From a virus, in IMG/VR virus record IMGVR_UViG_3300028376_000003, positions 77,528-141,527 of that record: a stretch of 64,000 nucleotides of DNA; one strand, 5' to 3'. The notes under the pieces are model-generated. The model saw only the letters and a list, made by a program, of their open reading frames with translations. It made no database searches and was not told where the DNA came from. Made by a program: the position numbers and the translations under genes. How positions within the stretch are numbered: position 1 is the first letter of the stretch; each line of letters opens with the position of its first letter. This document shows positions 1 to 64,000 of the stretch, one piece after another.

Positions 1-1259
1 ATCTTTATAACCCAAACATCTGAACTATCAAAGTTATCAATAACAAATTCTTCATTATTATATGATAATATTTTATTATCTTTATCTATTATCCCATAGT
101 TTTTATTTATACTATCTTCTTTACCACTTAAGTCAATGTCAGATACTATTTTATAATTATAAATTATTTTATCTTGATAAAGTTCATCCACGAATCCAAC
201 AGCTTGCACTTGTCTTATTTCATCATCTTGTTGTATTGTATACTTAGATATCAAATAATAATCACCACCATACTCAACATAGAAAGGTGTTTCTTCAGAC
301 CAATTTTCTATAAATGGATTTTCTGGATTAGAAGCAGAAAATAATATATTCCCCTCTTTTATTATAACATCCTCCCTAATAATAGGCGTTGAGTAAGGTG
401 ATAAGCTAGAGGCTCTATCCATAGAGTCTAAATAAAATCCATAATAAGTGTTTAATGACCATTTTCTTTTAATCGTAGAAGTTGATGGTGTGTCATCAAA
501 CAAAAAAGACATGTTTAATATATTTGGAAAAACCACACCATTGTCTTTGTAGCTATCATAAATATATTTTTCTAACTCATATATCTCCTTTTCTTCCTCA
601 AAATAATCCCCCATAAATTTAGATTTAGAAACATATCCACCTCTTTTATAATCTATACCATTCCATTTGCTAAACTCAGTATTTCTAAAGTCTATTTCTA
701 ATGGTGATTTTGGAAAATATTCGTTCTCAACAAAATTTTTATTCATCCATTTGCCCAATGGTGTTTCTGAGGAGAAATCATACACCTTAACTGCTTTTAA
801 TTTGTTTATGATTTCTCCTTTAAAGTTATCTTTTGCTAATATTTTCACACCAGGATTATCACATCTGAATATTATAAAGTTAGATGGTAAACTTCTTGGA
901 TTTATATAAAGTGGTGCAAAGTATTCATACTCTTCTGAATAATTTTTATTATTTATTATATTTCTAGCACCATAATTATAAATACTATCATATTGTGTAT
1001 TTAACTCACTTGACATAGCATCAGAGTCATCTCTGTACTTAACATCAAAGGCTATTTCACTTGGTGTGTCCTTGAAGTATAATGGTAAAACTTCATCATA
1101 TAAAGAATCTTCTTTTAGTTTAAAATATTTGTACCTCCCTGATGATAAAGTATCATTACTATCAATACTATCAATACTGATACCATATTCGTTATTCACC
1201 ATTATTTTAGAATTGGTAGTTAATCCAACATTTGTTCTTAGTATTGAAAAGCTTTTCAT
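1..1259 (-). CDS. Large hypothetical protein, probably virion structural; runs off the window
   Basis: ATG at 1259 (MKSFSILRTNVGLTTNSK...) with an open frame toward base 1; directly downstream of the 1054-aa gene. Not in the ORF track. Confidence 0.75.
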   Translation of the reverse strand, partial: MKSFSILRTNVGLTTNSKIMVNNEYGISIDSIDSNDTLSSGRYKYFKLKEDSLYDEVLPLYFKDTPSEIAFDVKYRDDSDAMSSELNTQYDSIYNYGARNIINNKNYSEEYEYFAPLYINPRSLPSNFIIFRCDNPGVKILAKDNFKGEIINKLKAVKVYDFSSETPLGKWMNKNFVENEYFPKSPLEIDFRNTEFSKWNGIDYKRGGYVSKSKFMGDYFEEEKEIYELEKYIYDSYKDNGVVFPNILNMSFLFDDTPSTSTIKRKWSLNTYYGFYLDSMDRASSLSPYSTPIIREDVIIKEGNILFSASNPENPFIENWSEETPFYVEYGGDYYLISKYTIQQDDEIRQVQAVGFVDELYQDKIIYNYKIVSDIDLSGKEDSINKNYGIIDKDNKILSYNNEEFVIDNFDSSDVWVIK

Positions 1260-1264
1260 TTAAA

Positions 1265-4200
1265 TTATGTTATATTTGAATTTATTGGTCTTGATGATTT
1301 CTTAAATATAAGTTTGTTTCTGTTCATATTAAATTTAAGAGTAAATGCAAAAGGTCTATTTTCTGATTCGTTTTCAAATAAAAATTTTACCTTTTTAATA
1401 TGGCTTACTGTATTCTTTGATTTAGTTAAATCAATATATTCAAAGTTCACACCTGATTGGTTGCTATCTAAAGCATTCATCTTGAAATAAATGTTTAATG
1501 GTATAATAATATCATTTTCACCACCTGGTTTTATATTTTTAATCTTCTCAGAATTGTTTTCTTGTATAGATTCTAAATCTTTTATAACAGGATGTATAGA
1601 TGTTAATAGCTTATTAGTCGAGTCTACTGATGTTGTTGTATCAATCCACTTATTTTGCTCCATCAAGGAGTTGTTATTACCATTGAATGATAATATGCTA
1701 TTACCAGAATAACCTAAATTATATTCAGGTGATGATAATACATTAGTCAAAGAATTTGAATTTGATATCCTAAAATCATTACCAACATTTTCTGATAATT
1801 TAGAATTTGTATTATCTGTTATAGAATCATAATTAACACACCATATAAACTGATTATTTAATTGGCTTCTGCTCACACCAGTATTATCATTTTTTAACAA
1901 TTCATCTTGCTCATTTACGAAAAATACTTGAGGTGAGTTATTCCTATAAACATTGGAATTGCTAATATAACTTTTATCTGACAATAAGCCTAGTGGGGAA
2001 TCAACAGCCTTGTTTCTTATTCTGACTACGAAATCTTTTATAACATATATGTTATTTTCGTAAACTCTACCACTAGATATATTTGTACCACTAAAAGGTT
2101 CTAGATAATCTTCACAGTCTATATTGAATGATGTTTCGCTACCATTTGAAACTACAAATTCTTGATTATTTCTTAGTATAACAGCTTCCAACACACCCCT
2201 TGACCTAGATATTCTCTCTTCTAAGCCTTTAATCTTATCTTCTAACGCTTTCAAATATTGAAATAAATCTAACGCAACTCCATTATCATCTTTAAATCCC
2301 GACAATATCTTATTTGAATCATGGTGATATGTGTTAGAATTAAGAGATACTTGTGTTGATAAGTGATCATCTAAGCCTCTTGACTCTAGAGTGCTGTCCA
2401 TTTCTTGTAAAACATCTTCCTTTAAAGCATCTTTAGATATGTTTTCTCTCTCATTTAACTCATTATTTACTTCACTAGGAAATTCAAATGAAATAATCTC
2501 AGACCATTCAGATTCTATTGGAGATTCTGGGTATCCAACTTCTGATATTGATTTTATTCTAAACTCAACTCTTTCATTGTTTTGTATAGGTATATCTAGA
2601 CTATTTATATTTGGTACATCAGGATTAGACAAATCTTCATCTTTCCATAAATATTGACCAGTTTGTGTATCAAAAATTCTTTCCCTTATATCCGTTTTTG
2701 TAGTTTTCCAATTTGAAAAACTAGCTTTTGTACCTTCTATTTTATACTGTTCTATTGGGGTCTCCTCTCCATCAACACTAACATACCTATACTGTATTCT
2801 AAACTGTATAACTTCCTGTGGGAGTGTTCCACGCTTAGATATAGCAGTTGGGAATTCCCAGAATCCTCTTAGTCTATATTTGGGTTCTGATTTGGTATCC
2901 ACACTTCTAGAAATATCAATTATCTCTTTTGTGACTGTGTTTAATAACCTACTTCTAGTTTCTTTCTTAGATGTGAGGTCTTTTAATTCTAAACTAGCTT
3001 GTTTCTTTTCTGATTCAGATTTGAATCTAGTTATTTTTATCTTTTTGTTTCTATCAGAAATAGCTTTCTCTATTTGTCTGACTTCTGATTTAAGGCTAGA
3101 TTGATAGTTACTCTTTTGTTTCAATTCAGAGTTATTAGACGTATTTGTCAAGTGCTTATTCACCTGAGCAACTTTAAAATTGTTTATATCTAATATAGGA
3201 GCAACTGGTGTAGCACCTAATTTATTTGGTATTTTCTTAGAAACTAAATCCTGTAAAACCACACCATAGTCATTAACATATTCTGTATAAAATTGCTCCA
3301 TTGTCAAACCATCAGTATCATCATCTGATGACATTCTTAAATCATTAGTAAAAAACCCAGTCCCTTTGCTCCATTTTTTAGCAACTAGATTATTATCAGT
3401 ATTTATTGGTTTTAGAAAAATAACATTCCTTTCATTATATCCTATGCTTACTCTTACAGATTTGTTATATACAACTGGTGAATATATTTTAAGTGTTCCT
3501 TTGCCAATTGCAATAGGTTCTATACCCTCAACTCTTTCGAATCTAACACGTGGATTAGAATCACTCTTTGATATTTCTAAAACTCGATATCTAGTGGATG
3601 ATTTAGTAGTATTTATAATGACATCATCATCTATAGATAGTTCAAGAACTTCATCATTATTACTCATATCTATGTAGTTTAGTGTGTTAAGTACATACCA
3701 AAGCTTTCTATTAAGCCTATCTTCATCAGTTTTAAGTACAGTAAACTCACCATCAAAGCGTATAGTATTAGGCTCTAGTTCAAATTTTTCTTCATCAAAT
3801 CTAACATTTCTTGGATTAGATACACCTGGTGTGGTTTCTGTCCATTTATTAAACTCAATAATGGTTATATCAGTCTGTCCCCTAAATGTTTGATTAAAGC
3901 TATTTAAAGCAGACTGTCCTTTTGGTGTTAGGACATCGTCATTAGTTCTTTCAAACTCTATAATATACCTTCTGACTAAGCATTTACTAACATTGTTATC
4001 TATTTTAGAAGATAGATCAAATTCCACTTGTAACATAGGATCTATCATTGAATCAAAGAACCAATTAGCCTTTGTCTTGAAATCAATAACCACACCCAAA
4101 TCAGATACTGGTATTGGATCTCTGTTTAAATCAACTGTTATTATTTTTTTAAATTTGTTGCTACCACTTTGTTGAATCATAGATCCATTAGCATCTATGC

Positions 4201-4429
4201 TGTATAGTGAATTTATGTTATTATTCAACCTGTCTATCTCACCCTTTAGGGATACAAAAGAAGGCAATGTATAATTTCTCAGGACACCCTCTTCGTCAAA
4301 TATCTGGATATCAACAGATGATGATGTTGTTGTTGTCAACGTGTTTATCTTTGATAAAGTATCTACCAAATTTTTGTTGAAACTTATAACTTGATCTGCT
4401 ACTTTTGGAAAGCTACTATTTATAGACAT
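1265..4429 (-). CDS. 1054-aa hypothetical protein, probably structural/baseplate region
   Basis: Long N/S-rich ORF with a coiled-coil segment; TTAATATATA putative late motif upstream (~4448-4457). Confidence 0.6.
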   Translation of the reverse strand: MSINSSFPKVADQVISFNKNLVDTLSKINTLTTTTSSSVDIQIFDEEGVLRNYTLPSFVSLKGEIDRLNNNINSLYSIDANGSMIQQSGSNKFKKIITVDLNRDPIPVSDLGVVIDFKTKANWFFDSMIDPMLQVEFDLSSKIDNNVSKCLVRRYIIEFERTNDDVLTPKGQSALNSFNQTFRGQTDITIIEFNKWTETTPGVSNPRNVRFDEEKFELEPNTIRFDGEFTVLKTDEDRLNRKLWYVLNTLNYIDMSNNDEVLELSIDDDVIINTTKSSTRYRVLEISKSDSNPRVRFERVEGIEPIAIGKGTLKIYSPVVYNKSVRVSIGYNERNVIFLKPINTDNNLVAKKWSKGTGFFTNDLRMSSDDDTDGLTMEQFYTEYVNDYGVVLQDLVSKKIPNKLGATPVAPILDINNFKVAQVNKHLTNTSNNSELKQKSNYQSSLKSEVRQIEKAISDRNKKIKITRFKSESEKKQASLELKDLTSKKETRSRLLNTVTKEIIDISRSVDTKSEPKYRLRGFWEFPTAISKRGTLPQEVIQFRIQYRYVSVDGEETPIEQYKIEGTKASFSNWKTTKTDIRERIFDTQTGQYLWKDEDLSNPDVPNINSLDIPIQNNERVEFRIKSISEVGYPESPIESEWSEIISFEFPSEVNNELNERENISKDALKEDVLQEMDSTLESRGLDDHLSTQVSLNSNTYHHDSNKILSGFKDDNGVALDLFQYLKALEDKIKGLEERISRSRGVLEAVILRNNQEFVVSNGSETSFNIDCEDYLEPFSGTNISSGRVYENNIYVIKDFVVRIRNKAVDSPLGLLSDKSYISNSNVYRNNSPQVFFVNEQDELLKNDNTGVSRSQLNNQFIWCVNYDSITDNTNSKLSENVGNDFRISNSNSLTNVLSSPEYNLGYSGNSILSFNGNNNSLMEQNKWIDTTTSVDSTNKLLTSIHPVIKDLESIQENNSEKIKNIKPGGENDIIIPLNIYFKMNALDSNQSGVNFEYIDLTKSKNTVSHIKKVKFLFENESENRPFAFTLKFNMNRNKLIFKKSSRPINSNIT

Positions 4430-4577
4430 ATTATAATTATATTTTATTTATATATTAAAACTATTCCATTTCATATAATTAATGCAATGACAAAAACCTT
4501 ATTAATATTTAAATATTTATATAATTCTTGTTATTGTATTAATTATTTTGCTTATATTTGTTCAAAATAAAAAAAAT

Positions 4578-6416
4578 ATGATTAGTAATCTTAAAAAAAG
4601 AATTGTAGAAGCCAATGATGCTTATCGATTAGGTGTTCCTATTATGTCGGATAAAGTATATGATGGTTTAGTTGATGAATTAAGTAAACTATCACCAAGT
4701 GATGAATTACTTACAAAGATAGGACACGCAACAGAAGATGAAAGTCGAAAGCAAAAACTTCCTATTGTAATGGCATCTATGAATAAGATAAAAACAATAG
4801 AAGATATTGACGATTGGTCTAGACTTAGGGATGTCCCCAAATCTACATTGGTTATACTAACCCCTAAATATGATGGTCTAGCACTTTGTGTTGACGAGAG
4901 TAATGGGGATGCATACACAAGAGGGGATGGTATTGTTGGTCAAAAGTCAAACGAACACTATGACCTCATAGGAAATAAGCTTATATCTAATGAAAGTTTA
5001 TTTCAATATACTTATGGTGAGGTGATGATAGCCAAAAGAGTATTCACTGATAAGTACTCGACACAGTTTGCAAATCCACGAAATCTAGTTGCTGGATTAT
5101 TAAATTCTAAAACACCTACTGATAAATTAAAAGATTGTAAATATATAAAGTATGGGATATCTAATGAATTTAGACCACACTTTCAAAGTAAAAAGCAAGT
5201 TATAGAATTCTTAAATAAAAACCAAGAATCAAAAGTTAAATATAAAATATGTAGGATATCCGACATAACAGAGGATTTAATGATTGAGTTATTCAAAGAA
5301 TGGTCTGAAGAATTTGAAATTGATGGTATTATAATAGAGGTAAATGATTTGAACCACCAAAGAGTTTTGGGTAGAGAGACTTCTTCTAAAAATCCAGTCT
5401 TTGCTAGAGCATTTAAGCATAATAGTTTTGAACAGACTGCCACAACACAAGTATTAGACATGACTTGGAATGTTTCAAAACATGGCTTAGTAAAACCTAT
5501 TGTAAATATAAACCCTGTTCAACTTGATGGTGTTAAAGTATCTAATGTAACTGGTAATAATGCAAGATTTGTAAAGGAAATGGGTATAGGCATAGGTGCA
5601 GTTATAACCATTAAAAGAAGTGGTATGGTTATACCTCTTATAGTTGATGTATTAGAAAGAGTTGATTTTGAAATACCTCTAATAGAAGGCAGCGAACTTG
5701 AATGGGATGAAAACGGGATAGAACTTATTACGAAGACTGAAACTGATGAGCAAAAAATTAAAAAAATTATAGCATTTTTTGAAATACTAGGTACTGATAA
5801 TGTATCTGATGGTACTATTAGACAACTATGGGATGCTAATTATAGAAGTATTAAAGATGTTCTAAGCCTATCAATAGATGATTTATTACAAATTGATAGA
5901 TTTGGCAAGAAAAAAGCTGAAAAAGTATATAATTCTTTTAAAAAATCAGTTACTGATGTTAGGCTTAGCAAATTGCAACATGCCACTGGTATATTCAAAG
6001 GCTTAGGGTCTAAGAAGCTAGCACTTCTAGAACATTTTAAACATAGACCAAGTGTTGAAGAAGTTAAAGCATTAGAAGGCTTTGCAGACACTAGTGCTAA
6101 TGTATATGTAGATTCGTTTGATGTGTTTTTTGAATTTATTAAAGACCTACCAGTAACTATAAGTTATGAAGATAAGAATATTGAATCTGAAAATCTTAAA
6201 GGAAAGTCATTTGTTTTTACTGGTGTAAGAAGAAAAGATTTAAATGAAATAATCGAATCTAATGGTGGTAAGGTAAGCACATCTGTCTCTAAGAACACTA
6301 CATACTTAGTAGTGAAGGAATTAGGAAGCGGTTCTTCAAAGGAGGTGAAGGCTACTAGTTTAGGAATAGAGATTTTGAGTGTAGAGGGATTGGAAAAAAT
6401 CTTAAACGAAATATAA
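4578..6416 (+). CDS. ligA: NAD-dependent DNA ligase
   Basis: PKYDG adenylation motif, TRGDG, NPRN, OB and HhH segments, C-terminal BRCT (SFVFTG...VSKNTTYLV). ATG at 4578 preferred. Confidence 0.95.
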   Translation: MISNLKKRIVEANDAYRLGVPIMSDKVYDGLVDELSKLSPSDELLTKIGHATEDESRKQKLPIVMASMNKIKTIEDIDDWSRLRDVPKSTLVILTPKYDGLALCVDESNGDAYTRGDGIVGQKSNEHYDLIGNKLISNESLFQYTYGEVMIAKRVFTDKYSTQFANPRNLVAGLLNSKTPTDKLKDCKYIKYGISNEFRPHFQSKKQVIEFLNKNQESKVKYKICRISDITEDLMIELFKEWSEEFEIDGIIIEVNDLNHQRVLGRETSSKNPVFARAFKHNSFEQTATTQVLDMTWNVSKHGLVKPIVNINPVQLDGVKVSNVTGNNARFVKEMGIGIGAVITIKRSGMVIPLIVDVLERVDFEIPLIEGSELEWDENGIELITKTETDEQKIKKIIAFFEILGTDNVSDGTIRQLWDANYRSIKDVLSLSIDDLLQIDRFGKKKAEKVYNSFKKSVTDVRLSKLQHATGIFKGLGSKKLALLEHFKHRPSVEEVKALEGFADTSANVYVDSFDVFFEFIKDLPVTISYEDKNIESENLKGKSFVFTGVRRKDLNEIIESNGGKVSTSVSKNTTYLVVKELGSGSSKEVKATSLGIEILSVEGLEKILNEI

Positions 6417-6417
6417 T

Positions 6418-6831
6418 ATGGACATGATATCATTATTAATTGGGATAGGGATAGGGATGGGGATAATTTTTTTATATAATTATGTTATGTCTTTTTTAAA
6501 AAAAAAGAAACTAGATCCTTATATTAACTCAAGACGTGGCATATATCAAAAAGAATTTACAATGGTTTATAGTCCTAATGATGAATATCATTTTGGTGTT
6601 GTTTTTGAAATAACAGAACTTAAGGTTGTTAAAAATAATTCAGGTACTATGATTTCTAAAATAAGAGTTGATGATATTAATATTAACAATAGTAGAGCAT
6701 CATCAAAGGAAAATATTTCTAAAATAATGGAAATGATAGATGGTTCTTGGGTAGAATCGGATGCTATAATATTTTTGGATGATGATATAAGGTTTCAACG
6801 AAGTGAAAAGCTAAAAACTGTATTAAAATAA
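6418..6831 (+). CDS. Hypothetical membrane-anchored protein
   Basis: N-terminal hydrophobic helix; C-terminal RSEKLKTVL tag. Confidence 0.6.
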   Translation: MDMISLLIGIGIGMGIIFLYNYVMSFLKKKKLDPYINSRRGIYQKEFTMVYSPNDEYHFGVVFEITELKVVKNNSGTMISKIRVDDININNSRASSKENISKIMEMIDGSWVESDAIIFLDDDIRFQRSEKLKTVLK

Positions 6832-6909
6832 TACTTAATATATACACAACTTATTACAAATATAATATATAACTATTAGTGTTTAATAACTAAAAATAAA
6901 AGGCAATAA

Positions 6910-7515
6910 ATGGAAATAAAACAAGAAAGCTATTTCTCGGAAAAAGAGAAATTATTTAAAGAAAGAACTGGTAAAGATTTTACATTTCTATATAAAAAGT
7001 ATTATCCTAAACTAATATACTTCACATCTAAGATATGTAATGATAGAAAAAAGGCAGAGGATATATCTACTGACTCTTTCATAGTAGCATTTAATAAAAT
7101 AGAACTTTATGATAAATCAAAGGCACAATTTTCTACATGGTTATTTACAATAGCTAAAAATTTATCTTATCAAGATGTGAAAAAAAGCAAAAAGTCTATA
7201 TCACTCGATGTTGAATATGACAATGATGGTACAACAATGAAAAGCTTCATATCAAATGATGAAGATGAAGATGAGTCTAAGTATATTGTTATTAATAAAA
7301 AGGCTAAGTTAATGAAAGATTCGATATATAAGTTAAAAGAGCCTTATAGAACAGTTATTGAAATGAGAGAGATTAGAAAGATGTCTTATAAAGACATCTC
7401 TAGTGATCTTGGTAAAAACTTGTCCACTATAAAATCACAGATTAGAAATGGTCGTATGCTTTTAATTGACATATGTGAAAACAATTTCGATAAAATAGAT
7501 AAAATGTATTCTTAA
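6910..7515 (+). CDS. ECF-type sigma-70 factor
   Basis: Region 2 (AEDISTDSF...FSTWLFTIAKN) and region 4 HTH (MSYKDIS..LGKNLSTIKSQIRNGR). Confidence 0.9.
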   Translation: MEIKQESYFSEKEKLFKERTGKDFTFLYKKYYPKLIYFTSKICNDRKKAEDISTDSFIVAFNKIELYDKSKAQFSTWLFTIAKNLSYQDVKKSKKSISLDVEYDNDGTTMKSFISNDEDEDESKYIVINKKAKLMKDSIYKLKEPYRTVIEMREIRKMSYKDISSDLGKNLSTIKSQIRNGRMLLIDICENNFDKIDKMYS

Positions 7516-7528
7516 AAATAAATGAATT

Positions 7529-7849
7529 ATGGTAGCTTATATTACAGATTTAAAAGATAATACTTTTGATAATTTTGTCAAGAAAGGGATAGTATTAATA
7601 GATTTATATGCTGATTGGTGTGCACCTTGCAAATCTTTATCACCAATAATAGATGAAATTTCTAGCGAATACCTCAACAAAATTAGAGTTGGTAAGCTAA
7701 ATGTTGATAATAATAGCAAGATACCAGCACTATTAGGTATAAGGAGTATTCCTACTATACTAGTATACAAAGATGGTGAAATAGTATCAAGAACATCAGC
7801 CGTGTTGTCTAAGAAAGATATAATCACCGAACTAGATAAGCACATATAA
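7529..7849 (+). CDS. trxA: Thioredoxin
   Basis: WCAPC active site, IRSIPT cis-Pro motif, 106 aa. Confidence 0.92.
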   Translation: MVAYITDLKDNTFDNFVKKGIVLIDLYADWCAPCKSLSPIIDEISSEYLNKIRVGKLNVDNNSKIPALLGIRSIPTILVYKDGEIVSRTSAVLSKKDIITELDKHI

Positions 7850-7857
7850 ATTAAGAT

Positions 7858-8346
7858 ATGAGAGATTCAATATCAATAGAGGAAACTACTCGTTTTATGC
7901 GTATGTCGAAAATATCCTTTATAGAGTATGATACTCATAGCATAGATGTGTTCAAATATTTAACCACAAAAGAAACACACATCAAATACATTAATGAGTT
8001 CACTAAATATGGTATTAAATCATCAATCCGCAATCTTAGAATAAAAGAGTTATTAGGTAGTGAGAACATAAATAATAGTAAAATACCCAGAGAGAAAGAT
8101 GTAGACACCTTTGTAATTCATATAAATGAAATTCATGGATATTCATATTCTTCATTTGTTAAGAGAGGCAAGGATTTGTTAGATATATTAAGGTATGTTA
8201 GAACAAGCAAATACAACTTAATATTCACAGTTCCTTTAAATAATAATAATATCACAAGTATAGATAGAAAAATCTTATATAGTTCTAGTTTTGGATGTAA
8301 TATAGAAAATAATATAATAACTAGTGTAAAAAATAGATACGTCTAA
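7858..8346 (+). CDS. Hypothetical protein
   Basis: ORF tightly packed in the operon. Confidence 0.55.
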   Translation: MRDSISIEETTRFMRMSKISFIEYDTHSIDVFKYLTTKETHIKYINEFTKYGIKSSIRNLRIKELLGSENINNSKIPREKDVDTFVIHINEIHGYSYSSFVKRGKDLLDILRYVRTSKYNLIFTVPLNNNNITSIDRKILYSSSFGCNIENNIITSVKNRYV

Positions 8347-8347
8347 A

Positions 8348-8782
8348 ATGAAAACTATAAAAAATAAAAGAGCATATTTTGATTTTAATATATTAGAGGA
8401 ATTTGACTGTGGTATAATGTTAGAAGGTGGTGAGGTTAAAAGCATTAGGGATGGTAATGTGTCTATGAATGATTCTTTTATATTCATATCTAACTCTGAG
8501 GTCTATATTAAAAGCTTTAGAGTAAGCAAATATAGCCATGCACACCCATCTGTTGTACATATAGAAGATAGGGATAAAAAGCTACTTTTGACAAAAAAAC
8601 AAATAGAGAAGATACAGAAATTTCTAAAAGATAAAGGAAATACGTGTGTGCCTTTAAAAGTGTTTATTAAATCTAATAAGATAAAAGTAAAGATAGGACT
8701 TGGCAAGGGTAAAAAACTGTATGATAAAAGAAAAGATTTAAAAGAAAAAGATTTAAAAAGAGAAATATCTAGAAATACATAA
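8348..8782 (+). CDS. smpB: SsrA-binding protein SmpB
   Basis: NKRAYFDF, GIMLEGGEVKSIR, KKLLL, GKGKKLYDKR motifs. Confidence 0.95.
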   Translation: MKTIKNKRAYFDFNILEEFDCGIMLEGGEVKSIRDGNVSMNDSFIFISNSEVYIKSFRVSKYSHAHPSVVHIEDRDKKLLLTKKQIEKIQKFLKDKGNTCVPLKVFIKSNKIKVKIGLGKGKKLYDKRKDLKEKDLKREISRNT

Positions 8783-8827
8783 CTTTGTATTGTATTAAAT
8801 AAGTATATTTGCCAAAATATTTTAAAT

Positions 8828-9106
8828 ATGATTATGAACGAATTTTTACAAACAAAAAAAGCTAATTCAGTATATGATGTATTAGTAGAATTAGCAGGTG
8901 CGAATGAGTCTGACAGACAAGACTTTGTTTATAACCATTGTAGTGGTGAAAACGGTTGTTCTGAATGGAGATTTTGTGGACACTTTGGTTTTGGTGGAAA
9001 ATATAGATCCCAAAGAAATATAATAAGCTATTATATTGAAGATACAACGGATTCTAGAGAAGCATTAAAAAAAGATATAAACAATAGATTGAGTGAAATA
9101 TATTAA
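8828..9106 (+). CDS. Hypothetical phage protein
   Basis: EWRFCGHFGFGGKY motif; TATATTTG promoter-like site upstream. Confidence 0.55.
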   Translation: MIMNEFLQTKKANSVYDVLVELAGANESDRQDFVYNHCSGENGCSEWRFCGHFGFGGKYRSQRNIISYYIEDTTDSREALKKDINNRLSEIY

Positions 9107-9126
9107 AAATAATCAAAAAAAAACAC

Positions 9127-9807
9127 ATGATACATTTAGAACCTTGTGAAGAAACAATGCCTAGGTTTGAAGATGGTAGTTTTGACACTATTATAACATC
9201 ACCACCTTACAATATTGGTAAAATGCATAGTAATAATTTACAGTTTGGCACTTATGCGAATAATGATATGAGCGAAGGTGCTTATCAAGAATGGCAAATA
9301 GAAATACTGAATGAATGTTATAGAATACTTGAGGATGGTGGGAGCATGTTCTACAATCATAAGGTTAGAATAAAAAATGGAGTTGCAACACATCCCCTAT
9401 CTTGGATATTAAAAAGCAATTTTTTATTAAAACAAGAAATTGTCTGGGATATGGGTAAAAGTGCCAATTGTGATAAGATTAGATTTTTTCCATTTTCAGA
9501 AAGAATCTATTGGTTGGTTAAAAATCCCAAAACAAAATTATACAATGAAAATAAATTGAGTGATGTTTGGCGATGTGTCCCTACTCATAAAAGAAAAAAA
9601 GAAGGCCATATTGCTGTTATGCCAGATGAAATAGTTTCAAACATTTTAGAGAGCTTACCTAATGTAAGAAAGGTCTATGATCCATTTGGGGGAAGTGGTA
9701 CTACTCTAAAAGTATGTAACGAAAAAAACATATATTGTGAAATATCAGAAATAGACATTAGTTTAGAAGAGACAATTAACAAAAAAGTAATAAATAAAGT
9801 ACGATGA
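9127..9807 (+). CDS. N4-C/N6-A DNA methyltransferase (beta class)
   Basis: TSPPY catalytic motif precedes DPFGGSGTT SAM-binding motif. Confidence 0.9.
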   Translation: MIHLEPCEETMPRFEDGSFDTIITSPPYNIGKMHSNNLQFGTYANNDMSEGAYQEWQIEILNECYRILEDGGSMFYNHKVRIKNGVATHPLSWILKSNFLLKQEIVWDMGKSANCDKIRFFPFSERIYWLVKNPKTKLYNENKLSDVWRCVPTHKRKKEGHIAVMPDEIVSNILESLPNVRKVYDPFGGSGTTLKVCNEKNIYCEISEIDISLEETINKKVINKVR

Positions 9808-10019
9808 GGCTAATTAAAAAAGAAATTAATAAAAAAAATAACATAGTATTAACTTGTCAGGACTCTGTTCTTCTTGGATTGTTTAAACAACAGGTAAAAT
9901 TCATAGCAACAGAGGAATACTCTTGTGGTTATTGGAATTGGAGAAAACTACCAGACAAGACATTAATTGATGATGAACTTAGTTCTAAATTGGATATCTT
10001 GTGCAGAAATTCTAAATAA
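9804..10019 (+). CDS. Hypothetical protein
   Basis: ATGA overlap with the upstream gene. Confidence 0.5.
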   Translation: MRLIKKEINKKNNIVLTCQDSVLLGLFKQQVKFIATEEYSCGYWNWRKLPDKTLIDDELSSKLDILCRNSK

Positions 10020-10346
10020 TATCAAATTGTTTATTTTAAATGTGATAAATTATGAGTAGATGTTTAATAAAATGTTGTATATTTGTTTTCTGAATACTAA
10101 ACTAATAAAATTATACACATAGATAATAACTTAAATCAAAGAGAAAAAGCTTTGAAAGAAATAGAAGATACTTTTAAACAAAGAGAAAAAGTTTTGGATT
10201 TAATGGATGAAAATCTTGAAACTAGAGAAATTTATAACCAATAAACACAACTATATCTATTTAAGCATAATAAGATATATTCCACAAGGAAACGGTGTGT
10301 TCGTAAGTCTTTAGATTTTTATGTTATAGCCACTTCTTTTTATTTT

Positions 10347-10781
10347 TTAAAAATTTTGATCGATTTCGTATCTAACCCAATTGTCTGTTGATATACATTC
10401 GTAAATAAATAAGTCGTCTGAAGCTCTTTGTCCTTGAACACCCGAAGATGTACTGTTTGTTGGTATAGAAACATATTCTAGTGGAGTAGCATCATCAACT
10501 GTTAAATATCTTGACCAAGTACTACTACTAGTGCCATTACTAGCGTTACTGTATAGTACACCTTCTTCATCAAATGCTAATGCAAAGTACTCTGGTGTTG
10601 ATGAAAATACTGATGATGATGTACCACTAAATCCTAAATAGTTATTTTCTGAATCATATATTAGATTAGAATAACTTAGACCACTAGATTCCATTTTTAT
10701 ATCATCACTTCCTTGTGTTGATAATATACTACCACCATTCATATTTATTTTACCACCTCCTAAAATAATTATCTCGGTCAT
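10347..10781 (-). CDS. Tail-fibre-like fragment, possibly a degraded gene
   Basis: S/G/T-rich; C-terminal PTNSTSSGVQGQRASDDLFIYEC..DNWVR resembles fibre termini; upstream region looks frameshifted. Confidence 0.4.
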   Translation of the reverse strand: MTEIIILGGGKINMNGGSILSTQGSDDIKMESSGLSYSNLIYDSENNYLGFSGTSSSVFSSTPEYFALAFDEEGVLYSNASNGTSSSTWSRYLTVDDATPLEYVSIPTNSTSSGVQGQRASDDLFIYECISTDNWVRYEIDQNF

Positions 10782-10958
10782 ATGCTATTACATAACCACC
10801 TAGCTCAGGAGCAATTGCTTAGTCTATTGTTATTTTTTTTTGAAAGTATACTAATACCATACGTTATAATATTTTTTATTATACTATATATATTTAATTT
10901 CACAATTGCTTTTAAACTTAATGTAGTAATTTTAATATATAAGTAAATATGCTTTCAT

Positions 10959-11480
10959 ATGACACGGAATTTTAAATCAGTTAAAGAAGTACGAGATTTC
11001 AAGAAAAAAACTCTTGATATTTATGAGAAAATAGATAATGGAAGAAAATTCACAAACCACTATAAAGAATATGATATCTTCAATATGTCTAAGCACTTGG
11101 AGATTGGACAACATTTTTTATACGAGAAATATTTATACAAAAGAAGTAAAGGAAATAGTAGTCTTATATGTTATCCAGAAATGGGTGTGTTTTTAAATAC
11201 AATACCAATAGATCAGACCTTTGAGTTGGAATGGTATGATTATAGAAGAACATGGGAATATAATATAAGTGTAACAAATGATGATAGTGAGATGTTAATG
11301 TATGATTTTCCTAGTGAGATTAGTACTCTTATATTATGGCAAGATAGTTTATTTGTTTATGACGTTTGGGACAAAAAACCTGACTGGAAACAAATGAGAA
11401 AAGCATATGATAAAACTTGGTGGTTCCATAAAACTAAAGAAAAGATAAGACATTTAAAGATAAATTCCATATTAAGATAA
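10959..11480 (+). CDS. Hypothetical protein
   Basis: 173-aa ORF; C-terminal RHLKINSIL tag. Confidence 0.6.
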   Translation: MTRNFKSVKEVRDFKKKTLDIYEKIDNGRKFTNHYKEYDIFNMSKHLEIGQHFLYEKYLYKRSKGNSSLICYPEMGVFLNTIPIDQTFELEWYDYRRTWEYNISVTNDDSEMLMYDFPSEISTLILWQDSLFVYDVWDKKPDWKQMRKAYDKTWWFHKTKEKIRHLKINSILR

Positions 11481-11483
11481 TTG

Positions 11484-11816
11484 TTATTTAGGTAATTTCA
11501 TATCACTTGTTACTTCAATCTTAAATCCAAGTCCTGTGCTTTCATCAGAACCATACTTAGTCTCAGAGTGATATCCATTATCAGAATGAAATGTTATTGG
11601 TTTAGCACCATGCATCTTTTGCTTATCCTTTTCCTCTTTTTCTTTAAGCATTTCCTCAAATGTTAGATTATCTGATTTATTTACACTATTATCTCTTATA
11701 GTATCTTGTCTATCAGAGTAACCGTACTTTCTTAGTAGTTCCTCTGCCTCTTGTCCAGTTACTTCCCTTTCACTTTCAACTCTTTGTCCTTCTATTTGTC
11801 TTGTAGTAGCTCTCAT
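11484..11816 (-). CDS. Hypothetical protein (putative late gene)
   Basis: TTAATATATA immediately upstream. Confidence 0.6.
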   Translation of the reverse strand: MRATTRQIEGQRVESEREVTGQEAEELLRKYGYSDRQDTIRDNSVNKSDNLTFEEMLKEKEEKDKQKMHGAKPITFHSDNGYHSETKYGSDESTGLGFKIEVTSDMKLPK

Positions 11817-11951
11817 ATCATATATATTAAAATAATATCTTTGTTAATTATATCTTAAAAATAGTGTGTTAAATTAATACATTTCATATATTTGTATAAT
11901 AAATATCAAAAGAGACAAAACTTTTTTAATATATAGTATATAAACATAAAT

Positions 11952-12024
11952 CGCGGGGTAGAGCAGTAGGTAGCTCGCTAGGCTCATAACCTAGAGGTCG
12001 TTGGTTCGAGTCCAACTCCCGCTA
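11952..12024 (+). tRNA. tRNA-Met(CAT), initiator-like
   Basis: CGCGGGG start with unpaired 1:72; anticodon arm ctagg-CTCATAA-cctag; GGTTCGAGTCC. Confidence 0.9.
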
Positions 12025-12044
12025 CAAATAAATAAATAAATAAA

Positions 12045-12128
12045 ATGAATACTTTTACTAACATAGAATATTATTATGAAGAATCTGAACGAAAACGCTC
12101 GGCTAGTCTTTTGATGTCTATAATGTAA
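12045..12128 (+). CDS. Leader peptide 1 (MNTFTNIEYYYEESERKRSASLLMSIM)
   Basis: GAA TAT TAT TAT GAA GAA TCT GAA run upstream of a terminator and tRNA-Tyr/tRNA-Glu. Confidence 0.8.
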   Translation: MNTFTNIEYYYEESERKRSASLLMSIM

Positions 12129-12143
12129 ATTAAATTATAGTAT

Positions 12144-12181
12144 AAAAAAAACCCAGTCTAGTAATATAGACTGGGTTTTTT
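12144..12181 (+). terminator. Intrinsic terminator / attenuator 1
   Basis: ACCCAGTCTA-loop-TAGACTGGGT followed by a T tract. Confidence 0.85.
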
Positions 12182-12194
12182 GTTTTAAAAATAT

Positions 12195-12277
12195 GGGGGT
12201 AATATGGCACAGGTAGTCATGTCGGTCTGTAAAACCGATTCCGAAAGGTATTGTGGGTTCGAGTCCCACTACGCCCA
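12195..12277 (+). tRNA. tRNA-Tyr(GTA)
   Basis: tcggt-CTGTAAA-accga, long variable arm, T loop. Confidence 0.85.
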
Positions 12278-12287
12278 CTTAGTACAT

Positions 12288-12360
12288 GCTCCGTTCGTCT
12301 AGTGGACTAGGACCCCAGGCTTTCAACTTGGTAACGGGAGTTCAATTCTCCCACGGAGTA
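12288..12360 (+). tRNA. tRNA-Glu(TTC)
   Basis: ccagg-CTTTCAA-cttgg; acceptor stem pairs. Confidence 0.9.
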
Positions 12361-12442
12361 CTAGTTTTAATATTGTTTAAAATAGGATTATAATAATATA
12401 ATGCTTATATTTGCCTATTATTTAATTTTAAAAAGCTTTTAA

Positions 12443-12607
12443 ATGGAAAAAAACACAATACAAGATTTTAAGTGTGTATATGTTTATAGAACTGGTAAAA
12501 AAATACATGAATGTGTATTTAAAGCCTACAATGTTGAGCAAGCTAAGACACATTTTTCGTTTTTTTATCCGAAAAGGATATTGAAAGAAATTGAATTACA
12601 AAAATAA
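12443..12607 (+). CDS. Small hypothetical protein (54 aa)
   Basis: MEKNTIQDFKCVY...; TATATTTG promoter-like site upstream. Confidence 0.5.
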   Translation: MEKNTIQDFKCVYVYRTGKKIHECVFKAYNVEQAKTHFSFFYPKRILKEIELQK

Positions 12608-12613
12608 ATTATT

Positions 12614-12832
12614 ATGGTTTTAAAAATAGAGATAGAAGGAATTGGCGAATTCGACATAAAACATGATTTGTTACATCGAGGTAATCGACCAAGACTGAAA
12701 ACTTACCATAAAGGGATATTTAGAGAAGTATCTTTTAATAGTTTTGAAGACTATCTAAATCCTACCTATCAGAGAGGATTTGATTATGAAGGAACAGAAA
12801 TACAGATTAAAATTTTAGAAAATACAGATTAA
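12614..12832 (+). CDS. Hypothetical protein
   Basis: ORF packed behind the previous gene. Confidence 0.5.
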   Translation: MVLKIEIEGIGEFDIKHDLLHRGNRPRLKTYHKGIFREVSFNSFEDYLNPTYQRGFDYEGTEIQIKILENTD

Positions 12833-12879
12833 TTTAAGAGGGAGAGTAAACTTTTAATATATAGTGTAATATAACAATT

Positions 12880-12954
12880 ATGAGAACAATTAATAACATA
12901 GCAATAATAGCGATAGGCAAAGGGAAAACTCATTGGCTGGGAATTGTTATGTAA
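12880..12954 (+). CDS. Leader peptide 2 (MRTINNIAIIAIGKGKTHWLGIVM)
   Basis: ATA GCA ATA ATA GCG ATA GGC AAA GGG run; contains TGGCTGGG complementary to the terminator 5' arm. Confidence 0.85.
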   Translation: MRTINNIAIIAIGKGKTHWLGIVM

Positions 12955-12977
12955 TTAATTTAATTATAAATTATCAT

Positions 12978-13006
12978 AAACCCAGTCAGAAATGACTGGG
13001 TTTTTT
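12978..13006 (+). terminator. Intrinsic terminator / attenuator 2
   Basis: AAACCCAGTCA-GAAA-TGACTGGGTTT plus T tract. Confidence 0.9.
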
Positions 13007-13020
13007 ATTTTATTATAAAT

Positions 13021-13094
13021 TGGTATGTAGCTTAGATGGTAAAAGCACATGGCTTATATCCATGAGATAGTGGGTTCGATACCCATCATACCAA
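13021..13094 (+). tRNA. tRNA-Ile(TAT)
   Basis: catgg-CTTATAT-ccatg; acceptor tggtatg/catacca. Confidence 0.85.
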
Positions 13095-13102
13095 CAAAAT
13101 AA

Positions 13103-13176
13103 GCAGGTAACGCATAAGTGATGGTGCACTAGCCTTCCAAGCTAGAATAGAATCGGTTTGATCCCGATTACCTGCT
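13103..13176 (+). tRNA. tRNA-Gly(TCC)
   Basis: ctagc-CTTCCAA-gctag. Confidence 0.8.
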
Positions 13177-13187
13177 CGATATAAAAT

Positions 13188-13261
13188 GCAAATGTAGCTC
13201 AATTGGCTAGAGTGTCTGATTTCCATTCAGAAAGTTGTAGGTTCGAATCCTATCATTTGCT
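13188..13261 (+). tRNA. tRNA-Gly(TCC)
   Basis: tctga-TTTCCAT-tcaga; canonical D and T arms. Confidence 0.9.
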
Positions 13262-13268
13262 CATTAAT

Positions 13269-13346
13269 GGGGGATTAGCTCAGTCTGGTCGTAAGCGATA
13301 GCTTTGCAAGCTGTGTCATACATCGGTTCAAATCCGATATCCTCCA
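13269..13346 (+). tRNA. tRNA-Ala(TGC)
   Basis: atagc-TTTGCAA-gctgt; G3:U70 pair in gggggat/atcctcc. Confidence 0.88.
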
Positions 13347-13638
13347 CAGCTTAATTAAAAAAAACAATAATTATAGAAGATTTGAGTGCGAGATAGATAG
13401 AGAGAGGAGTAATTACTAAATTTGCATCAGATGAATTGGAGAAGTTGTCTAAAAATCATCAGGCTAGAAAATATCAAAGCTTCACTATAGATAGGTGAGT
13501 TGTTGATATTGTGGACATGTCACCGATTTCTAAGCTAACAAATTCAGTAGATGTGATAGTTTATGGTGGTGATTCATTAATGGAGATTTCTTAGAAACAT
13601 ATTAATAATATATATATAGAGAAAATGTACATATTATT

Positions 13639-14394
13639 ATGATTATAAGATTTAGAAGTAGAGGAGAAAAAGTTAAGGATTTACAAAACTTGTTAGGACT
13701 AAAACCTGATGGTATATTTGGTCCTAACACTTTGAAAGCTTTGAAGAATTTTCAAAGAGATAATGGATTAAGCGTAGATGGTATAGTTGGTCCTAATACT
13801 TGGTCTGTTTTAGTAAAAAACGATAAGAATAGAATAAGACCAATTTACGATGTTGATCTAAACGAAGAAGATTCTGTATCTGATCCAGAGTGTATGTTCT
13901 GTGTAGAAGATATTGAGGAAACACAACCTTTGTCCCCTAGTACAAGGGAACTTATAAACCTAATAGAATCTAGTGATATTACTAGGAATATAAAAAGGCT
14001 TGTTTTCCATTGTACTGCAACATCTCAAAAAGCTACTGTATCTGCCATTGTGAATTATTGGAAGAATACACTTGGGTGGCGTTCACCAGGTTATCATATA
14101 ATTGTTAGGCCAGATGGAACTTGGAATCAACTACTAGACTTTAACAGAGTCTCTAATGGTGTTCGTGGTATCAATTCTACTACTATAAATATATCATATA
14201 TTGGTGGTGTTGACCGAAATGGTAGAGCATTGGATAATAGAACTAAAAAGCAAAAGGATGTCTATGAAACCATTTATAGAGCTTTTAAGCATAAATTACC
14301 TAGAATAACATTTCATGGACATAATGAATTTTCATCAAAAGCATGTCCATCTTTTAATGTTAAAAATTGGATAAAGTCTTTAAGAGTAATTTAA
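13639..14394 (+). CDS. Endolysin: peptidoglycan-binding domain plus N-acetylmuramoyl-L-alanine amidase
   Basis: DGIFGPNT/DGIVGPNTW repeats; HCTA, GYH, GHNE..KACPSF zinc-amidase motifs. Confidence 0.9.
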   Translation: MIIRFRSRGEKVKDLQNLLGLKPDGIFGPNTLKALKNFQRDNGLSVDGIVGPNTWSVLVKNDKNRIRPIYDVDLNEEDSVSDPECMFCVEDIEETQPLSPSTRELINLIESSDITRNIKRLVFHCTATSQKATVSAIVNYWKNTLGWRSPGYHIIVRPDGTWNQLLDFNRVSNGVRGINSTTINISYIGGVDRNGRALDNRTKKQKDVYETIYRAFKHKLPRITFHGHNEFSSKACPSFNVKNWIKSLRVI

Positions 14395-14522
14395 TTAGTA
14401 TATATTTGCATAGTAAGAATTCTAAAAGAAAGAAAAATTATAATATTATTTTACTATATATCATGATGTTGCATGTTTTTAGATGAATTAACAACACTAA
14501 TCACTTAATAATACAAATCTAT

Positions 14523-14951
14523 ATGACCACAATTCAAACAAATAATATAATTAACTTTTATTTCAATATTAGCACTGAATGTGGTATTGATATATTACAT
14601 CTATCACCAAGCTATCTTAGAGAAAAGTGGATACTCCATATAGGAACTGATATTGAAAATAATAATATAACCAAAAGTGTTAAGTTGGATACTTGGACTA
14701 AAATATGGGGTGTTACTGATAAAAATACAACATCAATATATTATATAATTCTAGAATTAAATTCAGTTCCACTAAGGGAAGCTAATATAACGTCTGTAGT
14801 TAATAAAATTATTCCTTATATTGATGAAAATAAGATAAACAAAGAAGAATATAATGGTTTACACCCATCAATAAATAGTTGTAAGGATCAATGGATGATG
14901 AAGAAAGAAAACAAAAGATACTTAAATATTCAAATGTTATTGAATGACTGA
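14523..14951 (+). CDS. Hypothetical protein
   Basis: 142-aa ORF. Confidence 0.5.
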   Translation: MTTIQTNNIINFYFNISTECGIDILHLSPSYLREKWILHIGTDIENNNITKSVKLDTWTKIWGVTDKNTTSIYYIILELNSVPLREANITSVVNKIIPYIDENKINKEEYNGLHPSINSCKDQWMMKKENKRYLNIQMLLND

Positions 14952-14974
14952 TATTTATATATAAGAGAAAAACA

Positions 14975-15430
14975 ATGAAATTAAGAAAGACTATAGCAAC
15001 CACAATGAGAGGATATCTTAATGAGAATAATAGTAATGAAAGTCATTTTTTATCTGAAAGTGAAAAATATGGCTCTTATGAAGGTATTATTCATTCTGAT
15101 ATAGAAAAAGTCAAGAATTAGTTCTCAAAACGAGGTATTGACTACAATTCATATCTTAATCAAATTGAACTACCTGTAGCATTTTTAAACAATATAAATG
15201 TAGAATTAAAATATAGAGGAAAGGGATATGGTGATGAACTATATTTTGATTTTGAACAGAATTGTTATTATTATAACACTAAATGCATAATATTAGAAAG
15301 TGATAGTGGCGAATCACAGAAGAAAGGTTTTAATTTGGACAATTGGTATGAAATCTTAGACTATGAGATAATTGGGGAAGAAAGTGGTAATTCAATTATG
15401 AAAAAAAAATTAATTAGTTCACAACGATGA
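14975..15430 (+). pseudogene. GNAT-family acetyltransferase interrupted by an in-frame TAG
   Basis: One frame MKLRKTIATTMRGYLNE...KVKN*FSKRG...YRGKGYG; TAG at 15119-15121. Confidence 0.65.
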
Positions 15431-15491
15431 TGGTGATAATAGTGCTTTACTTAATTCTGATTATGAAATGATAATTATTTAAAAATAAATT

Positions 15492-15713
15492 ATGGGACTA
15501 TACGATACAGTAAAAGTACCTTGCCCTTCATGTGGTGAGAAGAAAGATTTTCAAAGTAAGAGTGGTGATGGTTTTTTAGAAGTAGTTGATTTAGAAAACT
15601 GCCCATATGATATACTAGTAGGCGTAAACAGACATTCACCCCATACTTGTAAGTGTGGAGAAATATTTAAAGTGGATTTAAATACTAGAAAAAGTGTAAA
15701 AACAGAAAAATAG
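15492..15713 (+). CDS. Small zinc-finger phage protein
   Basis: MGLYD..CPSCG...FQSK...CKCG. Confidence 0.6.
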   Translation: MGLYDTVKVPCPSCGEKKDFQSKSGDGFLEVVDLENCPYDILVGVNRHSPHTCKCGEIFKVDLNTRKSVKTEK

Positions 15714-15970
15714 ACTATGATAATGTCCCAAATATCTATTAAATAAGGGACTTTAAAAATTAGGTAATTTTATACATTGTTGTGCAGAGTAGGTTATTAA
15801 TTTAATTATGAGATGAGTAGTATTAATTATATAAAAAATACAACTTATTATCTGTTTGTAAGTATAAGTGTGTAAGTGCTACTTATGATAAACTTCTAAT
15901 ATCACAAACAATCAATTTTAATAAAAGCATATACTAGAAAATAGAAAATAAAAAATAATAAATTAAATAT

Positions 15971-17206
15971 ATGAATAACACATCAATTATAGATTCATTT
16001 ACTGAGCTTAAGTCAGACAAAATGATTAATAAAATAGAGATAATGGAAATCCTAGACTCTGTTTTTAGATTTGAGTTTAGAAAAAAATATGATACAGATG
16101 AAAACTTTGATATAATTCTAAACCCAGATAACGGAGATTTAGAAATATGGCAAAACAAAATCGTTGTACAAGATGGCGAGGTTGAAAACCACAATACTGA
16201 AATAGAAATTTCAGAAGTTCTTAAGGTGGAGTCAGATTTTGAAATAGGGGAAGAATATCCACAAGAATTCAAAATATCAGAATTAGGAAGAAGATCTATA
16301 TTAAGTTTAAGACAGAATCTAAAGGCTAGAATAAAAGACTACGAAAATAAATCAACAATAGAGAAGTTTGAAGATATGATTGGATATATTTTCAATGCCG
16401 AAGTCCATCACATAAAAAGAAATATGGTTATATTACTAGATGATGAGGGTATTGAAATTTGTTTACCAAAAGATAATCAGATACCTGGTGAGTTTTACAG
16501 AAAAGGTGATACAATATCATTTGTGGTAGAAGAAGCTGAAATTAGAAACAATAAGCCATACATTATTGCATCAAGAACATCAAGTAAGTTTCTAGAAAGA
16601 ATAATGGAACAAGAAATACCTGAAATATTCGATGGTCTAATAAATATAAAGAACATAGTTAGAGTACCTGGTATTAAAGCTAAGGTAGCAGTGGAAACAT
16701 ATGATGATAGAATTGATCCTGTTGGAACTTGTGTTGGTAGTAGAGGAAGTCGAATAATGGCAGTTACTAGAGAGCTAAATGGTGAGAGTATAGATATCAT
16801 AAGCTACACAAATAATATGGATTTATATATAACTAGGTCGTTAAAACCAGCCGTTGTTAAATTTATAAAGGTAGAAGATGGTAAAGCTGACGTTCATTTA
16901 AATGGTGAAGATATTGGTAAGGCTATTGGTAAGAAAGGTTCTAATATAAGATTAACTAGCTTACTTACTGGTCTAGAAATAAATCTTATAAATGATGAGC
17001 AAGCTACAGAGGAAGATATAGATCTTATGGAATTTTCTGATGAAGTTGATTTATGGGTAATAAATGAATTTAAAAAAGCTGGTATAGATACTGCTAAATC
17101 ATTACTATCTTATGGTTTTAGTGAACTTGTAAATATGACAGATTTAGAGGATGTGACTATTGAGAAGATAATAAAAATAATCAAACAAGAATTTGTTGAT
17201 AGTTAA
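15971..17206 (+). CDS. nusA: Transcription termination/antitermination factor NusA
   Basis: N-terminal domain, S1, KH domains (EIPEI, IDPVGTCVGSRGSRI, AIGKKGSNIRL). Confidence 0.95.
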   Translation: MNNTSIIDSFTELKSDKMINKIEIMEILDSVFRFEFRKKYDTDENFDIILNPDNGDLEIWQNKIVVQDGEVENHNTEIEISEVLKVESDFEIGEEYPQEFKISELGRRSILSLRQNLKARIKDYENKSTIEKFEDMIGYIFNAEVHHIKRNMVILLDDEGIEICLPKDNQIPGEFYRKGDTISFVVEEAEIRNNKPYIIASRTSSKFLERIMEQEIPEIFDGLINIKNIVRVPGIKAKVAVETYDDRIDPVGTCVGSRGSRIMAVTRELNGESIDIISYTNNMDLYITRSLKPAVVKFIKVEDGKADVHLNGEDIGKAIGKKGSNIRLTSLLTGLEINLINDEQATEEDIDLMEFSDEVDLWVINEFKKAGIDTAKSLLSYGFSELVNMTDLEDVTIEKIIKIIKQEFVDS

Positions 17207-17215
17207 AACAAAATA

Positions 17216-17443
17216 ATGTCAAATAGAAACTATAAAATAGATAAGGAAATCGAGGTAACACTTAAAGTTAAAGTAAAGATTAATTCTTGCAATGACTATA
17301 ATAGGTTGAACGAATTACAAATAGAAAATAATGTATCTGATTTTAAAAATGATATTAAAGAACATCTGCTAGATAAGCTAAGAAATAGCTATCAAGAAGA
17401 AGTTACAATAGGTATTGATTTTTGGGATTATGAAGTAGATTAA
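17216..17443 (+). CDS. Hypothetical protein
   Basis: ORF in operon. Confidence 0.5.
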   Translation: MSNRNYKIDKEIEVTLKVKVKINSCNDYNRLNELQIENNVSDFKNDIKEHLLDKLRNSYQEEVTIGIDFWDYEVD

Positions 17444-17502
17444 TTAAATACCATAAAATACTTGTATAATATTTTTTATTTGTATATTTGTAAAAAAATA
17501 AT

Positions 17503-17772
17503 ATGAAAACTTTTAAGAAATCATTTATTATAATAGGACTTGGCGTACTTAACATACTACATGCTAGCCTTCATATATTTCAATTTGTTCAATCTTTTAT
17601 GCTTGTAAAGGCATCTATAGAACTACAAGACACATCAACAAATCACAGTGGTTTATTTTCAGATTTACTACACAGTCCATATTTTACAATAGTTTGGGCA
17701 TTAGTAGGCATCTTGACCTTATACATCGGTATCAAGGATTTTATTCATCATAAAAAATGTAAAAATGGGTAG
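17503..17772 (+). CDS. Hypothetical membrane protein
   Basis: Two hydrophobic segments, His-rich. Confidence 0.55.
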   Translation: MKTFKKSFIIIGLGVLNILHASLHIFQFVQSFMLVKASIELQDTSTNHSGLFSDLLHSPYFTIVWALVGILTLYIGIKDFIHHKKCKNG

Positions 17773-18670
17773 TTTTAATATAATATGTTCAATATCTAAT
17801 ACAGTCATAAGTGACGGCGATAGAGCAAGTATTCAGATATTAGTCCCTGGTGGAAGTGAAAATTTCAATTCACATAAGAACATAATTGTATCAGAAAGTG
17901 GTACACAAGAGTTCTTCTCACCATTTGGGTTTCCAATAAATGGTCGATATGATAGCTATGGAAGATTAAGACATATAGAAAATGACATAAATGTAGAAAT
18001 GTTAGAAAAATTCTTTAACATAAATATATATGAATTACTTAATCTAATACATTCTAGTAGTAGAACTTATGATGAAGAGGTTAAAAACACAGACATAATT
18101 GACAATTTGTTCATATCTTTTTTTAGAACAGAAGTCATTGACTACATAGACAATGGAAGCCTAGATATAAATATTGACAACCCCGAAGAATATACTAGAG
18201 GTGCTTACATAAAAAGTATTTTAGATGGTATTGATGATTATAACATAACAAACATATCAGAAAGAATATCATATATTGAAAGTATGGCAGAAGCTGATAT
18301 TACAGAAGAAATTTCGAAAGAGTTTTTTGATTTAATAAGAAAACAAACTACAAGAAAAAAGACATATATTCAATCATTATGGCAATATAATATGTTTGAA
18401 TTGCTACCAATTGATTTAATATTTAAAGACTATATAATTAAACAATATAATCTTATTTCAACGATGACAAATGAATTGAAAGTATTATTGAGACCAAGCT
18501 TATATGGATCACAAGAAGGTGATGATTTATATAGATACAAATTTAATAAAGAAATAAATAATCTAATCATTAATGATTTAGAATCAGAATCAGAATGGTT
18601 AGATGGTGAAGAAAAATCCATTATAAAGACACATAATCGATCTGTCAAACTAGACAAATTGTATTCATAG
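17765..18670 (+). CDS. Hypothetical phage protein
   Basis: MGSFN..CSISN and PINGRYDSYG motifs; C-terminal RSVKLDKL tag. Confidence 0.6.
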   Translation: MGSFNIICSISNTVISDGDRASIQILVPGGSENFNSHKNIIVSESGTQEFFSPFGFPINGRYDSYGRLRHIENDINVEMLEKFFNINIYELLNLIHSSSRTYDEEVKNTDIIDNLFISFFRTEVIDYIDNGSLDINIDNPEEYTRGAYIKSILDGIDDYNITNISERISYIESMAEADITEEISKEFFDLIRKQTTRKKTYIQSLWQYNMFELLPIDLIFKDYIIKQYNLISTMTNELKVLLRPSLYGSQEGDDLYRYKFNKEINNLIINDLESESEWLDGEEKSIIKTHNRSVKLDKLYS

Positions 18671-18934
18671 ATGAAATTTAATAAAGAAGATAGCCTTATT
18701 GGTATGCATTTTGTATACATGTCTGGATATGATAAGAATCCTAAATTTGATAAGATAATAAAACTCGTTGAACCAGTAGGTTTAACTATACAAGAATTTA
18801 TAAATAAAGCTTATTATCCTATAGATTCATATGTAATTTCACAAAATGGCATAAGGTACGAAATGAGAGAGATAAAGCTAACTCCAATTAGTGAAATTAG
18901 AAAAAACAGATTAAAAAAATTAGGAATTAAATAG
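18671..18934 (+). CDS. Hypothetical protein
   Basis: C-terminal RKNRLKKL tag. Confidence 0.55.
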   Translation: MKFNKEDSLIGMHFVYMSGYDKNPKFDKIIKLVEPVGLTIQEFINKAYYPIDSYVISQNGIRYEMREIKLTPISEIRKNRLKKLGIK

Positions 18935-18950
18935 ATATATGTAATTAGTT

Positions 18951-19388
18951 ATGGCAGAACTTAAAAAGAAAAGAAAACGTTATAGATTAAATACATTTTT
19001 CTACATTGAAGTATATGATATAGCAGCACTTAGGAGTAAAAAACTAAATAAAGTAATGGGATTAGATAATAACATAAGACCCACCTATTTTAGTACACTA
19101 AGTAGAAATACTTCTATAAAGAATATATATCTTTCTAGCTTTTGGAAGAAGAAACAAAGTGCTATCAACCAAAAGGCTGCTATGAAAGAAATGTGTGATA
19201 AAAAGAATCTAACTATGGAAATAATCGAAATTAATAGATTAGAGTTTATAAAATTAATACCGCTAAAAGTACCAGAGTGTTCAAAATGGGATATGGGATT
19301 ATACATAATTAATATAGGCATTGTGCGTGATGAGAAAGCATATATGGAAACATTAAAGTGTAGGGAAATAGACAACATTAATGAATAA
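18951..19388 (+). CDS. Hypothetical protein, probable paralog of 19381..19797
   Basis: Both share YIE.Y...R..[KR][LI]..V and I..I...[ED]F...IP patterns. Confidence 0.55.
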   Translation: MAELKKKRKRYRLNTFFYIEVYDIAALRSKKLNKVMGLDNNIRPTYFSTLSRNTSIKNIYLSSFWKKKQSAINQKAAMKEMCDKKNLTMEIIEINRLEFIKLIPLKVPECSKWDMGLYIINIGIVRDEKAYMETLKCREIDNINE

Positions 19389-19797
19389 TCAAAATAAGAC
19401 ACGAATTAGATATCTATATTATATAGAAATGTACACACTTGTACAATATAGAAGATTAAGGATTGCTCAAGTGTTGTCTCATCAAACAGAAACATTAGAG
19501 ACCCTTTACTATAATGGACCTAGGGGATATATCGAACCCCAAAATAATATATACTTTGCCTTATTTTTTAGAAGTTCAGAAAGTGCAAGGAAGTGTATAA
19601 ACCTAGTTAGTGAGAATAACTACAAAAATTTTCAATTTATTATTAACAAAATTAGTTCGACTGACTTTGTTAATATAATACCAACTACAAAACCATTTAG
19701 GATAAACACAAGTCTTACATCAAGATACTACTATAGAAATAACCTAGGGCTAAGAAATGTTGAACTAACTCACTTAAAAGAATTAAATTTAAAATAA
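19381..19797 (+). CDS. Hypothetical protein, probable paralog of 18951..19388
   Basis: Shared motif layout; overlapping start/stop. Confidence 0.55.
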   Translation: MNNQNKTRIRYLYYIEMYTLVQYRRLRIAQVLSHQTETLETLYYNGPRGYIEPQNNIYFALFFRSSESARKCINLVSENNYKNFQFIINKISSTDFVNIIPTTKPFRINTSLTSRYYYRNNLGLRNVELTHLKELNLK

Positions 19798-19807
19798 TTA
19801 ATACACT

Positions 19808-20182
19808 ATGGAAAGCATGGATACAAATATTAAAGACATTATAAGAGGTATTAAAATTGATATAGTTAATAATAGATATAAATGTATATCAGCATACAAA
19901 ATACCAAAAGACGTTGAGCATTGGTTGAATTGTCCAATTTGTGATTTAAAGCCACTTATATGGGAATTTAATAATGGATCTTCTACTGGTTGTGGCTGTG
20001 GTGAAAACCAATACAGAAACTTTAGTATTGTGACAGAATCTATAATGTCACATATAAGTAGAAATAATGGATCTGCACTTAATTATGACCATCGTAAATT
20101 GAAAAATAACTGGAATCATTGGGTATGTACTAGAGAAGAACTAGAAACACACAAAGGATTATTAGAAGAGGGTAAGTGGTAG
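19808..20182 (+). CDS. Hypothetical Cys-rich protein
   Basis: CPIC and GCGCG motifs. Confidence 0.55.
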   Translation: MESMDTNIKDIIRGIKIDIVNNRYKCISAYKIPKDVEHWLNCPICDLKPLIWEFNNGSSTGCGCGENQYRNFSIVTESIMSHISRNNGSALNYDHRKLKNNWNHWVCTREELETHKGLLEEGKW

Positions 20183-20183
20183 T

Positions 20184-20525
20184 TTATTCCACAATATCTT
20201 CTGCTGTTTCTGATAGTGCTATACAAGCCTTTGCAGTTTCTTCGTGTTTAAACTCTAAACACCTATCAGCACAATAAACAGAACTTTCAAATACCAAATC
20301 CGATATATTAGAGAGATGGTGTGATTTATTCTCAAGTGCATACACAAAAGCTTCACATATCTTAATAAACTCTCCTAGGTCTACTGAAAAGGCTTTAACT
20401 TTAGTCTTTTCCATTGACTTATTTAGTAACTCTATACAGCTATTAACATCATCTATTAGCTGAGAGTTATCATTTACCTCCTCTGTTTCTTCATTCTGTT
20501 CTAAAAACTTTTTAAGATGTATCAT
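20184..20525 (-). CDS. Putative head-internal protein
   Basis: MIHLKKFLE N-terminus; late motif upstream. Confidence 0.5.
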   Translation of the reverse strand: MIHLKKFLEQNEETEEVNDNSQLIDDVNSCIELLNKSMEKTKVKAFSVDLGEFIKICEAFVYALENKSHHLSNISDLVFESSVYCADRCLEFKHEETAKACIALSETAEDIVE

Positions 20526-20641
20526 TATAATTTATTTATTTACTTATATATTAAATATTTACATAGTAAACAGATACAAATGTTAAAGTATCCTTTTTAT
20601 ATAAACTTTTCCATAGGTATGTATATATTAATAAAGAAACT

Positions 20642-21313
20642 ATGGTAGAGTTATTACATTTTGATATAGAAACCACAAGTGAGTATGAAAACTTCGAATC
20701 ATTTAAGGAAAACGATGAGAGGGGATCAGCTTTATTTGAAGCCAAATGCAAAAAAATGAATTGGATAGAAAAGTGTGGGAGTATAGAGCAAGCATACATT
20801 GAAAATGGTGGGATAATATCAACATATGGTAAGATAATATGTATATCATTTGGATTTACCGTTAACGGAGAAAAAAGAATAAAATCGTTATACTCTGATA
20901 ATGAAAAGGATTTAGTCAATAAGTTCAATGAATCTCTAAAATACATAGAAAAAAAAGCTTTTCATTTATGTGGATTCAGGATAAAACATTTTGATATTCC
21001 TTGGATATTACACAAATTACATAAATATGGTATAGAGCCAGTTGATATGATATATGTATATGATAAGAAACCATGGGAGATGAGAGTAGCTGATATGTCT
21101 GATGATTGGAAAACTGGTTACTTATTATCACATACCTTTGATGAAATGTGTTATGAATTAGGTGTGGAATCCCCTAAGAATGAACTAGATGGTTCTAAAG
21201 TCCATAAAGCATACTGGTCTGGTAATTTAGATTCAGTTGTAAAATACTGCGAATCAGATGTTTCATCATCAATTGATGCTGGGATTAAACTATATAAACA
21301 TTATAAACATTAG
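20642..21313 (+). CDS. 3'-5' exonuclease (DnaQ/PolB-exo-like)
   Basis: FDIET, FDIPWI, YCESDV motifs. Confidence 0.85.
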   Translation: MVELLHFDIETTSEYENFESFKENDERGSALFEAKCKKMNWIEKCGSIEQAYIENGGIISTYGKIICISFGFTVNGEKRIKSLYSDNEKDLVNKFNESLKYIEKKAFHLCGFRIKHFDIPWILHKLHKYGIEPVDMIYVYDKKPWEMRVADMSDDWKTGYLLSHTFDEMCYELGVESPKNELDGSKVHKAYWSGNLDSVVKYCESDVSSSIDAGIKLYKHYKH

Positions 21314-21315
21314 AT

Positions 21316-21756
21316 ATGGGAGAAAAAATCACAAAAGGAGATTTATTTTTATTTACATCACATTATGATAATGGTCGTTCAGTCCATTACTATGGTTCAC
21401 TTGTAGAAATAATTGGTATTGCAAGTAATAGCATAATGATGGTAACTGGTGAAGGAGATTTAAACACTAAAGAGAAATTGCTTATAAGAATAATAAAGGA
21501 TAGTAACTTTAAAGACATTGATTCTAGTAAATTTTCTAAAACGCTTGTAAAAGATTTAAAAATTAAATTTAAATTTAATCTAGAAAATGATACCATTGAA
21601 GCAGATTCACATGATGTGCACAAGATAAATATAGACTATGGATTAGTTGAAATTGATAAAAAAATAGATAGGCTTTTAAAAGAGAAAACTCTTTACAATG
21701 ACTTTCATATCAGGACAAGAAAGCTAAGGAAATTATTAGATGATTCTAATGACTAG
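21316..21756 (+). CDS. Hypothetical protein
   Basis: C-terminal RTRKLRKLL tag. Confidence 0.55.
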   Translation: MGEKITKGDLFLFTSHYDNGRSVHYYGSLVEIIGIASNSIMMVTGEGDLNTKEKLLIRIIKDSNFKDIDSSKFSKTLVKDLKIKFKFNLENDTIEADSHDVHKINIDYGLVEIDKKIDRLLKEKTLYNDFHIRTRKLRKLLDDSND

Positions 21757-22304
21757 TTATTCTCAAATGGACTTATCTTAGAATCTATCAAAGACATCAA
21801 TTCATTGTGTGTTTGTGATAGATTCCTTGATACTAAACCATCTAAAATAAATCTAGTTTCTGTCACATACTTGCTGACAAATTTATCACTACCTTGTTCT
21901 AAATCTGAGCAATTGTGTAATCTATCAGCTAACTTTATAACAAGAGCATAACTAGTCATATTTAGCATTTTATCTAATAAATACTCTGATTTACCTACCT
22001 TCTCTATTTTGTTATTATCAGATGTAAGTTCTTCTACTATACTACTGACCATTTTTCCAAACTCTTCTTCTATATTACTAATAGTAACATCACAATCTTC
22101 AACAGTGTCGTGAAGTAATGCCGCAATACAAATTAGCTCCTTATTTTTACTCACCTTGACCTCCCTAACTATTTTGCTTACTGCAATTGGGTGCCATGCA
22201 TATTCTTTGCCAGAAAATTTTCTAAACTGTCCATCGTGTGCCTCTATCATAAATAATAGAGCCTTTCTTAGCTTTGTTTCTTTTTTAGTTTTCATAGTTG
22301 TCAT
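21753..22304 (-). CDS. HD-domain (p)ppGpp hydrolase-like protein (SpoT-HD/Mesh1 family)
   Basis: AHDGQFRK..EY..HP, AALLHDTVED, IKLADRLHN. Confidence 0.85.
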   Translation of the reverse strand: MTTMKTKKETKLRKALLFMIEAHDGQFRKFSGKEYAWHPIAVSKIVREVKVSKNKELICIAALLHDTVEDCDVTISNIEEEFGKMVSSIVEELTSDNNKIEKVGKSEYLLDKMLNMTSYALVIKLADRLHNCSDLEQGSDKFVSKYVTETRFILDGLVSRNLSQTHNELMSLIDSKISPFENN

Positions 22305-22391
22305 ATATATTAAACAAATATAACCTTTTTATTTGATATATACAACAGGGGAGATATATACTTTTATATATATAATAAAATATAAAAAATC

Positions 22392-22550
22392 ATGGGTACA
22401 AAGAATAAAATGTTTTCATTTAGAATACCACCAAAATTATTAGAAGAATATCACGAAATGTGTGATGAGAACTCAATAAACATATCAAAAAGGATTAGAA
22501 AGTTCATTGAGCGTGATTTAGAAGGATGGAGAAATAAGAAAAAGGAATAA
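22392..22550 (+). CDS. Ribbon-helix-helix DNA-binding protein (52 aa)
   Basis: MGTKNKMFSFRIPPKLLEEYHEMCDENSINISKRIRKFIE; below the ORF-track cutoff. Confidence 0.65.
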   Translation: MGTKNKMFSFRIPPKLLEEYHEMCDENSINISKRIRKFIERDLEGWRNKKKE

Positions 22551-22660
22551 ATTTAATAAAATATTTCATAAATACTTTAATAATTCGAAATATATTCAGT
22601 ATGTTTGTATCATATAATTTACTACAGATAATAGTATTATGAACAAACAAAGAAGTTATT

Positions 22661-24238
22661 ATGAAAAATCTTAAAAAATGGTTTAGAAATTTATCAATTA
22701 CTAACCTTGCTCACTACTACTGGCTAAAAATAAGAGAAGAATCAAAAGATAGACATGGTGAAAAATTATGTTATTGTGGACACACTAATAAATGTAGTTG
22801 TGATGACCCAGATAAACAAACTTTTAAAGATTCTGTAAAAAGAGGAACTATAATTATATTTGATAAAAAGAACGGTTGGAAAACTTCCAAAAAATAAATG
22901 TAATAAATATAAAACTATGGAATCTAATAAAAAAGAAACTAATGGGATATTGTCAGTAGTTCTAAATGTTTTCCTAGTAGCTACAGAAAATAGGCTAATA
23001 AGCTTCGCTATCAAAAATAAAGAATTAAGCCCTGAGCAGACTAGTTATATAGAGTCTGAATACGGCAAAATAGAATCTATCGAAGATGGTAGTAGTGGGT
23101 TCACTAAAACTGTTATATACATTTAATAAAATGAACTATGTTAATTAGAAAAATGTATACCTTGTACATAAATACAACACTTAGAACTGCATACTTTGGT
23201 AATCTAAAGTTTGGATGTAGAATAGGTGGTGCAAAGTTTGGTAAAGTAATTGATTGTAATTTATCTGATTTGAAACACAACCTAAGAATACTAGCAGAAG
23301 AAAATTATTTAATTAATAAACGCACGTATTAAAATGAAAATAACAAAAGGAACATTCAAATATACTGGTATTAACGATATAGATATTGACTTAGTCACAG
23401 ACAAGTGGAATCATTTATGGATGCTTGCTGAGTGGAAAGTAGACAATTCTTGGAAAATAGTCAAATATATTAGAAAAGACTCTCAAAATACCGAGATAAA
23501 GCTAACGATATCATGTGAACAAGCAACTGAACTTATTAAAAACCTTGGCTTAATTAATATTAATACTGGGTTTCAAAGTGGTTACTCTTGGAGGACTAAA
23601 AAGGATATGGTGTATTTAGAGAACTGGAGATTGGCAAGACATAAGAAATTACAGACCAAATTAATAACAAACAACTTTTAAATTATGAAAGATACATTTA
23701 GATACTTCATCAGAAAGAACTTCTCTGAGATTGGCGAAATAAGCAATGAGGATATTGATGAAATCGGAATTGAATTTCACAAGTACTTGGATAGCAAATT
23801 AAATGATGACCAAAAGGCTAAAATACTACCAAAAAGTGCGATTGATGTAATAATGAATAGCGACCACCCACTTAAAACAAACGGATTTGAGCCAGCATAT
23901 ATGCTACATTTTACACAATGGACAAAGGAACAAAGTGAATCGCAAGACTAGTTAAATGTTTTTATAAATTTTTTGGCTATTAGCTTCTATATTTACACAA
24001 TAATAATAATAAAACAATGAATAAAGACAATAATTCTATTATAGATACTAATGTACCTCTTTTTAAGTATATCGAGATTAAGGATTATGACAATGATAGT
24101 GTTGTTAAGCGACTAGATGTAAGCGATAAATCCGATAGGCGTATAGATACTATCGAAAGTGGGATTGATATAAACTTAAACCATGACCAATACTATACGT
24201 TTAGTCATGATAGTGAAGTTGAATTAGAACTCATATGA
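22661..24238 (+). CDS. Cluster of six small hypothetical ORFs (22661, ~22917, 23138, 23334, 23685, 24017)
   Basis: Tandem same-strand ORFs of ~60-115 aa with A-rich starts. Confidence 0.5.
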
Positions 24239-24267
24239 AAATAAATTTAAATCTTTTTAAAAAACAC

Positions 24268-24380
24268 TTGTGAGAAACAAATATTAGTTATATATTTGCA
24301 CAGAACCTAAAATAATTTAAACTTTTAGTAAAAAAAAGAATATAAATAACCAAAGGAAGAAATAAAATTTAATATATAAT
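24268..24380 (+). promoter_or_regulatory. Stacked host-type, putative middle and putative late promoters
   Basis: TATATTTG (~24291), AACTT-N16-TATAA (~24320-24345), TTAATATATA (~24369); homologous block at 28999-29090. Confidence 0.6.
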
Positions 24381-24384
24381 AGTG

Positions 24385-24504
24385 ATGAAAAATTTAAACC
24401 TAAATACAAATAGAAACTTAACGCTCAATGTGGTGAATATTATGTTATGTAATAGACCATCTAGGGGTTCTAGTGTATTTAATAAATTTCATCTTATGAC
24501 ATAG
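24385..24504 (+). CDS. Leader peptide 3 (MKNLNLNTNRNLTLNVVNIMLCNRPSRGSSVFNKFHLMT)
   Basis: Codons 3-24 use only N,L,T,R,V,I,M,C; contains TCTAGGGGTT antiterminator segment. Confidence 0.85.
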   Translation: MKNLNLNTNRNLTLNVVNIMLCNRPSRGSSVFNKFHLMT

Positions 24505-24526
24505 TGAAATAAAAAATACAAATAAC

Positions 24527-24563
24527 TAAAACCCCTAGAAATGAAAATTCTAGGGGTTTTTTT
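24527..24563 (+). terminator. Intrinsic terminator / attenuator 3
   Basis: AAAACCCCTAGAA-loop-TTCTAGGGGTTTT plus T tract. Confidence 0.9.
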
Positions 24564-24570
24564 GTTTTAT

Positions 24571-24655
24571 GCTAGTGTGGTGGAATGGTAGACACGAGGG
24601 ATTCAAAATCCTTTAATCAGAAATGATTATATGAGTTCAAATCTCATCATTAGTA
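24571..24655 (+). tRNA. tRNA-Leu(CAA)
   Basis: aggga-TTCAAAA-tcctt; long variable arm. Confidence 0.85.
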
Positions 24656-24667
24656 CATATATTACAA

Positions 24668-24741
24668 TCCTCGTTAGCTCAGTGGTCAGAAGCTCTCGTC
24701 TGTTAAACGAAAGGTCGGTGGTTCGAATCCACCACGAGGAG
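24668..24741 (+). tRNA. tRNA-Asn(GTT)
   Basis: tcgt-CTGTTAA-acga. Confidence 0.9.
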
Positions 24742-24749
24742 CAAATAAT

Positions 24750-24831
24750 CGGCATATACCAGCCCAAGCTGATACCTTGGAGAACTGTAGTTGGTAAGTT
24801 GAAAACGTAGGTTCGAGTCCTACTGTGCCGA
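24750..24831 (+). tRNA. Non-canonical tRNA-Ile(GAT)
   Basis: Acceptor cggcata/tgtgccg, anticodon arm ccaag-CTGATAC-cttgg, normal T arm; no D arm at the usual position. Confidence 0.7.
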
Positions 24832-24845
24832 CTTTTATGACACTT

Positions 24846-24930
24846 GTCGGAGTGGTGGAATGGCAGACACGCTGGGTTTAAGCTCCAGTGGGCAGTGATG
24901 TCCGTGAGGGTTCGAGTCCCTTCTCCGATA
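24846..24930 (+). tRNA. tRNA-Leu(TAA)
   Basis: ctggg-TTTAAGC-tccag; long variable arm. Confidence 0.85.
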
Positions 24931-24939
24931 CGAATAAAT

Positions 24940-25029
24940 GCCAGTGTGGTGAAATTGGATGAAACACGCTAGTCTTAGGAACTAGTACCCAAGAGGTAAA
25001 CATTGTCGGTTCGAGTCCGACCACTGGTA
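24940..25029 (+). tRNA. tRNA-Leu(TAG)
   Basis: ctagt-CTTAGGA-actag. Confidence 0.88.
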
Positions 25030-25039
25030 CAAAATAAAT

Positions 25040-25120
25040 GCCTTAGTAGTCCCGATTGTCTTCTAAACAATTAAGGGTAATTGGAAGCTGAAAATATAGG
25101 TTCGAGTCCTATCTAGGGTA
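25040..25120 (+). tRNA. Non-canonical tRNA-Arg(TCT)
   Basis: Acceptor gccttag/ctagggt, attgt-CTTCTAA-acaat, normal T arm; no D arm at the usual position. Confidence 0.7.
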
Positions 25121-25129
25121 CAAATAAAA

Positions 25130-25203
25130 AGTTCTGTAATTCAGGGGTTCAGAATGCTTCCCTTACAAGGAAGAAGTCGTTGGTTCGAATCCAACCAGAA
25201 CTA
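25130..25203 (+). tRNA. tRNA-Val(TAC)
   Basis: cttcc-CTTACAA-ggaag. Confidence 0.9.
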
Positions 25204-25209
25204 CAAAAT

Positions 25210-25281
25210 GTACCTATGACCGAGTGATTTAGGTAGGTGGCTGCAACCCATCGTACGGGGGTTTGAATCCCTCTAGGTACT
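25210..25281 (+). tRNA. tRNA-Cys(GCA)
   Basis: ggtgg-CTGCAAC-ccatc; U discriminator. Confidence 0.85.
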
Positions 25282-25288
25282 CTAATAT

Positions 25289-25361
25289 GCTGACATAGCT
25301 CAATTGGTAGAGCATTTGATTTGTAATCAAAAGGTTGTGGGTTCGAAGCCCTCTGTCAGCT
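25289..25361 (+). tRNA. tRNA-Thr(TGT)
   Basis: tttga-TTTGTAA-tcaaa. Confidence 0.9.
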
Positions 25362-25371
25362 CTGAAAAAAT

Positions 25372-25461
25372 GCACTAGTGGCGAAGTGGATGAAACGCAT
25401 CAGACTTAAAATCTGATACCCTTTGAGGTGAACAACGTGGGTTCAAATCCCACCTGGTGTA
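25372..25461 (+). tRNA. tRNA-Leu(TAA)
   Basis: tcaga-CTTAAAA-tctga; long variable arm. Confidence 0.88.
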
Positions 25462-25465
25462 CTAA

Positions 25466-25551
25466 ATCGCTATGAACAGATGTGGTAATTGTGCTTGGCT
25501 CATATCCAAGTTAGAGAAATCTTATTGTTGGTTCAAGTCCAACTAGCGGTA
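25466..25551 (+). tRNA. tRNA-Met(CAT) (elongator or Ile2) with long variable arm
   Basis: cttgg-CTCATAT-ccaag. Confidence 0.75.
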
Positions 25552-25552
25552 C

Positions 25553-25593
25553 AAAAAAAGAGGGGATATAATTAATTATATCCCCTCTTTTTT
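25553..25593. terminator. Bidirectional terminator closing tRNA array 3
   Basis: AAAAAAGAGGGGATATA / TATATCCCCTCTTTTTT inverted repeat between convergent units. Confidence 0.85.
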
Positions 25594-25605
25594 ATATTAT
25601 TTGTT

Positions 25606-26037
25606 TTATTTATTTTTAAGACTTTCTATATCATCCCTTATCTCATCTATATCATCTAAAGATATATCATCCAAATCTTTACCAGCATCACCAGTATTAT
25701 CTGTTACTACAGGAATAACATCTTCTATCCCTTTATCTATTTCCTTAGCAATGTAATCATCCCCTGCAATACTCTCTCTTTCTATTTGTAAACAGAACTG
25801 TGCTAATACTGCTAAATCATCATTTTTCTGTGCTAAATCGAATACTTTGCTATTAAGTTCATATTTTGACATACCTCTAAATTTCTTTCTAGTATAGTAG
25901 TCATAGAAATCTTGCTCTTCTCTAGACATAACATTAGATGGTTTTCTATCAATACCAAATATCTCTGTCTTTTTAGCTTTTGCAGTTACTGCTTCGCTCA
26001 CTTTTTTATTGTTAAAGTCTTTATATTTTTTTATCAT
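25606..26037 (-). CDS. Putative head-internal protein
   Basis: MIKKYKDFNNKKVSE N-terminus; late motif upstream. Confidence 0.5.
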   Translation of the reverse strand: MIKKYKDFNNKKVSEAVTAKAKKTEIFGIDRKPSNVMSREEQDFYDYYTRKKFRGMSKYELNSKVFDLAQKNDDLAVLAQFCLQIERESIAGDDYIAKEIDKGIEDVIPVVTDNTGDAGKDLDDISLDDIDEIRDDIESLKNK

Positions 26038-26055
26038 ACTCTTATATATTAATTT

Positions 26056-26691
26056 TTATTTACCATTTATTTCTTCAAACTCTTTTTCTAAATAAAGATA
26101 AATGTATTTTTTATACCTTTTCTTAATATCATCACTCACCGCCCTTGATATTCCCATCCATAGACCAATACTTTTTAATTTAGAAAATGCATCTTTTATA
26201 TCATTTGGATTTCTTTCCATTATTAGGTCTGTTATAGATTGTGAAAAAGCCATTACCTCATCTTTATTCGAAAAATAAGCCTTTTGATCTGAAATGTTTC
26301 CTAAAAATTCAAAATTTAAATCAGCTGGTCGTCTCAAACCTTGTTTTAAATGTATATTTTCATGCTTTAATACGTGGATAGCAAAACTGATATCATTACT
26401 CTCAAGATATCTTACATTATTAGCAAGAACCAATCTAGGCTTTTTAGTAACTGGGTTTAATAAACCAAATACTTTCATACCATTTGGTGGTGCATCTTCC
26501 CTCATTTTATCAGTTGGTAATTCATCATAGAATGTTCTGTAATAAACAACCTCTATATCATTTTTTGCACCAATTCTTTGTAATTCATCAACACTAATAC
26601 TCCACTCAGCCTCGACCTCTTTTATAAACTTTTCTAAATTATCAGACTTCCAATCTATTATTGCCTCATTAAACTTTTTTAAATGTTTCAT
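26056..26691 (-). CDS. Putative head-internal protein with HExxH motif
   Basis: MKHLKKFNE N-terminus; HENIH and EVMAFS (zincin-like). Confidence 0.55.
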   Translation of the reverse strand: MKHLKKFNEAIIDWKSDNLEKFIKEVEAEWSISVDELQRIGAKNDIEVVYYRTFYDELPTDKMREDAPPNGMKVFGLLNPVTKKPRLVLANNVRYLESNDISFAIHVLKHENIHLKQGLRRPADLNFEFLGNISDQKAYFSNKDEVMAFSQSITDLIMERNPNDIKDAFSKLKSIGLWMGISRAVSDDIKKRYKKYIYLYLEKEFEEINGK

Positions 26692-26707
26692 TATTATTCT
26701 TTTTTTT

Positions 26708-28933
26708 TTAGAAATTTTCGTTTAATGGAAAATTCTTTAGATAAATTTTATCATTGGCATTATCACCAAATATTAAATATTTAGAGTCATCACCCAATAT
26801 ATATTGATTCAATACTTTATTATGAGCTTCCTCTGGGATAACATCACTAAAAAGTCTTATGTTAGTAACCTTCATATCAGATGCTAATATCTTAGGATTT
26901 TTATCAATATTATACTGAATAGGTTCTATGTCTTGTTTATTATAATACTCTTTTCTCAAAATTGTACTATTAAGCATTTTTGCATCATCTTCTATATCTA
27001 CATTTCTCTTATATATATAATTTTCAATATACCTTTGACGTTGGTTTAAATTTAGCACATAACAATACCAAGTATCTTCCTCTAATGCATCACTTTCCCC
27101 ATCATTTAACTCAAATATATATTCTTCTTCATTCATAGTAACTGTAATGCTATCATTCTTTAGACTAGACTTCCATCCTTTATTAATCCCATTGTCATAA
27201 ACGTCCATAAATTTATAAACTTCATCTTTTATGTAGTTATTTATACTAAACCAAACTTGTAATGATATGTTGTCAGATACATCAAGTATAGAATTAAAGT
27301 TCTTGTATTGAACTGCCAAACCATTATATTCTACTGTTGATAAATCATAACAATATTTAGATATTATGGTTGTTGAGTTTTCAATAAGTTCTTTATCAAC
27401 TTCAGAAAAATACTCAAGTCTAATAGGATCTCTAGATAAAGGTTGTTGTTCCTTCTTATTAGCAATTGACTTCTTATCTTGTTCTATCTCCTTTCCAAAT
27501 AGTTCATCAATAGTAGTATTCTTTGTTAACTCACTAATGCTATTAGAAATTTCTGGAATATCTGTCTGAACATTTGATTTTTGAGAATATTTTTTGAGAA
27601 TAAGTTTATAATAAACAGCCGCATTATTAAAATTTCTAAACTGTTGAGCATGGTCAACTTGATACATTCTATTAACTTGACAAAAATGTATAAAATCTTC
27701 TTTAGAAGGTCTTCTCTGGACACCAAACATTTCCTTAAATTGTTTCTTTGTTATATGTGCTTCCATTGAATCAAATAATCCTAAATCGAATATGTTCATC
27801 TTAATCTGTGAGTCTGGAAAATTATTACCATCAATAGATATTTTTAAATCTCCCTCACACACAACATTATATAATTGATATTCATTAAGTGTGTGGTCTT
27901 GACCATTGGCATCTGGATCAGTTGCATAATAAGTTACTTTATGTCCTAGTACTTGTTCAGAGTCTGTACTTAATTTTTCATATAGTTGAGTAGCTTGTGT
28001 TTGTTCATAAGGATTATATAACTGAGCCTTGTCTGTATCTGTCATTGGTTTAAATGCATCATTCTCACCTTCACAGTTGTTACCTGTTGTGTTTAAATTA
28101 TCATTCATTATATACTTACCTTCACTGTTTATATAGCCTATCTGGTTGGATTTACAACATTCTCTTATCCCAAATAGATTACTCTTTTTATAATCTTCCT
28201 TAACATTTTGAAAATCTCCTACTAAATTTATGTCTTGAAACCTAGACACTGATCCCGATTTGTTATCAATAAGATATTCTATTTCAAAGAAACGTATAGG
28301 GTTTATCCTTTTGGTTGTTATATTTTCTTTAGTCAATGGTTCCCATTCAGTCCAAGTTCTAGAGTTATCTTGTGAGAATCTATACTTTATACTTATGTCA
28401 TCTAAACTAGTTATATTAATGATTTGTATATCTTCTAATTTAAAAACTTTATATATGAAAGGTGCTTTTACTATCTTAGAATCACCTGGCTCTATATAAA
28501 ATGCTTGTTCACCATTGAATTGTATTTCTTGTCTATCTATAATACCTTCTAATTTATATTCTAGTATTCTTATACTACCTATTTCAGAAGTTCCCTTTCT
28601 CACCCATTTAATTTCAAGGTACATACTATCTAGTGTATCAACAACTGGGAAGTTGGTTATATTAATATTTAAGTCTAACCACTCAGACCATGTGTTACCA
28701 TCTCTGGAAACTCTATAATATTGTAAGAGAAATCTATCTTGTTTAAGACCTAAACTATCGTATGTAAATCTTTTGAACTTTTCCACATTATCTAACTTAT
28801 CAAAAGATAATATGTATTCATCATTGATAGAATTTAGATAAGGAGTTTCATCTTCAACACCAGTTGCCATCACGTCATATTCATCTGATATAGTTATTAT
28901 TCCTTTCTCAAAATCTGAGTTTATATTTACCAT
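26708..28933 (-). CDS. Virion protein, possibly gp14-like neck/head-closure domain with lectin-like C-terminus
   Basis: Central GHKVTYY...PSKEDFIHF..RMYQV pattern resembles T4 gp14 by eye; late motif upstream. Confidence 0.45.
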   Translation of the reverse strand: MVNINSDFEKGIITISDEYDVMATGVEDETPYLNSINDEYILSFDKLDNVEKFKRFTYDSLGLKQDRFLLQYYRVSRDGNTWSEWLDLNINITNFPVVDTLDSMYLEIKWVRKGTSEIGSIRILEYKLEGIIDRQEIQFNGEQAFYIEPGDSKIVKAPFIYKVFKLEDIQIINITSLDDISIKYRFSQDNSRTWTEWEPLTKENITTKRINPIRFFEIEYLIDNKSGSVSRFQDINLVGDFQNVKEDYKKSNLFGIRECCKSNQIGYINSEGKYIMNDNLNTTGNNCEGENDAFKPMTDTDKAQLYNPYEQTQATQLYEKLSTDSEQVLGHKVTYYATDPDANGQDHTLNEYQLYNVVCEGDLKISIDGNNFPDSQIKMNIFDLGLFDSMEAHITKKQFKEMFGVQRRPSKEDFIHFCQVNRMYQVDHAQQFRNFNNAAVYYKLILKKYSQKSNVQTDIPEISNSISELTKNTTIDELFGKEIEQDKKSIANKKEQQPLSRDPIRLEYFSEVDKELIENSTTIISKYCYDLSTVEYNGLAVQYKNFNSILDVSDNISLQVWFSINNYIKDEVYKFMDVYDNGINKGWKSSLKNDSITVTMNEEEYIFELNDGESDALEEDTWYCYVLNLNQRQRYIENYIYKRNVDIEDDAKMLNSTILRKEYYNKQDIEPIQYNIDKNPKILASDMKVTNIRLFSDVIPEEAHNKVLNQYILGDDSKYLIFGDNANDKIYLKNFPLNENF

Positions 28934-29093
28934 AACTCTATATATTAAAAAAGATTATTTTAATTTAAAAAAAACCTTGTATAAACCATTTATTTATATT
29001 ATATTTGCATAGAAATAATATAATTCTAAACTTTTATAAAAAAAAGTCTATAAATAACCATAGAGAGAAATAAAAGTTAATATATAAAACATA

Positions 29094-29198
29094 ATGAAAA
29101 ATTTAAACTTAAACATAGTAGTTAACCCTCAACCCCAAGTTGATATCGATCAGGATTCTGATACGAAAGGTGCTAACTATGTTTTAAATTTAAGTTGA
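29094..29198 (+). CDS. Leader peptide 4 (MKNLNLNIVVNPQPQVDIDQDSDTKGANYVLNLS)
   Basis: CCT CAA CCC CAA GTT GAT ATC GAT CAG GAT TCT GAT run upstream of Asp/Gln/Pro tRNAs. Confidence 0.85.
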   Translation: MKNLNLNIVVNPQPQVDIDQDSDTKGANYVLNLS

Positions 29199-29216
29199 TA
29201 TTTAAATAATAAAAAC

Positions 29217-29256
29217 AAAAACTCGGTTAGTCTTTTAGATTAACCGAGTTTTTTTT
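29217..29256 (+). terminator. Intrinsic terminator / attenuator 4
   Basis: AAAACTCGGTTAGTC-loop-GATTAACCGAGTTTT plus T tract. Confidence 0.9.
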
Positions 29257-29264
29257 GTTTATAT

Positions 29265-29337
29265 AGCTCTGAGGTCAAATGGTTAAGATGTACGTCTGTC
29301 TCACGTAACGGAGTGGGTTCGATTCCCATCAGAGCTG
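29265..29337 (+). tRNA. tRNA-Asp(GTC)
   Basis: tacgt-CTGTCTC-acgta. Confidence 0.88.
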
Positions 29338-29349
29338 CTAATATTAAAT

Positions 29350-29423
29350 TGCCCCATAGTGTAATTGGCTAACACATCTGGTTTTGGTCCAGAAGATTGC
29401 AGGTTCGAACCCTGCTGGGGTAA
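29350..29423 (+). tRNA. tRNA-Gln(TTG)
   Basis: tctgg-TTTTGGT-ccaga. Confidence 0.9.
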
Positions 29424-29432
29424 CAAGTTAAT

Positions 29433-29506
29433 CGAGAAGTGACTAAGGTTATAAGCACGGGTGCATTGGAGGCATCAGTTAGCAGGTTCGATTCCTGTCT
29501 TCTCGA
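29433..29506 (+). tRNA. tRNA-Pro(TGG)
   Basis: ggtgc-ATTGGAG-gcatc; weak D arm. Confidence 0.75.
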
Positions 29507-29518
29507 CAAATTTTTAAT

Positions 29519-29590
29519 AGTCCATTAGTGTAAAGGTTATCATTTCCGACTGTCTCTCGGAAGATAGGGGTTCGAATCCCCTATGGACTG
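29519..29590 (+). tRNA. tRNA-Asp(GTC)
   Basis: tccga-CTGTCTC-tcgga. Confidence 0.9.
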
Positions 29591-29596
29591 CAAAAA

Positions 29597-29670
29597 TGCT
29601 CTATAGTGTAATTGGTTAACACGTCTGGCTTTGGTCCAGGAGATTGTAGGTTCGAACCCTACTGGGGCAA
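29597..29670 (+). tRNA. tRNA-Gln(TTG)
   Basis: tctgg-CTTTGGT-ccagg. Confidence 0.9.
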
Positions 29671-29679
29671 CAAGTATAG

Positions 29680-29752
29680 CGAGGGTGTAGTGTAATCTGG
29701 TAACACACGATGTTTGGGACATCGAATTGCTGTTCGAATCGGACATCTTCGA
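29680..29752 (+). tRNA. tRNA-Pro(TGG)
   Basis: cgatg-TTTGGGA-catcg. Confidence 0.8.
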
Positions 29753-29772
29753 CAAAAATTATAGTTAAAACT

Positions 29773-29830
29773 AAATGTTGTTAATAAGCAACATTTTAGC
29801 ACTTTTTGTTGTTAATAAGCAACAAAAAAA
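29773..29830. repeat. Two tandem hairpins sharing TGTTGTTAATAAGCAACA, likely terminator(s)
   Basis: Direct repeat of an imperfect palindrome right after tRNA array 4. Confidence 0.55.
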
Positions 29831-29889
29831 ATTAACACAAAAAACAACATATAATTCAAACTAAACTGTTATATTTGAATATATAGTAT

Positions 29890-30342
29890 ATGGATCGTAT
29901 ATATAAAATTAAGTTTGATGTTACTGATGAAGAGTTAGATGACCTATTTATGTATTTCTCTGATGAAGACCTAGATGATGTTGAAGAGTTAGAGGCTGAG
30001 GCATATTTCTATTTTCACGAAGAAGGTAACTATGTATGTTATTTAATAACTACTGAGGTAGAGATGAGAACTTACGTGGGTGTTATGGATAAAAACAAAA
30101 TAAATATATATGTTAAAGATTTTTCCGATAGAATATTAAATTCAACTGTTAATCTAGAAGATAACTTAAGACATAACATCGATAAGGAAAATTGTGAAGA
30201 CTTTGAAGACTTCATTATTTGCCTAAATGAATGGGTTCTTGGAAAATTAGATATAGACTTTGTATTAGATAGGATATCTAGCGTAGGAATTGATAATCTA
30301 ACAGAAAATGAAAAATACTTTTTAAACTCATATAAAATATGA
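29890..30342 (+). CDS. Hypothetical acidic protein
   Basis: C-terminal DFVLDRISSVGIDNLTENEKYFL motif. Confidence 0.55.
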   Translation: MDRIYKIKFDVTDEELDDLFMYFSDEDLDDVEELEAEAYFYFHEEGNYVCYLITTEVEMRTYVGVMDKNKINIYVKDFSDRILNSTVNLEDNLRHNIDKENCEDFEDFIICLNEWVLGKLDIDFVLDRISSVGIDNLTENEKYFLNSYKI

Positions 30343-30719
30343 ATATATTCTTAGATGATATAAGAGAACCAAATATGTCACATAATAAAACTAAAGGATT
30401 AGGTAATGAATATTCTGATTCTAATAAATGGATTATAATAAGAGATTATTTTTCTTTCATTAAATTCTTAGATGATAATATAGAAAATATAACACTTATA
30501 TCATTTGATCACGACATAGCTTCATATAAAGATAGTAAAGAATACACTGGTAAAGATGCTGCCAATTATTTAATAGAGATATGTTTAGATAATAGTTTAA
30601 AAATGCCTAAATGGTATGTACATTCTGACAACACAGTTGGTGCTCATAATATAAATAGCATACTACATAACTATGTTAGGGTTGTTGAGCAGTTTAAAGG
30701 TCCAAATCACCACCTCTAG
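30339..30719 (+). CDS. Cyclic-phosphate-processing receiver-like domain protein
   Basis: IFLDDIREP, ISFDHD, HSDN.VG motifs. Confidence 0.7.
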   Translation: MNIFLDDIREPNMSHNKTKGLGNEYSDSNKWIIIRDYFSFIKFLDDNIENITLISFDHDIASYKDSKEYTGKDAANYLIEICLDNSLKMPKWYVHSDNTVGAHNINSILHNYVRVVEQFKGPNHHL

Positions 30720-31731
30720 TGTTATATCCACCACATGTGCTATCAAGTAGATAGTATCCCTCATATTCTACATTATTGTTATATAAAATTTTTCTTTCCT
30801 TATCGTAATTTCTGAAAGTATCCATAAATGGATAAGCATTATAATCACCTTCTAACTTTATGTTCATATTAACTCTATATGTCTTATCACCATAGTTCAT
30901 TAAATCCATGTTTTTAATACTATTGTGAGTTCTGTAACCCCAACCATTATCCTTAGCATATTTAACTAACTTATCACCATCTGAATCAGTGAAATAATAT
31001 CTTCTATCCATATAATATTCTACATCCCCAAGTTCATCACTTATAGTATTAATACCATTTAGTTTAAATACTAAAGCTCTAGCTAATAACTTACCATCTT
31101 TAACTAATATTGCTAGGCTACAAACATCTTTATTATTTACAAACATTTTAAACAAATTAGAATCAACGCCTACCATACAAGACTTCCCTAGTGTACCAGT
31201 TCGTTTTTTTATAAAGTGTTTGTCCGCGTCATACCACTCTGGTATTTCATCACCAGATACTATTTCAATGTGTGCTTCTGAATAATTTGAGTTTGATTTA
31301 TATTTATTTACAAAATTTTCAACTTCTTCTTTACTAAATCGGCTCGGGAATGCTCTATTAATAAATTTGCCTATTTTAAACTCACTTCTATTCCCTTTGT
31401 ATATGCCACCAACATCATTATTGTGTATCTCATCTGCCAATTCTTCACTAAACTCATCAAATTTAGTTATGGGTACTCTGACATTATTATTAACTTTTCT
31501 AATAGCACTATTCATTGTTGTAAAACTAACATATCCTTCTTTTTTACCGTTATCAATAAAAGTTATATCTGGGTTTATATCCTCGCCTTCTAATGAAAGT
31601 AATGCATCTGATATATCACCACCAATTATTGATATAGTATTTCTAAAATTTGGTGAGTAATACACAACAGATTCTGTTATTAACTTTTCCATAATAGAAT
31701 GGTTTTTAAAACTTAAATAATTTTTAATCAT
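30694..31731 (-). CDS. Phage protein with SCM/DRxY/YPFMDT motifs, putative head-internal
   Basis: MIKNYLSF...ITE N-terminus; late motif upstream. Confidence 0.55.
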   Translation of the reverse strand: MIKNYLSFKNHSIMEKLITESVVYYSPNFRNTISIIGGDISDALLSLEGEDINPDITFIDNGKKEGYVSFTTMNSAIRKVNNNVRVPITKFDEFSEELADEIHNNDVGGIYKGNRSEFKIGKFINRAFPSRFSKEEVENFVNKYKSNSNYSEAHIEIVSGDEIPEWYDADKHFIKKRTGTLGKSCMVGVDSNLFKMFVNNKDVCSLAILVKDGKLLARALVFKLNGINTISDELGDVEYYMDRRYYFTDSDGDKLVKYAKDNGWGYRTHNSIKNMDLMNYGDKTYRVNMNIKLEGDYNAYPFMDTFRNYDKERKILYNNNVEYEGYYLLDSTCGGYNTRGGDLDL

Positions 31732-31769
31732 ATAAGGTATATATTAAATATAATTACTACATTTGCAAA

Positions 31770-32288
31770 ATGAAGCCAGCCTTAAACATATCCGAATTAA
31801 AGACACCATTTATCATAATGTTGATTGGATTACCACTATCTGGCAAAACCACTTGGATTAAAGAGAATATACTAAATATGAAAGGTTATGAAAATATTGA
31901 TATTATATCTAGAGATGATATAATTATGGAGTTATCAAGTAGTGATGATTATAATAAGTCTTATTCAGAAGTTGATGAGAAAGAAGTAAATACACTATTA
32001 AGAGAAAGGCTCATAGAATCTAACAAAAATAGAAGATGTGCTATTGTTGATATGACTAATATGTCTAAAAAAAGAAAAAACACTCTTAACTATTTTAAAA
32101 AAGATTATACTAGAGTAGCTATTTTATTCCCTTTGTTAGATGATGAAAAGTATACTATTAGAAATGATAAAAGAAAACGAGAAGAAAAAAAGCATATCTC
32201 CTTAACAGTATTAAAGGATATGTTAGAAAAATACGCAATTATTAATGAGGAAGATAAATTTGATATAGTAGTTACCGTTGAAAAATAA
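31770..32288 (+). CDS. P-loop kinase (polynucleotide-kinase-like)
   Basis: GLPLSGKTT, ISRDD, IVDMTN. Confidence 0.8.
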   Translation: MKPALNISELKTPFIIMLIGLPLSGKTTWIKENILNMKGYENIDIISRDDIIMELSSSDDYNKSYSEVDEKEVNTLLRERLIESNKNRRCAIVDMTNMSKKRKNTLNYFKKDYTRVAILFPLLDDEKYTIRNDKRKREEKKHISLTVLKDMLEKYAIINEEDKFDIVVTVEK

Positions 32289-32300
32289 ATAAAAATATAA

Positions 32301-33002
32301 ATGAAGTATTTAGGGAGTAAGAATAGAATATCTAAGTACATATTGCCAATTATACTAGAAGGTAGAACTAATGGACAATATTATGTCGAGCCTTTTGTGG
32401 GTGGTGGGAACACAATTGATAAAGTTGGTGGCAATAGAATTGGTTCTGATAGTAATAAATATATGATAGCACTACACAAAGCTTTACAAAAAGGCTGGAT
32501 ACCACCAAAGAATGTGTCTAAGGAAGAATATCTACATTTGAAGGATAACAGAGATGATTATCCACTTGAAATGGTTGGTTACTTTGCTACACAACTAGTA
32601 TTCGGTAGTGTGTGGTTCGGCTCTTATAGAAGAGATAACAAAGGAAATAGAGACTATGATATTGAAGCATATAATAATGTTATGAAACAACAACCAAATC
32701 TAACAGATGTTGAATTTGTTTGTTGTAGCTATGAGTGTCTAGATATACCACCAAACAGTCTTATTTATTGCGATCCACCTTATAGAGGTGCTAGACCTTA
32801 TATTGGTGATAATAAAATTAATCATAATATGTTTTGGGACTGGTGTAGAAAGGCATCAAATGAAGGTCATCAAGTATTTATAAGTGAATATAATGCTCCT
32901 GATGATTTTGAATGTGTGTGGGAAAAAGAAATATCATCAAGTGGGAATGGGATAACAGATAAAAAGTTAAGAGCCACAGAAAAACTATTCACAATAAAAT
33001 AA
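32301..33002 (+). CDS. DNA adenine methyltransferase (Dam/D12 class)
   Basis: KYLGSK, YVEPFVGGG, YCDPPY. Confidence 0.9.
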   Translation: MKYLGSKNRISKYILPIILEGRTNGQYYVEPFVGGGNTIDKVGGNRIGSDSNKYMIALHKALQKGWIPPKNVSKEEYLHLKDNRDDYPLEMVGYFATQLVFGSVWFGSYRRDNKGNRDYDIEAYNNVMKQQPNLTDVEFVCCSYECLDIPPNSLIYCDPPYRGARPYIGDNKINHNMFWDWCRKASNEGHQVFISEYNAPDDFECVWEKEISSSGNGITDKKLRATEKLFTIK

Positions 33003-33071
33003 AAAATATATACAAATCAATTATTTATTCGTATATTTGTTTAAACAAAACCATAAACTAAAACTATAACC

Positions 33072-33311
33072 ATGGTAGACACATTTAAAAATCATAGATT
33101 TGAAAGAAATTTATTAGAGAAAAAAATGGTAGATGAGTTCTCAGAGGAAGTAAACTTAGCAGAAATAGAATCAAGAGTTTTTGGTGATTTTAATTCTAAG
33201 TATGAAATACTAACAAAAAGAGAATTAAAAATTGTAAATTCTACTGTACAATGGTTAGGTACAGAAGTTGGACAAGACTATCTTAAAAGATGTGGATTTG
33301 AAAAAGTATAG
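33072..33311 (+). CDS. Hypothetical protein
   Basis: STVQWLGTEVG motif; host-type promoter upstream. Confidence 0.55.
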   Translation: MVDTFKNHRFERNLLEKKMVDEFSEEVNLAEIESRVFGDFNSKYEILTKRELKIVNSTVQWLGTEVGQDYLKRCGFEKV

Positions 33312-33316
33312 AATAT

Positions 33317-33404
33317 GAGAGAGTTCCAGAGTGGTCAAATGGGCTTATATAAAGTAATATGAGTGTCTTAACAGACTTCGGGGTTCGAATCCTATCCTCT
33401 CTCA
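33317..33404 (+). tRNA. Pseudo-tRNA with Tyr-like body and abnormal anticodon loop
   Basis: Acceptor gagagag/ctctctc, D loop AGTGGTCAAA, variable arm and T loop present; loop region ATAAAGTAAT is non-canonical. Confidence 0.6.
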
Positions 33405-33536
33405 CTAATTGGGTGCTAGTATAATAGGCAAAGCTTAATTGTGATAAGCCCTTCCCATCTCGAAGGATAAAATCATAGCCCTTTGTAAAAAAGTTTATCT
33501 TTTAAAGATAAACTTTTTAAATTTAATTAAAAAATT

Positions 33537-34034
33537 ATGAAAAAAGAAGAAAATCTAGAATTAAGAATGTATGGACTAGTCCCTTATAATATATCGGACA
33601 TACAAAAGGGAATACAGTTTGGACACTCCGTAGTTAGATATGGAAGAAATGTTACTAAACTCAATTCCTTTAATAAATATCATAAACAGTATATAGATTG
33701 GGCAGATAATCACGAAACTTTTGTTATATTAAATGGTGGTACTACTAACATCAGAAAAGGTATTGATGGTAATTGTCTAGGTAGTCTCAATAATTATCAC
33801 AAGATGTTAACTGATAGAGGTATCCTAACAAGTGATTTTTACGAACCAGATCTCGGAGATCAATTAACTGCCTTTTGTCTAATAATAGACGAGAGAGTTT
33901 TTAATAGGAAAAAATATCCTGAATATGACACTGACATTCTTGGTGGTCAATCTTATGAAGAATGGGTTGATACAATAGGTGGTGAGGAAAATGTATTTAT
34001 AAGAAATTTACTATATCCACTTAGACTAGCATGA
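33537..34034 (+). CDS. Peptidyl-tRNA hydrolase 2-like protein
   Basis: IQFGHS, VILNGG, FYEPDLGDQLTAF, terminal LRLA fit the PTH2-like pattern. Confidence 0.65.
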   Translation: MKKEENLELRMYGLVPYNISDIQKGIQFGHSVVRYGRNVTKLNSFNKYHKQYIDWADNHETFVILNGGTTNIRKGIDGNCLGSLNNYHKMLTDRGILTSDFYEPDLGDQLTAFCLIIDERVFNRKKYPEYDTDILGGQSYEEWVDTIGGEENVFIRNLLYPLRLA

Positions 34035-34369
34035 TAACTGAAATTAATATAGAGGGGATAGGAATAATAGAAGTTACTGATTTTAACACTCTATCAAATT
34101 CATATACAACATACACTGATGTAATACCTTCTATAGATTGGTCAATTATTACAAATTTGGATTTGGATCTATTGAATAAACTAAAAAATATGTACAAATT
34201 TAATGTTAATAGCAATGTGTTTAATTTTTATAACACATTTGTTAAAAATGTTACGTATGGATATAATCCCAATTCTAAATCAATGCATATTACTTTTTGC
34301 AGTGATCACTTTGTAAGATTAAGCAAACAAGAAATAAGAAGCTACAAATTAAAAAAAATACTTCATTAA
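34031..34369 (+). CDS. Hypothetical protein
   Basis: C-terminal RSYKLKKIL tag. Confidence 0.55.
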   Translation: MITEINIEGIGIIEVTDFNTLSNSYTTYTDVIPSIDWSIITNLDLDLLNKLKNMYKFNVNSNVFNFYNTFVKNVTYGYNPNSKSMHITFCSDHFVRLSKQEIRSYKLKKILH

Positions 34370-34498
34370 AACACAATGAATCAGTTGGTTATAAAAACTA
34401 AAAAAATTATTGAGCAAATTATAACAATTTAATTAAAACTATTTTGTATATTTGTCCATATTTAAGAAACAAAATACTTATCAATCACTATAAACATT

Positions 34499-36640
34499 AT
34501 GAATAAAAATCAAATTATGCAAAAAGACAAAGAAGGGAAAGATTACTTAAGAAAAACTATCGATGTGAAAAACTCTATTGCAGATGATGGACCACCAGAT
34601 GAAGATTTTAAAGTCCCTGACAAGAAGAATGGTAAATCTAAGACTCCTGTCCTTGATACATATAGTAGAGATCTTACTAATATGGCAGAAGATGGTAAGC
34701 TAGATCTTATTGTTGGTAGAGATAAAGAAATAGAACGTGTTTCTCAAATTTTATCTAGGAGAAAAAAGAACAATCCTATTCTCATTGGTGAAGCTGGTGT
34801 TGGTAAATCTTCTATTGCAGAAGGTCTAGCACTTAGAATTGTACAGAGAAAGGTAAGTAGAGTTCTTTTTGATAAAAGAATTGTTATGTTAGACTTAGCA
34901 TCTATGGTAGCTGGTACTAAATATAGGGGTCAATTTGAAGAAAGAGTTAAGGCTCTTATGAGTGAAATAGAAGATGAACCAAATGTTATTCTTTTTATCG
35001 ATGAAATTCATACTATGGTTGGTGCTGGTGGAGCATCTGGTAGCCTAGATGCCTCCAATATGTTCAAACCAGCATTAGCACGTGGTGAAATTCAGATAAT
35101 TGGTGCAACAACATTAGACGAATACAGAAAGCATGTTGAGAAAGATGCTGCTTTGGAAAGAAGATTTCAAAAAGTAATCGTAGAACCTGCCACACCAGAG
35201 GAAACTTTACAAATCATAGGAAACATCAAAGATAAATATGAGAAGCATCATAATGTGGTTTACTCACAAGAGGCAATTGAATCTTGTGTTGATCTTACAG
35301 TCAGATATATGAGTGATAGATTCTTACCAGACAAAGCAATTGATGCATTAGATGAGGCAGGATCAAGAGTTCATATCTCAAATATAGTTGTTCCTAAAAG
35401 GATAACTGAAATCGAGAAAAAGATTGAGGATATTAAAGAAGAAAAGAAAAAAGTAATTAGGTCTCAAAAATATGAACAAGCTGCTAGACTTAGAGATGTT
35501 GAGAAAGAACTTGATGCCGAATTAGAATTGGCTAGAGATAAGTGGGAAGAAGATACTAAAAATAACCCACAAGTTGTGTCACAAGAAGATGTTGCACAAG
35601 TAGTATCTATGATAACTGGAGTTCCTGTTAGTAAGGTTGGGCAAAAAGAAAATTCTAAATTAGCCAAAATGTTTGATGTTATTTCAAATAACGTTGTTGG
35701 TCAAGACAAAGCAGTTAAAAAAGTAGTACAAGCTATACAGAGAGGTAGAGTTGGTATGAAAGATCCTAACAAGCCAATTTTCTCAGGAATACTAATTGGT
35801 AATAGTGGAGTTGGTAAAACTGAATTGGCTAAACAAATTGCTAAGTATATGTTTGACTCAGAGGATTCTATTATTCGTTTAGATATGTCTGAATACATGG
35901 AGAAAGTCTCCCTTACTAGAATCCAAGGTTCTGCACCTGGGTATGTTGGATATGAAGATAGTAATGTATTGGATAAGGTAAGGAGAAAGCCTTACTCTGT
36001 TATTCTTTTTGATGAAATTGAGAAAGCCCACCCTGATGTTGTCAATCTATTTTTACAAATGTTAGATGATGGAGTTGTAACAGATTCACATGGAAGAAAA
36101 GTATCTTTTAAGAATTGTGTTATTCTGATGACATCAAACGTTGGTACTAGAAAGGTTAAGAGTTTTGGAACTGGACTAGGCTTCTCAACAAAAACATCAG
36201 TTGAGAAAGAACACAATAAAGTTAAAGCTATTTTACAAAAGGAATTAAGTGTGGCTTTTCCACCAGAGTTTATCAATAGATTAGATGATATTATCTACTT
36301 CAAAGATTTGGACAGAGATGACATTATGAAGATTGTTGAACTTGAAATTACTAAGACACTTAAAAGAGGTTCTGATATTGGATATAATCTAATTGTAACA
36401 GATGAATTGAAGGAACACCTTCTAGATGTTGGTTATAACTTAGATAGTGGTGCTAGACCTCTTAAAAGAGCTTTACAGACTTGGATTGATGATTATGTAA
36501 CAGAGTTTATCATCCAAGAAAGTCCTAAAGAGGGTTCTACACTAACAATTAGCTATGATAAAGATTTGGATGAGTCAGTAGTTAGTCTTGGTAAGAAAAG
36601 AAAGAAGAGAGTTTCTAAGCCCAGGGACGAAGAAATTTAG
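34499..36640 (+). CDS. clpC: ClpC-type AAA+ unfoldase lacking the Clp_N domain
   Basis: Two Walker A motifs (GEAGVGKS, GNSGVGKT), UVR coil (QKYEQAARLRD), RFLPDKAID, GARPLKR. Confidence 0.92.
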   Translation: MNKNQIMQKDKEGKDYLRKTIDVKNSIADDGPPDEDFKVPDKKNGKSKTPVLDTYSRDLTNMAEDGKLDLIVGRDKEIERVSQILSRRKKNNPILIGEAGVGKSSIAEGLALRIVQRKVSRVLFDKRIVMLDLASMVAGTKYRGQFEERVKALMSEIEDEPNVILFIDEIHTMVGAGGASGSLDASNMFKPALARGEIQIIGATTLDEYRKHVEKDAALERRFQKVIVEPATPEETLQIIGNIKDKYEKHHNVVYSQEAIESCVDLTVRYMSDRFLPDKAIDALDEAGSRVHISNIVVPKRITEIEKKIEDIKEEKKKVIRSQKYEQAARLRDVEKELDAELELARDKWEEDTKNNPQVVSQEDVAQVVSMITGVPVSKVGQKENSKLAKMFDVISNNVVGQDKAVKKVVQAIQRGRVGMKDPNKPIFSGILIGNSGVGKTELAKQIAKYMFDSEDSIIRLDMSEYMEKVSLTRIQGSAPGYVGYEDSNVLDKVRRKPYSVILFDEIEKAHPDVVNLFLQMLDDGVVTDSHGRKVSFKNCVILMTSNVGTRKVKSFGTGLGFSTKTSVEKEHNKVKAILQKELSVAFPPEFINRLDDIIYFKDLDRDDIMKIVELEITKTLKRGSDIGYNLIVTDELKEHLLDVGYNLDSGARPLKRALQTWIDDYVTEFIIQESPKEGSTLTISYDKDLDESVVSLGKKRKKRVSKPRDEEI

Positions 36641-36915
36641 GCTTCGAAAGAATGCCCCCCTATATTCTGTAGAATAGGCACATATTCAAGCGAGTTAGAT
36701 TTCTGACTCGCTTTTCTTATGTTATCATTGCTTATAGAATGTACCATTTCATTTGGATACTTAGTAAAGTACTCAATCATAGAATCTACATTTTCATCCT
36801 CAGACAAACTCTTGTTCCATAAATCTGGTAGGTTGTACTTATTCATACTCACATACTCCTTTACTTTTAAATCTAATACAGGATTGAACTCTTTCCATTC
36901 TTTTAAATATTCCAT
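36637..36915 (-). CDS. Hypothetical protein, putative virion
   Basis: MEYLKEWKEF N-terminus. Confidence 0.5.
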   Translation of the reverse strand: MEYLKEWKEFNPVLDLKVKEYVSMNKYNLPDLWNKSLSEDENVDSMIEYFTKYPNEMVHSISNDNIRKASQKSNSLEYVPILQNIGGHSFEA

Positions 36916-36919
36916 ATAA

Positions 36920-37519
36920 TTATATTTTTTGTATTATAGTAGTAATATTCTTTGTCTCTAATACCTTACTCTTATCTAATAAAAATTCTATGTCATAGAA
37001 GTTGAAACTAAACGTTAGTGTAAATTCTTTACCAGTAACTCTTTGTTGGGAGTAATTGAAATTGACATCTGATAAACTCCTAAGAATTATCTCACCAAAT
37101 TTAATTATGTATATAGCATCTCTATGTATGTCCAATGATGTTATAGTAAATGGATCCAGAAAAGAATTCTCAACATCTATATAATGCTTGTTTATAATAT
37201 CAAATAATAGCCAATAATTAAGATAAGCATCAACTGATCTAAAAGTTATTTGAAGTTCTCTAGTAGATACTATATCTTGTGGATTCTTAGAAGGTTTGAA
37301 ATTTCTTTTCTTACCCCTCATTCTTATCTGCTCTGGCATATCAAAAGATATACCTGGAAAATTCACTGACAAGATTGTAGAATTTATATAGTCTATGACG
37401 TTTTCATACTGAACCCAGTTTTTTTCCAATATAGGTTGATAACTCTCTATCAATTCATTTGGAAGAAATGATTGTGGTAGGTTAAAGATGAACTGTGATG
37501 ATTGCGAACTAAGTCTCAT
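36920..37519 (-). CDS. Putative tail tube/terminator-fold protein
   Basis: SVNFPGISF...LQITFR...FTLTFSFNFY pattern; late motif upstream. Confidence 0.45.
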   Translation of the reverse strand: MRLSSQSSQFIFNLPQSFLPNELIESYQPILEKNWVQYENVIDYINSTILSVNFPGISFDMPEQIRMRGKKRNFKPSKNPQDIVSTRELQITFRSVDAYLNYWLLFDIINKHYIDVENSFLDPFTITSLDIHRDAIYIIKFGEIILRSLSDVNFNYSQQRVTGKEFTLTFSFNFYDIEFLLDKSKVLETKNITTIIQKI

Positions 37520-37563
37520 TCAATTATATGTATTTATAGTATATATTAACTTATGAAAATCTC

Positions 37564-39513
37564 TTATTCATTGAATATATCATCACCAGAATCCCTAAAT
37601 CTAACATCATTTGGTCTGCTATTAGTATTGGGTGTATTAGCAGAACTAGACTTTTTAATTGGTCTGTTGTCATCACTAATAACTCTTCTAGTTACTATTG
37701 CAGTTTCCTTCTCTGGTTCAGTTACAACATCTTGTTCTACCCCACCATTTTCTATGTCATCATTTAATTCTCCAACATTGTTCATATCATCATATATTTT
37801 AAATAACCCAGTATAGACAACTGAAGTAGTTGATGAATTAGTACCAGTTATATAAAAAACGTTTATACCACTAGTAAATATTTGTTTTATTTGACTGAAT
37901 TTACCTTGTGTTATTTTAAATACAACTATACCATTTGCTAGGTCTACTTCACCAGATTCTATAAAAGGAGAGAATGATATTGATGTTTTGTCGTTCTTTA
38001 TGGTAAATAGAATTTCAGAATAACCTGTTAAATCTAGGTATTTTGGTTTTTCATTAGTACCAGAAGCTATTGTGAATGATATTACATTATCAAACGGATA
38101 TAAAAGTATTTGTATTTTACCAAATCCATAGAACCTACTTTCGTCCAATACTGAACTTTCTGATTTAGCCATTATATTAAACCTATCTACCAAAACAGGG
38201 AATGGTACTTTAACTTGTTCTACAATAACGCCACCATTGCCACCATTATTACTATTGTTATTATTTGAATTTAATTCATCTAGTGTTATTCTAGGTCTAA
38301 TAGGTGATTTAGGAGTGTTGTTTATTGGTATAACACCAAAAGAGTTAGCAACTCCAACTAAATCTGGATTTATTGAAGATTTTATATTATACACCTTTGG
38401 CTTGGATGCATTAGCTATATTTATTTTAGTCATTCTAAGAGAATACTTAGATACCTCATCTTGTAACATACCATATGATGCCCTTCTTATTATATAAGAC
38501 TGGTCAACAGAGTCTATAAGTCTAAGTTCTACATCTATAATAGCAGTTGTAGTTGAGTACTTTATAATAGGTCTATATTCAACAGTCTCATTGAAGTTAT
38601 TAGTAAGTGTTATAGTAGTTGTTTTACCCCTTATATTTTGCTCATATATCGTTATATTGTATTGTACATAGTATCTGTTACCCAATGGTATTGCATCATC
38701 TATAAACCTTTTAAATTCAGCTATATTACCATTGTATGTTCCATAAATCTCAAAAAAGTCACCATTAGGCGAGTTTTCTATTTTAAGACCTAGTTTTTCA
38801 AATTCTGGTGTCTGTGGAATTGTTGTAGTAATTGCACTTTCTAATAAATATGTCTTTATTTGATTTATTCTCTGAGTTTTATTTATAAAATGAAAATCTA
38901 TAAATACTGGGGAATTTATATTTAGACCAAGACCATTAGTAAGAACAGAGTTAAGACTATTTTCAGTTGGTTCTTGATTTGTTAATTGTGTAGAAACCTC
39001 ACTTAAAGCTGGTATATCTAATACAATATTCTTACCCCAAAGTTTCTCTTGGAATAGAAGTGGTGGTGATGAAAAATTAAGTAAATACTGTTGTTCAACA
39101 TCTGTCATATCAAAATAGAAATTTGATAAATCATGTTGTGTTTGATTTAACCTATCAAATGCATATATTCTAACATAAAATCCTAAGTATTGTCCAAATG
39201 TCCAATTTATAGGTAAATGTATTTTAACTGTATCATGTCTTAGTGGTGAGGATGCAGTATAGTTTTTTTCTTGTAAAAATGTATAATTACTTTCATCTAC
39301 CTTACCCCATTTAGATTCTATTGGATCTAGTCTAAATAATTGATTTGTTTTTGTATTGCTAGTGGATGATGTACTTGTTGAAAAATATCCAGTTGTCCTA
39401 TCTTTTGAGTTAACCAATATGTTATATGGTTCACTCAGTAGGTTAGCATCATTATAAATATATTCTAATAATATATCTTTATTTAATTTTACAAATTTAG
39501 AGATTTTAGCCAT
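37564..39513 (-). CDS. 649-aa putative structural protein
   Basis: Long beta-rich ORF with late motif upstream. Confidence 0.55.
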   Translation of the reverse strand: MAKISKFVKLNKDILLEYIYNDANLLSEPYNILVNSKDRTTGYFSTSTSSTSNTKTNQLFRLDPIESKWGKVDESNYTFLQEKNYTASSPLRHDTVKIHLPINWTFGQYLGFYVRIYAFDRLNQTQHDLSNFYFDMTDVEQQYLLNFSSPPLLFQEKLWGKNIVLDIPALSEVSTQLTNQEPTENSLNSVLTNGLGLNINSPVFIDFHFINKTQRINQIKTYLLESAITTTIPQTPEFEKLGLKIENSPNGDFFEIYGTYNGNIAEFKRFIDDAIPLGNRYYVQYNITIYEQNIRGKTTTITLTNNFNETVEYRPIIKYSTTTAIIDVELRLIDSVDQSYIIRRASYGMLQDEVSKYSLRMTKINIANASKPKVYNIKSSINPDLVGVANSFGVIPINNTPKSPIRPRITLDELNSNNNNSNNGGNGGVIVEQVKVPFPVLVDRFNIMAKSESSVLDESRFYGFGKIQILLYPFDNVISFTIASGTNEKPKYLDLTGYSEILFTIKNDKTSISFSPFIESGEVDLANGIVVFKITQGKFSQIKQIFTSGINVFYITGTNSSTTSVVYTGLFKIYDDMNNVGELNDDIENGGVEQDVVTEPEKETAIVTRRVISDDNRPIKKSSSANTPNTNSRPNDVRFRDSGDDIFNE

Positions 39514-39630
39514 TAATGTAATTGTTTTACATATATATTAAATGGTAGTTGCTCTAATTAAGTTGTTTTAAAGTGTTCATTATTTTAAAGTGTTCAGTGT
39601 CACTGAACAGGATAAAATAATGAACACTTA

Positions 39631-41880
39631 TTAAATAATCTTTTTAATTATCCCTAGCCTATAGTCGTAAGAGAAATTAATAGCTATATAGGGTGATTTA
39701 TCTAACCTAGCTTTTCTTCTAAGATCGTCTATTTTAATATTTTTATAATGTTTATTACTATTTATACCATAATTATATTTATACCCAGAAGTAGGTGATG
39801 ATATATTTTTTATTATTTTTATCATCTTACCTACCGAAATGGCGGTACCACCTTCATTAAAATCTTTATCAAAACTATCGTACATGCTCTTGGTGAATGG
39901 ACCAACCCATTTGCCTTTAACGTCCTGTACTATAAAAAATACTTCTGAACCGTTGCTTCTAAGTGGGTTAGAATTTGCCGACATATAACTTGGTGGTGTT
40001 GTGTTATAATGCTTGACTGGGTATATATTGTTACTCGAACTTTCATTACTTTGATGAAGACTGTCATCTATGTAATCTACTATTTCAGTATTATTTGTAA
40101 TATTAAAATCATTATAATGTACATATATCTCGTCAAGTGTTAAGGAACTACCACTCAATAATTTTAAATGATCAACCCAAAGTTTTCTTAAACTCTCATT
40201 ATATTTTATATCAACGACATAGCCATTTGATGTGGTGGGACAAGTGTCTATAATATTTATAGTAGCAGTTTTATTCCGACCCCATCTGTTACATCTTCCT
40301 ATCCGTTGTAATGTGGATTCTGGGGATAATGGTATCTCATATAGATTATTAAAAGATATATCAAGAGCCGCTTGTAAAATAAGTGTTGATATGTAAGGCT
40401 TTCTGTTAGTTGTTTTAGAATCCTTACCATAATCCTTTAATAATTTATCAAACATCTTTAATTTATCACCTTCTATGAAATTAGAGTGTATTAATATAGC
40501 ATCTGTTAACTCCTTTGCAATTTCTTGGGATTCTTTTATTGAGTTAACAAATAATATCTCATCGTTTGATATTGTACTAGGTATCTTATTTATAATATTA
40601 ACTTTATATTCTTTCTTATGTATAGAAGGTAAGTGGTTTTTTCCATTAGGTATAATCTTAGTTTTGTTTGAATTAGTAGTCCACAAATGGCTTATATCGA
40701 TGGGTGTAGCACTTAATAACAAAGTTCTAGAATCTGTCTTTATGTTTCTAACTCTCATAAGGTTTATAAAGAGGCTAAATATAGGTAAATCAGTTACATT
40801 TTCATGATACTCATCAAATATAACATCACTATGTATTATAAAATACATAAGAGACATGTCTTTACCAGCATTACTATATGGTCTTAGATAATAATCAATG
40901 TTTGTAATAATGATATCTGCTTCTTTTCCTTCTCCATTAAAGCTTGACTTTTGAACCTTCCCAGCATACCTTAGTTCTATATTTACTTTCTTTTCAGAGT
41001 CTTCTAATTCTTTTACAATAGAATAGTATGTTGATATTGCTATATTATTTCTAGGACATACCCACAATAACTTTTTATCTGACTTCTCACTCCACATAAG
41101 ACCTAACATAGTTTTACCAAATCCTGTAGGTGCTTTAATTATTGTAGTTTTATCCTCATCCTTAATATCATTTATAATCTTTTTTTGCTCTTTGAATCTT
41201 TTGTCGTCAGGGAAGTGACAAACTTCAAATAAGAACTTGTTTGCTTTTTTAAGATTTATATCATCAGCACCAGATATAGTTCTATCAGAATAAACTAATA
41301 TCATTCTAATTAATGTTATATCTCGGTTGAGGTTGTCTGTTTTTTCTTTCCTATCTTTGTTAAATAAAAAGTAATCAGGTCTAGTATTGTTATTTTTTTT
41401 AGGATTATTAATGATATACTTACTGTCAATTAGTTTACCAAGCTCTTTCTTCATGGTATCTATATCACTAGATGGTATACTACCTAAAACATCTTTGGCA
41501 CAAATCCCCTCATTGTCCAAGATACCATGATGCCAATATATTAGATTGGGTATTATGTTTTTACCAACACAATTCTTTATTTCGTTGTCTTTGAAATAAT
41601 TTACATAATCGAAATAAGTATCTACAAAAGCCCATGAAACTTGTTGATGTAAGTACTTGTTTTTATGTTTCTTATCTACTTTCTCTCCATTTATATGTTT
41701 TTGGAAAGAGTCTGTTGACTTCCCAATATCGTGTAATAGAGAAGCTACCTTTATGTTTACCATTAAGTGTTCTTTCACATTTGGTAATTTTTTTAATTCT
41801 TTCACAGCCTTATCACTGACTTCCTTTGAATGTTCCTCTAATGATATATTATTACCATTATTCGACTTTGCTACTATCAT
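39631..41880 (-). CDS. cas3: Cas3 HD nuclease-helicase
   Basis: LEEHS, LLHDIGK, HHG, APTGFGKT, DEYH, SAT, QRIGRCNR; adjacent to the array. Confidence 0.95.
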   Translation of the reverse strand: MIVAKSNNGNNISLEEHSKEVSDKAVKELKKLPNVKEHLMVNIKVASLLHDIGKSTDSFQKHINGEKVDKKHKNKYLHQQVSWAFVDTYFDYVNYFKDNEIKNCVGKNIIPNLIYWHHGILDNEGICAKDVLGSIPSSDIDTMKKELGKLIDSKYIINNPKKNNNTRPDYFLFNKDRKEKTDNLNRDITLIRMILVYSDRTISGADDINLKKANKFLFEVCHFPDDKRFKEQKKIINDIKDEDKTTIIKAPTGFGKTMLGLMWSEKSDKKLLWVCPRNNIAISTYYSIVKELEDSEKKVNIELRYAGKVQKSSFNGEGKEADIIITNIDYYLRPYSNAGKDMSLMYFIIHSDVIFDEYHENVTDLPIFSLFINLMRVRNIKTDSRTLLLSATPIDISHLWTTNSNKTKIIPNGKNHLPSIHKKEYKVNIINKIPSTISNDEILFVNSIKESQEIAKELTDAILIHSNFIEGDKLKMFDKLLKDYGKDSKTTNRKPYISTLILQAALDISFNNLYEIPLSPESTLQRIGRCNRWGRNKTATINIIDTCPTTSNGYVVDIKYNESLRKLWVDHLKLLSGSSLTLDEIYVHYNDFNITNNTEIVDYIDDSLHQSNESSSNNIYPVKHYNTTPPSYMSANSNPLRSNGSEVFFIVQDVKGKWVGPFTKSMYDSFDKDFNEGGTAISVGKMIKIIKNISSPTSGYKYNYGINSNKHYKNIKIDDLRRKARLDKSPYIAINFSYDYRLGIIKKII

Positions 41881-41933
41881 ATTAATATTTTAGACTGCGA
41901 ATATACTAATAAAAAAAACAATTGCTATATATA

Positions 41934-43473
41934 TTTATGATTACCTTATGTATTAATATGATTACTACTAATAATTAGCTTCGATTGTTGCGAAGGTCGG
42001 TTTTGATTACCTTATGTATTAATATGGTTACTATCTCCAAAAAGGGGTGTTAAGTCTACTTCGTAGTTGTGATTACCTTACGTATTAATATGATTACTAT
42101 CTACATAACTTTTACTCCTGGGAGAAGAGTAGTTGTGATTACCTTGCGTATTAATATGATTACTATCATCACGTTTACAATGATTAAAGGGGTGATGGTT
42201 GTGATTACCTTGCGTATTAATACGATTAGTACAAACCGCTAGCATTCATGTTGTGATTACCTTGTGTATTAATATGATTATTATCTCCTTTAACTGAAAA
42301 TTAGACCATTTCATGTTGTGATTACCTTGCGTATTAATATGATTAATATTTCATATTCAGACAGTTTAAACGTGTATTTAGTTGTGATTACCTTATGTAT
42401 TAATATGATTACTATCTAAAGTAGGAGGCAGAACATCATCTATATTGTTGTGATTACCTTACGTGTTAATATGATTACTATCATGCTACCATGCTTTATA
42501 AAATAATTACCAGTTGAGATTACCTTACGTATTAATATGATTACTATCTTAAAATCAAAACAGCCAATATAGACGAGTGTTGTGATTACCCTATGTATTA
42601 ATATGATTACTATTTTTTGTATAATCCTAGCCATAATGGCGTTGTTGTGATTACCTTATGTATTAATATGATTATTATCACTTTTCAAAAAGAGTCCTAT
42701 TAAGTATTTGTTGTGATTACCTTGCGTATTAATATGATTACTATCAAAAATAACACTAAGATATTCAGGTTCTATGTTATGATTACCTTACGTATTAATA
42801 TGATCACTATCTAAGCCTTTTGGTAGATATTTGTGTTAAGGTTGTGATTACCCTATGTATTAATATGATTTCTATATAGTGCTATTAAAGCATATGTCAA
42901 TAAAGTGTTGTAATTACTACATTTAATTATTTAGTGGTTTGTTTTAAAATGTCAAAGAACTATTTTTATCTATGTAGATAATTACCTTACGTATTAATAT
43001 GATTACTATCAAAGAATGATGAAGCTACTTATTAAGCTACCGTTGTGATTACCTTACGTATTAATATGATTACTATCTAGGAGGTCTTTTGCTACAAATT
43101 TTTATGGGTTGTGATTACCTTGCGTATTAATATGATTACTATCATAATCGAGTTGTTGGAACTTTGATTTGTGGTTGTGATTACCTTGTGTATTAATATG
43201 ATTACTATCTTGCAAGATTTTCTAGCTTGCGTTGTAAGTGTTGTGATTACCTTGCGTATTAATATGATTACTATCATGCTGTAATTAAGATGATGGTAGG
43301 TCCATGTTGTGATTACCTTGCGTATTAATATGATTACTATCTATCACGTACCAATTCATTTTTACCCTTATGTTGTGATTACCTTGCGTATTAATATGAT
43401 TACTATCAGAAAATTTATCCAAAGGAATACTTATCCCGTTGTGATTACCTTGCGTATTAATATGATTACTATC
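41934..43473 (-). CRISPR. CRISPR array: 23 repeats (one interrupted), 22 spacers mostly 29-31 nt
   Basis: 36-nt repeat GTTGTGATTACCTTGCGTATTAATATGATTACTATC (+ strand) at ~66-nt period; conserved at the cas6 end, degenerate at the cas3 end. Strand inferred from the operon. Confidence 0.97.
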
Positions 43474-43476
43474 CTA

Positions 43477-43511
43477 ACTTATATATCTAGCTGAAAGCTA
43501 GATATATAAGT
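43477..43511. repeat. Perfect 15-bp inverted repeat between cas6 and the array
   Basis: ACTTATATATCTAGC-TGAAA-GCTAGATATATAAGT. Confidence 0.8.
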
Positions 43512-43533
43512 GTCATTTAGGATATAAAAACTA

Positions 43534-44238
43534 CTAAAATAGCTCTTCTTTTGGATGGTATTTGCTAATATTATCAGTTCTAATTAGAGTCCCAAACCCC
43601 GAACCAGTGCTATTACCCAATCCATAATTATATATATGTTCAATAAGACTTCTATCACCATATATAGTGAGTGGACAATAGCTAGATTTGTTTCTGATGT
43701 TATTTACATAAACATTTATAGTTCTGTTTGATTTGTTATTATGACCAATTTCAATTTTGAAGTCTTTGAAACTTAATCCTTTATTTATCTTAGAAAACTT
43801 GGATCTAGTTTGTTCTTCTAAAGCTTTTTCAAATCCACTATCTTTTAATGTTAAAAATCCTAATTTTGTCTTTAGAAGAATACCATTCCTAAGTGTTTTA
43901 AAATGATTATATCCACTATAAAAATTTCCAGATATGTAATCAATACCATTTACTTTCATACCCTTTCCTAGATTACCATCTAAATGTAATCCATTTATGA
44001 CTTTACCGATAAAATCTTCTTTCAACGAACTCACAACAATAAAGCCACCATTTGGAAAATTTACATCTCGTCCACCATTTATAAACACACCACCTTCTAG
44101 GTTTGATATTGTATAATCTGATACAGAGTTATGATATTTGTTGTTCTTGCCTAGACATTTATGTATAAATCCATTTACTATTTTCTGATTATTAATTAAT
44201 GGTTCAGTGTTTGGAGTAAAACTAATTTTAATTCTCAT
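43534..44238 (-). CDS. cas6: Cas6 endoribonuclease
   Basis: C-terminal G-loop GLGNSTGSGFG; next to the array. Confidence 0.9.
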   Translation of the reverse strand: MRIKISFTPNTEPLINNQKIVNGFIHKCLGKNNKYHNSVSDYTISNLEGGVFINGGRDVNFPNGGFIVVSSLKEDFIGKVINGLHLDGNLGKGMKVNGIDYISGNFYSGYNHFKTLRNGILLKTKLGFLTLKDSGFEKALEEQTRSKFSKINKGLSFKDFKIEIGHNNKSNRTINVYVNNIRNKSSYCPLTIYGDRSLIEHIYNYGLGNSTGSGFGTLIRTDNISKYHPKEELF

Positions 44239-44248
44239 GTTTTATGTT

Positions 44249-45118
44249 TTAATGGTTAATAATTTGATTTGATATATCAGATACTTTTTTGTATTTATCA
44301 AACTCTCTGCTACTTATATCTTCTTCATCAATGATGCCATCAATAAATACAATACCACCATCTAATATAGTTGAAAATGGCTTCATCACACTCTCCCTTT
44401 CTCGTAAAAAGTCATTTACTGGTATTAATATTTCACCATTGTATATTTCAAACTTCTCAATACCACTATTTACCAATATAGGACTTCCATCTTGTATTGA
44501 TGAAGTTACAGTATTTTTACCAGTCTGGATAGTTCTAACCAATGCTGTTTTACCAAGTCTAGAAATAGCTACAAAAACAGCTTTGACTTTTGTGTCATCT
44601 TTTATATTTCTTATCTCTGACTCTATGTCTTTGTAGTTATATTCTAGAATGTTCTTTTTAAGTATTTTTGAAAACTCCTTTACAAAATACCCCCAGGCTA
44701 GACCTTTATTATAAGTCATATATTTTCTAACTAGTTCCCAATTCAATTTAATTGATGGATTAAATGAATTGTAGAAAGCTTTCTTAGTTGATATAGTCTC
44801 TAGATACTTATTGACCTTATTGTTTTTAAAAACAGGTTTAAACACAGTTTCTACACGAATAAGTGAATTTGACACCAAGTCATCAATTTCACTTATTCTC
44901 TTATAAAAGACTTTTCTATGAAGAGGAACAGGTCTCTCACCTAGAAGTACATGAATTGAATTAGACAATTGATGATGTGTTATTGGCTCTACATAAGAAA
45001 ATAAGTTATTTCTATTAACTCTATGAACTTTAGGCCCAGAATATATAGACTTGTCTTTAGTGCCTTTATTATACCTAAATAATTTGGCATCTTTGAATAT
45101 TAGTTTAAGATATTCCAT
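44249..45118 (-). CDS. Cas5-like subunit (possibly Cas5fv-like)
   Basis: Position between cas7 and cas6; basic; EPIT..QLSNSIHVLLGERP occupies the usual Cas5 N-terminal motif position. Confidence 0.6.
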   Translation of the reverse strand: MEYLKLIFKDAKLFRYNKGTKDKSIYSGPKVHRVNRNNLFSYVEPITHHQLSNSIHVLLGERPVPLHRKVFYKRISEIDDLVSNSLIRVETVFKPVFKNNKVNKYLETISTKKAFYNSFNPSIKLNWELVRKYMTYNKGLAWGYFVKEFSKILKKNILEYNYKDIESEIRNIKDDTKVKAVFVAISRLGKTALVRTIQTGKNTVTSSIQDGSPILVNSGIEKFEIYNGEILIPVNDFLRERESVMKPFSTILDGGIVFIDGIIDEEDISSREFDKYKKVSDISNQIINH

Positions 45119-45127
45119 AAATTATTT

Positions 45128-46213
45128 TTATTTCTTTTTAGACTTTAATGCTTTCTCTTCAGCCGCCTCTTTGATTATAGCCTTTTCTTTTTCGATACCT
45201 TTATTAATTCTTTCTTCTGTTTTTTCAACTATATGACCACTAACTTCCTCATAAAAATCAAAGGGTTTAAACGAGATATTTTTAATATCTTTCATATTTT
45301 TTATATCATCCCAACCTTCTGGATTTCTCATAGTATCTACATAAGGATCTCTTACTAGCTTTATTCTAACGCTAATTACATCAGCACTAGCATTACTTCT
45401 TTTTATTTGTGTTTTTAACAAACGGTATATATATTCTTTTACCAAATATACAACATTATCATCATTCAGCTTAATACCATATTCTGCAAGATCTAGACAT
45501 GATGTTGATAATTTGTAATATGCCAACTTTGTATCAGTGCTATTAAGATTCATATTCAAAGACTTTATCAATATCTCAGCATTATCTGGATTAAATCCAT
45601 ATCTATCGAAAGCTGCATCACAAGATAAAAATTGTAATTGTCCAATGTCTATAAAGGAAGTACCACTATATTTTATATCTCCTAAAGACTCATATTGAAA
45701 CAAGCTTGTACTACCCTTTCCAGAGATTGGAGACTTTTTACTACCTGCTTTAACTGCTTGTGGTAAAGTAGGTAGTGCAGTACATGTCTGTTGGATATTG
45801 CCTGTGGTTATTGGACCTTTTCTTTTTAAACTTTCACCCTTTGTTGCTTTCAAATAACCCTTTAGGATTGCATGTGTAGATCCTAGGTAGTTATAAAGAG
45901 TATTCTTATCATATAAAGCTCTTGGGTTATCTTCTACGTAATCTTCTTTAAACAGTGCCTTGTTAAAACATTCTGCTGATATCTTAACCTTAAAATCTAA
46001 CTGACCTTTCTCGTTATAGAAGAAATTCTTTTTAGAATAGTTACAATTATCGTTAATCTGTGCCAATGCTTTTACTTTTGGCATTCTATCATCATCTTTT
46101 TTATTAGCATCTTTGAAGAACATGAACTTCTGATCTGTTGAATCAAAGTTTACAATACCACTTCCTTCTAATTTAAAGTCTACTAGAATACCACTTACTG
46201 GTGAATTACTCAT
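45128..46213 (-). CDS. cas7: Cas7fv-like backbone subunit
   Basis: Motifs G.GIVN, IS..C...LF, KGY, KR..P, STS.F....GD..Y, QLQF.S.D..FDR, GI.LNDD.V..LV match type I-F2 Cas7fv as recalled. Confidence 0.8.
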   Translation of the reverse strand: MSNSPVSGILVDFKLEGSGIVNFDSTDQKFMFFKDANKKDDDRMPKVKALAQINDNCNYSKKNFFYNEKGQLDFKVKISAECFNKALFKEDYVEDNPRALYDKNTLYNYLGSTHAILKGYLKATKGESLKRKGPITTGNIQQTCTALPTLPQAVKAGSKKSPISGKGSTSLFQYESLGDIKYSGTSFIDIGQLQFLSCDAAFDRYGFNPDNAEILIKSLNMNLNSTDTKLAYYKLSTSCLDLAEYGIKLNDDNVVYLVKEYIYRLLKTQIKRSNASADVISVRIKLVRDPYVDTMRNPEGWDDIKNMKDIKNISFKPFDFYEEVSGHIVEKTEERINKGIEKEKAIIKEAAEEKALKSKKK

Positions 46214-46332
46214 AATTTATGTTTTAAGTTTATATTATTTTGACAAATATACAAAACATATTCTATTAAAATGTAGTTTTTTACTTTTATTATGAGATAA
46301 TACAGTAATCGATTATTTTACATAGTCAGAAT

Positions 46333-46728
46333 TTATAAATTTTCTTGTCTAAGCCTATCCCCAACCTCTTTAATTATCTGATCATCAGATAATTCTGGGT
46401 TTTTTTCTTTTAATGTTCTAAATAACTCATTTTCTTCCTTTTGTAGTTTCTCAATCTCTTTATTCATGGGTGCCATAAGTGTTTCTAGCTTATTTCCCTC
46501 TACCTCTACCTCTTTAATAACCTCCATTAGCTTAGATATTGACTTCTCTGGATCAGTTACCTTCTTACTCTTGATGTCTTTTTGTAGCTTATCTAGACTC
46601 TCTATATTCTTATCTAGAATAGATACTATTTCTTTTGATCTTTTGTGATATAGTTCTATATTAGATGAAACCTTTAAATACTCTTGTCTTATAGTTACTG
46701 CTGATTGTAATAAATTTTCTTGAATCAT
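46333..46728 (-). CDS. Coiled-coil hypothetical protein
   Basis: Heptad E/K/L pattern. Confidence 0.6.
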   Translation of the reverse strand: MIQENLLQSAVTIRQEYLKVSSNIELYHKRSKEIVSILDKNIESLDKLQKDIKSKKVTDPEKSISKLMEVIKEVEVEGNKLETLMAPMNKEIEKLQKEENELFRTLKEKNPELSDDQIIKEVGDRLRQENL

Positions 46729-46735
46729 ATTATAT

Positions 46736-47710
46736 CTATTTTTTTAGTTCACTAATTCTTTTCTTACCCGCTTTTTTTACAGTCTTAGCAGTCTCGCCTT
46801 TTAAAGCTACATCAATTTCTTCTACTGTTTCTAACTTAGATATCGATTTAACCCTATCACTTGCACTAGGCTTTTTACTAGATTTAGCTTTAGGTTTAGA
46901 TTCTTTCTTATCAGATTCAGATTCACCATAGACTTTTATCTCAATTTCTCTCTTAATTCTATCTTTTACTAAGGATGGATTATGTAATAACTCTCTAGTG
47001 AATTCCTCAGCTAAAAAATCAATAATAGATACATTATATGAATCCTCCATCATCTCTATAAAATCTAGACGAGGTATTTTCCTATCTATCTCTAAATCAA
47101 AAGTAAACGGTACATTCTTCTTGACATTTTTAAACATTGCTATAATCGGATCTTCATCTATCCTCTGTGTTTGTTGTATAGGTTCTGCATTAGATTGTCT
47201 TGTTGTAGTTTCCCTAGTTTCGCTAGTTTGTTTAGTATCATAAGATATATCTTGTGATTTTCTAGCATTACTAGGATTTTCACTAGGGGTATCATCACCG
47301 TTTATGATTCTATTCATAGCTTCATTCTGCTTATTCACACTATCAGAAACATCAACCTCAGCACCATACTTTTTAGCTAATGCTGCTCTTTCTTCCTCTT
47401 CGCTAGATTGTATGATTGCACTCTCATTACTAGAAGGTTTAAAAGAGTCATCTCTATCAAAACTAACATTTTCATCAATCATATCATCTGTTTTTAGATT
47501 TTTGATGTCATTAAGCACACTAGAAAAGGCACTAGATGTATCTAAAAAAGAACTAGGATCTATTTGTTCCGAGTATTTAGATGTATCTAATAATACACTC
47601 TTATCAATCTTAGTCTTGTTTTCTAAAACTACAGTATCCCCAAAATTATCTAAAACTCTTATAGTTTCTCCTGTCTTATTGTTTCTAAAAGTTTTGTTAG
47701 CTAAAGTCAT
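46736..47710 (-). CDS. Hypothetical protein
   Basis: Likely start MTLANKTF at 47710. Confidence 0.6.
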   Translation of the reverse strand: MTLANKTFRNNKTGETIRVLDNFGDTVVLENKTKIDKSVLLDTSKYSEQIDPSSFLDTSSAFSSVLNDIKNLKTDDMIDENVSFDRDDSFKPSSNESAIIQSSEEEERAALAKKYGAEVDVSDSVNKQNEAMNRIINGDDTPSENPSNARKSQDISYDTKQTSETRETTTRQSNAEPIQQTQRIDEDPIIAMFKNVKKNVPFTFDLEIDRKIPRLDFIEMMEDSYNVSIIDFLAEEFTRELLHNPSLVKDRIKREIEIKVYGESESDKKESKPKAKSSKKPSASDRVKSISKLETVEEIDVALKGETAKTVKKAGKKRISELKK

Positions 47711-47872
47711 GTTATTTATTTTATTTTTTATTGTTTTAATAATTTTGTTTAAATATTCTATCAAAACACTTTTATTATTTATTATTATATACTTAAATAT
47801 TAATTTGTTTAATAATACAACAAAAAAAAGCACACATTGTATAATGTGTGCTTTCTTAATATTAACTATCTA

Positions 47873-48847
47873 CTAGAGGTCGTCAAAAAAGTCATCTTCG
47901 TCAGTACTAACTGCTTCTTCTTTACCTTCCGTGAAGTTATTCTCGAAATCGAAGTCGCTTGATTCGGGCTTTTGTTCAGAAGCACTAGTTGAATTAGCAC
48001 TATTAAAGCTATTAGACGACTTACCAAGTAATATATTCGTAATTTCTGAAATTTTCGAATGTTGTTCGTCAGTAAGTGGCTTAGGACCGAAGTCTTCTAC
48101 ATTATGATCTCTATCTAATAAAAATCCTTTAATCTTTCCTTGTGCCTTTTGACTTACTTTGTTATTTTCATCTAAAGGTACATTCTTAAACTCTTTAGTT
48201 TCTTTAAAGTAGATTGGTAGAGATGTAGTTTGTTGCTTAAACATACTCATTTTGTAATCAGGGTAAGTTGCATCTCCTGTAGAGATTTCTTTTACGATTA
48301 ATACAAAGTCCTTACCATCTGCTAGTTCAAACACATTACAAGGTTCACCAGAGATTTCTCCATTCTTTTCTGCCGAAATCTTGTCCTTAATTGTCTTACC
48401 ATACTGCATAACCATAATCTTACCAACTAACTCTGGTTGTTGCTCATCTTCAAGTACTAATACATAAGAGTAGTACTTTCTAGAGTAGTTAAGAACGTTC
48501 GCCTTCTCAACAAGAACTGCATTCTTAGAGTTCTTCATCTGGTAAAAAAGATTTGTAAGTGGACATGGTTCTCCAAAGTTTTTAGGAGAGTCATAATAAC
48601 CACCTAATTCTCTTGGTTCTTTAATTTCTACATAGTGTGAAATCTTTTCAAGTGCTACTTGTCCTAATTTACCTTCCTCTGTTAGGTTAGGTAAAAACCT
48701 AACAACTGAACGATATCCTCTTTTAGTGTCCTTAACCTTTGTCAAGTCAACACGATAAATTCCATCGTTGTTTGAGGTCTTTTTTTCCTCTAAGAAGTCC
48801 ATTTTCGTGTCTAGACTTCCGTCAAATAATTGATCTAATTCTTCCAT
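47873..48847 (-). CDS. T4 gp32-like single-stranded DNA-binding protein
   Basis: VRFLPN, CPL, YGKTIKDKI, GKDFVL, acidic tail DEDDFFDDL. Confidence 0.88.
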   Translation of the reverse strand: MEELDQLFDGSLDTKMDFLEEKKTSNNDGIYRVDLTKVKDTKRGYRSVVRFLPNLTEEGKLGQVALEKISHYVEIKEPRELGGYYDSPKNFGEPCPLTNLFYQMKNSKNAVLVEKANVLNYSRKYYSYVLVLEDEQQPELVGKIMVMQYGKTIKDKISAEKNGEISGEPCNVFELADGKDFVLIVKEISTGDATYPDYKMSMFKQQTTSLPIYFKETKEFKNVPLDENNKVSQKAQGKIKGFLLDRDHNVEDFGPKPLTDEQHSKISEITNILLGKSSNSFNSANSTSASEQKPESSDFDFENNFTEGKEEAVSTDEDDFFDDL

Positions 48848-49049
48848 AATATTGCTTTTTATTTATTTTTATATTCAACTTAATTGTTGATATATGTTAT
48901 ATTAAAAAGGTCTGAAAAGTTTAGATTTATTTTTATTTATTTTTCTTTATTTCTCGACACTTTATAATACTGAATCTTTATATAAGCAATATTACTGTTT
49001 GTTTATTTTTTAGTATTTATTTAACATATTCACTCTATCTATCTAAGGT

Positions 49050-49253
49050 TTACTGGGTCCAAATAATAGATAGTTCAATTAAAGGAACTTCTAATTTTGG
49101 TATATCAAAGTCTTTGAAAGATATTGTTGCAGTATCTGTTTCTTTATTATATACTCTAAGATATACCATTTCCTCATATTTCCAAAACACTAAACAACCT
49201 TCAAATAGCTTGGAATCTGGTCTTGTTGTTTTATCTGTTGTATCTAATTTCAT
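49050..49253 (-). CDS. Hypothetical protein
   Basis: ATGA overlap with the upstream gene. Confidence 0.5.
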   Translation of the reverse strand: MKLDTTDKTTRPDSKLFEGCLVFWKYEEMVYLRVYNKETDTATISFKDFDIPKLEVPLIELSIIWTQ

Positions 49254-49990
49254 TGTTTCTTAGTCTTTATAACATTCACTCTATCTAGCTGATACTTCTC
49301 TATGTCTAAAGAATGGTTATCTTTCATAGTTCTAAATATACTTATACACATCTCACCCATTAATACACAATCTGTAAGTGCATCATGGTATCCTTTCATA
49401 TCTATATCTAGTGCTGGACCGATTTTGGACAAAGAAGATGATATAAGACCATTGTCTCTATCAGATGTTCCAATTTTATTTAGGAGTTCTTTATAATGGT
49501 TATCAGTTTCAGATAATTTTTGGAAAATAGGTATTAAATATAACCTAATAAGCATTTTAGTATCAAAAACTTCTTCAACTATTTTATGATTATACCTACC
49601 AGTTAACATATCAACATCAAACGGTGCGTTTTGTGCAACTAATAGACTAGGAGTATTTTGTTTTATAAATTCAAAAAAACTATCTAGTACAATATTTTCA
49701 TTTTTATACACATAATCACCATCATCATAATGATTAAACTCTAATATAGGCTTAACTATATCATAACGCCTAATTGTTTCAGCGGTTAATAATATTTTTT
49801 CATCAAATTCTGCCTTGTATAAGAATTTATTTTCTAAATAATCATATTTAACTAACTTAGCAGACACTTGAGTTAGTTGCTCTATTTTAGAACCTTTGAG
49901 TCCTGTGGTTTCAGTGTCCAGTAAAATCCAATTTATTTCAGATTTATTTTCTAACCAACTAAGCATTTCTGGTATTGACTTGTAATTCAT
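49250..49990 (-). CDS. DEDDh 3'-5' exonuclease
   Basis: LDTETTG, NAPFD, HDALTD. Confidence 0.88.
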   Translation of the reverse strand: MNYKSIPEMLSWLENKSEINWILLDTETTGLKGSKIEQLTQVSAKLVKYDYLENKFLYKAEFDEKILLTAETIRRYDIVKPILEFNHYDDGDYVYKNENIVLDSFFEFIKQNTPSLLVAQNAPFDVDMLTGRYNHKIVEEVFDTKMLIRLYLIPIFQKLSETDNHYKELLNKIGTSDRDNGLISSSLSKIGPALDIDMKGYHDALTDCVLMGEMCISIFRTMKDNHSLDIEKYQLDRVNVIKTKKQ

Positions 49991-50006
49991 TTTATTTATT
50001 TTAAGG

Positions 50007-50540
50007 TTATTCTTCTAGTTTAAACATAGTCTTTTCATCTGCCGAGTACATAACTTTTTTAGATGATAGAGTAGCATTGTAATTATCAACAACATACTTT
50101 TTACCCTTACCTTTCTTCACATAAGCTATTGTGATATGTGGATTATAATCAGGGAAGTCTGTAGTATGTGGCAATATAGATAATTTTTCATTAATATCTA
50201 ACAATTCTTTAGTTTTTTTAACTTTGAATTTAACAACATCAAACTTATCATTCTCAAATAAATCAACTGACTCTAATTCTATATCAATAGAAGTATAACC
50301 TTCAAATGCCTTTTTCACGTCATCTATGCTAACTTCATCTTTATGAAGTCCAAATAGAAGTGTTAAGTGAGGCTCATCTTCCAAACCATCTTCACCTATA
50401 TCCTCTTTGTCTATAAAGCTAGTTATTTCTTCCCAGTTCTTAACATTGAAGTATAACATAGCACATCCATATTCATATATTTTTTCTTCTTTGGTTTCGT
50501 TTTTCTCATTGATGAACAATGAATAGCTTGTAATTATCAT
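50007..50540 (-). CDS. 2H phosphoesterase (Acb1-like candidate)
   Basis: Two HxT motifs (PHLTL, PHITI). Confidence 0.8.
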   Translation of the reverse strand: MIITSYSLFINEKNETKEEKIYEYGCAMLYFNVKNWEEITSFIDKEDIGEDGLEDEPHLTLLFGLHKDEVSIDDVKKAFEGYTSIDIELESVDLFENDKFDVVKFKVKKTKELLDINEKLSILPHTTDFPDYNPHITIAYVKKGKGKKYVVDNYNATLSSKKVMYSADEKTMFKLEE

Positions 50541-50605
50541 ATTTTTACTTATTTTTAATTTATATATATATTAAAATATTATATTTGTAAAAAAAAACAA
50601 CTGCT

Positions 50606-50773
50606 ATGGAAAAATTTTCAATGAAAGAACTTCTTAAAAATAAGTATGGAGAACCAGAAAAGAATAAAAAAACCGCTTCGTCTACTAAAAAGTCAACTAA
50701 GAAAAAAGTAAATGATGGTAGTAAGTATAAAACTAAAATAGTTAATGGTATTAAGTATATGGTTCTTAGGTAA
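50606..50773 (+). CDS. Small basic protein (55 aa)
   Basis: MEKFSMKELLKNKYG...; host-type promoter upstream. Confidence 0.5.
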   Translation: MEKFSMKELLKNKYGEPEKNKKTASSTKKSTKKKVNDGSKYKTKIVNGIKYMVLR

Positions 50774-51322
50774 TTACTTAATCTTAATATCTAAGTAGCT
50801 TTCATCTTCATCTGCACCTAAATCTTGTTCCATATCAAGGTCGAATCCTTTATCAACAACATGGTGCATTACTGAGTCAAATTTACTTTTGTGTATATCT
50901 AGCTTATCTAACATCTTATCCAATACTCTTACTGTTACAGATTCACCATCACTTCTCATTTTTTCTAAACGAGGAAGTATTTCAGTTGCTATTTTTTCTG
51001 TCTCGGTGTGATCTGTATTACCTCTAGAATCTTTATCATACTCAAAGCTTTCGTTAAAAGGAGACATTAAGTGTTTTAAGTTCCATGATGGTATAAACTT
51101 TTTATTCTTTTTTTCAAAATCTTCATATGACTCTAATCCATTCTCAATAGGATTTCTAATATACACAATATTAGCACCTTCCTTACTCATATCTGATATT
51201 CTATTCCCTATATCTGTCTTAGAAGATAACTTCATAACTCTTTCCAGCTGGTCTACACTTTTTTGCCTAGGTAAAGATTCATTTATTACTTCTACTTCAC
51301 TGAATTTGCTTAAATATTTCAT
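50774..51322 (-). CDS. Putative head-internal protein
   Basis: MKYLSKFSEVEVINE N-terminus; internal LKHLMSPFNE. Confidence 0.5.
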   Translation of the reverse strand: MKYLSKFSEVEVINESLPRQKSVDQLERVMKLSSKTDIGNRISDMSKEGANIVYIRNPIENGLESYEDFEKKNKKFIPSWNLKHLMSPFNESFEYDKDSRGNTDHTETEKIATEILPRLEKMRSDGESVTVRVLDKMLDKLDIHKSKFDSVMHHVVDKGFDLDMEQDLGADEDESYLDIKIK

Positions 51323-51422
51323 AGTTTATTTTACTCATTTTAAGTTTATCACTTACGTTATATATTAAATAAAAAAACCCATAATATAATTATGGGTTTT
51401 CATTAAAATAAAATATAAATCT

Positions 51423-52391
51423 CTAGAAATCTTCATCAAGGTCATCATAATCAATAGCTTTATCAGATACTTTTTGATATTCACCCACTCTTTTTTCGAA
51501 AAAGTTGGTTTTGTTTTGTAAAGAAAGCATGTCCATAAAATCAAATGGATTTTCAGAATTATAAACTTTTTCACAACCTAGTTCTAATAACCAGAAGTCT
51601 GCAACAAACTCTATATACTGCTTCATAAGGTCTGAGTTCATACCAATAAGTGCAACTGGTAAAGATTCTGATACGAATTCTTTCTCAATTTCAACAGCAT
51701 CACATAATATAGCCTTAATTCTTTCTTTTGGAACTTGGTCTATAACATGATCGTTATGTATCATAGTTGCAAATTGACAATGTAAGCCTTCATCTCTTGA
51801 TATAAGTTCATTTGAAAATGTAAGACCTGGCATTAAACCTCTTTTCTTCAACCAGAAGATAGAACAAAATGATCCAGAGAAAAATATACCCTCAACTGCT
51901 GCAAAAGCAATTAAACGCTCAGCAAATGAATCTGATTCAATCCATTGTAAAGCCCAATCTGCTTTCTTTTTCACAGAAGGCACAGTCTCTAGTGCATTAA
52001 ACAAGCGGTCTTTCTCCTCATTATCTTTGATGTAAGTATCAATTAATAGAGAGTAAGTCTCCGAGTGAATATTTTCTACCATGATTTGGAAGCCATAAAA
52101 GAATTTAGCCTCTGCATACTGAACTTCAGTTAAGAAATTTTCAGCTAAATTCTCGTTAACTATCCCGTCACTTGCCGCAAAGAAAGCCAAGACATTCTTA
52201 ACATAAAATCTTTCATCATCATTTAACTTATTTTCCCAATCGTCCATATCTTGTGATAGGTCAATTTCTTCGGCAGTCCAAAATGAATGTTCTGCTGTTT
52301 TATACATTTGCCAAATATCGTTATGTTGTAATGGAAATATTACAAATCTATTTGGATTTTCCTTTAAAATTGGTTCTTCTTGTTTGCTCAT
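51423..52391 (-). CDS. nrdB: Ribonucleotide reductase class Ia beta subunit
   Basis: [44 protein letters not shown]. Confidence 0.96.
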
Positions 52392-52494
52392 ATAATTAAA
52401 TTTTGTTTACTATATATATCATTATAACTCTACTATGTTTAGTTATTTCTAGATATTTTTTGATAGGTTTAACTTATATTAATATAAGACTTGT

Positions 52495-54234
52495 TTATCT
52501 ATATATTTTTTCAAACTTTATCTGTCCACAATCAAATATTTTATAAGAACCAAGGTTATCTTCCATTATTTTGGATTCTGATAAATTTTTATCATAACCC
52601 ATCTTAATAAGCTTTTTCTTAGTCCACTTTTGTTTATTTGATCTATTTTTATTAACTATATATGAATAATTGGGATATGTGATATTTTTAATATAAAATC
52701 CTAGATTAGTATACAAATTACCAGTTGACCATGATTTATCTGCAAATGATATGACACGAGTTGGTTTATATGTTTTATTAAAATATGATATTAATTTACT
52801 AGCACCTCCTATAACACTAGTATTTATTTTATTACAAAACCTTGACAAATTCCATTCAGAGTCTAACATCTTCTTACGTCCTTCAAAATGGTCAAATGTC
52901 ATCAAGGACACCAATTCATCATTGTAATATAGTCCTATTTTTAAAGATGCAGATACATATCCCTGTATATGGTTATTATTTAAGAAGTTTCTATATTCAC
53001 TAACATCATCTATTTCTTTTATAACACATTTTCTACCATATATTTTATTATCCGTTAATCCAATCCAATTTTTTATCTGACTTTCTAAGATATCCCTTCT
53101 ATCTGACCAATCATCTTCCCAAATATGTATAATTCTTATATCCCTTTTGTTAAAATGCTTGGTTTTGTCTAGGTGATAGTTTTTATCTTTGAATAATTCA
53201 CTATGCCAGTATAATCCATTAAACTCAAATCCAATTTTTAATTCAGGTAAATATATGTCTATTTCTAGACCATCTCTATAGGATTGTATAATTTGTCCAT
53301 TATATATGCTCTTTATAAAGTTATACAATTCTAATTCCTTAAACGAAGTACTCATAACTGGGAAACATGTAGTGCATTGCTTATTATTTAGTCTATTCCT
53401 AAAATGGTATAAACTAGAATTGGTAATAAATGTGTGGTTTTCTTTGTTATCACAATACATCTCATGTTTTCCCAAACCTAAGTAATTCATATAATTCGTA
53501 CTAGTATTTAAGTTAGTTCTAATATCACAACCTCTATATTTCTCAAACATTAATTCTTTATACATTTTAGTTTTTGTATAATTATTAACACCCCATCTAT
53601 TTATATTGTCTTTTTTAAGTTTATCAATCACTTTTCCCAACTTCATATGATGTGTGACACCATATTTTACCATATTTTGCTTCTTTATTATATTTTTAAT
53701 TTCCTCTGACTCAAAAGGATTATCAACACCAAAGTTATGTTTAGTTGTTATTTTTTTCTTTGCCTTTATTTCATCTATTTGTGATACGTTATCAACTCCA
53801 TATCTTTCATTATTTGTCTTTTTCACTTTTTCATTCACTTTATCGTAATCTATCATAGATTTACTTTTTTTGATTTTATCTCTGACCACTTCACTTTTAG
53901 ATGGATTATCAACACCCCATTTATCTATGCTATTTTTTTTAAAAGATAATATTTTAGTACTAATTAAGGCTAAATTATTATTAGAACATTTATAAGAACA
54001 AAATTCCCTATATCCCCTTTTTATTGATAAAAATTTTACATTACCATCACATGATTTACACTTAGCTTTTTCATTTTCTATTAAGTATACCTTTTCTGTA
54101 AATGATATTCCAATTAAATTATTTGTAAATTCATAAAAATTGGGCAAATTCTTTTTAACCCAAGACTCTTTTACTGAGTGTTGACTTACCTTTTCTATAA
54201 ATGTATTATATTCTTCTCTTGTTTTATTATCCAT
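52495..54234 (-). CDS. Homing-endonuclease-like protein with (Y/W)GVDN repeats
   Basis: Repeated WGVDNP/YGVDNV; EIDIYLPELKIGFEFNGLYWH nuclease motif; conserved C-terminal domain. Confidence 0.75.
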   Translation of the reverse strand: MDNKTREEYNTFIEKVSQHSVKESWVKKNLPNFYEFTNNLIGISFTEKVYLIENEKAKCKSCDGNVKFLSIKRGYREFCSYKCSNNNLALISTKILSFKKNSIDKWGVDNPSKSEVVRDKIKKSKSMIDYDKVNEKVKKTNNERYGVDNVSQIDEIKAKKKITTKHNFGVDNPFESEEIKNIIKKQNMVKYGVTHHMKLGKVIDKLKKDNINRWGVNNYTKTKMYKELMFEKYRGCDIRTNLNTSTNYMNYLGLGKHEMYCDNKENHTFITNSSLYHFRNRLNNKQCTTCFPVMSTSFKELELYNFIKSIYNGQIIQSYRDGLEIDIYLPELKIGFEFNGLYWHSELFKDKNYHLDKTKHFNKRDIRIIHIWEDDWSDRRDILESQIKNWIGLTDNKIYGRKCVIKEIDDVSEYRNFLNNNHIQGYVSASLKIGLYYNDELVSLMTFDHFEGRKKMLDSEWNLSRFCNKINTSVIGGASKLISYFNKTYKPTRVISFADKSWSTGNLYTNLGFYIKNITYPNYSYIVNKNRSNKQKWTKKKLIKMGYDKNLSESKIMEDNLGSYKIFDCGQIKFEKIYR

Positions 54235-54357
54235 TTTCTATATATAATCTAAACCATCGCTCCTTGCAAAAAACACTAAAAATATATTTTTTATAATGAT
54301 TATGTTGTCAATATATAATTATTTAGTATATTTGTTTTAAATTAATAAATAAATAAA

Positions 54358-54708
54358 ATGAAATTCATATACAATAGTGTATTTTACATTTGTAATAAGA
54401 TTGTTAGTAACATAAGACCTAATAGCTGGCAAAGTTGGGAATCAGTCAGAATGACATGCACCATTCCAAAAAAAGTGTATTTAGATATTAAAGGAACTAG
54501 TGGCGATATTGAATTTATAATATATGATGATAATAGTCCTAAAGTGTCTTATGTATTATACAATTCTACTATAGAAAGAATGACAATTTCATCGGCTTTC
54601 AAAAACGGTGATGTTAGAGTTACATTTATATTGTCAGTTACTGATTCACAAGCTATAGAAAATAAATCATTTATAAGAAATTTAAAGTTAAAGCAAGTAT
54701 ATCTTTAA
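54358..54708 (+). CDS. Hypothetical protein
   Basis: C-terminal RNLKLKQV tag. Confidence 0.55.
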   Translation: MKFIYNSVFYICNKIVSNIRPNSWQSWESVRMTCTIPKKVYLDIKGTSGDIEFIIYDDNSPKVSYVLYNSTIERMTISSAFKNGDVRVTFILSVTDSQAIENKSFIRNLKLKQVYL

Positions 54709-54712
54709 AAAT

Positions 54713-54799
54713 AAAAGCCAGAAGTAGCGAATTTCTGGCTTTTTATAGTTGTTATAACTACACCGATCCTAAAGTAAGGGCATTCGCCCCTCGGTGTTA
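54713..54799 (-). ncRNA. Candidate structured small RNA complementary to 23S rRNA H69-H70
   Basis: GC-rich intergenic island with ACACCGA/TCGGTGT stem, terminal hairpin AAAAGCCAGAA/TTCTGGCTTTT and late motif upstream. Confidence 0.55.
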
Positions 54800-54892
54800 A
54801 AAGTATATATTATTATTCAAAGCCTCCTTTTATTAAACTTTTTAGAACATTGAGCATAAAACAATAAATAATAAATAATAAAAATCATTAAA

Positions 54893-55201
54893 ATGACAAA
54901 ACACGAAGTAAAAGTAGAAATCACAGAGAAAGACTCTATCTTGAGTATGATTAACAAAGCCTATCCCAAAAGTATGAAGGGTAGGATAAATGGTAATGAG
55001 AACTTTATGGAAATATATAGCACTAGTGATAGTTTTTCTGTATTCAAAGGTCTTAATGGCTCAACTGCTAAGATAAGTAATCAAGAGATTATAGATGGAA
55101 CTATTAGAGTTATGGTAAAGGAAGAGAAAGGAATTGTCAAACTATACCCCATTTCTATTTATTGTATAGATGATGAACAAGGTAGATATATCTTTTACTA
55201 A
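54893..55201 (+). CDS. Hypothetical protein
   Basis: AACTT-N15-CATAA upstream. Confidence 0.55.
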   Translation: MTKHEVKVEITEKDSILSMINKAYPKSMKGRINGNENFMEIYSTSDSFSVFKGLNGSTAKISNQEIIDGTIRVMVKEEKGIVKLYPISIYCIDDEQGRYIFY

Positions 55202-55202
55202 T

Positions 55203-56231
55203 ATGAGAGATATAAAACTAGATTGGAATGACATATCATTAGTACCACAGGCTATAAGTAGCATATCTTCAAGAAATGAAGTCACTATAACAGACTTATG
55301 TAATATGCTTCCTCTATTTACTGCACCAATGGATACAGTTATTGATGGGAATAATTCTAAAACATTTCACGATAAGGATATAAACGTTTGTCTACCTAGA
55401 AATGTTAAGTTCAAGAAAGGCAGTGAACAGAAGTATTTCTATTCATATGGACTTGATGATATTATAGAGAAAGTAAATAATGATTTGTTATTACCAAATA
55501 GGATACTAATAGATGTTGCTAATGGTCATATGGAAAAACTTATAAATATATCAAAAAAGATAAAAGATAAGTATGGCAATGATAAGGAACTTATGGTTGG
55601 TAATATAGCCAACCCAGAAACATATAAAACTTATTGTGCTATTGGTGTTGATTATATAAGAGTTGGTATAGGTGGTGGAAGTTCTTGTACAACATCTGCC
55701 AATGTATCTATCCATTACCCAATGGCATCGCTTATATCAGAGTGTTATGATATAGGATTGTTGTATGCTAAGCCAACAAAAATAATAGCAGACGGTGGCT
55801 TTAGAAGCTTTTCAGATGTTATAAAAGCCATTGCAGTTGGTGCTGATTATGTTATGCTTGGTGGTATTTTTAATAAATGTATGGAAAGTTGTAGCACTAG
55901 TTATACTAAGCTTAGTGATAATACTTATGTAGAAAAGGATTATATGACTGCTAGGACATTATTTGAAAGTGGTGATAATGTATATAAATACTATAGAGGT
56001 ATGTCAACAAAAGAAGTACAGAAAGCCTGGAATAAAAAAGATTTAAAAACAGGTGAAGGTATAACCAAATATAACTTGGTCGAATATACTTTGGACGGAT
56101 GGGTAGAAAACTTTAGCGATTATTTAAAATCCGCTATGTCATATACTGGATGTAGAACACTAGAAGATTTTATAGGCGGACCAGAGATTATTCAAATATC
56201 ACAAATGTCTTTTAATAGATTCCATAAATAA
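55203..56231 (+). CDS. GMP reductase / IMPDH-family enzyme
   Basis: APMDTV, IDVANGH, VGIGGGSSCTT, IIADGG, YRGMST, SAMSYTG. Confidence 0.88.
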   Translation: MRDIKLDWNDISLVPQAISSISSRNEVTITDLCNMLPLFTAPMDTVIDGNNSKTFHDKDINVCLPRNVKFKKGSEQKYFYSYGLDDIIEKVNNDLLLPNRILIDVANGHMEKLINISKKIKDKYGNDKELMVGNIANPETYKTYCAIGVDYIRVGIGGGSSCTTSANVSIHYPMASLISECYDIGLLYAKPTKIIADGGFRSFSDVIKAIAVGADYVMLGGIFNKCMESCSTSYTKLSDNTYVEKDYMTARTLFESGDNVYKYYRGMSTKEVQKAWNKKDLKTGEGITKYNLVEYTLDGWVENFSDYLKSAMSYTGCRTLEDFIGGPEIIQISQMSFNRFHK

Positions 56232-57385
56232 AGAGCAAGAAATCTTGTTGTCTAAACATTTTGGGTGTTCAAGATTCATATATAACCATTTTCTTAATGA
56301 GCGTAAAGAACAATATCAAAAAGATAAGAAATCAGATAACTATTATGTTCAAGCAAAATCTTTAACAGAATTAAAGAAAGATGAAGATTATAAATGGTTA
56401 AAAGAAGTTAATAGCCAGACTATACAATTTGCTTTAAGGTGTTTAGATACTTCTTATGTTAATTTTTTTCGTGGTAATGCTCAGTTTCCTAATTTTAAAT
56501 CAAGAAAAAACAAAAACACATTCACTATTCCTCAGTTTGGTAGATTAGAAGAAAATAAAATAATTATACCTAAATTTAAAGGTGGTATTAAAGTTAAATT
56601 AGATAGGAGAAAAATTAAAGGCAAAATTGGTAAAATGAGCATTACTAAAACACCAACAGGTAAATATTATGTTTCTATTTTCACCGAACAAGAAATCGAA
56701 CAATTACCTAAAACTGGTAAAAAAGTGGGTATTGATTTAGGTATCAAAGATTTTGTGATTACCTCAGATAATAAAAAATATAAAAATAATAAATATACTA
56801 AAAAGTATGCTAGAGAATTAAAGAAAGTACAACAGCATTTATCTCGTAAACAAAAAGGTAGTAATGGGTTTGAAAAACAAAGACTCAAAGTTGCTAAAAT
56901 TCACGAAAAGATAGCAAGTTGTAGATTGGATACCTTACACAAAGTTAGTAGAGAACTTGTCGAATCTTATGATTTAATAAGTGTTGAAGATTTGAATGTA
57001 AAGGGTATGATTAAAAATCATAAGTTATCTAAACATATTGCTGATGTAAGTTGGGGTAATTTTGTTACATTACTTCAATATAAGTGTAATTGGTATGGAA
57101 AAGAACTTGTTAAAATAGGTAGATTTTTTCCATCATCAAAAACTTGTAATAGTTGTGGTTGGATAAATCAAGGATTAAAACTTTCAGACAGAGAATGGAC
57201 TTGCTCACCTTGTGGTGAAACTCATGATAGGGACATAAATGCAAGTAAAAACATTCTAAAAGAAGGTTTAAAAATATTTGGGCAGGGACTGTCCAATACA
57301 AAGGTGGAGAGTAAATCAGACTTCTGTGAAGAAGCACACTCTGTGAAACCCGAAACACATTAGTCTTTAGCTAATGGGTAGTTCA
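56227..57385 (+). mobile_element. tnpB: IS200/IS605-family element: tnpB plus right end, left end deleted
   Basis: GIDLG, VEDL, DRDINA RuvC motifs; CxxC zinc finger; right-end hairpin ending GGGTAGTTCA. Confidence 0.9.
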
Positions 57386-57725
57386 TTTTATACATTATGA
57401 AAGTTTTAAAACCAGCCTTAGTAGTTTTGTCTGTTTTAGACAAACAATCTATTTTATCAGCTATTCTTTCTTCATCACCACCTTTCTCTATCCACACAGC
57501 ATCTATTAACATGTTATCAGATAATATCTTACTTATATCAATGTAAGATTCTCCTTCCAATGTATTAGCATAAAACTGTGTTTTTAATGGACTATCCGCA
57601 ATTTTGTGTATAGTTAATGTTTCATCATCAAATTCAATTGTCTCTATATAAGTTTCGTCCACTTCAGCACTTTCTTTTATAAACATTGCCATTGTTTTTA
57701 TAAATCTTTTGTTTCTTTTTTCCAT
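57360..57725 (-). CDS. Hypothetical protein whose C-terminus derives from the IS right end
   Basis: Last residues NYPLAKD are antisense to the IS end. Confidence 0.6.
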   Translation of the reverse strand: MEKRNKRFIKTMAMFIKESAEVDETYIETIEFDDETLTIHKIADSPLKTQFYANTLEGESYIDISKILSDNMLIDAVWIEKGGDEERIADKIDCLSKTDKTTKAGFKTFIMYKMNYPLAKD

Positions 57726-57727
57726 AA

Positions 57728-58168
57728 TTATATTGAGTATTTTTTGAGTATTTTTTTTATATCATTAAATGATTTTGTAGTTAGTTTAGCTCTTTTGACA
57801 TCCATGTAATCAATTTCACCATCCTCATAATCAAATTCTAACCAAGTAAGTGTCCCAGCTTCAATCTTCACAAAGCATTTAGTTTTCTCTTTCTTATCAG
57901 TCATATCATATGTGACCGAAAAATTAAATCTAACTTGCTCTGGTATACTTCCTTCGTAACTATTATCCCTATTAGGATCTTTACTATCTAAACGATAGTC
58001 CATAAATACCTTATTAGATCCTGGTACAAATGCAACTCTTTTATATGTTGCTTTAGGATTACTAAAAGTTAGAGTTTTGGGAAAATCCGACTCTTTGAAT
58101 TTTTTATAATATTCTAATGAATAGTTTAATTCAGGTGTATAATTTTCGAATTTTTTAATATGATTCAT
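57728..58168 (-). CDS. Putative head-internal protein
   Basis: MNHIKKFENY N-terminus; late motif upstream. Confidence 0.5.
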   Translation of the reverse strand: MNHIKKFENYTPELNYSLEYYKKFKESDFPKTLTFSNPKATYKRVAFVPGSNKVFMDYRLDSKDPNRDNSYEGSIPEQVRFNFSVTYDMTDKKEKTKCFVKIEAGTLTWLEFDYEDGEIDYMDVKRAKLTTKSFNDIKKILKKYSI

Positions 58169-58196
58169 AAAGTATATATTAAGTTACAAATATTGC

Positions 58197-59021
58197 TTAT
58201 CTTATCAAATCTAAATCAATCTTAATGAACTCATCTTTATATCTCCATATGAATCCCATTGCTGTCTTTGACAAACCCCTACACACATTTGCTATATTGC
58301 CTTTATTATAACCTAGTTCTCTATTTACTTGAGCTGGGGAATCCCATTCTTTTAAAAAGTTACCATCTAAACTATATTGATACACAATTTTCTTTGAGTT
58401 ACTAAGTTGTTTTTTCCAAACTTCTTTTTCTTTTTTAATATTATGGTCTTGTAAAGACTGCCATATTTTCTTTCCACTAAAACCTAATTCCTTAGAAATA
58501 CTTGGTATAGATAGATTATCCGTTATATATAATTTGTATAGTAAGTCTTTATCAATTACTTTTTTAATATTATTACCACTCCTATTATAGTTTGGCCTAT
58601 CTATGTATATGTCTTTCACAGACTTTGAAATTTCTTCTTTATGTGAATTTGTCAAAGTACATCCTAGTTTGGATTTTCTCATTTTTAGCTTACTATCTTT
58701 ATTATGTTTATAACCATTGAGTCCTATGCCACCACTAGTTAAGTTTGTTAGGTTAAATCCCCAGCATCTTAGTTGTGTTATCCAGTAAGTTTCCCAAAAC
58801 TCCCAATCCTCACTAGAAACCTCATCAATAACTTCTATAGTAGGTTTTTTATCTTTTTCAAGTAGAGATCTAATCCAATTAGCTTTGTGAGATTTTGATC
58901 CTAGCTTAGAAGTTGTTATATGTGCATTTAGCCTTTTATTTACCTTTAATTGGGTTTTGCCAACATACCTTATCTGATTAGTTATTGGATCTACTAGTGT
59001 ATATATGCATATTGTTTTCAT
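58197..59021 (-). CDS. GIY-YIG homing endonuclease with NUMOD domains
   Basis: CIY...RYVG.T...R; NUMOD3-like and C-terminal NUMOD1-like (VYQYSLDG...TAMGFIWRY). Confidence 0.85.
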   Translation of the reverse strand: MKTICIYTLVDPITNQIRYVGKTQLKVNKRLNAHITTSKLGSKSHKANWIRSLLEKDKKPTIEVIDEVSSEDWEFWETYWITQLRCWGFNLTNLTSGGIGLNGYKHNKDSKLKMRKSKLGCTLTNSHKEEISKSVKDIYIDRPNYNRSGNNIKKVIDKDLLYKLYITDNLSIPSISKELGFSGKKIWQSLQDHNIKKEKEVWKKQLSNSKKIVYQYSLDGNFLKEWDSPAQVNRELGYNKGNIANVCRGLSKTAMGFIWRYKDEFIKIDLDLIR

Positions 59022-59070
59022 ATATTATATATGAGAAAAATATGGATACCATAGATGGTGAACAAAGATT

Positions 59071-59856
59071 TTATTTTTTAACCATGAAGAAGAATGATGA
59101 ATTAGACATTTCGCCTATATAATCCGTAACCTCCTTAGTTTCCTCCTTTCCCTGTGATACCAAGTCAGCTCCATTTATCTTAACAGCACCAGGCAATGAG
59201 AAGTCATACCTACCAACCATGTTGCCTAGTTGTTGTTTAGCATACCCTGCTACATATTTAAAGAAAAGGTCATCGTTAAATAAATTCTCTTTAGGAATAT
59301 CGGCATAGGCTTCCATAATCACGTTGTGCTTAATATTAGTCAATATGTGTAATCTGTGGTTTAATTGGTTGTATTGGTGCTTTAATGTATACTTATTCAT
59401 CTGGTTAAGCATATCAGACATACTATCTAGTACTGTTTTATACACCCCAAGCTCACCGATTGTGGTTACGTAGGAAGATAGGTAGGGTTGATTTGTAACA
59501 CCTAAATTAACCGACATATTAGGAGTATTAATACCCAACTGAAACAATGAATCCCCTCTAACTTCATATAAGTAAGTTACAGACTGTATTTCACAAGGAA
59601 CTGTCACATAGTTATACTTAGTAAATTCATCTGTCTGAAAGGCTTCCTTTCTTATTAAAAAGTACATTTTCTGAACTGCATACATATAAGACCTATAGAA
59701 ATATGGCAATGCTCTTTTTTCTATTGTAAGCCTTATTGCCTCATCTGGTAATGTCTTAGGTAAAGAACATGCTATTGTTAATTCTGTTTGTATAGAATCT
59801 ATAAACTCTTCTATTGTTTGACCACCTTGAAATGGTTTGTAATCTTCTCCTTCCAT
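59071..59856 (-). CDS. T4 gp13-like neck / head-tail adaptor
   Basis: AKQQLG...LPGAVKING..L...GKEE motif. Confidence 0.75.
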   Translation of the reverse strand: MEGEDYKPFQGGQTIEEFIDSIQTELTIACSLPKTLPDEAIRLTIEKRALPYFYRSYMYAVQKMYFLIRKEAFQTDEFTKYNYVTVPCEIQSVTYLYEVRGDSLFQLGINTPNMSVNLGVTNQPYLSSYVTTIGELGVYKTVLDSMSDMLNQMNKYTLKHQYNQLNHRLHILTNIKHNVIMEAYADIPKENLFNDDLFFKYVAGYAKQQLGNMVGRYDFSLPGAVKINGADLVSQGKEETKEVTDYIGEMSNSSFFFMVKK

Positions 59857-59943
59857 AAATAAATAGTATTTTACTTATATATTATTTTCTGATATTAAGA
59901 AAGTGGCTATATTTGATATATACTAAAACATATATGCTTACTC

Positions 59944-61752
59944 ATGCGAGAACTAATAGAAAAAAAGACATGCAATATAGGATCATTGTGTAGCTTTTTG
60001 AATAAAAGTGAGAATTTTTTGTATTTAAAACACATAAATGACTCACTTGGTAAATCATTTATGGATATTCCCTTAACAACATCAGAAAAAATATATTATT
60101 ATATAAATAGAATTAATATACCGAATCTATGTTTTTGTGGACAAAGAACTAAGTTCATAGGCTTTAAAAATGGACATAGAAAAACATGTGGTTCTAAAGA
60201 ATGTGTAGTTATATCAAGAAAAAATACTTGTATAGATAAATATGGTGTAGACAATCCCAAGAAGTCAAAAGAGATAAAAGATAAAGAACAATATAAGATT
60301 AAAGAGAAATGGGATGGTAAGCATTATATGCACAATAATGATGTTAAGGCTAAATTTAACTCCACTATGGATGATAGGTATGGTGTTAAATGGGCTCAGC
60401 AATCAAATCTAATATCTAAGAAAAGCATAAGTACCTTTTCACACAACACAGATAGAGAGGATATAATTAGAACAAGGGCAAATTCTAATAAGGACAAATC
60501 ATTAGATGAAAAGAAGTTAATAGATGAAAAGAAGAAGAAAACACTAGAAGAAAATTGGGGTAGTATATCATTATTTAATGACTATAGGAATGAGAAGATA
60601 AAAGAATCATCAATGAAAAAATGGGGAGTTGACCATCACTTTAAGGCAAATACAATAGCTAAAAAAAGAATTGATTCTTATAATAATACACAAATGAAAA
60701 GCCTTATAGATTCTTTACCAAAAGAAGTATCCTTTATATCAAAGAAGCAAAATAATAACAATACTGATACTGTGTTTAAGCTAGTGTGTGAAACATGTGA
60801 TAAGCATTTTAGTATAAATAGACAACTTATGTGGTTTCGTATTAATTCAAATAGTGGAGTATGTGTATATTGTAATCCTATATCTAGTGGTAAATCTAAT
60901 AAAGAGCTAGAAGTATTAGACTTTATAAAAAGCATATACAAGGAAAAGATTGTTTCAAATGCTAGGAATATTATATCAAAGGAGTTAGACATATATATAC
61001 CTTCTTTAAAAATAGCATTTGAGTTTAATGGACTTTACTGGCATAGTGATTTGTTTAAGACCAAGAGTTACCATTTAGACAAAAGTAAAGAGTGTGAAGA
61101 TGTTGATATTCAATTAATACACATTTGGGAAGATGATTGGGATTATAAGAAAGATATTGTAAAATCTATTATATCTTATAAGTTAAATAAATCAGATAGG
61201 ATATTTGCTAGAAAGTGTGTTATTAAAGAGATAAAAGATAACTCTATAGTTAAGAAGTTTTTATTAGACAATCATATACAGGGATTTGTTGGTTCTAGAG
61301 TTAAAATAGGCTTATTTTTTGAGAAAGAACTAGTTAGTTTAATAAGTTTTGGTAGCCTTAGAAAATCTTTAGGTCATAAATCCTCTGCAAATAGATGGGA
61401 GTTATTAAGGTTCTGTAATAAGATAAATACATCTGTTATAGGTGGTGCATCTAAGTTATTTAATTTCTTCATAAAGAATTATAATCCAGAATATGTAATG
61501 AGTTATAGTGATTCGTCTAGGGGAAAGGGAAATCTGTATGATGTATTAAAATTTAAGAGAAATCATCAAACTGTACCTAATTATTACTGGGTTATTGATG
61601 GTATAAAAACACATAGGTTTAACTGGAGGAAGGACAAGCTTGTTAAAATGGGGTATAGTTCAGATAAAACAGAAATAGAAATAATGAATGAAATTGGATA
61701 TTATAGAATTTTTGATTGTGGATCTTGTAGATGGGACTGGTTGGGTAAATAA
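59944..61752 (+). CDS. Homing-endonuclease-like protein, paralog of 52495..54234
   Basis: YGVDNP repeats, ELDIYIP...FEFNGLYWH, IHIWEDDW, RFCNK, IFDCG. Confidence 0.75.
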   Translation: MRELIEKKTCNIGSLCSFLNKSENFLYLKHINDSLGKSFMDIPLTTSEKIYYYINRINIPNLCFCGQRTKFIGFKNGHRKTCGSKECVVISRKNTCIDKYGVDNPKKSKEIKDKEQYKIKEKWDGKHYMHNNDVKAKFNSTMDDRYGVKWAQQSNLISKKSISTFSHNTDREDIIRTRANSNKDKSLDEKKLIDEKKKKTLEENWGSISLFNDYRNEKIKESSMKKWGVDHHFKANTIAKKRIDSYNNTQMKSLIDSLPKEVSFISKKQNNNNTDTVFKLVCETCDKHFSINRQLMWFRINSNSGVCVYCNPISSGKSNKELEVLDFIKSIYKEKIVSNARNIISKELDIYIPSLKIAFEFNGLYWHSDLFKTKSYHLDKSKECEDVDIQLIHIWEDDWDYKKDIVKSIISYKLNKSDRIFARKCVIKEIKDNSIVKKFLLDNHIQGFVGSRVKIGLFFEKELVSLISFGSLRKSLGHKSSANRWELLRFCNKINTSVIGGASKLFNFFIKNYNPEYVMSYSDSSRGKGNLYDVLKFKRNHQTVPNYYWVIDGIKTHRFNWRKDKLVKMGYSSDKTEIEIMNEIGYYRIFDCGSCRWDWLGK

Positions 61753-61756
61753 AGCA

Positions 61757-62398
61757 TTATCTTAACTTCATTTTAATAAATGTCATAACAATATTTTCTT
61801 TTGTTTTATTATCCTCTGTATTAAACCATTTCCAGGTAAAGGTAGATTCCAAAAATACTGTTTTATCTCGATAAGAATCTATTACTCCTAACATGTTATC
61901 CTTATCACTTTCATCTAGGCTATAATTTATATCTAACCCATCACATATTCTATACATAGCTATTCTATCCTTATCTTTATATGCAACAGTAGCATTTATA
62001 TACGTATTATTTTTTTTCTTATCTTTAACTTTATCTGGATGTGTTATTTTAGCAATAGACCTATATAATTGTTTTAACTTTATATCACCATCCACTTTTC
62101 CAACAGACTCTTCAATGCTTTCCTTCTCTTCCTTATTATCATCATTCTTTTCACTTTCTTGTGATATTTCATTTTTAAGTTCTTTTATTTTATTTTCTAA
62201 GTCTTTATTTAGAGCTTGTTCTAATTTATTGTTATATGCTTTTTTAAGACTAGGATTATCTTCTAGAACATCATCAATAGCTTTTGTGAATAAATCATCA
62301 GAATTTGAGACTATTTCGGATACATAATTATAGTTTTCTTCTATATAATCTAACTCTTTTATAAGTTTTTTCAATTCTAACTCTTTAATTCTATCCAT
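61757..62398 (-). CDS. J-domain-like co-chaperone
   Basis: LYRSIAKITHPDK; likely start MDRIKELE. Confidence 0.65.
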   Translation of the reverse strand: MDRIKELELKKLIKELDYIEENYNYVSEIVSNSDDLFTKAIDDVLEDNPSLKKAYNNKLEQALNKDLENKIKELKNEISQESEKNDDNKEEKESIEESVGKVDGDIKLKQLYRSIAKITHPDKVKDKKKNNTYINATVAYKDKDRIAMYRICDGLDINYSLDESDKDNMLGVIDSYRDKTVFLESTFTWKWFNTEDNKTKENIVMTFIKMKLR

Positions 62399-62487
62399 TG
62401 GGTGGTGGTTACCTTTATATTTATATATTATAAGAAACATGTTTTGTTTATATTTTAATACATAATATACAAATTAATATATACTCT

Positions 62488-63099
62488 ATGAAACATATAA
62501 AACCTTATAAGATATTCGAGAGTGCTAGTACTAACTTCCCAACTACAAAAGAGGAAGTTATAGAAGTGTGTGAAAAGTATGATATAAGAAAATACACTAT
62601 TAATGATGATTTAAGTATTGATGTTAATGGTGGTGTTTTTTTGCGTAATAAAAAATTAGAATACTTACCACTTAGATTTAATTATGTGAGTGGTAGTTTT
62701 AATTGTTCTTATAATCGTAAATTAAGATCATTAAAAGGTAGTCCACAAACAGTATCTGGTGATTTTTATTGTAACAGTAGTGGATTAAAAACATTAGAAG
62801 GTTGTCCGCAAACAGTAGGTGGGGATTTTAATTGTTATAGTAATGAATTAAAATCATTAGAAGGTAGTCCACAAACAGTAGGTGATGGTATAAATATAGA
62901 GGAAAACACAGTAAATTTATTAGTGTATACCTTTATTGAAAATGCTGATAGCTTTATGATAGAAGATTTTAACGACTATGAAATAGTTAGAAATAGAGAT
63001 ACTGTTATGTTAGATAGACTACAAACTTTCATTAGAGATAATGATTTAGAAATGCCTGATTTGGAAAAAATTAAAAAACACTATAAAATAATAGAATAA
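62488..63099 (+). CDS. LRR-like repeat protein, paralog 1
   Basis: 22-aa LxSLEGSPQTVxGxFxCxxN repeats; MKHIKPYKIFE N-terminus. Confidence 0.75.
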   Translation: MKHIKPYKIFESASTNFPTTKEEVIEVCEKYDIRKYTINDDLSIDVNGGVFLRNKKLEYLPLRFNYVSGSFNCSYNRKLRSLKGSPQTVSGDFYCNSSGLKTLEGCPQTVGGDFNCYSNELKSLEGSPQTVGDGINIEENTVNLLVYTFIENADSFMIEDFNDYEIVRNRDTVMLDRLQTFIRDNDLEMPDLEKIKKHYKIIE

Positions 63100-63101
63100 A
63101 A

Positions 63102-63896
63102 ATGAAACATATAAAACCCTATAAGATATTCGAGAGTACGAGTCCTAACTTCCCAACTACTAGAGAGGGAGTTATACAAGTGTGTAAAAGGTATGAAATA
63201 AAGAACTATACCATTAATGATGATTTAAGTATTGATGTTAATGGTGGTGTTGAATTATATGGCGAAGGCTTAGAATATCTACCGCTTAAATTTAACTACG
63301 TAAGTGGTGTATTTTACTGTTCATATAATAAATTAAAATCGTTAGAAGGTAGTCCAAAAACATTAAATGGTCGTTTTAGTTGTTCTAATAATAATTTAGA
63401 ATCATTAGAAGGTAGTCCGCAAACAGTAGGTGGGGATTTTAAATGTTCTTCTAATGGATTAAAATCATTAGAAGGTAGCCCACGAACAATAAATGGTCGT
63501 TTTAGTTGTTCTAATAATGAATTAAAAACATTAAAGGGTAGTCCACAAACAGTAAATGGTGATTTTAATTGCTTTAACAATAAACTAGAATCATTAGAAG
63601 GTAGTCCACAAACAGTAAATGGGAATTTTCTTTGTTTTAATAATGAATTAAAAGACTTAGAATACTTCCCAGAGGTAAATGGGATTATATATATAAAGAA
63701 AAACACAGTAAATTTATTAGTGTATACCTTTATTGAAAATGCTGATAGCTTTATGATAGAAGATTTTAACGACTATGAAATAGTTAGAAATAGAGATACT
63801 GTTATGTTAGATAGACTCCAAACTTTCATTAGAGATAATGATTTAGAAATGCCTGATTTGGAAAAAATTAAAAAACACTATAAAATAATAGAATAG
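63102..63896 (+). CDS. LRR-like repeat protein, paralog 2
   Basis: More repeat units; 3' end nearly identical to paralog 1. Confidence 0.75.
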   Translation: MKHIKPYKIFESTSPNFPTTREGVIQVCKRYEIKNYTINDDLSIDVNGGVELYGEGLEYLPLKFNYVSGVFYCSYNKLKSLEGSPKTLNGRFSCSNNNLESLEGSPQTVGGDFKCSSNGLKSLEGSPRTINGRFSCSNNELKTLKGSPQTVNGDFNCFNNKLESLEGSPQTVNGNFLCFNNELKDLEYFPEVNGIIYIKKNTVNLLVYTFIENADSFMIEDFNDYEIVRNRDTVMLDRLQTFIRDNDLEMPDLEKIKKHYKIIE

Positions 63897-63898
63897 AA

Positions 63899-64000
63899 AT
63901 GAAACATATAAAACCCTATAAAATATTCGAGAATAAAAGTCCTAACTTCCCAACTACAAGAGAAGAAGTTATACAAGTGTGTGAAAAGTATGAAATAAAT
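63899..64000 (+). CDS. LRR-like repeat protein, paralog 3 (truncated by the window edge)
   Basis: MKHIKPYKIFENKSPNFPTTREEVIQVCEKYEI. Confidence 0.75.
   Translation, partial: MKHIKPYKIFENKSPNFPTTREEVIQVCEKYEIN

Follow-up and report, generated by a model that had tools for sequence, protein, structure and literature searches.

Leader-peptide attenuation is well described for enterobacterial amino-acid operons, with thrL (Thr/Ile), the leader of ilvGMEDA (Ile/Leu/Val), trpL, hisL, leuL and pheL as examples, and in the trp leader the terminator is the more stable of the alternative hairpins. To our knowledge, and from our searches, this form of control has been reported only for amino-acid biosynthesis and a few related genes. 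The pheST operon of Escherichia coli is attenuated through the Phe-rich leader pheM; it is a cellular system in which a synthetase is regulated and one amino acid is sensed. T-box RNAs carry a single specifier triplet, pair directly with tRNA without any translation, and present conserved Stem I and T-box motifs. An attenuator was also considered for the tRNA-Phe genes pheV and pheU of E. coli K-12 and rejected, as their upstream regions showed no Phe-rich ORF or terminator. On the phage side, huge phages carry up to 67 tRNAs per genome, and all five genomes larger than 634 kb were placed in the Mahaphage clade and are predicted to have Bacteroidetes as hosts (Al-Shayeb et al., 2020; PMC7162821). 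The passages of that study on which we draw catalogue tRNAs and mention neither their regulation nor leader-terminator units.

In the 64-kb window, i.e., the whole stretch of DNA that was analyzed, four units (L1 to L4) were found in which a promoter-like motif is followed by an ORF of 24-39 codons, an intrinsic terminator and tRNA genes (Table 1). The original prediction had described this succession of leader ORF, terminator and tRNAs for four arrays, and all four are indeed in place. The terminator begins 17-23 nt after the stop codon and is separated from the first tRNA by 11-18 nt, and the promoter motif was absent when these four terminator-tRNA gaps were scanned. At the scale of the 141.5-kb contig, 23 of the 24 tRNA genes, distributed in the four arrays, are preceded by a short ORF and a terminator. 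The sole exception is the initiator-like tRNA-Met, which stands directly upstream of L1, an order also found in LR745206.1. The + strand of the contig contains only 14 terminator-like hairpins, four of which are those of L1 to L4. Downstream of the leaders there are tRNA genes only, and no amino-acid biosynthesis enzymes or synthetases, the usual targets of attenuators, a difference that has no bearing on the mechanism. The order of array 3 is Leu(CAA), Asn, Ile(GAT), Leu(TAA), Leu(TAG), Arg(TCT), Val, Cys, Thr, Leu(TAA), Met.

Table 1. Features of the four units, with positions in the window; terminators and pairings are predictions.
Feature	Position	Strand	Details
Promoter-like motif TTAATATATA	11926..11935	+	16 nt upstream of tRNA-Met
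tRNA-Met(CAT), initiator-like	11952..12025	+	1:72 mismatch, judged by eye
Leader ORF L1, 27 codons	12045..12128	+	Control run EYYYEESE, codons 8-15 (12066-12089)
L1 antiterminator strand (region 2)	12101..12112	+	Predicted pairing with 12147-12158, ribosome on control codons
L1 intrinsic terminator	12146..12181	+	15-bp stem, hairpin about -20.8 kcal/mol, then T-run
Array 1: tRNA-Tyr(GTA), tRNA-Glu(TTC)	12195..12361	+	tRNA searches
Promoter-like motif TTAATATATA	12854..12863	+	17 nt upstream of L2 start codon
Leader ORF L2, 24 codons	12880..12954	+	Control run IAIIAIGKG, codons 7-15 (12898-12924)
L2 antiterminator strand	12934..12941	+	Predicted 8 bp with 12981-12988
L2 intrinsic terminator	12978..13003	+	Hairpin and T-run
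Array 2: Ile(TAT), degenerate Gly(TCC), Gly(TCC), Ala(TGC)	13021..13347	+	
Degenerate Gly(TCC), array 2	13103-13176	+	Rfam 44 bits
L3 upstream region	24291..24378	+	Bacteroidota-type -7 box (TAnnTTTG) at 24291; TTAATATATA at 24369-24378
Leader ORF L3, 39 codons	24385..24504	+	Control codons 3-24 (24391-24456)
L3 antiterminator strand	24460..24471	+	Predicted duplex with 24528-24539, -17.3 kcal/mol
L3 intrinsic terminator	24528..24560	+	Hairpin and T-run
Array 3, 11 tRNAs	24571..25552	+	tRNA searches
Atypical Ile(GAT), array 3	24750-24831	+	27.3 bits, slightly below Rfam cut-off
Arg tRNA, array 3	25040-25120	+	Rfam 39 bits; anticodon TCT judged by eye
Strong bidirectional terminator ending array 3	25554-25593		
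L4 upstream region	29000..29086	+	TAnnTTTG at 29000; TTAATATATA at 29077-29086
Leader ORF L4, 34 codons	29094..29198	+	Control run PQPQVDIDQDSD, codons 12-23 (29127-29162)
L4 antiterminator strand	29172..29185	+	Predicted pairing with 29218-29231, -11.2 kcal/mol
L4 intrinsic terminator	29217..29253	+	Hairpin and T-run
Array 4: Asp, Gln, Pro, Asp, Gln, Pro	29265..29753	+	Tandem duplication
First Pro of array 4, degenerate	29433-29506	+	30 bits; TGG anticodon judged by eye

Like the enterobacterial amino-acid attenuators, these units associate a short ORF, clustered control codons and an intrinsic terminator placed before the genes to be regulated, with an antiterminator strand right after the control codons and a predicted anti-antiterminator hairpin in L1, L2 and L4. 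Unlike them, the phage units would regulate tRNAs and not enzymes, a single leader would sense up to eight amino acids, the synonymous codons of the leaders follow the anticodons, and the module is phage-borne and repeated before each array. As the regulated product would be a tRNA, the feedback would bear directly on the step that is sensed. The units resemble pheST/pheM in that leader-peptide attenuation would act on a component of the translation apparatus and not on a biosynthetic pathway, whereas they would gate tRNAs, involve several amino acids and are carried by a phage. As in T-boxes, the status of tRNA would be converted into terminator read-through via a competing antiterminator, with codon-anticodon specificity; in contrast with T-boxes, they have an ORF, a frame-specific signal and no T-box match in Rfam. 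A cmscan of the whole window at the Rfam gathering thresholds returned tRNAs only, without any match to T-box or to the His, Thr, Leu, Trp and Phe leaders.

The control codons of each leader correspond to its own array. Each of the 16 amino-acid specificities represented among the 23 tRNAs behind these leaders is present in the control run of its own leader, as expected from the original prediction that each leader is enriched in the codons its array reads. Cognate residues represent 7 of 8 positions in L1, 8 of 9 in L2, 22 of 22 in L3 and 9 of 12 in L4 (P = 3.9e-5, 8.8e-5, 1.5e-7 and 2.4e-5, respectively, after Bonferroni correction for window position, with window sizes picked post hoc). The four Ile codons of the L2 control run are all ATA, and codons 3-24 of L3 encode N, L, T, R, V, I, M and C only, exactly the eight amino acids served by array 3. 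When the 765 short ORFs of the contig were scored against each array, L2 and L3 ranked 1st for their own, L4 3rd and L1 6th, and the leader-by-array score matrix of the window is diagonal. Binomial scores computed on the whole ORF were weak for L1 and L4 (P about 0.02) because the control run covers just a part of the ORF, and the window-based tests on control runs were taken as the relevant ones.

The comparison was extended to six related huge phages, in which 33 further units were detected, giving a total of 37 units in seven genomes. Closest to the window are genomes of uncultured phages, 634-642 kb in size, in each of which 45-61 tRNA matches were obtained; in the closest record, the matched segments are about 75% identical to the window at the DNA level. 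In every unit the leader ORF is initiated by ATG and comprises 16-39 codons, the two other frames of the 37 leaders containing 97 and 125 stops. The terminators, a GC-rich hairpin with a T-run, lie 17-33 nt after the leader stop, and the gap to the first tRNA is 5-25 nt in most units. The covariation of leader codons with array anticodons that had been anticipated for related jumbo phages was observed: the score of leaders against their own arrays was 90.6, versus 18.2 +/- 5.4 after permutation, and none of 100,000 permutations matched it, although orthologous units are not independent (about ten leader families), so that these P values suggest more independent events than there are. Arrays of novel composition come with novel leaders, as seen for Gln-only, Phe/His/Lys/Trp, Arg/Ser, Ile/Met/Arg, Glu/Ala/Ile/Val/Gly and Tyr/Gln arrays.

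The correspondence extends to synonymous codons and to the reading frame. The use of ATA or ATY for Ile in the leaders tracks the anticodon TAT or GAT (Fisher P = 0.012), that of AGR or CGN for Arg tracks TCT or ACG/TCG (P = 0.008), and the AGY Ser codons of leaders were explained by Ser(GCT) genes overlooked by ARAGORN. In the frame of the ORF the cognate fraction is 0.35, whereas the two alternative frames give 0.15 and 0.11. Members of the L3 family have the same control block even at synonymous sites, and their alignment shows just two gaps among the control codons, both of 3 nt.

A segment downstream of the control codons is complementary to the 5' arm of the terminator. L2 and L3 show this pairing, also part of the original prediction, strongly and L4 moderately; in L1 it is weak, the best simple duplex reaching -3.8 kcal/mol and ranking 17th of 23. 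The 10-nt core of the L3 antiterminator is identical to the 3' arm of the terminator, and the 2:3 helix of the L3 family comprises 10 pairs, of which 2 are compensatory, with 98% pairing. Summed over the units, the duplex energy between leaders and their own terminator 5' arm is -398.6 kcal/mol, versus -274.8 +/- 13.4 kcal/mol when permuted (0 of 100,000 permutations). On average, the antiterminator (-10.8 kcal/mol) is less stable than the terminator (-16.4 kcal/mol), in agreement with the trp leader. The leaders of L2 (z = -4.0) and L4 (z = -3.9) are more structured than their shuffles, those of L1 and L3 are not; in the predicted fold without ribosome, the antiterminator strand of L2 is sequestered in the leader hairpin and that of L4 pairs with the N-terminal codons.

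The switch was modeled by folding transcripts ended after the 5' arm, with the footprint of a ribosome masked. The 5' arm was captured upstream with a probability of 0.67 when the ribosome sat on the control codons versus 0.30 when it stood further downstream, and the capture was greater in the former case in 21 of 23 units. In these folds, the antiterminator is free with a ribosome on the control codons and blocked with one further downstream, as in classical attenuation. L1, L2 and L4 showed a three-state logic, with a predicted anti-antiterminator (1:2 hairpin) and a capture probability without ribosome of only 0.02, 0.01 and 0.14, respectively; for L3, this probability was 0.85 and no anti-antiterminator was predicted in the transcript ended after the 5' arm. 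When the complete leader and terminator were folded at equilibrium, with the ribosome mask placed at each codon, the terminator dominated almost everywhere. The switch would therefore have to be kinetic, as in classical attenuators. In the footprint model, a ribosome on the Asp codons of L4 already contacts region 2. Also, region 2 sits 20-35 nt before the stop codon in several units, so that a ribosome parked at the stop would leave it uncovered; termination in these units would then proceed via timing, or via a ribosome that separates regions 2 and 3.

The logic of the trp, his, thr and ilv attenuators, which the original prediction had invoked, is thus supported by the covariation, the codon and frame match, the complement of the terminator arm and the folding. 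On these sequence and modeling grounds, it is quite likely that the units are ribosome-mediated leader-peptide transcription attenuators coupling decoding speed to tRNA transcription, and a tRNA block is probably made only when ribosomes read its codons slowly. That the leaders are translated, that the terminators are functional and in which direction the response goes is inferred, and the proposed course of events is as follows. Transcription would begin at a promoter just upstream of the leader (for L1, upstream of the initiator-like tRNA-Met), and a ribosome would translate the leader as RNA polymerase approaches the terminator. If the codons read by the array are decoded slowly, the ribosome would stall in the control run, holding the 5' part of the leader unfolded while region 2, just downstream, stays free to pair with the 5' arm of the terminator; the terminator would not form and the array would be transcribed. 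With fast decoding, the ribosome would cover region 2 and reach the stop 17-33 nt before the terminator, which would then form and keep the array off. In untranslated L1, L2 and L4, region 2 would be hidden in a hairpin with control or N-terminal codons, and the default would therefore be termination. A leader with several amino acids would therefore behave as an OR gate for its array, and the circuit would amount to a negative feedback maintaining codon-specific decoding capacity.

Other explanations were weighed against this model. The units may be real and conserved and yet obey another logic, as constitutive partial terminators or insulators, as codon-blind translation timers, or through RNA processing or stability. 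The permanent dominance of the terminator at equilibrium, the weak antiterminator of L1 and the absence of a clear anti-antiterminator in L3 would fit such a scheme, but a fixed insulator has no need of an ORF, of codons that track the array down to the synonymous choice, or of an ORF segment that covaries with the terminator arm, and we regard this possibility as unlikely. The leader RNA could also sense tRNAs directly in a T-box-like manner, its triplets pairing with the anticodons of uncharged tRNAs without translation. Direct pairing would equally predict the match to anticodons at the codon level; however, neither T-box nor other known leader families are matched in the window at Rfam thresholds, every unit has an ATG-initiated ORF ending 17-33 nt before the terminator, enrichment of cognate triplets is confined to the frame of this ORF, both gaps in the control part of the L3 family are of 3 nt, and runs reaching 22 triplets are unlike a single specifier. 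Such direct sensing appears highly improbable.

It is very unlikely, to the point of being nearly negligible, that the ORFs are chance or unrelated small genes, the hairpins ends of upstream transcripts, and the tRNAs expressed from unrecognized promoters. The genome is AT-rich and a scan for consensus sigma-70 promoters was uninformative in this DNA (108 matches versus 127 expected), which leaves room for such promoters. Against it stand the control-run P values between 1e-7 and 1e-4 in all four units, permutation tests that were never equaled in 100,000 trials, the maintenance of the units in seven genomes of which the closest record has diverged to about 75% DNA identity, and the mere 11-18 nt between terminator and tRNA.

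Returning to ribosome-mediated attenuation, our literature search found no description of leader-peptide attenuation controlling tRNA genes, in line with the impression given in the original prediction that such phage arrays were undescribed. If the model is true, leader-peptide attenuation would be seen here for the first time on tRNA genes, and the units would be natural reporters of codon-specific translation speed, with a direct feedback loop between the reading speed of a codon and the amount of its tRNA. It would explain how tRNA genes are controlled in phages carrying 20-60 of them, connect phage tRNA arrays in a testable way with the depletion or cleavage of host tRNAs, and offer compact, naturally diversified codon-speed sensors for many amino acids. 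More broadly, it seems likely that huge phages run a modular, codon-resolved controller of tRNA supply, each block having a multivalent leader attenuator of its own that turns it on when ribosomes slow down at the codons it serves. This controller would sense decoding shortfalls array by array and replace exactly the missing tRNAs; such shortfalls may arise from the AT-rich codon usage of the phage, from host shut-off or from tRNA-cleaving defences of the host. A host anticodon nuclease as the trigger is speculation. As the array is predictable from the leader sequence alone, these proposals are testable in metagenomic data and in cell-free systems.

Further searches for related loci were conducted in IMG/VR. 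A 16-nt pattern of L3 retrieved 35 loci, of which only three were true relatives, and the three loci sharing a 741-aa neighbor gene were all devoid of tRNAs. A related-locus search using the phage NusA homolog returned no loci; this homolog had been considered as a required partner and was rejected, being missing from four of the five relatives searched.

Concerning the upstream regions, the extended TTAATATATA motif is enriched in the window, with 11 matches versus 3.8 expected. The copy that precedes tRNA-Met is the presumed start of a transcript containing tRNA-Met, L1, Tyr and Glu. The copy before L3 ends 6 nt before the start codon, and the L4 upstream region is a paralogue of that of L3.

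ARAGORN found 20 tRNA genes in the window, without exception on the + strand, to which Rfam added 3 and a permissive search one more, with anticodon GAT (score 27.3 bits, cut-off 29). The window forms the terminal 64 kb of its contig (141.5 kb in total); no tRNA was found in the remainder. The 24 genes consist of one lone tRNA-Met and four arrays, all of the latter with a common layout: an ATG-initiated ORF of 24-39 codons (leaders L1-L4), a hairpin and the tRNAs. The GC-rich hairpin with its T-run lies 17-23 nt behind the stop codon and 11-18 nt ahead of the first tRNA. Terminator-like hairpins are scarce, with 14 on the + strand of the entire contig, four of which are the L1-L4 terminators; no other short-ORF-plus-terminator unit was detected ahead of same-strand genes in the contig. 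The original prediction gave correct coordinates, peptides and tRNA lists for all four units; array 3's atypical Ile and Arg genes are on its lists, as is array 4's second Pro. Some atypical tRNAs of the window were missed or mislabelled by ARAGORN.

Features of the window, and loci in relatives (own coordinates)
Feature	Coordinates	Strand	Remarks
Lone tRNA-Met	11952-12025	+	Initiator-like
L1 leader; terminator	12045-12128; 12146-12181	+
L2 leader; terminator	12880-12954; 12978-13003	+
tRNA-Gly(TCC)	13103-13176	+	From Rfam; atypical, mismatches in acceptor
Endolysin-like protein gene	13639-14394	+	PG_binding_1 + Amidase_2
NusA homologue	15971-17206	+	NusA_N, KH_5, KH_NusA_C (Pfam); between arrays 2 and 3
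PolB-type 3'-5' exonuclease domain protein gene	20642-21313	+
HD_4/HD domain protein	21753-22304	-	E = 1.7e-16
L3 upstream region	24260-24384
L3 leader; terminator	24385-24504; 24528-24560	+
tRNA-Ile(GAT)	24750-24831	+	Atypical; D region 4 nt, variable region 23 nt
tRNA	25040-25120	+	From Rfam
tRNA-Met	25466-25552	+	Length 87 nt
Promoter-like leader motif	28939-28953, 28933	-	About 5 nt upstream of start codon of 741-aa ORF
L4 upstream region	28970-29093
L4 leader; terminator	29094-29198; 29217-29253	+
tRNA-Pro(TGG) copy	29433-29506	+	From Rfam; degenerate
L003, leader-unit locus in a relative	11575-13959		Split array
L009, leader-unit locus in a relative	2724-2911		Ser(GCT) + Ser(GGA), escape ARAGORN
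L018, leader-unit locus in LR756504.1	134207-135377		Split array
NusA homologue, LR756504.1	304692-305927		46% identical; ~2.6 kb upstream of tRNA array

Each leader holds all the specificities of its own array and contains a stretch rich in cognate codons, the control run. With the amino-acid frequencies of 88 long ORFs of the contig as background, and with run lengths picked after looking, position-corrected P values were 3.9e-5 for L1 (Glu/Tyr, 7 of 8 residues), 8.8e-5 for L2 (Ile/Ala/Gly, 8 of 9), 1.5e-7 for L3 (22 of 22, all within array 3's eight specificities) and 2.4e-5 for L4 (Asp/Gln/Pro, 9 of 12). The 4 x 4 matrix of leader-by-array scores is diagonal, which bears out the enrichment of each leader in its own array's codons noticed at the outset.

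The closest database entries are three genomes of uncultured phages, 634-642 kb in size, with 45-61 tRNAs per genome (Rfam). Predicted hosts of Mahaphage genomes are Bacteroidetes, according to the portions of the huge-phage paper considered here (Al-Shayeb et al., 2020, PMC7162821). A scan of all terminator-tRNA junctions, covering these three genomes plus three IMG/VR relatives identified via a conserved L3 pattern, gave 37 units with the window's four included. Spacing from stop codon to terminator was 17-33 nt (median 24) in this set, and most leaders begin with M-K/R/T-T/N-I/L-N. Orthologues of L1-L4 have retained their control runs. The relatives also hold a Gln leader (six or seven consecutive Gln codons) before three or four tRNA-Gln genes, His/Lys/Phe/Trp-rich leaders before Phe-His-Trp-Lys, Ser/Arg runs before Arg-Ser, an Ile/Met/Arg run before Arg(TCT)-Ile(GAT)-Met, an Ala/Ile/Val/Glu/Gly run before Glu-Ala-Ile-Val-Gly-Glu and a Gln/Tyr run before Tyr-Tyr-Gln. 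Summed over the 37 units, own-array enrichment reached 90.6, against 18.2 +/- 5.4 with arrays randomly reassigned and a maximum of 46.7 among 100,000 permutations. As orthologues are not independent, the 37 units amount in effect to about ten leader families; no single family is essential to the result. The covariation of leaders with anticodons, for which the original prediction proposed a test in relatives, is present. Some of the relatives' arrays are split by 1-2 kb with ORFs, and more tRNAs follow beyond the insert without a new leader.

The match extends to individual codons. ATA accounted for 13 of 17 leader Ile codons before arrays with Ile(TAT) only, and ATT for 4 of 4 before arrays with Ile(GAT) only (Fisher P = 0.012), and Arg AGR versus CGN tracked TCT versus ACG/TCG without exception (5/0 vs 0/5, P = 0.008). 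Apparent exceptions at AGY Ser codons are due to Ser(GCT) genes missed by ARAGORN. The cognate codon fraction was 0.35 in the ORF frame and fell to 0.15 and 0.11 in the alternative frames. In the L3-family alignment (five sequences), the control block is identical even at synonymous positions and both ORF ends are variable; the two gaps in the control-codon part each span 3 nt, and a 1-nt gap sets the 3' end of the window's ORF apart. The codon-anticodon match, the frame-limited signal and this conservation argue, at the level of sequence, for translation of the leaders and for sensing during decoding.

Directly past the control run, each leader contains a segment (region 2) with complementarity to its own terminator's 5' arm. 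The leader/own-terminator duplex energies of the 37 units sum to -398.6 kcal/mol, vs -274.8 +/- 13.4 with terminators reassigned, and 0 of 100,000 reassignments matched this sum, in agreement with the pairing originally proposed. Mean energies were -10.8 kcal/mol for the antiterminator and -16.4 kcal/mol for the terminator hairpin. The L3 segment has a 10-nt core identical to the terminator 3' arm, four L3 orthologues show one shared two-base change in the segment and in both arms, and the L3-family helix (10 pairs, 98% paired) includes two compensatory pairs.

At equilibrium, the full terminator wins in every case, so the choice must be kinetic. Transcripts up to the 5' arm were folded with a 27-nt ribosome footprint set at each codon. 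The probability of 5'-arm capture was 0.67 with the A site on control codons vs 0.30 with the ribosome further on, and the former was higher in 21 of 23 units. For L1, capture was 0.02 without ribosome, 0.3-0.5 across codons 8-15 only and about 0 beyond; for L2, it was 0.01 without ribosome, 0.7-0.9 through codon 14, then mostly zero (<=0.3); for L3, it was 0.85 up to the arrival of the ribosome at region 2. The L4 pattern across ribosome positions was mixed. In the L2 and L4 leaders, pairing of the N-terminal codons with region 2 gives far more structure than in shuffles (z = -4.0 and -3.9), and in L4 conserved-type N-terminal codons form a predicted hairpin hiding the antiterminator; L1 and L3 (z = -1.2) are not more structured than shuffles.

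On evidence that is computational throughout, these units are most simply explained as classical attenuation directed at a new target. Where the codons that an array serves are decoded slowly, the ribosome would stall, the antiterminator would form and the array would be transcribed; with fast decoding, the ribosome would pass and the terminator would form. Candidate triggers of stalling are starvation for amino acids, host tRNA cleavage and, early in infection, the supply of AT-rich codons; the anticodon-nuclease idea first proposed is only one of these possibilities. If the units acted as constitutive insulators, the ORF and the codon covariation would be superfluous. A direct sensor resembling a T-box is contradicted by the confinement of the cognate signal to the ORF frame, and no Rfam leader or T-box match was present in the window. 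Chance origin is very unlikely, given the control-run P values and the permutation tests.

What would be new with attenuation of this kind is the tRNA genes as target, attenuation itself being already known. The attenuators returned by a full-text literature search govern amino-acid, resistance and ribosomal genes, with none for tRNA genes, and the portions of the huge-phage paper considered here list tRNAs and say nothing on their regulation (Al-Shayeb et al., 2020, PMC7162821). A possible precedent before the E. coli tRNA-Phe genes proved absent from the K-12 sequence.

The motif TTAATATATA is located 6-17 nt ahead of the start codons of L2, L3 and L4, and also 16 nt ahead of tRNA-Met; L1 has no such motif of its own and stands directly behind tRNA-Met, likewise in LR745206.1, a relative's record. 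A TAnnTTTG box, which we take to be the Bacteroidota -7 promoter element, occurs about 90 nt upstream of L3 and of L4. No promoter-like motif was found in the terminator-to-first-tRNA gap of any of the four units. The short distance between the minus-strand motif and the 741-aa ORF hints at phage mRNAs with very short or absent 5' untranslated regions. The L3 and L4 upstream regions are paralogous (TAnnTTTG box, A-rich spacer and TTAATATATA in identical order) and the first five residues of both leaders are identical, which suggests that the whole cassette was duplicated and that the control run diverged afterwards.

Most other ORFs between the arrays gave no Pfam match. The phage NusA homologue could modulate pausing or termination; as none was found in four other relatives, the attenuators do not depend on it. 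The HD_4/HD domain is presumably of the hydrolase type of RelA/SpoT enzymes, and the protein carrying it is possibly an alarmone hydrolase, which, if true, would be relevant to a phage perturbing tRNA charging.

Follow-up and report, generated by a model that had tools for sequence, protein, structure and literature searches.

A ribosome-mediated (leader-peptide) transcription attenuator probably gates two tRNA genes, tRNA-Tyr and tRNA-Glu, on a large phage contig. This reading was reached without expression data and rests on a leader ORF rich in Tyr and Glu codons, an intrinsic terminator placed directly ahead of the two tRNA genes, an alternative RNA fold that competes with that terminator, and the behavior of equivalent elements in relatives. 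The window analyzed, a 64-kb stretch, is the final part of a 141.5-kb contig with 28.7% G+C, and its closest public DNA is a 635 kb record of an uncultured megaphage. The window contains genes for an endolysin, a NAD-dependent ligase, a ClpB-like ATPase and a NusA homologue, and the locus described here, attenuator 1, is one of four attenuators.

Organization of the locus and its leader

On the + strand the locus runs in the order tRNA-Met, A-rich spacer, 27-codon ORF, hairpin with U-run, tRNA-Tyr and tRNA-Glu. The parts and their geometry, as observed in the window or in predicted folds, are:

11887–11894, + strand: candidate Bacteroidetes-type −7 promoter box (TAnnTTTG), 58 nt 5′ of tRNA-Met; a pattern match to the consensus only, with the transcription start unmapped
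11919–11951, + strand: promoter-like motif common to attenuators 1 and 2; function inferred
11952–12025, + strand: initiator-like tRNA-Met(CAT), found by ARAGORN and by Rfam at 62.7 bits
12026–12044, + strand: A-rich spacer of 19 nt from tRNA-Met to the leader ATG, without a promoter element
12045–12128, + strand: leader ORF of 27 codons, from the ATG at 12045 to the TAA ending at 12128; ORF start conserved in relatives
12066–12089, + strand: regulatory codons 8–15, GAA TAT TAT TAT GAA GAA TCT GAA (Glu, three Tyr, two Glu, Ser, Glu)
12102–12124, + strand: 5′ strand of the antiterminator (region 2), predicted from masked folds, with its core GCUAGUCU at 12102–12109
12118–12140, + strand: central hairpin whose loop holds the stop codon of the leader, predicted from folds
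12134–12162, + strand: region 3, the antiterminator partner, which includes the terminator 5′ arm, predicted from folds
12146–12186, + strand: intrinsic terminator with a 15-bp stem (12146–12160/12167–12181), a 6-nt loop and a U-run to 12186
12195–12278, + strand: tRNA-Tyr(GTA), putatively the first gated gene, 8 nt past the U-run; found by ARAGORN, below the Rfam threshold
12288–12361, + strand: tRNA-Glu(TTC), putatively the second gated gene; found by ARAGORN and by Rfam at 55.6 bits

The Rfam alignment of tRNA-Met displays features of an initiator tRNA, including a C1-U72 mismatch, A11:U24, A73 and two out of three G-C pairs at the base of the anticodon stem. A preliminary description of the window, made from its letters alone, had placed an fMet-like tRNA upstream of the leader and therefore beyond the reach of attenuation, an arrangement that we find both here, where tRNA-Met ends 19 nt before the ATG, and in most relatives. 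There, tRNA-Met is nearly always 5′ of the Tyr/Glu leader, in one of two layouts. The first, with a 70–190 nt spacer between tRNA-Met and leader, has a TAnnTTTG box 28–47 nt before the ATG, and a box at this distance from Tyr/Glu leaders is found in many relatives; in the second, which occurs in five separate sequence groups including that of the window, tRNA-Met is only 16–24 nt from the leader and there is no such box. The exclusion of the initiator tRNA from the switch makes sense, as stalling during elongation cannot report on an initiator tRNA. The first of the two downstream genes, tRNA-Tyr, has a long variable arm. The fourth position of its acceptor stem is mismatched (G-G), which counts against the proposed reading, and its best Rfam alignment, below gathering thresholds, is to the long-arm tRNA-Sec model. 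Rfam additionally identified three tRNA-like genes that ARAGORN had missed (13103–13176, 25040–25120 and 29433–29506), which lie in gated clusters.

Leader 1 is most likely part of the tRNA-Met transcript, given that a motif search revealed no promoter-like element in the 19-nt spacer and that both candidate promoters are 5′ of tRNA-Met. One of these, the TAnnTTTG box, is also present approximately 94 nt 5′ of leaders 3 and 4, again as a pattern match. The other, in which a TATAAT-like box comes after AAC-TTTT-ATATATAG, has just two copies in the 141.5-kb contig, one ahead of tRNA-Met (11919–11951) and one ahead of leader 2 (12849–12879); related motifs were found 5′ of the leaders of relatives. 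No promoter motif was detected in the gap of only 8 nt between the terminator and tRNA-Tyr. The combination of a strong terminator with no room for a promoter before tRNA-Tyr implies that tRNA-Tyr and tRNA-Glu are made only by read-through.

Leader codons 8–15 had been singled out as a Tyr/Glu run ahead of tRNA-Tyr and tRNA-Glu, and GAA or TAT indeed occupies seven of these eight positions. This is the one 8-codon window with at least seven Tyr/Glu codons in the entire contig, when all six frames of its 141.5 kb (~283,000 windows) are considered, and it is the purest Tyr/Glu run that we have seen. The codon run together with the terminator is thus an observation far from chance. Among 42 leaders of the Tyr/Glu type, variation at the regulatory codons is almost all synonymous, and the spacer codons that follow vary freely. 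The start and frame of the ORF are kept in nearly all of 85 pattern matches, the exceptions being chance matches without tRNAs.

Natural frameshift or early-stop variants of the leader occur in relatives L150, L155, L127 and L188, where the ORF stops just past the regulatory codons or shifts frame, and where the sequences of the antiterminator and of the hairpin in the stop region are kept. Retention of these RNA elements indicates that the distal leader acts as RNA and not as peptide. A link between GAG codons and tRNA-Glu(CTC), both of which are absent from the window and present in four relatives, did not resolve into a clean rule, because many relatives use GAG without a CTC tRNA in the stretch examined.

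Competing folds and ribosome position

The terminator hairpin has a predicted folding energy of −21.9 kcal/mol (z −7.76, ViennaRNA); it is missed by a simple terminator scan, as the A-run and U-run lengthen the stem. Region 2 begins 12 nt past the last Glu codon, a spacing like that in the rest of the family. A candidate antiterminator with imperfect pairing had been proposed at about 12101–12112, and we located it there, with the core (12102–12109) pairing to 12155–12162 through seven pairs and one U-U mismatch, compared with eight perfect pairs in the family. In the alignment, this core is out of register with the family core, lying 3 nt upstream of it. Taken alone, the core duplex has an energy of −7.3 kcal/mol, no better than shuffled sequences (p = 0.14). 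The full antiterminator fold, spanning 12099–12166 and comprising the core, U-run/A-run pairs and the central hairpin, reaches −10.3 kcal/mol (z −2.53), an energy matched by 3 of 200 shuffles. The absence of any alternative fold able to compete with the terminator would have refuted an attenuator at this locus; the 12099–12166 fold is such a competitor.

Folding with the ribosome-covered portion masked, the check that had been suggested for this element, gave the expected dependence on ribosome position. With the transcript folded as far as the 3′ arm and a ribosome on the Tyr/Glu codons, the terminator 5′ arm is predicted to be paired upstream with a probability of 0.57, against 0.22 with the ribosome at the stop codon and 0.28 without a ribosome. 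The corresponding family means are 0.69 (stalled), 0.50 (stop codon) and 0.55 (no ribosome), so that attenuator 1 responds to ribosome position more sharply than the family average. In the modeled geometry, a ribosome that stalls at the final Glu codon has its leading edge at ~12099, just 5′ of the core. Pairing between region 1 and region 2 is predicted for untranslated RNA; this fold does not outperform shuffled sequences (z −0.96), and the pairing is absent from many relatives.

At equilibrium the terminator always wins, with −25 vs −10 kcal/mol and hence a difference of ~15 kcal/mol, just as it does in attenuators of the classical kind, which means that the switch must be kinetic. Estimated refolding barriers for attenuators 1 to 4 are 10.8, 8.2, 4.1 and 6.9 kcal/mol, attenuator 1 having the highest. 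The preliminary description had ranked attenuator 1 as the weakest of the four switches, and this is accurate for its core duplex (−7.3 vs −7.8, −14.4 and −15.8 kcal/mol) but not for its full hairpin, which at −10.3 kcal/mol can be set against −9.7 kcal/mol for attenuator 4. With a weak core, a full hairpin like that of attenuator 4 and the highest barrier, attenuator 1 is not clearly the weakest. Rfam searches returned no family match for the attenuator and, at gathering score or E ≤ 1, no T-box match at the locus.

These energies also bear on whether the family is real but copy 1 has decayed, its weak antiterminator leaving termination nearly constitutive and tRNA-Tyr and tRNA-Glu being supplied by basal leak or through a general termination factor, for example the NusA homologue encoded by the phage. 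Decay of this kind is supported by a core duplex indistinguishable from shuffles, by its U-U mismatch, in contrast to the perfect eight-pair helix of the family, and by the presence of the NusA homologue 3.6 kb downstream. It is hard to reconcile with a full hairpin that beats chance and matches the energy of that in attenuator 4, with the highest estimated refolding barrier of the four, with a response to masking sharper than the family average, or with a codon run that is not only intact but the purest observed. On this evidence we consider decay unlikely, without being able to set it aside. Our confidence in leader-peptide attenuation is accordingly high for the family and somewhat lower for the proposition that copy 1, weaker as it is and untested in function, still switches.

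The NusA homologue (15971–17206, + strand) contains NusA N-terminal and KH domains (E 1e-23 to 1e-24) and is encoded 2.6 kb 3′ of the second tRNA cluster. NusA promotes both hairpin pausing and intrinsic termination, and for this reason the phage homologue could tune these attenuators.

Leaders and tRNA clusters in relatives

Relatives were collected by scanning viral contigs for the terminator core and subsequently by a metagenome scan that added 68 loci. A generic screen of every fetched locus then yielded attenuators with other terminator cores, and it is this set on which the class-level tests were performed. Leaders from the viral-contig scan lie directly ahead of tRNA clusters and mirror them in their codons: QQQQQ is found before three tRNA-Gln genes, YYKQYYYK before Lys-Lys-Tyr-Lys tRNAs, a Ser/Arg leader before Ser/Arg tRNAs, and a His/Lys/Phe/Trp leader before the matching tRNAs. 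When the match was scored as the fraction of codons 5–20 whose amino acid has a downstream tRNA, leaders averaged 0.476 with their own cluster, against 0.194 when set before the clusters of other leaders (p ≤ 1e-5 by permutation; 39 classes on phage-like contigs).

The RNA elements are matched in the same way. Each leader has, 9–12 nt past its last regulatory codon, an antiterminator segment resembling the 3′ arm of its own terminator; the duplex formed by a leader with its own terminator 5′ arm has a mean energy of −9.3 kcal/mol vs −6.8 kcal/mol with other arms (p = 5e-5), and in cases of differing terminator cores the cognate leader is in the top two of 30. In the alignment of the 42 Tyr/Glu-type leaders the antiterminator helix is paired in 92.8% of cells, vs 23–38% in controls with a slid partner. 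It was as a Tyr/Glu leader attenuator that the locus had originally been described, and this identification is upheld by leader codons that track the tRNAs, segments that match their own arms and a helix that is conserved.

Covariation across relatives was also observed, although within the Tyr/Glu family its true extent is limited to the distal arm, the terminator core having been fixed by the search pattern. In the family alignment the central hairpin that spans the stop codon shows 87.8% pairing, its closing pair has 17 double-sided changes, and in strain L134 an A-to-G change leaves one pair of this hairpin as G-U. In the antiterminator columns of alignment A1, two changes that look compensatory were rejected, as they arise because the group containing the window is out of register. 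If the window core is instead placed 3 nt upstream, two pairs become compensatory relative to the family core, but this requires a shift and not column homology, and we regard it as suggestive only. The only close relatives of the window (L165, L188, L134 and L127) are 98.7–99.5% identical to it and uninformative on constraint.

Attenuators 1 and 2 had been noted to share a terminator stem, from which duplication followed by retuning was suggested. The core ACCCAGTC/GACTGGGT is common to both, as is the ORF start, and several relatives have in their place a single merged leader, IEAIGYAYEAG, which precedes Tyr-Glu-Ile-Gly-Ala tRNAs and joins the specificities of the two, in agreement with that suggestion.

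These comparisons weigh against two further explanations. In one, the translated leader does sense Tyr/Glu decoding, but its output is the processing or stability of the tRNA precursor, for example via nuclease access. The location of the leader on a tRNA-mRNA-tRNA transcript, for which processing is needed anyway, makes this conceivable; what it leaves unexplained is why each leader contains a copy of the 3′ arm of its own terminator, and why the distance from the last regulatory codon to this copy is conserved at 9–12 nt, and we judge it very improbable. Slighter still is the case for a hairpin that does no more than close the tRNA-Met unit, as a constitutive terminator or insulator, with the ORF a chance occurrence in AT-rich DNA, since, common as short ORFs are at 29% G+C and insignificant as the ribosome-free leader fold is, this account already fails on comparative sequence data, given a codon run unique in ~283,000 windows, leader compositions that track the tRNA sets of relatives, an ORF start and frame conserved in nearly all 85 pattern matches, and downstream tRNAs without a promoter of their own.

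Outside viral contigs, the leader-terminator pattern produced seven matches in genome contigs, one of them a real attenuator, which is located on a 2-kb contig assigned to the bin of an uncultured Bacteroidetes MAG. The remaining six, one of which lies in a Seonamhaeicola chromosome, are ordinary terminators without a tRNA in the vicinity. Apart from the short MAG-binned contig, the pattern scan gave no evidence for the system in cellular genomes.

Several tRNA clusters in relatives have unusual members. L161 and L182 each contain, ~516 nt past the terminator and within the Tyr/Glu tRNA cluster, a tRNA with anticodon CTA, an amber suppressor labeled ‘Pyl’ by ARAGORN, which hints at stop-codon recoding in part of the phage group. 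Unusually long or interrupted tRNA-like genes are present in the Tyr/Glu clusters of L043 (9000–9400) and L001 (3680–3830), and these may carry introns or insertions.

Proposed mechanism and relation to known attenuators

We propose the following mechanism, in which translation of the leader, its coupling to transcription and the response to charged-tRNA limitation are all inferred. Transcription would begin upstream of the initiator-like tRNA-Met, which would therefore always be produced, and the same RNA would run on into the 27-codon leader, where ribosomes would load at the A-rich spacer and translate. When Tyr- and Glu-tRNA are plentiful, the ribosome would reach the stop codon, melting the 3′ portion of region 2 along with the central hairpin; the terminator would then form, RNA polymerase would stop 8 nt before tRNA-Tyr, and only tRNA-Met would be made. 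When either charged tRNA is scarce, the ribosome would instead stall on codons 8–15 with its leading edge just before 12102, allowing region 2 to pair with the emerging region 3 and thereby to occupy part of the terminator 5′ arm. With this arm captured, the polymerase would read through into tRNA-Tyr and tRNA-Glu, and the supply of the two tRNAs is thereby predicted to be under negative feedback.

The closest counterparts are the enterobacterial attenuators trpL, hisL, pheL, leuL, thrL and ilvL, which likewise combine a short ORF, a run of regulatory codons and an intrinsic terminator, and in which an upstream segment competes for the terminator 5′ arm and ribosome position picks the fold. 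Energies are similar as well, the trp antiterminator and terminator having roughly −11 and −20 kcal/mol. The phage locus differs from these attenuators of enzyme genes in that it gates tRNAs, so that the sensor reports on the molecule being controlled and not on an amino acid; in its presence in a phage, on a leader transcript headed by a tRNA; and in the position of its antiterminator, which is inside the ORF and bridged by a hairpin over the stop codon. Like the multivalent leaders thrL (Thr/Ile) and ilvL (Ile/Val/Leu), the phage leader samples more than one amino acid, here Tyr and Glu and up to five in the merged leader of relatives, but its codon set is the set of downstream tRNA genes and changes along with the cluster. 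The pheM leader of pheST, which mediates leader-peptide attenuation of phenylalanyl-tRNA synthetase, offers a parallel in controlling a gene of the translation apparatus; there the product is a protein enzyme, whereas the phage locus gates the tRNA itself. T-box riboswitches also make transcription read-through responsive to the state of a specific tRNA, but they bind uncharged tRNA directly and have no ORF, in contrast to the multi-codon ORF and lack of a T-box match at the phage locus. A full-text literature search found no published account in which tRNA genes are controlled by a leader peptide.

The usual view of phage tRNA genes is that they are constitutive helpers for codon usage or replacements for tRNAs lost to host defence systems. 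We favor, with moderate confidence, a different picture for large phages of Bacteroidetes-type hosts, in which the supply of their own tRNAs is run by a codon-resolved, demand-driven circuit: transcription of each block of tRNA genes requires slow decoding of a test peptide composed of the codons of that block, every move of tRNA genes between blocks is met by retuning, and the initiator tRNA is kept outside. Proposed jointly with this, and held to the same degree, is that in several lineages the initiator tRNA forms the 5′ end of the leader transcript. If true, classical attenuation would extend from amino-acid operons to tRNAs and to phages with Bacteroidetes-like promoters. The elements are ~140 nt long and modular, with many natural variants of different specificities, which puts the idea within direct reach of reporter assays, and the elements could double as sensors of tRNA availability. 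For the phage itself, such a circuit would measure decoding speed for each codon family and make tRNAs on demand, allowing it to respond to the depletion or cleavage of host tRNAs during infection.

Follow-up and report, generated by a model that had tools for sequence, protein, structure and literature searches.

The window analysed here covers the last 64 kb, at the 3′ end, of a 141.5-kb contig from a large lake phage. The contig has a G+C content of 28.7%, and all 20 of the tRNA genes that ARAGORN calls on it lie within the window. We located in it a short Ile/Ala/Gly-rich ORF that is followed by an intrinsic terminator and four tRNA genes (module B; Table 1). The ATA codons of this ORF lie at 12898, 12904, 12907, and 12913, accompanied by two ATT codons and by GCA, GCG, GGC, GGG, and GGA. 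The original prediction had described a control block with four ATA codons plus GCA/GCG and GGC/GGG, all of which are found in this ORF, and had placed a tRNA with anticodon TAT first downstream, on which ARAGORN and Rfam agree. Under strict wobble, seven of the nine codons of the regulatory block are readable by the tRNAs encoded 3′ of the terminator, the exceptions being GGC and AAA. Of the 16 codons that follow the start codon, nine encode Ile, Ala, or Gly, compared with 17% expected from 88 long ORFs of the same genome (p = 5e-4). The terminator hairpin consists of 11 pairs, five of them G-C, with a 4-nt loop and a T-tract, and folds alone at -17.1 kcal/mol (z -5.3). A gap of 23 nt separates the ORF stop from the hairpin, and the T-tract is followed after approximately 10 nt by tRNA-Ile. 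According to ARAGORN and Rfam, the genes under control at module B would be four tRNAs, not biosynthesis enzymes or synthetases. Directly after the array lies a gene for an amidase with a peptidoglycan-binding domain, likely the endolysin (13639-14394).

Table 1. Features of module B, its sister modules, and the promoter-like motif, in window coordinates.
Feature	Position	Strand	Remarks
Promoter-like phage motif, AAACTTTT + TTAATATATA	12848-12863	+	16 nt before leader start; putative promoter
TTAATATATA sites, examples	11926, 12854, 24369, 29077
Leader ORF, 24 codons + stop	12880-12954	+	ORF call; Ile/Ala/Gly-rich
Regulatory codon block ATA GCA ATA ATA GCG ATA GGC AAA GGG	12898-12924	+	leader codons 7-15
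Predicted inner helix: last regulatory codons (12914-12924) with antiterminator segment (12929-12939)	12914-12939	+	minimum-energy fold, prediction only
Antiterminator segment, near-copy of terminator 3′ arm	12934-12941	+	pairs with 12981-12988
Intrinsic terminator hairpin + T-tract	12978-13011 (hairpin 12978-13003)	+	nearly invariant in Ile/Gly/Ala family
tRNA-Ile, anticodon TAT	13021-13095	+	ARAGORN; Rfam 67.3 bits
tRNA-Gly, anticodon TCC, weaker call	13103-13176	+	Rfam 44 bits; ARAGORN at relaxed threshold only
tRNA-Gly, anticodon TCC	13188-13262	+	ARAGORN + Rfam
tRNA-Ala, anticodon TGC	13269-13347	+	ARAGORN + Rfam
Module A	12045-12361	+	Tyr/Glu-rich leader 12045-12128, terminator 12149-12178, tRNA-Tyr + tRNA-Glu
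Module C	24385-25552	+	39-codon leader 24385-24504, terminator 24529-24559, 11 tRNA genes
Module D	29094-29753	+	Pro/Gln/Asp-rich leader 29094-29198, terminator 29219-29251, Asp/Gln/Pro tRNAs

The 8-nt pairing proposed between the antiterminator segment and the terminator was recovered with seven Watson-Crick pairs and one G-U pair, and the segment lies, as proposed, just before the leader stop, ending 12 nt before the ORF end. The duplex has an energy of -13.6 kcal/mol (z -4.2), which only 2 of 300 leader shuffles equalled, and none of 25 terminator arms of unrelated sequence gave the leader as good a pairing as its own arm did. The minimum-energy fold of the free transcript (12866-13012; -38.4 kcal/mol, z -5.8) contains the terminator and pairs the end of the regulatory codons to the antiterminator segment. 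With the 3′ arm left out and the RNA masked up to 12928, as if a ribosome had stalled in the regulatory block, the antiterminator helix became the minimum-energy structure (-15.0 kcal/mol, z -3.5). At equilibrium with the 3′ arm present, the terminator beats the antiterminator (pair probability 0.999 vs 0.001), so read-through would need kinetic trapping, as in trp. In these models, the folds of module B behave like those of a four-region attenuator.

We aligned eight members of the Ile/Gly/Ala family. The promoter-like motif is conserved, the terminator is essentially invariant, and the antiterminator is conserved in its pairing without real covariation; 83% of the antiterminator cells are paired in register vs 12-48% when slid, and five of the eight members carry an A-C mismatch in this pairing. 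An outer helix that would join the conserved prefix of the leader to the end of the ORF was no better than the slid controls in the same alignment. At the gathering threshold, Rfam reported only tRNAs in the window and no T-box match; a permissive search of 12780-13030 (E up to 10) likewise gave no T-box, only weak terminator-driven matches far below threshold.

The four tRNA arrays of the window all share the layout of leader ORF, terminator, and tRNA genes. Among the 24 permutations of leaders over arrays, the true assignment is the best, with 36 matching codons vs 26 for the next. The module C leader contains Asn, Leu, Thr, Arg, Val, Ile, Met, and Cys codons, and its array serves those amino acids. 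An exact 10-nt copy of the module C terminator 3′ arm is located at 24460-24469 and forms a duplex of -17.3 kcal/mol (z -6.4). In family C, 25-39 nt lie between the end of the antiterminator and the stop, and a ribosome terminating there would leave the antiterminator uncovered, which counts against the proposed mechanism. For module A, no significant partner of the terminator 5′ arm was found in the leader (z +0.8); by eye, this leader resembles the 5′ arm instead. Upstream of modules C and D, about 140 nt are common to both (24240-24405 and 28950-29115), as are the first seven codons of the leaders, beyond which the two modules differ in regulatory codons, antiterminator, terminator, and array, and they thus appear to be paralogous cassettes whose content has been swapped.

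The array of module C includes tRNA genes of unusual build. Two tRNA-like genes on the plus strand, at 24753-24835 (GAT, Ile) and 25040-25120 (TCT, Arg), have no D-arm at the usual place; instead, the anticodon arm is separated from the T-arm by 25-26 nt that include a D-loop-like sequence. With its default settings ARAGORN finds neither gene, and Rfam calls only the Arg gene (39 bits); the Ile(GAT) gene was reported by ARAGORN at a relaxed threshold only. In addition, a tRNA of 87 nt with a CAT anticodon (25466-25552, plus strand) has a long variable arm, which is unusual for either Met or Ile2.

All four modules are preceded by TTAATATATA, of which the 141.5-kb genome contains 33 copies, mostly 5-25 nt before an ATG on the coding strand; in the leader family, AAACTTTT and a purine-rich element stand in front of it. 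This distribution suggests that TTAATATATA is probably a phage promoter that gives mRNAs with a very short 5′ UTR or nearly leaderless ones. Besides the phage motif, TAnnTTTG elements, which we take to be the -7 box of Bacteroidota promoters, occur upstream of modules A, C, and D (11887-11894, 24291-24298, and 29000-29007), while module B has the phage motif only. The combination at modules A, C, and D suggests dual promoters, and the TAnnTTTG elements there indicate that the phage host is probably a member of the Bacteroidota. A tRNA-Met gene (11952-12025; L001 3047-3119) follows the promoter motif and precedes both the Tyr/Glu leader and the terminator of module A; by its position, this tRNA would be made regardless of attenuation. 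The same placement before the Tyr/Glu leader is conserved in LR745206 and in L070.

To survey related phages, tRNA regions were extracted from LR745206, a 635-kb uncultured phage carrying collinear modules, and from five IMG/VR contigs, and further IMG/VR contigs were found by a pattern scan for the terminator. A leader was counted when an ATG-initiated ORF of at least 15 codons ended 15-40 nt before a terminator in front of a tRNA; in shuffled upstream sequence such an ORF arises by chance at about 11% of junctions. In this way, 45 distinct modules of leader, terminator, and array were identified on at least 13 contigs of related large phages, LR745206 included, all 45 having been chosen for possessing a leader ORF. 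Three terminator-like sites before a tRNA have no leader ORF, and at least one of these is located within a tRNA gene. When the first 16 codons of each leader were pooled, 343 matched their own array, compared with 122.4 ± 16.5 under permutation and a maximum of 188 in 5000 permutations. Leader and array change together in individual relatives: a leader with a Gln run precedes three tRNA-Gln genes, a Tyr/Lys leader precedes a Lys-Lys-Tyr-Lys array, a His/Lys/Phe/Trp leader precedes tRNAs for those four amino acids, and Ser/Arg leaders precede Arg(ACG) and Ser tRNAs. L061 has its Tyr-Glu array joined to the Ile-Gly-Ala array, behind one leader in which Ile, Glu, Ala, Gly, and Tyr codons are mixed. 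The cultured Bacteroides phage crAss001 has a similar tRNA-Ile; its tRNA region (L120, 414-7454) contains no strong terminators marking such modules, and the module system is thus not general among Bacteroidota phages.

The 3′ parts of the leaders favour their own terminator arm over unrelated arms by 3.2 kcal/mol (Wilcoxon p = 4e-7), and in 15 of the 45 modules the antiterminator pairing beats 99% of shuffles. Homologous leaders of the Leu/Asn/Val family are followed by four different terminator stems, each of which has a matching copy of 8-11 nt inside the ORF. These comparative data strongly support the original reading of the locus as an attenuator made up of leader, antiterminator, terminator, and matched tRNAs.

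The layout of a leader and a terminator, taken alone, leaves the sign of the regulation unfixed, and an inverse logic, as in pyrBI, has to be weighed: efficient translation of the leader would promote read-through because a ribosome close behind the polymerase blocks the hairpin, and the array would be switched on when the codons are decoded well. We consider this very improbable. The ORF ends 23 nt before the hairpin in module B and 19-35 nt before it in the relatives, which is too far for a terminating ribosome to cover the 5′ arm. Furthermore, the conserved copy of the 3′ arm inside the ORF fits an antiterminator that depends on stalling, and listing the codons that the tRNAs downstream read would serve no purpose in a feed-forward loop of this kind.

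In metagenome contigs from lakes and salt lakes, the region is present at 83-96% of the words sampled, and two natural variants of the leader occur among such contigs. In one contig, with a depth of 67, a single A is deleted at 12925; the resulting frameshift lies past the regulatory codons and changes the peptide tail, and the ORF stays open with its stop 4 nt further on. In another contig, from another sample, an A-to-G change in the 12925 codon replaces Lys with Glu. Neither variant alters the regulatory codons, the antiterminator, or the terminator. A frameshifted tail in an ORF that stays open is weak evidence, coming from single contigs, that the leader frame and the RNA matter rather than the peptide. 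The same variant bears on the proposal that there is no switch at all, only an ordinary leaky terminator or an RNA-stability element behind a small ORF that is untranslated or encodes a peptide with a role of its own. The thermodynamic dominance of the terminator would suit such an element, but a peptide with its own role should have kept its tail, and the T-tract lies too close to the first tRNA for a promoter to fit in between. The proposal also leaves unexplained both the match of leader and array composition across the 45 modules and the ORF copy of each different terminator arm, and we regard it, too, as very improbable.

We then considered whether the leaders report on particular tRNA species, as the original prediction had claimed in calling the sensing isoacceptor-specific, or whether the attenuator senses only amino acids or the general speed of translation, with ATA being simply the usual Ile codon and GCG, GGC, and GGG serving RNA structure. 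We judge the latter to be unlikely, and the codon counts bear on it from both sides. ATA makes up 64% of Ile codons genome-wide in the phage ORFs, so its share of four out of six in the module B leader carries no signal alone. In the leader cores (the parts outside the conserved N-terminal prefix) of the pooled relatives, ATA accounts for 14 of 19 Ile codons before arrays with Ile(UAU) only, which is not above background (p = 0.27) and is as expected if only the amino acid counts, but for 1 of 16 before arrays containing Ile(GAU) and 6 of 27 before arrays without an Ile tRNA; this avoidance, despite the background of 64%, argues for a codon-level signal. The contrast between the Ile(UAU)-only and the Ile(GAU)-containing arrays has a Fisher p of 9e-5, a value calculated from homologous leaders whose counts are not independent. 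Two arrays that encode both Ile(UAU) and Ile(GAU) have leaders with only ATT and no ATA. Where the array encodes no Ile tRNA, ATC is the preferred Ile codon of the leader core (13 of 27, compared with 6% genome-wide); the leaders concerned are those of L094, L099, L105, L111, L116, and others. These counts suggest an avoidance of slow ATA codons in leaders that are not meant to sense them.

Other amino acids give a similar picture. In the leader family of module B, Ala is encoded by GCG 16 times and by GCA five times, and GCT or GCC is used in none of the 21 cases, against backgrounds of 3% for GCG and 53% for GCT and GCC together. Before arrays with Thr(UGU) only, all 19 Thr codons are ACA or ACG, and the Arg codon class follows the anticodon class, with CGN in 12 of 15 cases before ACG or GCG and in 1 of 12 before UCU. 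None of these three patterns is expected if the leaders count amino acids alone. On the other side, GGC is common and over-used in the leaders though many arrays lack Gly(GCC), which is absent from the module B array and from the whole contig, and the module B leader has, besides this GGC, two AAA codons without a cognate tRNA in the array. Before Pro(UGG) arrays, half of the Pro codons are CCT/CCC and the other half CCA/CCG. The codon background was taken from one genome, and the leaders share ancestry, so the pooled counts overstate the evidence for codon-level sensing. Altogether, codon choice appears to track the anticodons and to favour rare codons ending in G, which are read only by tRNAs with U34 or C34, and it seems tuned partly, not strictly, to particular tRNA species (ATA, GCG, and GGG here; CGN vs AGR in the relatives). 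Isoacceptor-specific sensing is therefore partly supported: the contrast among the pooled relatives stands, and the ATA content of the module B leader, at the genome background, does not. The companion claim that the leader of the array with Ile(GAT) (module C) uses ATT instead is correct as to the codon; it concerns a single Ile codon and a non-canonical tRNA-like gene.

Taken together, module B is probably a ribosome-mediated leader-peptide transcription attenuator that regulates tRNA genes, a reading built on sequence comparison and predicted folds. Transcription would start from the phage promoter motif, and the 24-codon leader would be translated at once, coupled to the polymerase. If ATA, GCA/GCG, and GGG/GGA are decoded fast, the ribosome would reach the stop codon and cover 12934-12941, the terminator would form, and transcription would halt about 10 nt before tRNA-Ile(UAU). 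If the decoding of any sensor codon is slow, the ribosome would stall within 12898-12924 and open the inner helix, leaving 12934-12941 free to pair with the emerging terminator 5′ arm; with the antiterminator formed, RNA polymerase would proceed into the array for Ile(UAU), Gly, Gly, and Ala. Decoding would speed up as these tRNAs are made, which would close the loop and make the module a multi-input homeostat of supply and demand. Without translation, the leader would fold on itself and transcription would terminate. The direction of this response implies that the phage probably makes these four tRNAs only when ribosomes read their codons slowly.

A wider interpretation, to which we would give a little less than an even chance, is that sensing in large phages is directed at single tRNA species and their decoding capacity, and not at amino acids. 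The leaders would then be test ORFs of "hungry" codons (ATA; the rare G-ending GCG, GGG, ACG, and GTG; CGN vs AGR), with the array turned on when any one species is short, and the whole acting as a multi-input controller and possibly as a defence sensor. A shortage might be caused by a mismatch to host codon usage, phage-induced loss of host tRNAs, or host anticodon nucleases. The role and regulation of phage tRNA genes have been debated for decades. If the attenuator reading is true, a phage gauges decoding speed and supplies tRNAs on demand, which would strengthen the case for a limiting tRNA supply during infection, and each leader can be read as a list of the codons that the phage expects to be slow in its host.

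Further genes in the window include one for a 411-aa NusA homolog (15971-17206, plus strand) about 2.6 kb downstream of array B, with matches to NusA_N (5e-23), KH_5 (4e-24), and KH_NusA_C. NusA enhances hairpin pausing and intrinsic termination, and the phage homolog could therefore tune the attenuators. It was not found in five related phage records, an empty result that shows little. We also noted an NAD-dependent DNA ligase (4548-6416), a ClpB-like double AAA+ ATPase (34499-36640), and a Cas3-like DEAD helicase (39631-41880).

A full-text literature search found no description of leader-peptide attenuation of tRNA genes. A Phe-rich leader before E. coli pheV was considered as a candidate; the K-12 sequence upstream of pheV contains none. 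If our reading is true, leader-peptide attenuation extends from protein-coding operons to non-coding RNA genes. The best-known relatives of such a mechanism are the enterobacterial amino-acid attenuators (trpL, hisL, leuL, and pheL), some of which are multivalent, with ilvGMEDA sensing Ile, Val, and Leu and thr sensing Thr and Ile. Like these, the phage modules have a short leader with a block of regulatory codons, several amino acids per leader, a mutually exclusive antiterminator and terminator, and a predicted leader-internal helix that would allow termination without a ribosome. However, the phage modules are phage-borne, without sequence similarity to the enterobacterial leaders or a match to an Rfam leader family, and they would regulate tRNAs instead of enzymes, so that the decoder itself closes the signal. 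In E. coli, the pheST attenuator with its pheM leader controls the mRNA of an aminoacyl-tRNA synthetase; it responds to one amino acid and belongs to a cellular gene. It shares with the phage module leader-peptide attenuation of a component of the translation apparatus, not of a biosynthetic pathway, but its target is a synthetase mRNA, whereas the phage module would control tRNA genes.

In the case of the Salmonella leu leader, Carter, Bartkus and Calvo reportedly showed in 1986 that it contains rare CUA codons and that synonymous choice sets the sensitivity of the attenuator, which is a precedent for the codon-level tuning proposed for ATA, GCG, and GGG in the phage leader. That leader senses leucine supply via a minor tRNA but does not control the gene of that tRNA. 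The T-box also couples conditional termination to the state of a specific tRNA through codon-anticodon pairing, as the phage module would. The two differ, however, in how the tRNA is read: the T-box binds uncharged tRNA directly, without a ribosome, whereas in the phage module a translated ORF would do the reading.

Follow-up and report, generated by a model that had tools for sequence, protein, structure and literature searches.

Why would a phage place a strong transcription terminator directly in front of its own tRNA genes? In a huge phage, a block of eleven tRNA or tRNA-like genes lies behind a small open reading frame (ORF) that is written almost only in the codons read by those tRNAs, and the intervening terminator ends 4 nt before the first tRNA. 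A strong terminator between a promoter and its genes makes sense only if it is conditional. The sequence evidence supports the interpretation that the locus is a ribosome-mediated, leader-peptide transcription attenuator, which probably enables production of the tRNAs when their cognate codons are decoded slowly. No description of such control of tRNA genes was found in full-text literature searches, and term searches inside the Lak megaphage and huge-phage papers found no mention of attenuators.

Organization of the locus

The analysed stretch of DNA (the window) comprises the last 64 kb of a 141.5-kb virus contig from IMG/VR (IMGVR_UViG_3300028376_000003). The contig has a G+C content of 29% and an estimated completeness of about 20%, which implies a genome of several hundred kilobases. 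The nearest DNA match is LR745206.1, an uncultured phage of 634,780 bp. Phages of more than 634 kb were assigned to the Mahaphage clade with predicted Bacteroidetes hosts (PMC7162821).

The first-pass annotation described a leader ORF in which codons 3–24 encode only N, L, T, R, V, I, M, and C, the eight specificities of an 11-tRNA array, followed by an exact copy of the terminator 3' arm. These observations are confirmed. The motif TCTAGGGGTT occurs exactly three times in the window: in the leader ORF (the competitor), in the 3' arm of the terminator, and, as its complement, in the 5' arm. Nine tRNAs of the array were identified by ARAGORN. Two 100-nt gaps between them hold tRNA-like genes, which complete the count of eleven genes and eight specificities; however, these two are structurally aberrant and may not function. 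The gene with the GAU anticodon loop scores 27.3 bits against the Rfam tRNA model, just under the 29-bit cut-off, whereas that with the UCU anticodon scores 39.1 bits.

The gene-start motif upstream of the leader ATG occurs in 20 copies, against 2.9 expected, and lies 4–24 nt upstream of the ATG of ORFs of 110–1054 amino acids. The promoter assignment is weak in the window, where only a −7 box resembling the probable Bacteroidota consensus is present. The strict two-box pattern (TTTG, 18–22 nt, TAnnTTTG) does not match at any leader in the window and is not enriched, although relatives have a clear TTTG about 20 nt upstream of the −7 box.

Table 1 Features of the attenuator, the tRNA operon, and the sister units in the window. 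Positions are those of the window.
Feature	Position	Strand	Description
Promoter-like −7 box	24291..24298	+	TATATTTG, TAnnTTTG type; weak assignment
Gene-start motif	24369..24378	+	TTAATATATA, 6 nt upstream of the leader ATG; also precedes many real genes, the other leaders, and the tRNA-Met at 11952
Leader ORF	24385..24504	+	39 codons plus a TAG stop (24502-24504), with TGA next in frame
Regulatory run	24391..24456	+	22 codons (codons 3–24), using only N, L, T, R, V, I, M, and C
Small hairpin	24427..24446	+	Inside the regulatory codons; nearly invariant in sequence
Competitor	24460..24469	+	Antiterminator 5' strand; pairs with 24530-24539
Possible inner extension of the antiterminator	24471..24480	+	Pairs with 24514-24528
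3' partner of the possible inner extension	24514..24528	+	
Terminator 5' arm	24528..24540	+	Shared with the antiterminator; the 13-bp terminator stem spans 24528-24560
Terminator 3' arm and T-run	24548..24566	+	Copy of the competitor at 24549-24558
tRNA-Leu(CAA) and tRNA-Asn(GUU)	24571..24742	+	24571-24656 and 24668-24742
Atypical tRNA-like gene, GAU (Ile)	24750..24831	+	D-arm reduced to about 4 nt; 23-nt insert in the variable region
tRNA-Leu(UAA) and tRNA-Leu(UAG)	24846..25030	+	24846-24931 and 24940-25030
Atypical tRNA-like gene, UCU (Arg)	25040..25120	+	Built like the gene at 24750; compensatory change in the anticodon stem in LR745206.1
tRNA-Val(UAC), Cys(GCA), Thr(UGU), Leu(UAA), and Met(CAU)	25130..25552	+	Leu(UAA) of 91 nt; Met of 87 nt with a long variable arm
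Closing terminator	25554..25593	+	Strong, bidirectional; closes the tRNA operon
Sister unit, Tyr and Glu codons	12045-12180		Leader ORF 12045-12128; array tRNA-Tyr, tRNA-Glu
Sister unit, ATA, Ala, and Gly codons	12880-13005		Leader ORF 12880-12954; array Ile(UAU), Gly, Gly, Ala
Sister unit, Pro, Gln, and Asp codons	29094-29253		Leader ORF 29094-29198; array Asp, Gln, Pro tRNAs

Codon content of the leader

The composition of the leader is not a product of chance. The eight amino acids make up 43% of the phage proteome; nevertheless, the 22-codon run is the longest of its kind in the 283,050 six-frame codons of the contig, the next longest being 17. Under strict wobble rules, 21 of the 22 codons are readable by tRNAs of the array, against 29.7% of phage codon usage. 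The corresponding binomial probability is about 1e-10; however, the codon window was chosen post hoc. The exception is CTC, which is not read by any tRNA of this array, and the first ~7 codons are shared with the Asp/Gln/Pro leader at 29094, where they do not match the array.

Sixteen distinct homologues of the leader were aligned, and the ORF is conserved in them. The amino-terminal part varies in sequence but not in composition: 349 of 351 regulatory residues, and 158 of 160 residues in the sequence-variable part, belong to the eight-residue set. By contrast, only 58 of 205 residues of the tails do. Insertions and deletions in the regulatory part are 3 or 9 nt long and therefore preserve the reading frame. 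Conserved composition with a variable sequence is the signature of regulatory codons and argues that the ORF is translated. However, the core of the regulatory run is nearly invariant even at third codon positions, which indicates that an RNA-level constraint acts as well and could explain part of the conservation. The core also uses codons that are rare in this phage (GTG twice, ACG, and CTC) and can form the small hairpin identified by RNAalifold. This may be a pause signal or a way to sensitize decoding; the hairpin shows no informative covariation.

Sister units and relatives

All four tRNA arrays in the window share the layout of a small ORF, then a hairpin with a T-run, then a tRNA 7–14 nt later, and each leader matches its own array. 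The matched assignment of leaders to arrays is the best of the 24 possible permutations. Perfect-stem terminators are rare, occurring at only about nine loci of the 141.5-kb contig, and three of them, plus a fourth with one mismatch, are in sense orientation just before the four tRNA arrays. The promoter and first ~150 nt of the unit studied here are 81% identical to those of the unit at 29094. The units therefore look like modules that differ in a codon cassette and a terminator, and the present one has the widest input set.

Pattern scans and tRNA searches identified relatives in LR745206.1, in three IMG/VR contigs of 152–436 kb, in a fourth IMG/VR contig of 95 kb, and in many metagenome contigs. 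Twenty-two leader-terminator units were measured, four in the window and 18 in LR745206.1 and the three larger IMG/VR contigs. They fall into six leader families, each preceding the matching tRNAs: N/L/T/V/I/M/C/R, F/H/W/K, R/S, Y/E, I/G/A, and D/Q/P. The matched assignment is the best of 720 permutations, and the distance from the stop codon to the terminator is 17–34 nt in all 22 units. Gain or loss of a tRNA together with its codon could not be shown between phages; ARAGORN misses the atypical tRNAs and several arrays are interrupted or cut.

Alternative RNA folds

The duplex of the competitor with the terminator 5' arm has a predicted energy of −17.3 kcal/mol (z = −6.3 against shuffled sequences), equal to that of the terminator hairpin at −17.9 kcal/mol. 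When the transcript is folded only up to the 5' arm, the competitor pairs with that arm, and the helix can extend inward to reach −25.2 kcal/mol. This inner extension is only weakly supported in relatives, where it was not individually significant in an incomplete test (p = 0.07–0.4). With the whole region folded, the terminator state (−28.1 kcal/mol) and the antiterminator-forced state (−27.2 kcal/mol) are nearly isoenergetic.

The terminator exists in three sequence states among the homologues, represented by the window, the main group, and the two homologues L049 and L065, and the in-ORF competitor changes together with both terminator arms each time. In the alignment, the antiterminator helix is 93% paired, against 55% when it is slid by one column, and has two pairs with double-sided changes. 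The terminator is 94% paired, with four such pairs. The other leaders in the window also fold so that a segment in the 3' part of the ORF pairs with the terminator 5' arm; this is clear for the Ile/Gly/Ala unit and weaker for the Tyr/Glu and Asp/Gln/Pro units. No clear 1:2 anti-antiterminator that would sequester the competitor was found by folding and by the alignment consensus.

Proposed mechanism of attenuation

The order of regulatory codons, competitor, stop codon, and terminator is the classical one, so a stall should give read-through. It is proposed that transcription starts upstream of the leader and the leader is translated. If the ribosome is slowed at any of the roughly 20 early codons read by the tRNAs of the array, the competitor stays free and pairs with the terminator 5' arm as it emerges, the terminator cannot form, and RNA polymerase continues into the tRNA genes. 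If decoding is fast, the ribosome covers the competitor and then sits in the loop between the two antiterminator strands, the terminator hairpin forms, and transcription stops before the first tRNA. The unit would therefore act as a negative feedback on decoding capacity for eight amino acids, opening when host tRNAs are scarce, lost, or damaged. This explanation is considered probable, with translation of the ORF, ribosome stalling, the polarity of the switch, and the signal sensed being inferred from sequence in the absence of expression, 3'-end, or ribosome data.

The first-pass annotation interpreted the leader as a multi-input OR gate that senses eight amino acids. This reading is supported, with refinements. 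A stalled ribosome reports the supply of charged cognate tRNA and not amino acids as such, and because the output is tRNA, a feedback on tRNA supply is the more natural logic. Furthermore, the codons may not be equal inputs. Assuming that a ribosome covers about 15 nt downstream of its P site, stalls up to about the Met or Cys codon leave the competitor free, whereas a ribosome stalled at the last two or three regulatory codons would probably cover it. Finally, the ORF continues 11 codons past the competitor, which places the stop codon inside the antiterminator loop, and a ribosome waiting at the stop codon does not physically cover the competitor. Termination under fast decoding may instead rely on the ribosome occupying the competitor while the terminator is being made, or on steric exclusion of the long-range helix.

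It is about as likely as not that huge Mahaphage-type phages of Bacteroidota run their own tRNA homeostasis. All elongator tRNA genes would be split into five or six operons, each gated by a leader peptide that measures decoding speed for exactly the codons of that operon. The phage would then supplement any tRNA set that the host lacks, shuts off, or destroys, for example by anticodon nucleases, and stop when the supply suffices. The initiator-like tRNA-Met, which elongating ribosomes cannot sense, would be the only tRNA left outside this control.

Alternative explanations

The main alternative is that the RNA switch is the same but responds to amino-acid starvation, without an autoregulatory loop through the tRNAs. 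A stalled ribosome cannot distinguish a missing tRNA from an uncharged one, classical leader peptides report charging, and the anatomy of the locus fits both readings. However, making more tRNA does not help when the amino acid is missing. The match holds at the level of codon and anticodon, including ATA codons paired with a UAU-anticodon Ile tRNA in the sister unit, which fits a sensor tuned to these particular tRNAs. Every elongator tRNA array has its own leader. This alternative is considered unlikely.

It is very unlikely that the hairpin is a constitutive leaky terminator or an RNA-processing or stabilizing structure next to an unrelated or untranslated ORF. There is no direct evidence of translation or conditional termination, and tRNA precursors often carry structured 5' leaders. 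However, this reading does not explain the matching of six leader families to their arrays, the restriction of substitutions to the eight-residue set, the frame-preserving indels, or the covariation of a distant in-ORF segment with the terminator 5' arm.

A reversed polarity, in which efficient translation promotes read-through, for example by the ribosome melting the terminator, is similarly improbable. Polarity is inferred from geometry only, and ribosomes stalled at the last regulatory codons would cover the competitor. However, the stop codon lies 23 nt before the terminator stem, beyond the roughly 12–15 nt that a ribosome is expected to cover downstream, and the competitor lies just downstream of the regulatory codons, as in classical starvation-induced read-through. 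Direct sensing of tRNA without translation, as in a T-box riboswitch, is the least likely, because although the triplets match the anticodons of the downstream tRNAs, they are all in one frame between a conserved start and a stop, indels preserve the frame, about 22 triplets of eight specificities do not fit a single specifier loop, and no T-box was matched in Rfam at the gathering score or at E up to 10 in 24240-24575.

Comparison with known attenuators

The locus resembles the multivalent attenuators of enterobacterial amino-acid operons, such as the ilvGMEDA (Ile/Leu/Val) and thr (Thr/Ile) leaders, in the short leader rich in codons for several amino acids, the terminator just before the regulated genes, and the mutually exclusive antiterminator with its 5' strand just downstream of the regulatory codons. 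It differs from them in that the regulated genes are tRNAs, eight specificities are sensed instead of two or three, the element is encoded by a phage, and the product would feed back on the sensor directly through decoding speed. It shares with the E. coli trp attenuator the competition of segment 2 with the 3:4 terminator; however, in trp the position of the stop codon lets the ribosome mask segment 2. The pheST operon with its pheM leader and T-box riboswitches are related in logic, as both appear to control aminoacyl-tRNA synthetase genes according to the state of the cognate tRNA through premature termination; however, pheM controls a protein gene and senses one amino acid, and T-boxes bind uncharged tRNA directly.

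Leader-peptide attenuation appears to have been described only for amino-acid, synthetase, and some resistance genes, whereas the operon studied here holds only tRNA genes between the attenuator and the closing terminator. If the proposed mechanism is correct, it would be the first cis-acting feedback proposed for tRNA supply, and would explain how phages carrying dozens of tRNAs avoid making them needlessly. It would suggest that phages can sense depletion or cleavage of host tRNAs during infection, and would provide a simple, portable, codon-programmable sensor. It would also make testable why tRNA genes in these phages are grouped by amino acid as they are.

No Rfam family, including the His, Leu, Thr, Trp, and Phe leaders, matches the leader at its gathering threshold. 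The best hit is His_leader at 26.4 bits, against a gathering score of 49, and it lies over the terminator only. The metagenome scan also returned chance hits, which were excluded: six contigs carry a 19-codon ORF upstream of a ParA-like gene, with no tRNA and no matching terminator, and others lie inside long ORFs. An alternative genetic code is not required, because code 11 already gives dense ORFs in this DNA, and recoding of the TAG stop of the leader would add one codon only before the in-frame TGA.

Atypical tRNA genes

The tRNA-like genes in the array belong to a family in which the D-arm is cut to 3–4 nucleotides, and a conserved insert of about 20 nucleotides, resembling a D-loop, is positioned in the variable region. 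The anticodons are GAU, UCU, and, in relatives, UAU. The anticodon stem shows a compensatory change between the window and LR745206.1. Furthermore, some tRNAs carry unexpected long variable arms, including Met(CAU) and Leu(UAA) in the window and Asn(GUU) in LR745206.1. Three other tRNA matches are 124–128 nucleotides long and carry inserts of about 50 nucleotides, which recall the enigmatic tRNA introns reported for Lak phages (PMC6784885).

Protein genes are inserted inside or right after tRNA arrays. In L012, one of the relatives, the insertion separates the first Asn tRNA from the rest of the N/L/T array, and the upstream text shows Cys-x2-Cys and His motifs typical of HNH homing endonucleases. 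The insertion in L022 has a helix-turn-helix-like N-terminus.

Gene-start motif and initiator-like tRNA

The motif TTAATATATA occurs 20 times in the window, whereas 2.9 occurrences are expected. It is located 4–24 nucleotides upstream of the ATG of many real genes, of three leaders, and of the tRNA-Met at 11952, and is probably a phage promoter or a translation-start signal. This tRNA-Met(CAU) has a C1/U72 mismatch, which is initiator-like, and it is the only tRNA in the window that follows a promoter motif directly, with no leader and no terminator. The same holds in relatives (L008, L012, L013, and L016). This arrangement fits the idea that an initiator cannot be sensed by the stalling of elongation.

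Similarity among attenuator modules

The promoter and 5′ leader modules of two attenuators in the window are 81% identical, which points to duplication followed by exchange of the codon cassette and terminator. In addition, the 3′ part of the Tyr/Glu leader holds a near-copy of the 5′ arm of the Asp/Gln/Pro terminator, which may be a relic of module shuffling.

Positions of the atypical tRNA genes, motif sites, insertions, and similar segments in the window and other sequences.
Sequence	Position	Strand	Feature
Window	24750-24831		tRNA-like gene with reduced D-arm
Window	25040-25120		tRNA-like gene with reduced D-arm
L004	1900-1978		tRNA-like gene with reduced D-arm
L008/L012	just after the Ile/Gly/Ala terminators		tRNA-like gene with reduced D-arm
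Window	25466-25552		Met(CAU) tRNA, 87 nt
Window	25372-25462		Leu(UAA) tRNA, 91 nt
L004	2232-2318		Asn(GUU) tRNA of LR745206.1, 87 nt
G001	C1:74781-74908		tRNA match with insert
G003	C1:7409-7532		tRNA match with insert
W01	C1:365524-365647		tRNA match with insert
L012 (G001)	between the first Asn tRNA and the rest of the N/L/T array	-	Inserted protein gene
L022	after 1186		Inserted protein gene
Window	22304-22313	-	Gene-start motif (example)
Window	26043-26052	-	Gene-start motif (example)
Window	28939-28948	-	Gene-start motif (example)
Window	31738-31747	-	Gene-start motif (example)
Window	11952-12025		tRNA-Met(CAU), initiator-like
Window	24256-24404 and 28964-29113		Promoter and 5′ leader modules of two attenuators
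Window	12100-12115 and 29222-29237		Near-copy in the 3′ part of the Tyr/Glu leader and 5′ arm of the Asp/Gln/Pro terminator

Follow-up and report, generated by a model that had tools for sequence, protein, structure and literature searches.

Cassette 4 of this phage is very likely a ribosome-mediated transcription attenuator that gates a six-gene tRNA operon in a very A+T-rich Bacteroidota phage, a conclusion for which no experimental data exist. The cassette would probably provide a demand-driven supply, such that the phage expresses these tRNAs only in response to their shortage at the ribosome; nothing of this has been shown experimentally. Its anatomy, folding energies, codon statistics, conservation and leader-cargo match were established computationally in a 64,000-nt stretch (hereafter, the window) of a 141.5-kb contig with 28.7% G+C. 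All 20 tRNA genes called by ARAGORN on this contig fall inside the window, where they form four groups, and cassette 4 is the last of them. A preliminary description had interpreted the cassette as an attenuator. All of the elements that it listed were recovered, with minor corrections, and our analyses support this interpretation in silico through the layout of the unit, its reading frame, control codons that match the cargo, and a cassette-specific antiterminator.

As read from the sequence, positions 28977-29753 constitute a single apparent transcription unit that comprises a promoter, an ORF of 34 codons, an intrinsic terminator, and six tRNA genes. The following elements frame this unit:

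28977..29007, + strand: Bacteroidota-type promoter with TTG at 28977-28979, a 20-nt spacer, and TATATTTG at 29000-29007 (sequence reading and pattern scan; no mapped start site)
29077..29086, + strand: TTAATATATA motif located 8 nt ahead of the start codon, which might act as a second promoter specific to the phage (function inferred)
29775..29797, + strand: weak hairpin ATGTTG/CAACAT followed by TTT, downstream of the last tRNA, where the unit may end (sequence reading only, missed by the terminator scan)

The promoter at 28977-29007 was recognized from the Bacteroidota promoter consensus. Cassette 3 presents an identical promoter layout at 24268-24298, and the TAnnTTTG box is kept at the same distance in the orthologues. 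A loose version of the Bacteroidota promoter pattern was found 16 times in the window relative to 9.9 times in shuffled sequences. This over-representation is not clear, and the promoter call therefore rests on its position and on its conservation in paralogues and orthologues. The TTAATATATA motif presents 20 copies in the window when 2.9 are expected, and most of these copies are located 6-12 nt ahead of start codons, while one precedes the tRNA-Met gene at 11952. The motif is also conserved ahead of the leaders of the relatives. One criterion for an attenuator is an intrinsic terminator located between the promoter and the tRNA genes without any promoter motif after it, and the unit meets this criterion: our motif scans detected neither TAnnTTTG nor the TTAATATATA motif across 29257-29760, so that the tRNAs would be obtainable only by read-through of the hairpin. 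Only 5-8 nt separate the terminator from the first tRNA. Because the neighboring upstream gene (26708-28933) lies on the opposite strand, the hairpin does not end a preceding gene.

The cargo of the unit consists of six tRNA genes:

29265..29338, + strand: tRNA-Asp (GTC) (ARAGORN; Rfam, 50.7 bits)
29350..29424, + strand: tRNA-Gln (TTG) (ARAGORN and Rfam)
29433..29506, + strand: atypical tRNA-Pro (TGG) (Rfam, 30.4 bits for a threshold of 29; missed by ARAGORN; alignment to relatives)
29519..29591, + strand: tRNA-Asp (GTC) of a second type (ARAGORN and Rfam)
29597..29671, + strand: tRNA-Gln (TTG), second copy (ARAGORN and Rfam)
29680..29753, + strand: tRNA-Pro (TGG) of the standard type (ARAGORN and alignment)

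The array had been described as two successive Asp-Gln-Pro sets, and this composition was recovered. ARAGORN called five of the genes (Asp, Gln, Asp, Gln and Pro, without the third gene), and the third was identified as a tRNA-Pro by Rfam and by its alignment with the tRNA-Pro(TGG) genes that ARAGORN called in the phages LR745206 and LR756502, in which TGG falls on the anticodon. The array is not a recent tandem copy, since its Asp genes resemble each other at a level of only ~60% and its Pro genes belong to two distinct types.

The ORF located between the promoter and the terminator carries a run of codons that corresponds to this cargo:

29094..29198, + strand: leader ORF of 34 codons with stop codon TGA (ORF list; frame conserved in homologues; no ribosome or peptide data)
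29127..29162, + strand: control codons 12-23 (CCT CAA CCC CAA GTT GAT ATC GAT CAG GAT TCT GAT)

Codons 12-23 encode P Q P Q V D I D Q D S D, such that nine of the 12 residues are Pro, Gln or Asp (two Pro, three Gln and four Asp). A control-codon run that matches the amino acids of the regulated tRNA genes is a second criterion for an attenuator, and the match that had been noticed initially between these codons and the array is statistically well supported: simulated 33-residue peptides with the composition of this phage yielded such a run of nine in 12 with P = 1.35e-5. The cargo amino acids represent 27% of the codons of the ORF in frame, as opposed to 3% and 6% in the other two frames. The Pro codons used by the leader are CCT and CCC; CCA, with which the UGG anticodon would form Watson-Crick pairs, is not used. 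We did not find any match to the leader peptides in Pfam or PHROGs.

The RNA of the leader and of the hairpin can be divided into four segments with competing pairings:

29100..29127, + strand: segment 1 (codons 3-11), which pairs with segment 2 in the fold of the ORF alone
29166..29196, + strand: segment 2, of which 29166-29185 is the 5' strand of the antiterminator and which pairs as a whole with segment 1
29217..29236, + strand: segment 3, the 5' arm and loop of the terminator, which pairs with segment 2 or segment 4
29237..29260, + strand: segment 4, with the 3' arm of the terminator at 29237-29253 and a T-tract at 29249-29256 followed by GTTT

The terminator (3:4) forms a stem of 17 pairs at 29217-29253 with the loop TTT, and its T-run extends to 29256 before GTTT. 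This hairpin is built on a G+C-rich stem of 12 pairs that is lengthened by A/U pairs and followed by eight T, with an energy of about -22.5 to -23.2 kcal/mol (z = -7.3). The antiterminator (2:3) joins 29166-29185 to 29218-29236 through 17 pairs with an energy of -13.3 kcal/mol. The partner of the terminator had been given as GCTAACTATGTTTT at 29172-29185; it is indeed found there, its target AAAACTCGGTTAGT lies at 29218-29231, and the pairing extends further. The antiterminator thus uses the 5' arm of the terminator and is located just downstream of the control codons, which satisfies a third criterion for an attenuator, without compensatory double changes. Considered alone, the antiterminator of cassette 4 beats shuffled sequences only modestly (-13.3 vs. 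-8.7 +/- 1.9 kcal/mol in 300 dinucleotide shuffles; z = -2.4, p = 0.027). It is specific to cassette 4. The antiterminator of cassette 3 (z = -6) is unrelated to it in sequence.

A fourth criterion, a 1:2 pairing able to restore termination, is also met, with a pairing that is weaker in several relatives. The fold of the ORF alone reaches -25.5 kcal/mol (z = -4.4), and none of 200 shuffles was as good. It contains a 1:2 duplex of -17.5 kcal/mol, a long-range helix of codons 3-11 with codons 26-34. The strength of this helix varies, being high in cassette 4 and in some relatives and low in others (z of -0.3 to -4.7). The preliminary description had missed this feature.

We predicted the effect of a ribosome on these pairings by masking 30 nt of the RNA. 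Without a ribosome, the predicted fold consists of 1:2 and the terminator. When the A site of the mask was placed on codons 11-17 and the RNA was cut before segment 4, the minimum-energy fold was 2:3. Segment 3 was left free for the terminator when no mask was applied or when the mask was placed on the stop codon. Masks over segment 2 led to the prediction of a possible 1:3 pairing, whose weight is unknown. A ribosome that has reached the stop codon would hide no more than the final 5 bases of the antiterminator strand, and the shut-off must therefore lean on the re-pairing of 1:2.

We then considered homologous cassettes. The closest relatives of the contig are the uncultured phages LR745206 and LR756502 (635 and 642 kb), and BLAST together with three pattern scans identified homologous cassettes in IMG/VR contigs of 14-476 kb as well. 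Most of the loci returned by the pattern scans were chance matches without tRNAs and were ignored. In total, thirteen homologues were found, all from uncultured large phages. Across 10 aligned homologous leaders, the ATG is invariant, all indels within the ORF are multiples of three, and the Pro and Gln codons vary synonymously at their third positions. The conserved frame, the multiple-of-three indels and the synonymous changes argue for the leader ORF being translated, as far as this can be judged from sequence comparison. The odd tRNA-like genes of LR756502 (L002, 2230-2470) could not be assigned an anticodon by eye, and the leader of this phage has an extra Arg codon, for which we do not claim a corresponding Arg tRNA.

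Covariation of the stems, which had been suggested as a check, was observed for the terminator and for no other helix. The terminator presents three pairs with compensatory changes in the 10 homologues, including one pair of columns that occurs as GC, AU, UA and CG, and it was the only structure that RNAalifold returned for the alignment of these leaders. The column-wise covariation of helices 1:2 and 2:3 was not above that of shuffles when the helices of the window were projected on the MAFFT alignment; the homologues do not share a single register for 1:2, and the core of 2:3 is nearly invariant. Support for 1:2 and 2:3 is therefore conservation and per-sequence energy rather than compensatory change.

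The conservation of 2:3 was assessed on a larger family. Our first scan for family members used a pattern that included both strands of 2:3, which made it biased, and the argument below is based on a rescan with a pattern restricted to the leader (GATCAGGAT, a gap, and CTAACTATG). The rescan raised the family to 14 distinct terminators, some of which came from earlier searches. The GTTAG of segment 3 is invariant in all 14 of these terminators, opposite the CTAAC of segment 2. This CTAAC core is kept in 13 of the 14 members, and LR756502 presents CTAAT, with which the pair is preserved as U-G. The 2:3 duplexes of the family range from -7.9 to -14.6 kcal/mol. Two members (L011 and L156) have a stem that was rebuilt around CATAAG, and their GTTAG is located in the loop instead of the stem; only its pairing with segment 2 explains its conservation at this place.

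The correspondence between leader and cargo extends beyond cassette 4. We re-paired leaders and cargoes 200,000 times in 14 cassettes that came from five phage genomes or contigs, one of them the cultured Cellulophaga phage phi4:1. No re-pairing reached the observed match (p <= 5e-6), and the true pairing was the best of 24, 6, 6 and 6 permutations within four genomes. For the pooled 14 cassettes, the cargo amino acids represent 46% of the codons in frame as opposed to 19% and 14% out of frame. The antiterminator duplex beats dinucleotide shuffles across 23 cassettes (median z = -2.5). The cassettes used in these statistics are partly related to each other, and four of the 23 were chosen by the biased pattern.

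Individual cassettes present the same correspondence. Leaders with runs of Gln codons precede Gln-only arrays in LR745206, LR756502, L091 and L117, and in the first two of these the Gln leader and Gln tRNAs, followed by a GlnRS-like gene, are nested behind a Pro/Asp attenuator. One contig (L120) possesses separate Leu/Arg, Asn/Val/Cys/Thr, and Gln/Pro/Asp leaders, each of which is located before an exactly matching array. Two others (L004 and L005) have leaders with Tyr, Gln, Pro, Lys, Gly and Thr codons from which Asp codons are absent, as is tRNA-Asp from their arrays; these arrays comprise the atypical tRNA-Pro shared with cassette 4 and Tyr, Lys, Gly and Thr tRNAs. Finally, the cultured Cellulophaga phage phi4:1 presents, at about 87.0-90.0 kb of NC_021788, three cassettes of unrelated sequence that follow the same logic, for instance a Q-R-L-H-L-Q-E-L-E-Q-P run before Pro, Glu, Gln, His, Leu, Leu and Arg tRNAs. 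One of the phi4:1 leaders has been annotated as the hypothetical protein gp075. The observation that would have refuted the proposal, namely homologous cassettes that keep the same leader whatever the tRNAs downstream, was not made: where related cassettes have a different cargo, their control codons differ too.

The origin of cassette 4 was investigated by comparison with cassette 3, to which its promoter and first codons had been considered homologous. The two cassettes share the following block:

28970..29114, + strand: block common to cassettes 3 and 4, containing the promoter, the 5' untranslated region and the first 7 codons (alignment, 83% identity)

The counterpart of this block, from promoter to codon 7, lies at 24262-24405, and the homology is well founded: random 145-nt segments of the genome reach 48 +/- 13% identity, with a maximum of 67%. 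Within the first 7 codons, 19 of 21 bases are identical, and past codon 7 the identity falls to 46%, which corresponds to the background. The suggested duplication and reprogramming of a cassette did not occur recently in this genome: both types of cassette are already separate units in distant relatives (LR745206 and L120), which indicates that duplication and reprogramming are old. The 5' blocks of cassettes 3 and 4 are more alike within the genome (0.81) than either is to any orthologue (0.52-0.73). On this sequence evidence, their likeness points to within-genome homogenization, or to a shared constraint on the promoter and segment 1, superimposed on an old paralogy. Because the shared first codons form segment 1, they are functional and not neutral baggage.

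Based on these elements, we propose the following mechanism. Transcription would start at 28977-29007, possibly with a second start at the TTAATATATA motif, and a ribosome would translate the 34-codon leader while the RNA polymerase moves on. When Pro-, Gln- and Asp-tRNAs are plentiful, the ribosome would pass codons 12-23 and segment 2. After such fast decoding, segment 2 would be inside the ribosome or re-paired with segment 1, the 3:4 hairpin would form, and transcription would stop at the T-tract, which precedes the first tRNA by 5-8 bases. When any of these tRNAs is scarce, the ribosome would stall at about codons 12-17 and cover the 3' half of segment 1. Segment 2 (29166-29185) would then be free to pair with the emerging segment 3, no terminator would form, and the six tRNA genes would be transcribed. 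The new tRNA would relieve the stall, which constitutes a negative feedback. In the absence of translation, 1:2 and 3:4 would form and the unit would be off. The translation of the ORF, termination at the hairpin, read-through driven by stalling, and a shortage of tRNAs during infection as the natural signal are all inferred. A stalled ribosome cannot distinguish a missing tRNA from a missing amino acid, and under starvation extra tRNA would not help.

It remains conceivable, if improbable, that the switch is real and that its input is not a shortage of these tRNAs. The cassette might respond to amino-acid starvation or charging, or to whether translation runs at all, and it might serve to set the timing of tRNA synthesis or to switch it off, for example when host defense or phage takeover stops ribosomes. 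It is established for the trp and his attenuators that stalling responds to charged tRNA, and not to tRNA as such. The fold without a ribosome is the off state, the GlnRS-like gene found after the Gln tRNAs of LR745206 and LR756502 suggests that charging capacity is co-regulated, and a gene for an HD_4 (RelA/SpoT-type) hydrolase lies nearby. However, a cassette-by-cassette match between codons and tRNAs is expected of a product that acts back on the sensor controlling it, and a general sensor of translation or starvation needs no separate codon list for each array.

A G+C-rich stem followed by eight T is a textbook intrinsic terminator, and for this reason we find it very unlikely that the hairpin and the ribosome act after transcription, on the processing or stability of the tRNA precursor (i.e., entry of RNase P or RNase E), instead of on termination. 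The conserved alternative pairing removes exactly the 5' arm of the hairpin, which suits the control of termination and has no evident role in processing. The present data nevertheless do not separate termination from processing, and 5-8 nt separate the end of the hairpin from the RNase P site of the first tRNA. The absence of any regulation, with a chance small ORF, a leaky terminator before the tRNAs, and a codon match due to chance or composition, can hardly be maintained: short ORFs and weak pairings are common in a region with 28.7% G+C, and the enrichment over the whole leader of cassette 4 alone is only nine cargo codons vs. 4.1 expected (p = 0.017), but this does not account for the low scan probability (1.35e-5), the frame specificity of the enrichment, a leader-cargo match that no permutation reaches, the conservation of the frame with synonymous changes and of GTTAG outside the stem, or the recurrence of the same design in unrelated cassettes and in phi4:1.

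The attenuator that we propose resembles several known systems. Like the trpL, hisL, leuL, pheL, thrL and ilvL leaders, it combines a promoter, an ORF with control codons, mutually exclusive 1:2/2:3/3:4 pairings, and a terminator before the genes. The energies of its duplexes rank in the same way as those of trp, and, as in the multivalent thr and ilv leaders, a single leader samples several amino acids. Unlike these leaders of amino-acid operons, cassette 4 regulates tRNAs and not enzymes, such that the product acts directly on the sensor; its control codons are located in the loop between segments 1 and 2 and not inside segment 1; and it is carried by a phage, with Bacteroidota as the host group, and without any match to an Rfam leader. 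At the gathering score, no match was found to the known Rfam leader families (Trp, His, Leu, Thr, Phe and others). A permissive threshold did not bring up any of these families either, and the best weak match was the trpB motif (27 bits for a threshold of 59), which covered only the hairpin.

The cassette is also similar to the pheST attenuator of E. coli (pheM), in which a leader peptide controls a component of translation according to the matching supply of charged tRNA. pheM controls a synthetase and not tRNA genes, and it reads a single amino acid. Its nearest parallel is the unit of LR745206 and LR756502 with the Gln leader, the tRNA-Gln genes and the GlnRS-like gene. T-box riboswitches likewise couple the status of tRNA to terminator read-through via an antiterminator, but, unlike cassette 4, they recognize uncharged tRNA by direct binding, lack an ORF, and are found mainly in Firmicutes, ahead of synthetase or amino-acid genes. 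A T-box was rejected for cassette 4, since no Rfam T-box match was obtained (at the gathering threshold in the window and at E <= 10 in 28950-29270) and a conserved ORF is present. The closest known systems are the thr and ilv leaders in design and pheST (pheM) in purpose. Our full-text search of the literature found no description of leader-peptide control of tRNA genes or of phage tRNA clusters and, to our knowledge, none has been described for the tRNA clusters of large phages. As in the tRNA clusters of large phages such as T4, T5 and the huge phages of Al-Shayeb et al., the arrays are matched to the codon usage of the phage.

The reasons for which phages express their own tRNAs, and the timing of this expression, have yet to be established. 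The expression of tRNA genes is usually thought to be controlled at the promoter, via growth rate and the stringent response. A leader-peptide attenuator before tRNA genes would link the speed of decoding at given codons to the supply of the matching tRNAs in a self-correcting manner. It would also explain the partition of phage tRNA arrays, with each sub-array possessing its own codon list, and it would provide a rule for annotation whereby leader and cargo can each be predicted from the other. For synthetic biology, such a cassette would constitute a compact and programmable part in which a codon-specific sensor drives an RNA output. Since the same design is found in the cultured phage phi4:1, the proposal is testable by ordinary methods. 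Finally, we tentatively raise the possibility, which is far from established, that large Bacteroidota phages run their whole tRNA complement on demand, with each sub-array placed behind its own codon-checklist leader, sometimes nested, so that failing host tRNAs are sensed codon by codon and exactly those are replaced. In this tentative scheme, host tRNAs might fail because of a mismatch in codon usage, host shut-off, or the tRNA-cleaving nucleases of host defense. If true, this would add a new class to the modes of tRNA gene regulation and would provide the phage with a built-in sensor of defenses that target tRNAs.

The motif TTAATATATA occurs 20 times in the window, compared with 2.9 copies expected, and a start codon mostly lies 6-12 nt downstream of it on both strands. 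One copy is located 16 nt upstream of a tRNA-Met gene. Five of the 20 sites are given as examples:

29077-29086 (+), TTAATATATA
28939-28948 (-), TTAATATATA
11926-11935 (+), TTAATATATA
26043-26052 (-), TTAATATATA
31738-31747 (-), TTAATATATA

The leaders of related phages are also preceded by conserved TTAATATATA. This motif looks like a phage-specific promoter that yields near-leaderless transcripts.

In the cultured Cellulophaga phage phi4:1 (L025, NC_021788), three leader-terminator cassettes were found, each ahead of one of three tRNA sub-arrays, and the promoter block is identical between the first two:

L025 9068-9196, first cassette
L025 10026-10170, second cassette
L025 11773-11926, third cassette

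The annotated phi4:1 gene product 'gp075' is probably a leader peptide whose start was set wrongly. In the Pro/Gln/Asp cassette L011 (2599-2757, minus strand), a homologue of the window's own, the leader is frameshifted within its first codons, which creates a perfect 1:2 helix (-31 kcal/mol), and the frame resumes at an internal ATG immediately 5' of the Pro/Gln/Asp codons.

In the window's array at 29265-29753 the isodecoders come in pairs: the two tRNA-Asp(GTC) genes differ considerably, at about 60% identity, and the tRNA-Pro(TGG) genes are of two types. This doubled set is also kept in relatives. Four atypical tRNA-like genes of the window received no ARAGORN call:

13103-13176, called by Rfam
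24745-24840, called by neither ARAGORN nor Rfam
25040-25120, called by Rfam
29433-29506, called by Rfam

The Rfam calls scored 30-44 bits. Because ARAGORN misses such genes, the array contents entered in the statistics of leader codons against tRNA cargo are lower bounds.

The phages LR745206 (L001) and LR756502 (L002) carry a further cassette downstream of the Pro/Asp attenuator, made up of a Gln-run leader, a terminator and a tRNA-Gln array in that order, and behind it a glutaminyl-tRNA synthetase-like gene with a HIGH motif:

L001, 2469-2590 and 2985 onward
L002, 2501-2615 and 2962 onward

No promoter motif was detected between the Pro/Asp attenuator and the Gln-run cassette in either phage, and the two gates therefore stand in series.

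Among the neighbouring genes, 26708-28933 (-) encodes a 741-aa protein that has 61.5% identity to a protein of the 635-kb phage LR745206 and a distant relationship to Tenacibaculum phage neck proteins. A huge Bacteroidota phage is the probable source of the contig, which would be a piece of its genome. Near the tRNA operons, 21753-22304 (-) encodes a protein of 183 aa in which Pfam recognises an HD domain of the RelA/SpoT type (HD_4, 1.7e-16). This protein may be a (p)ppGpp hydrolase, and it could weaken the stringent response to uncharged tRNA.
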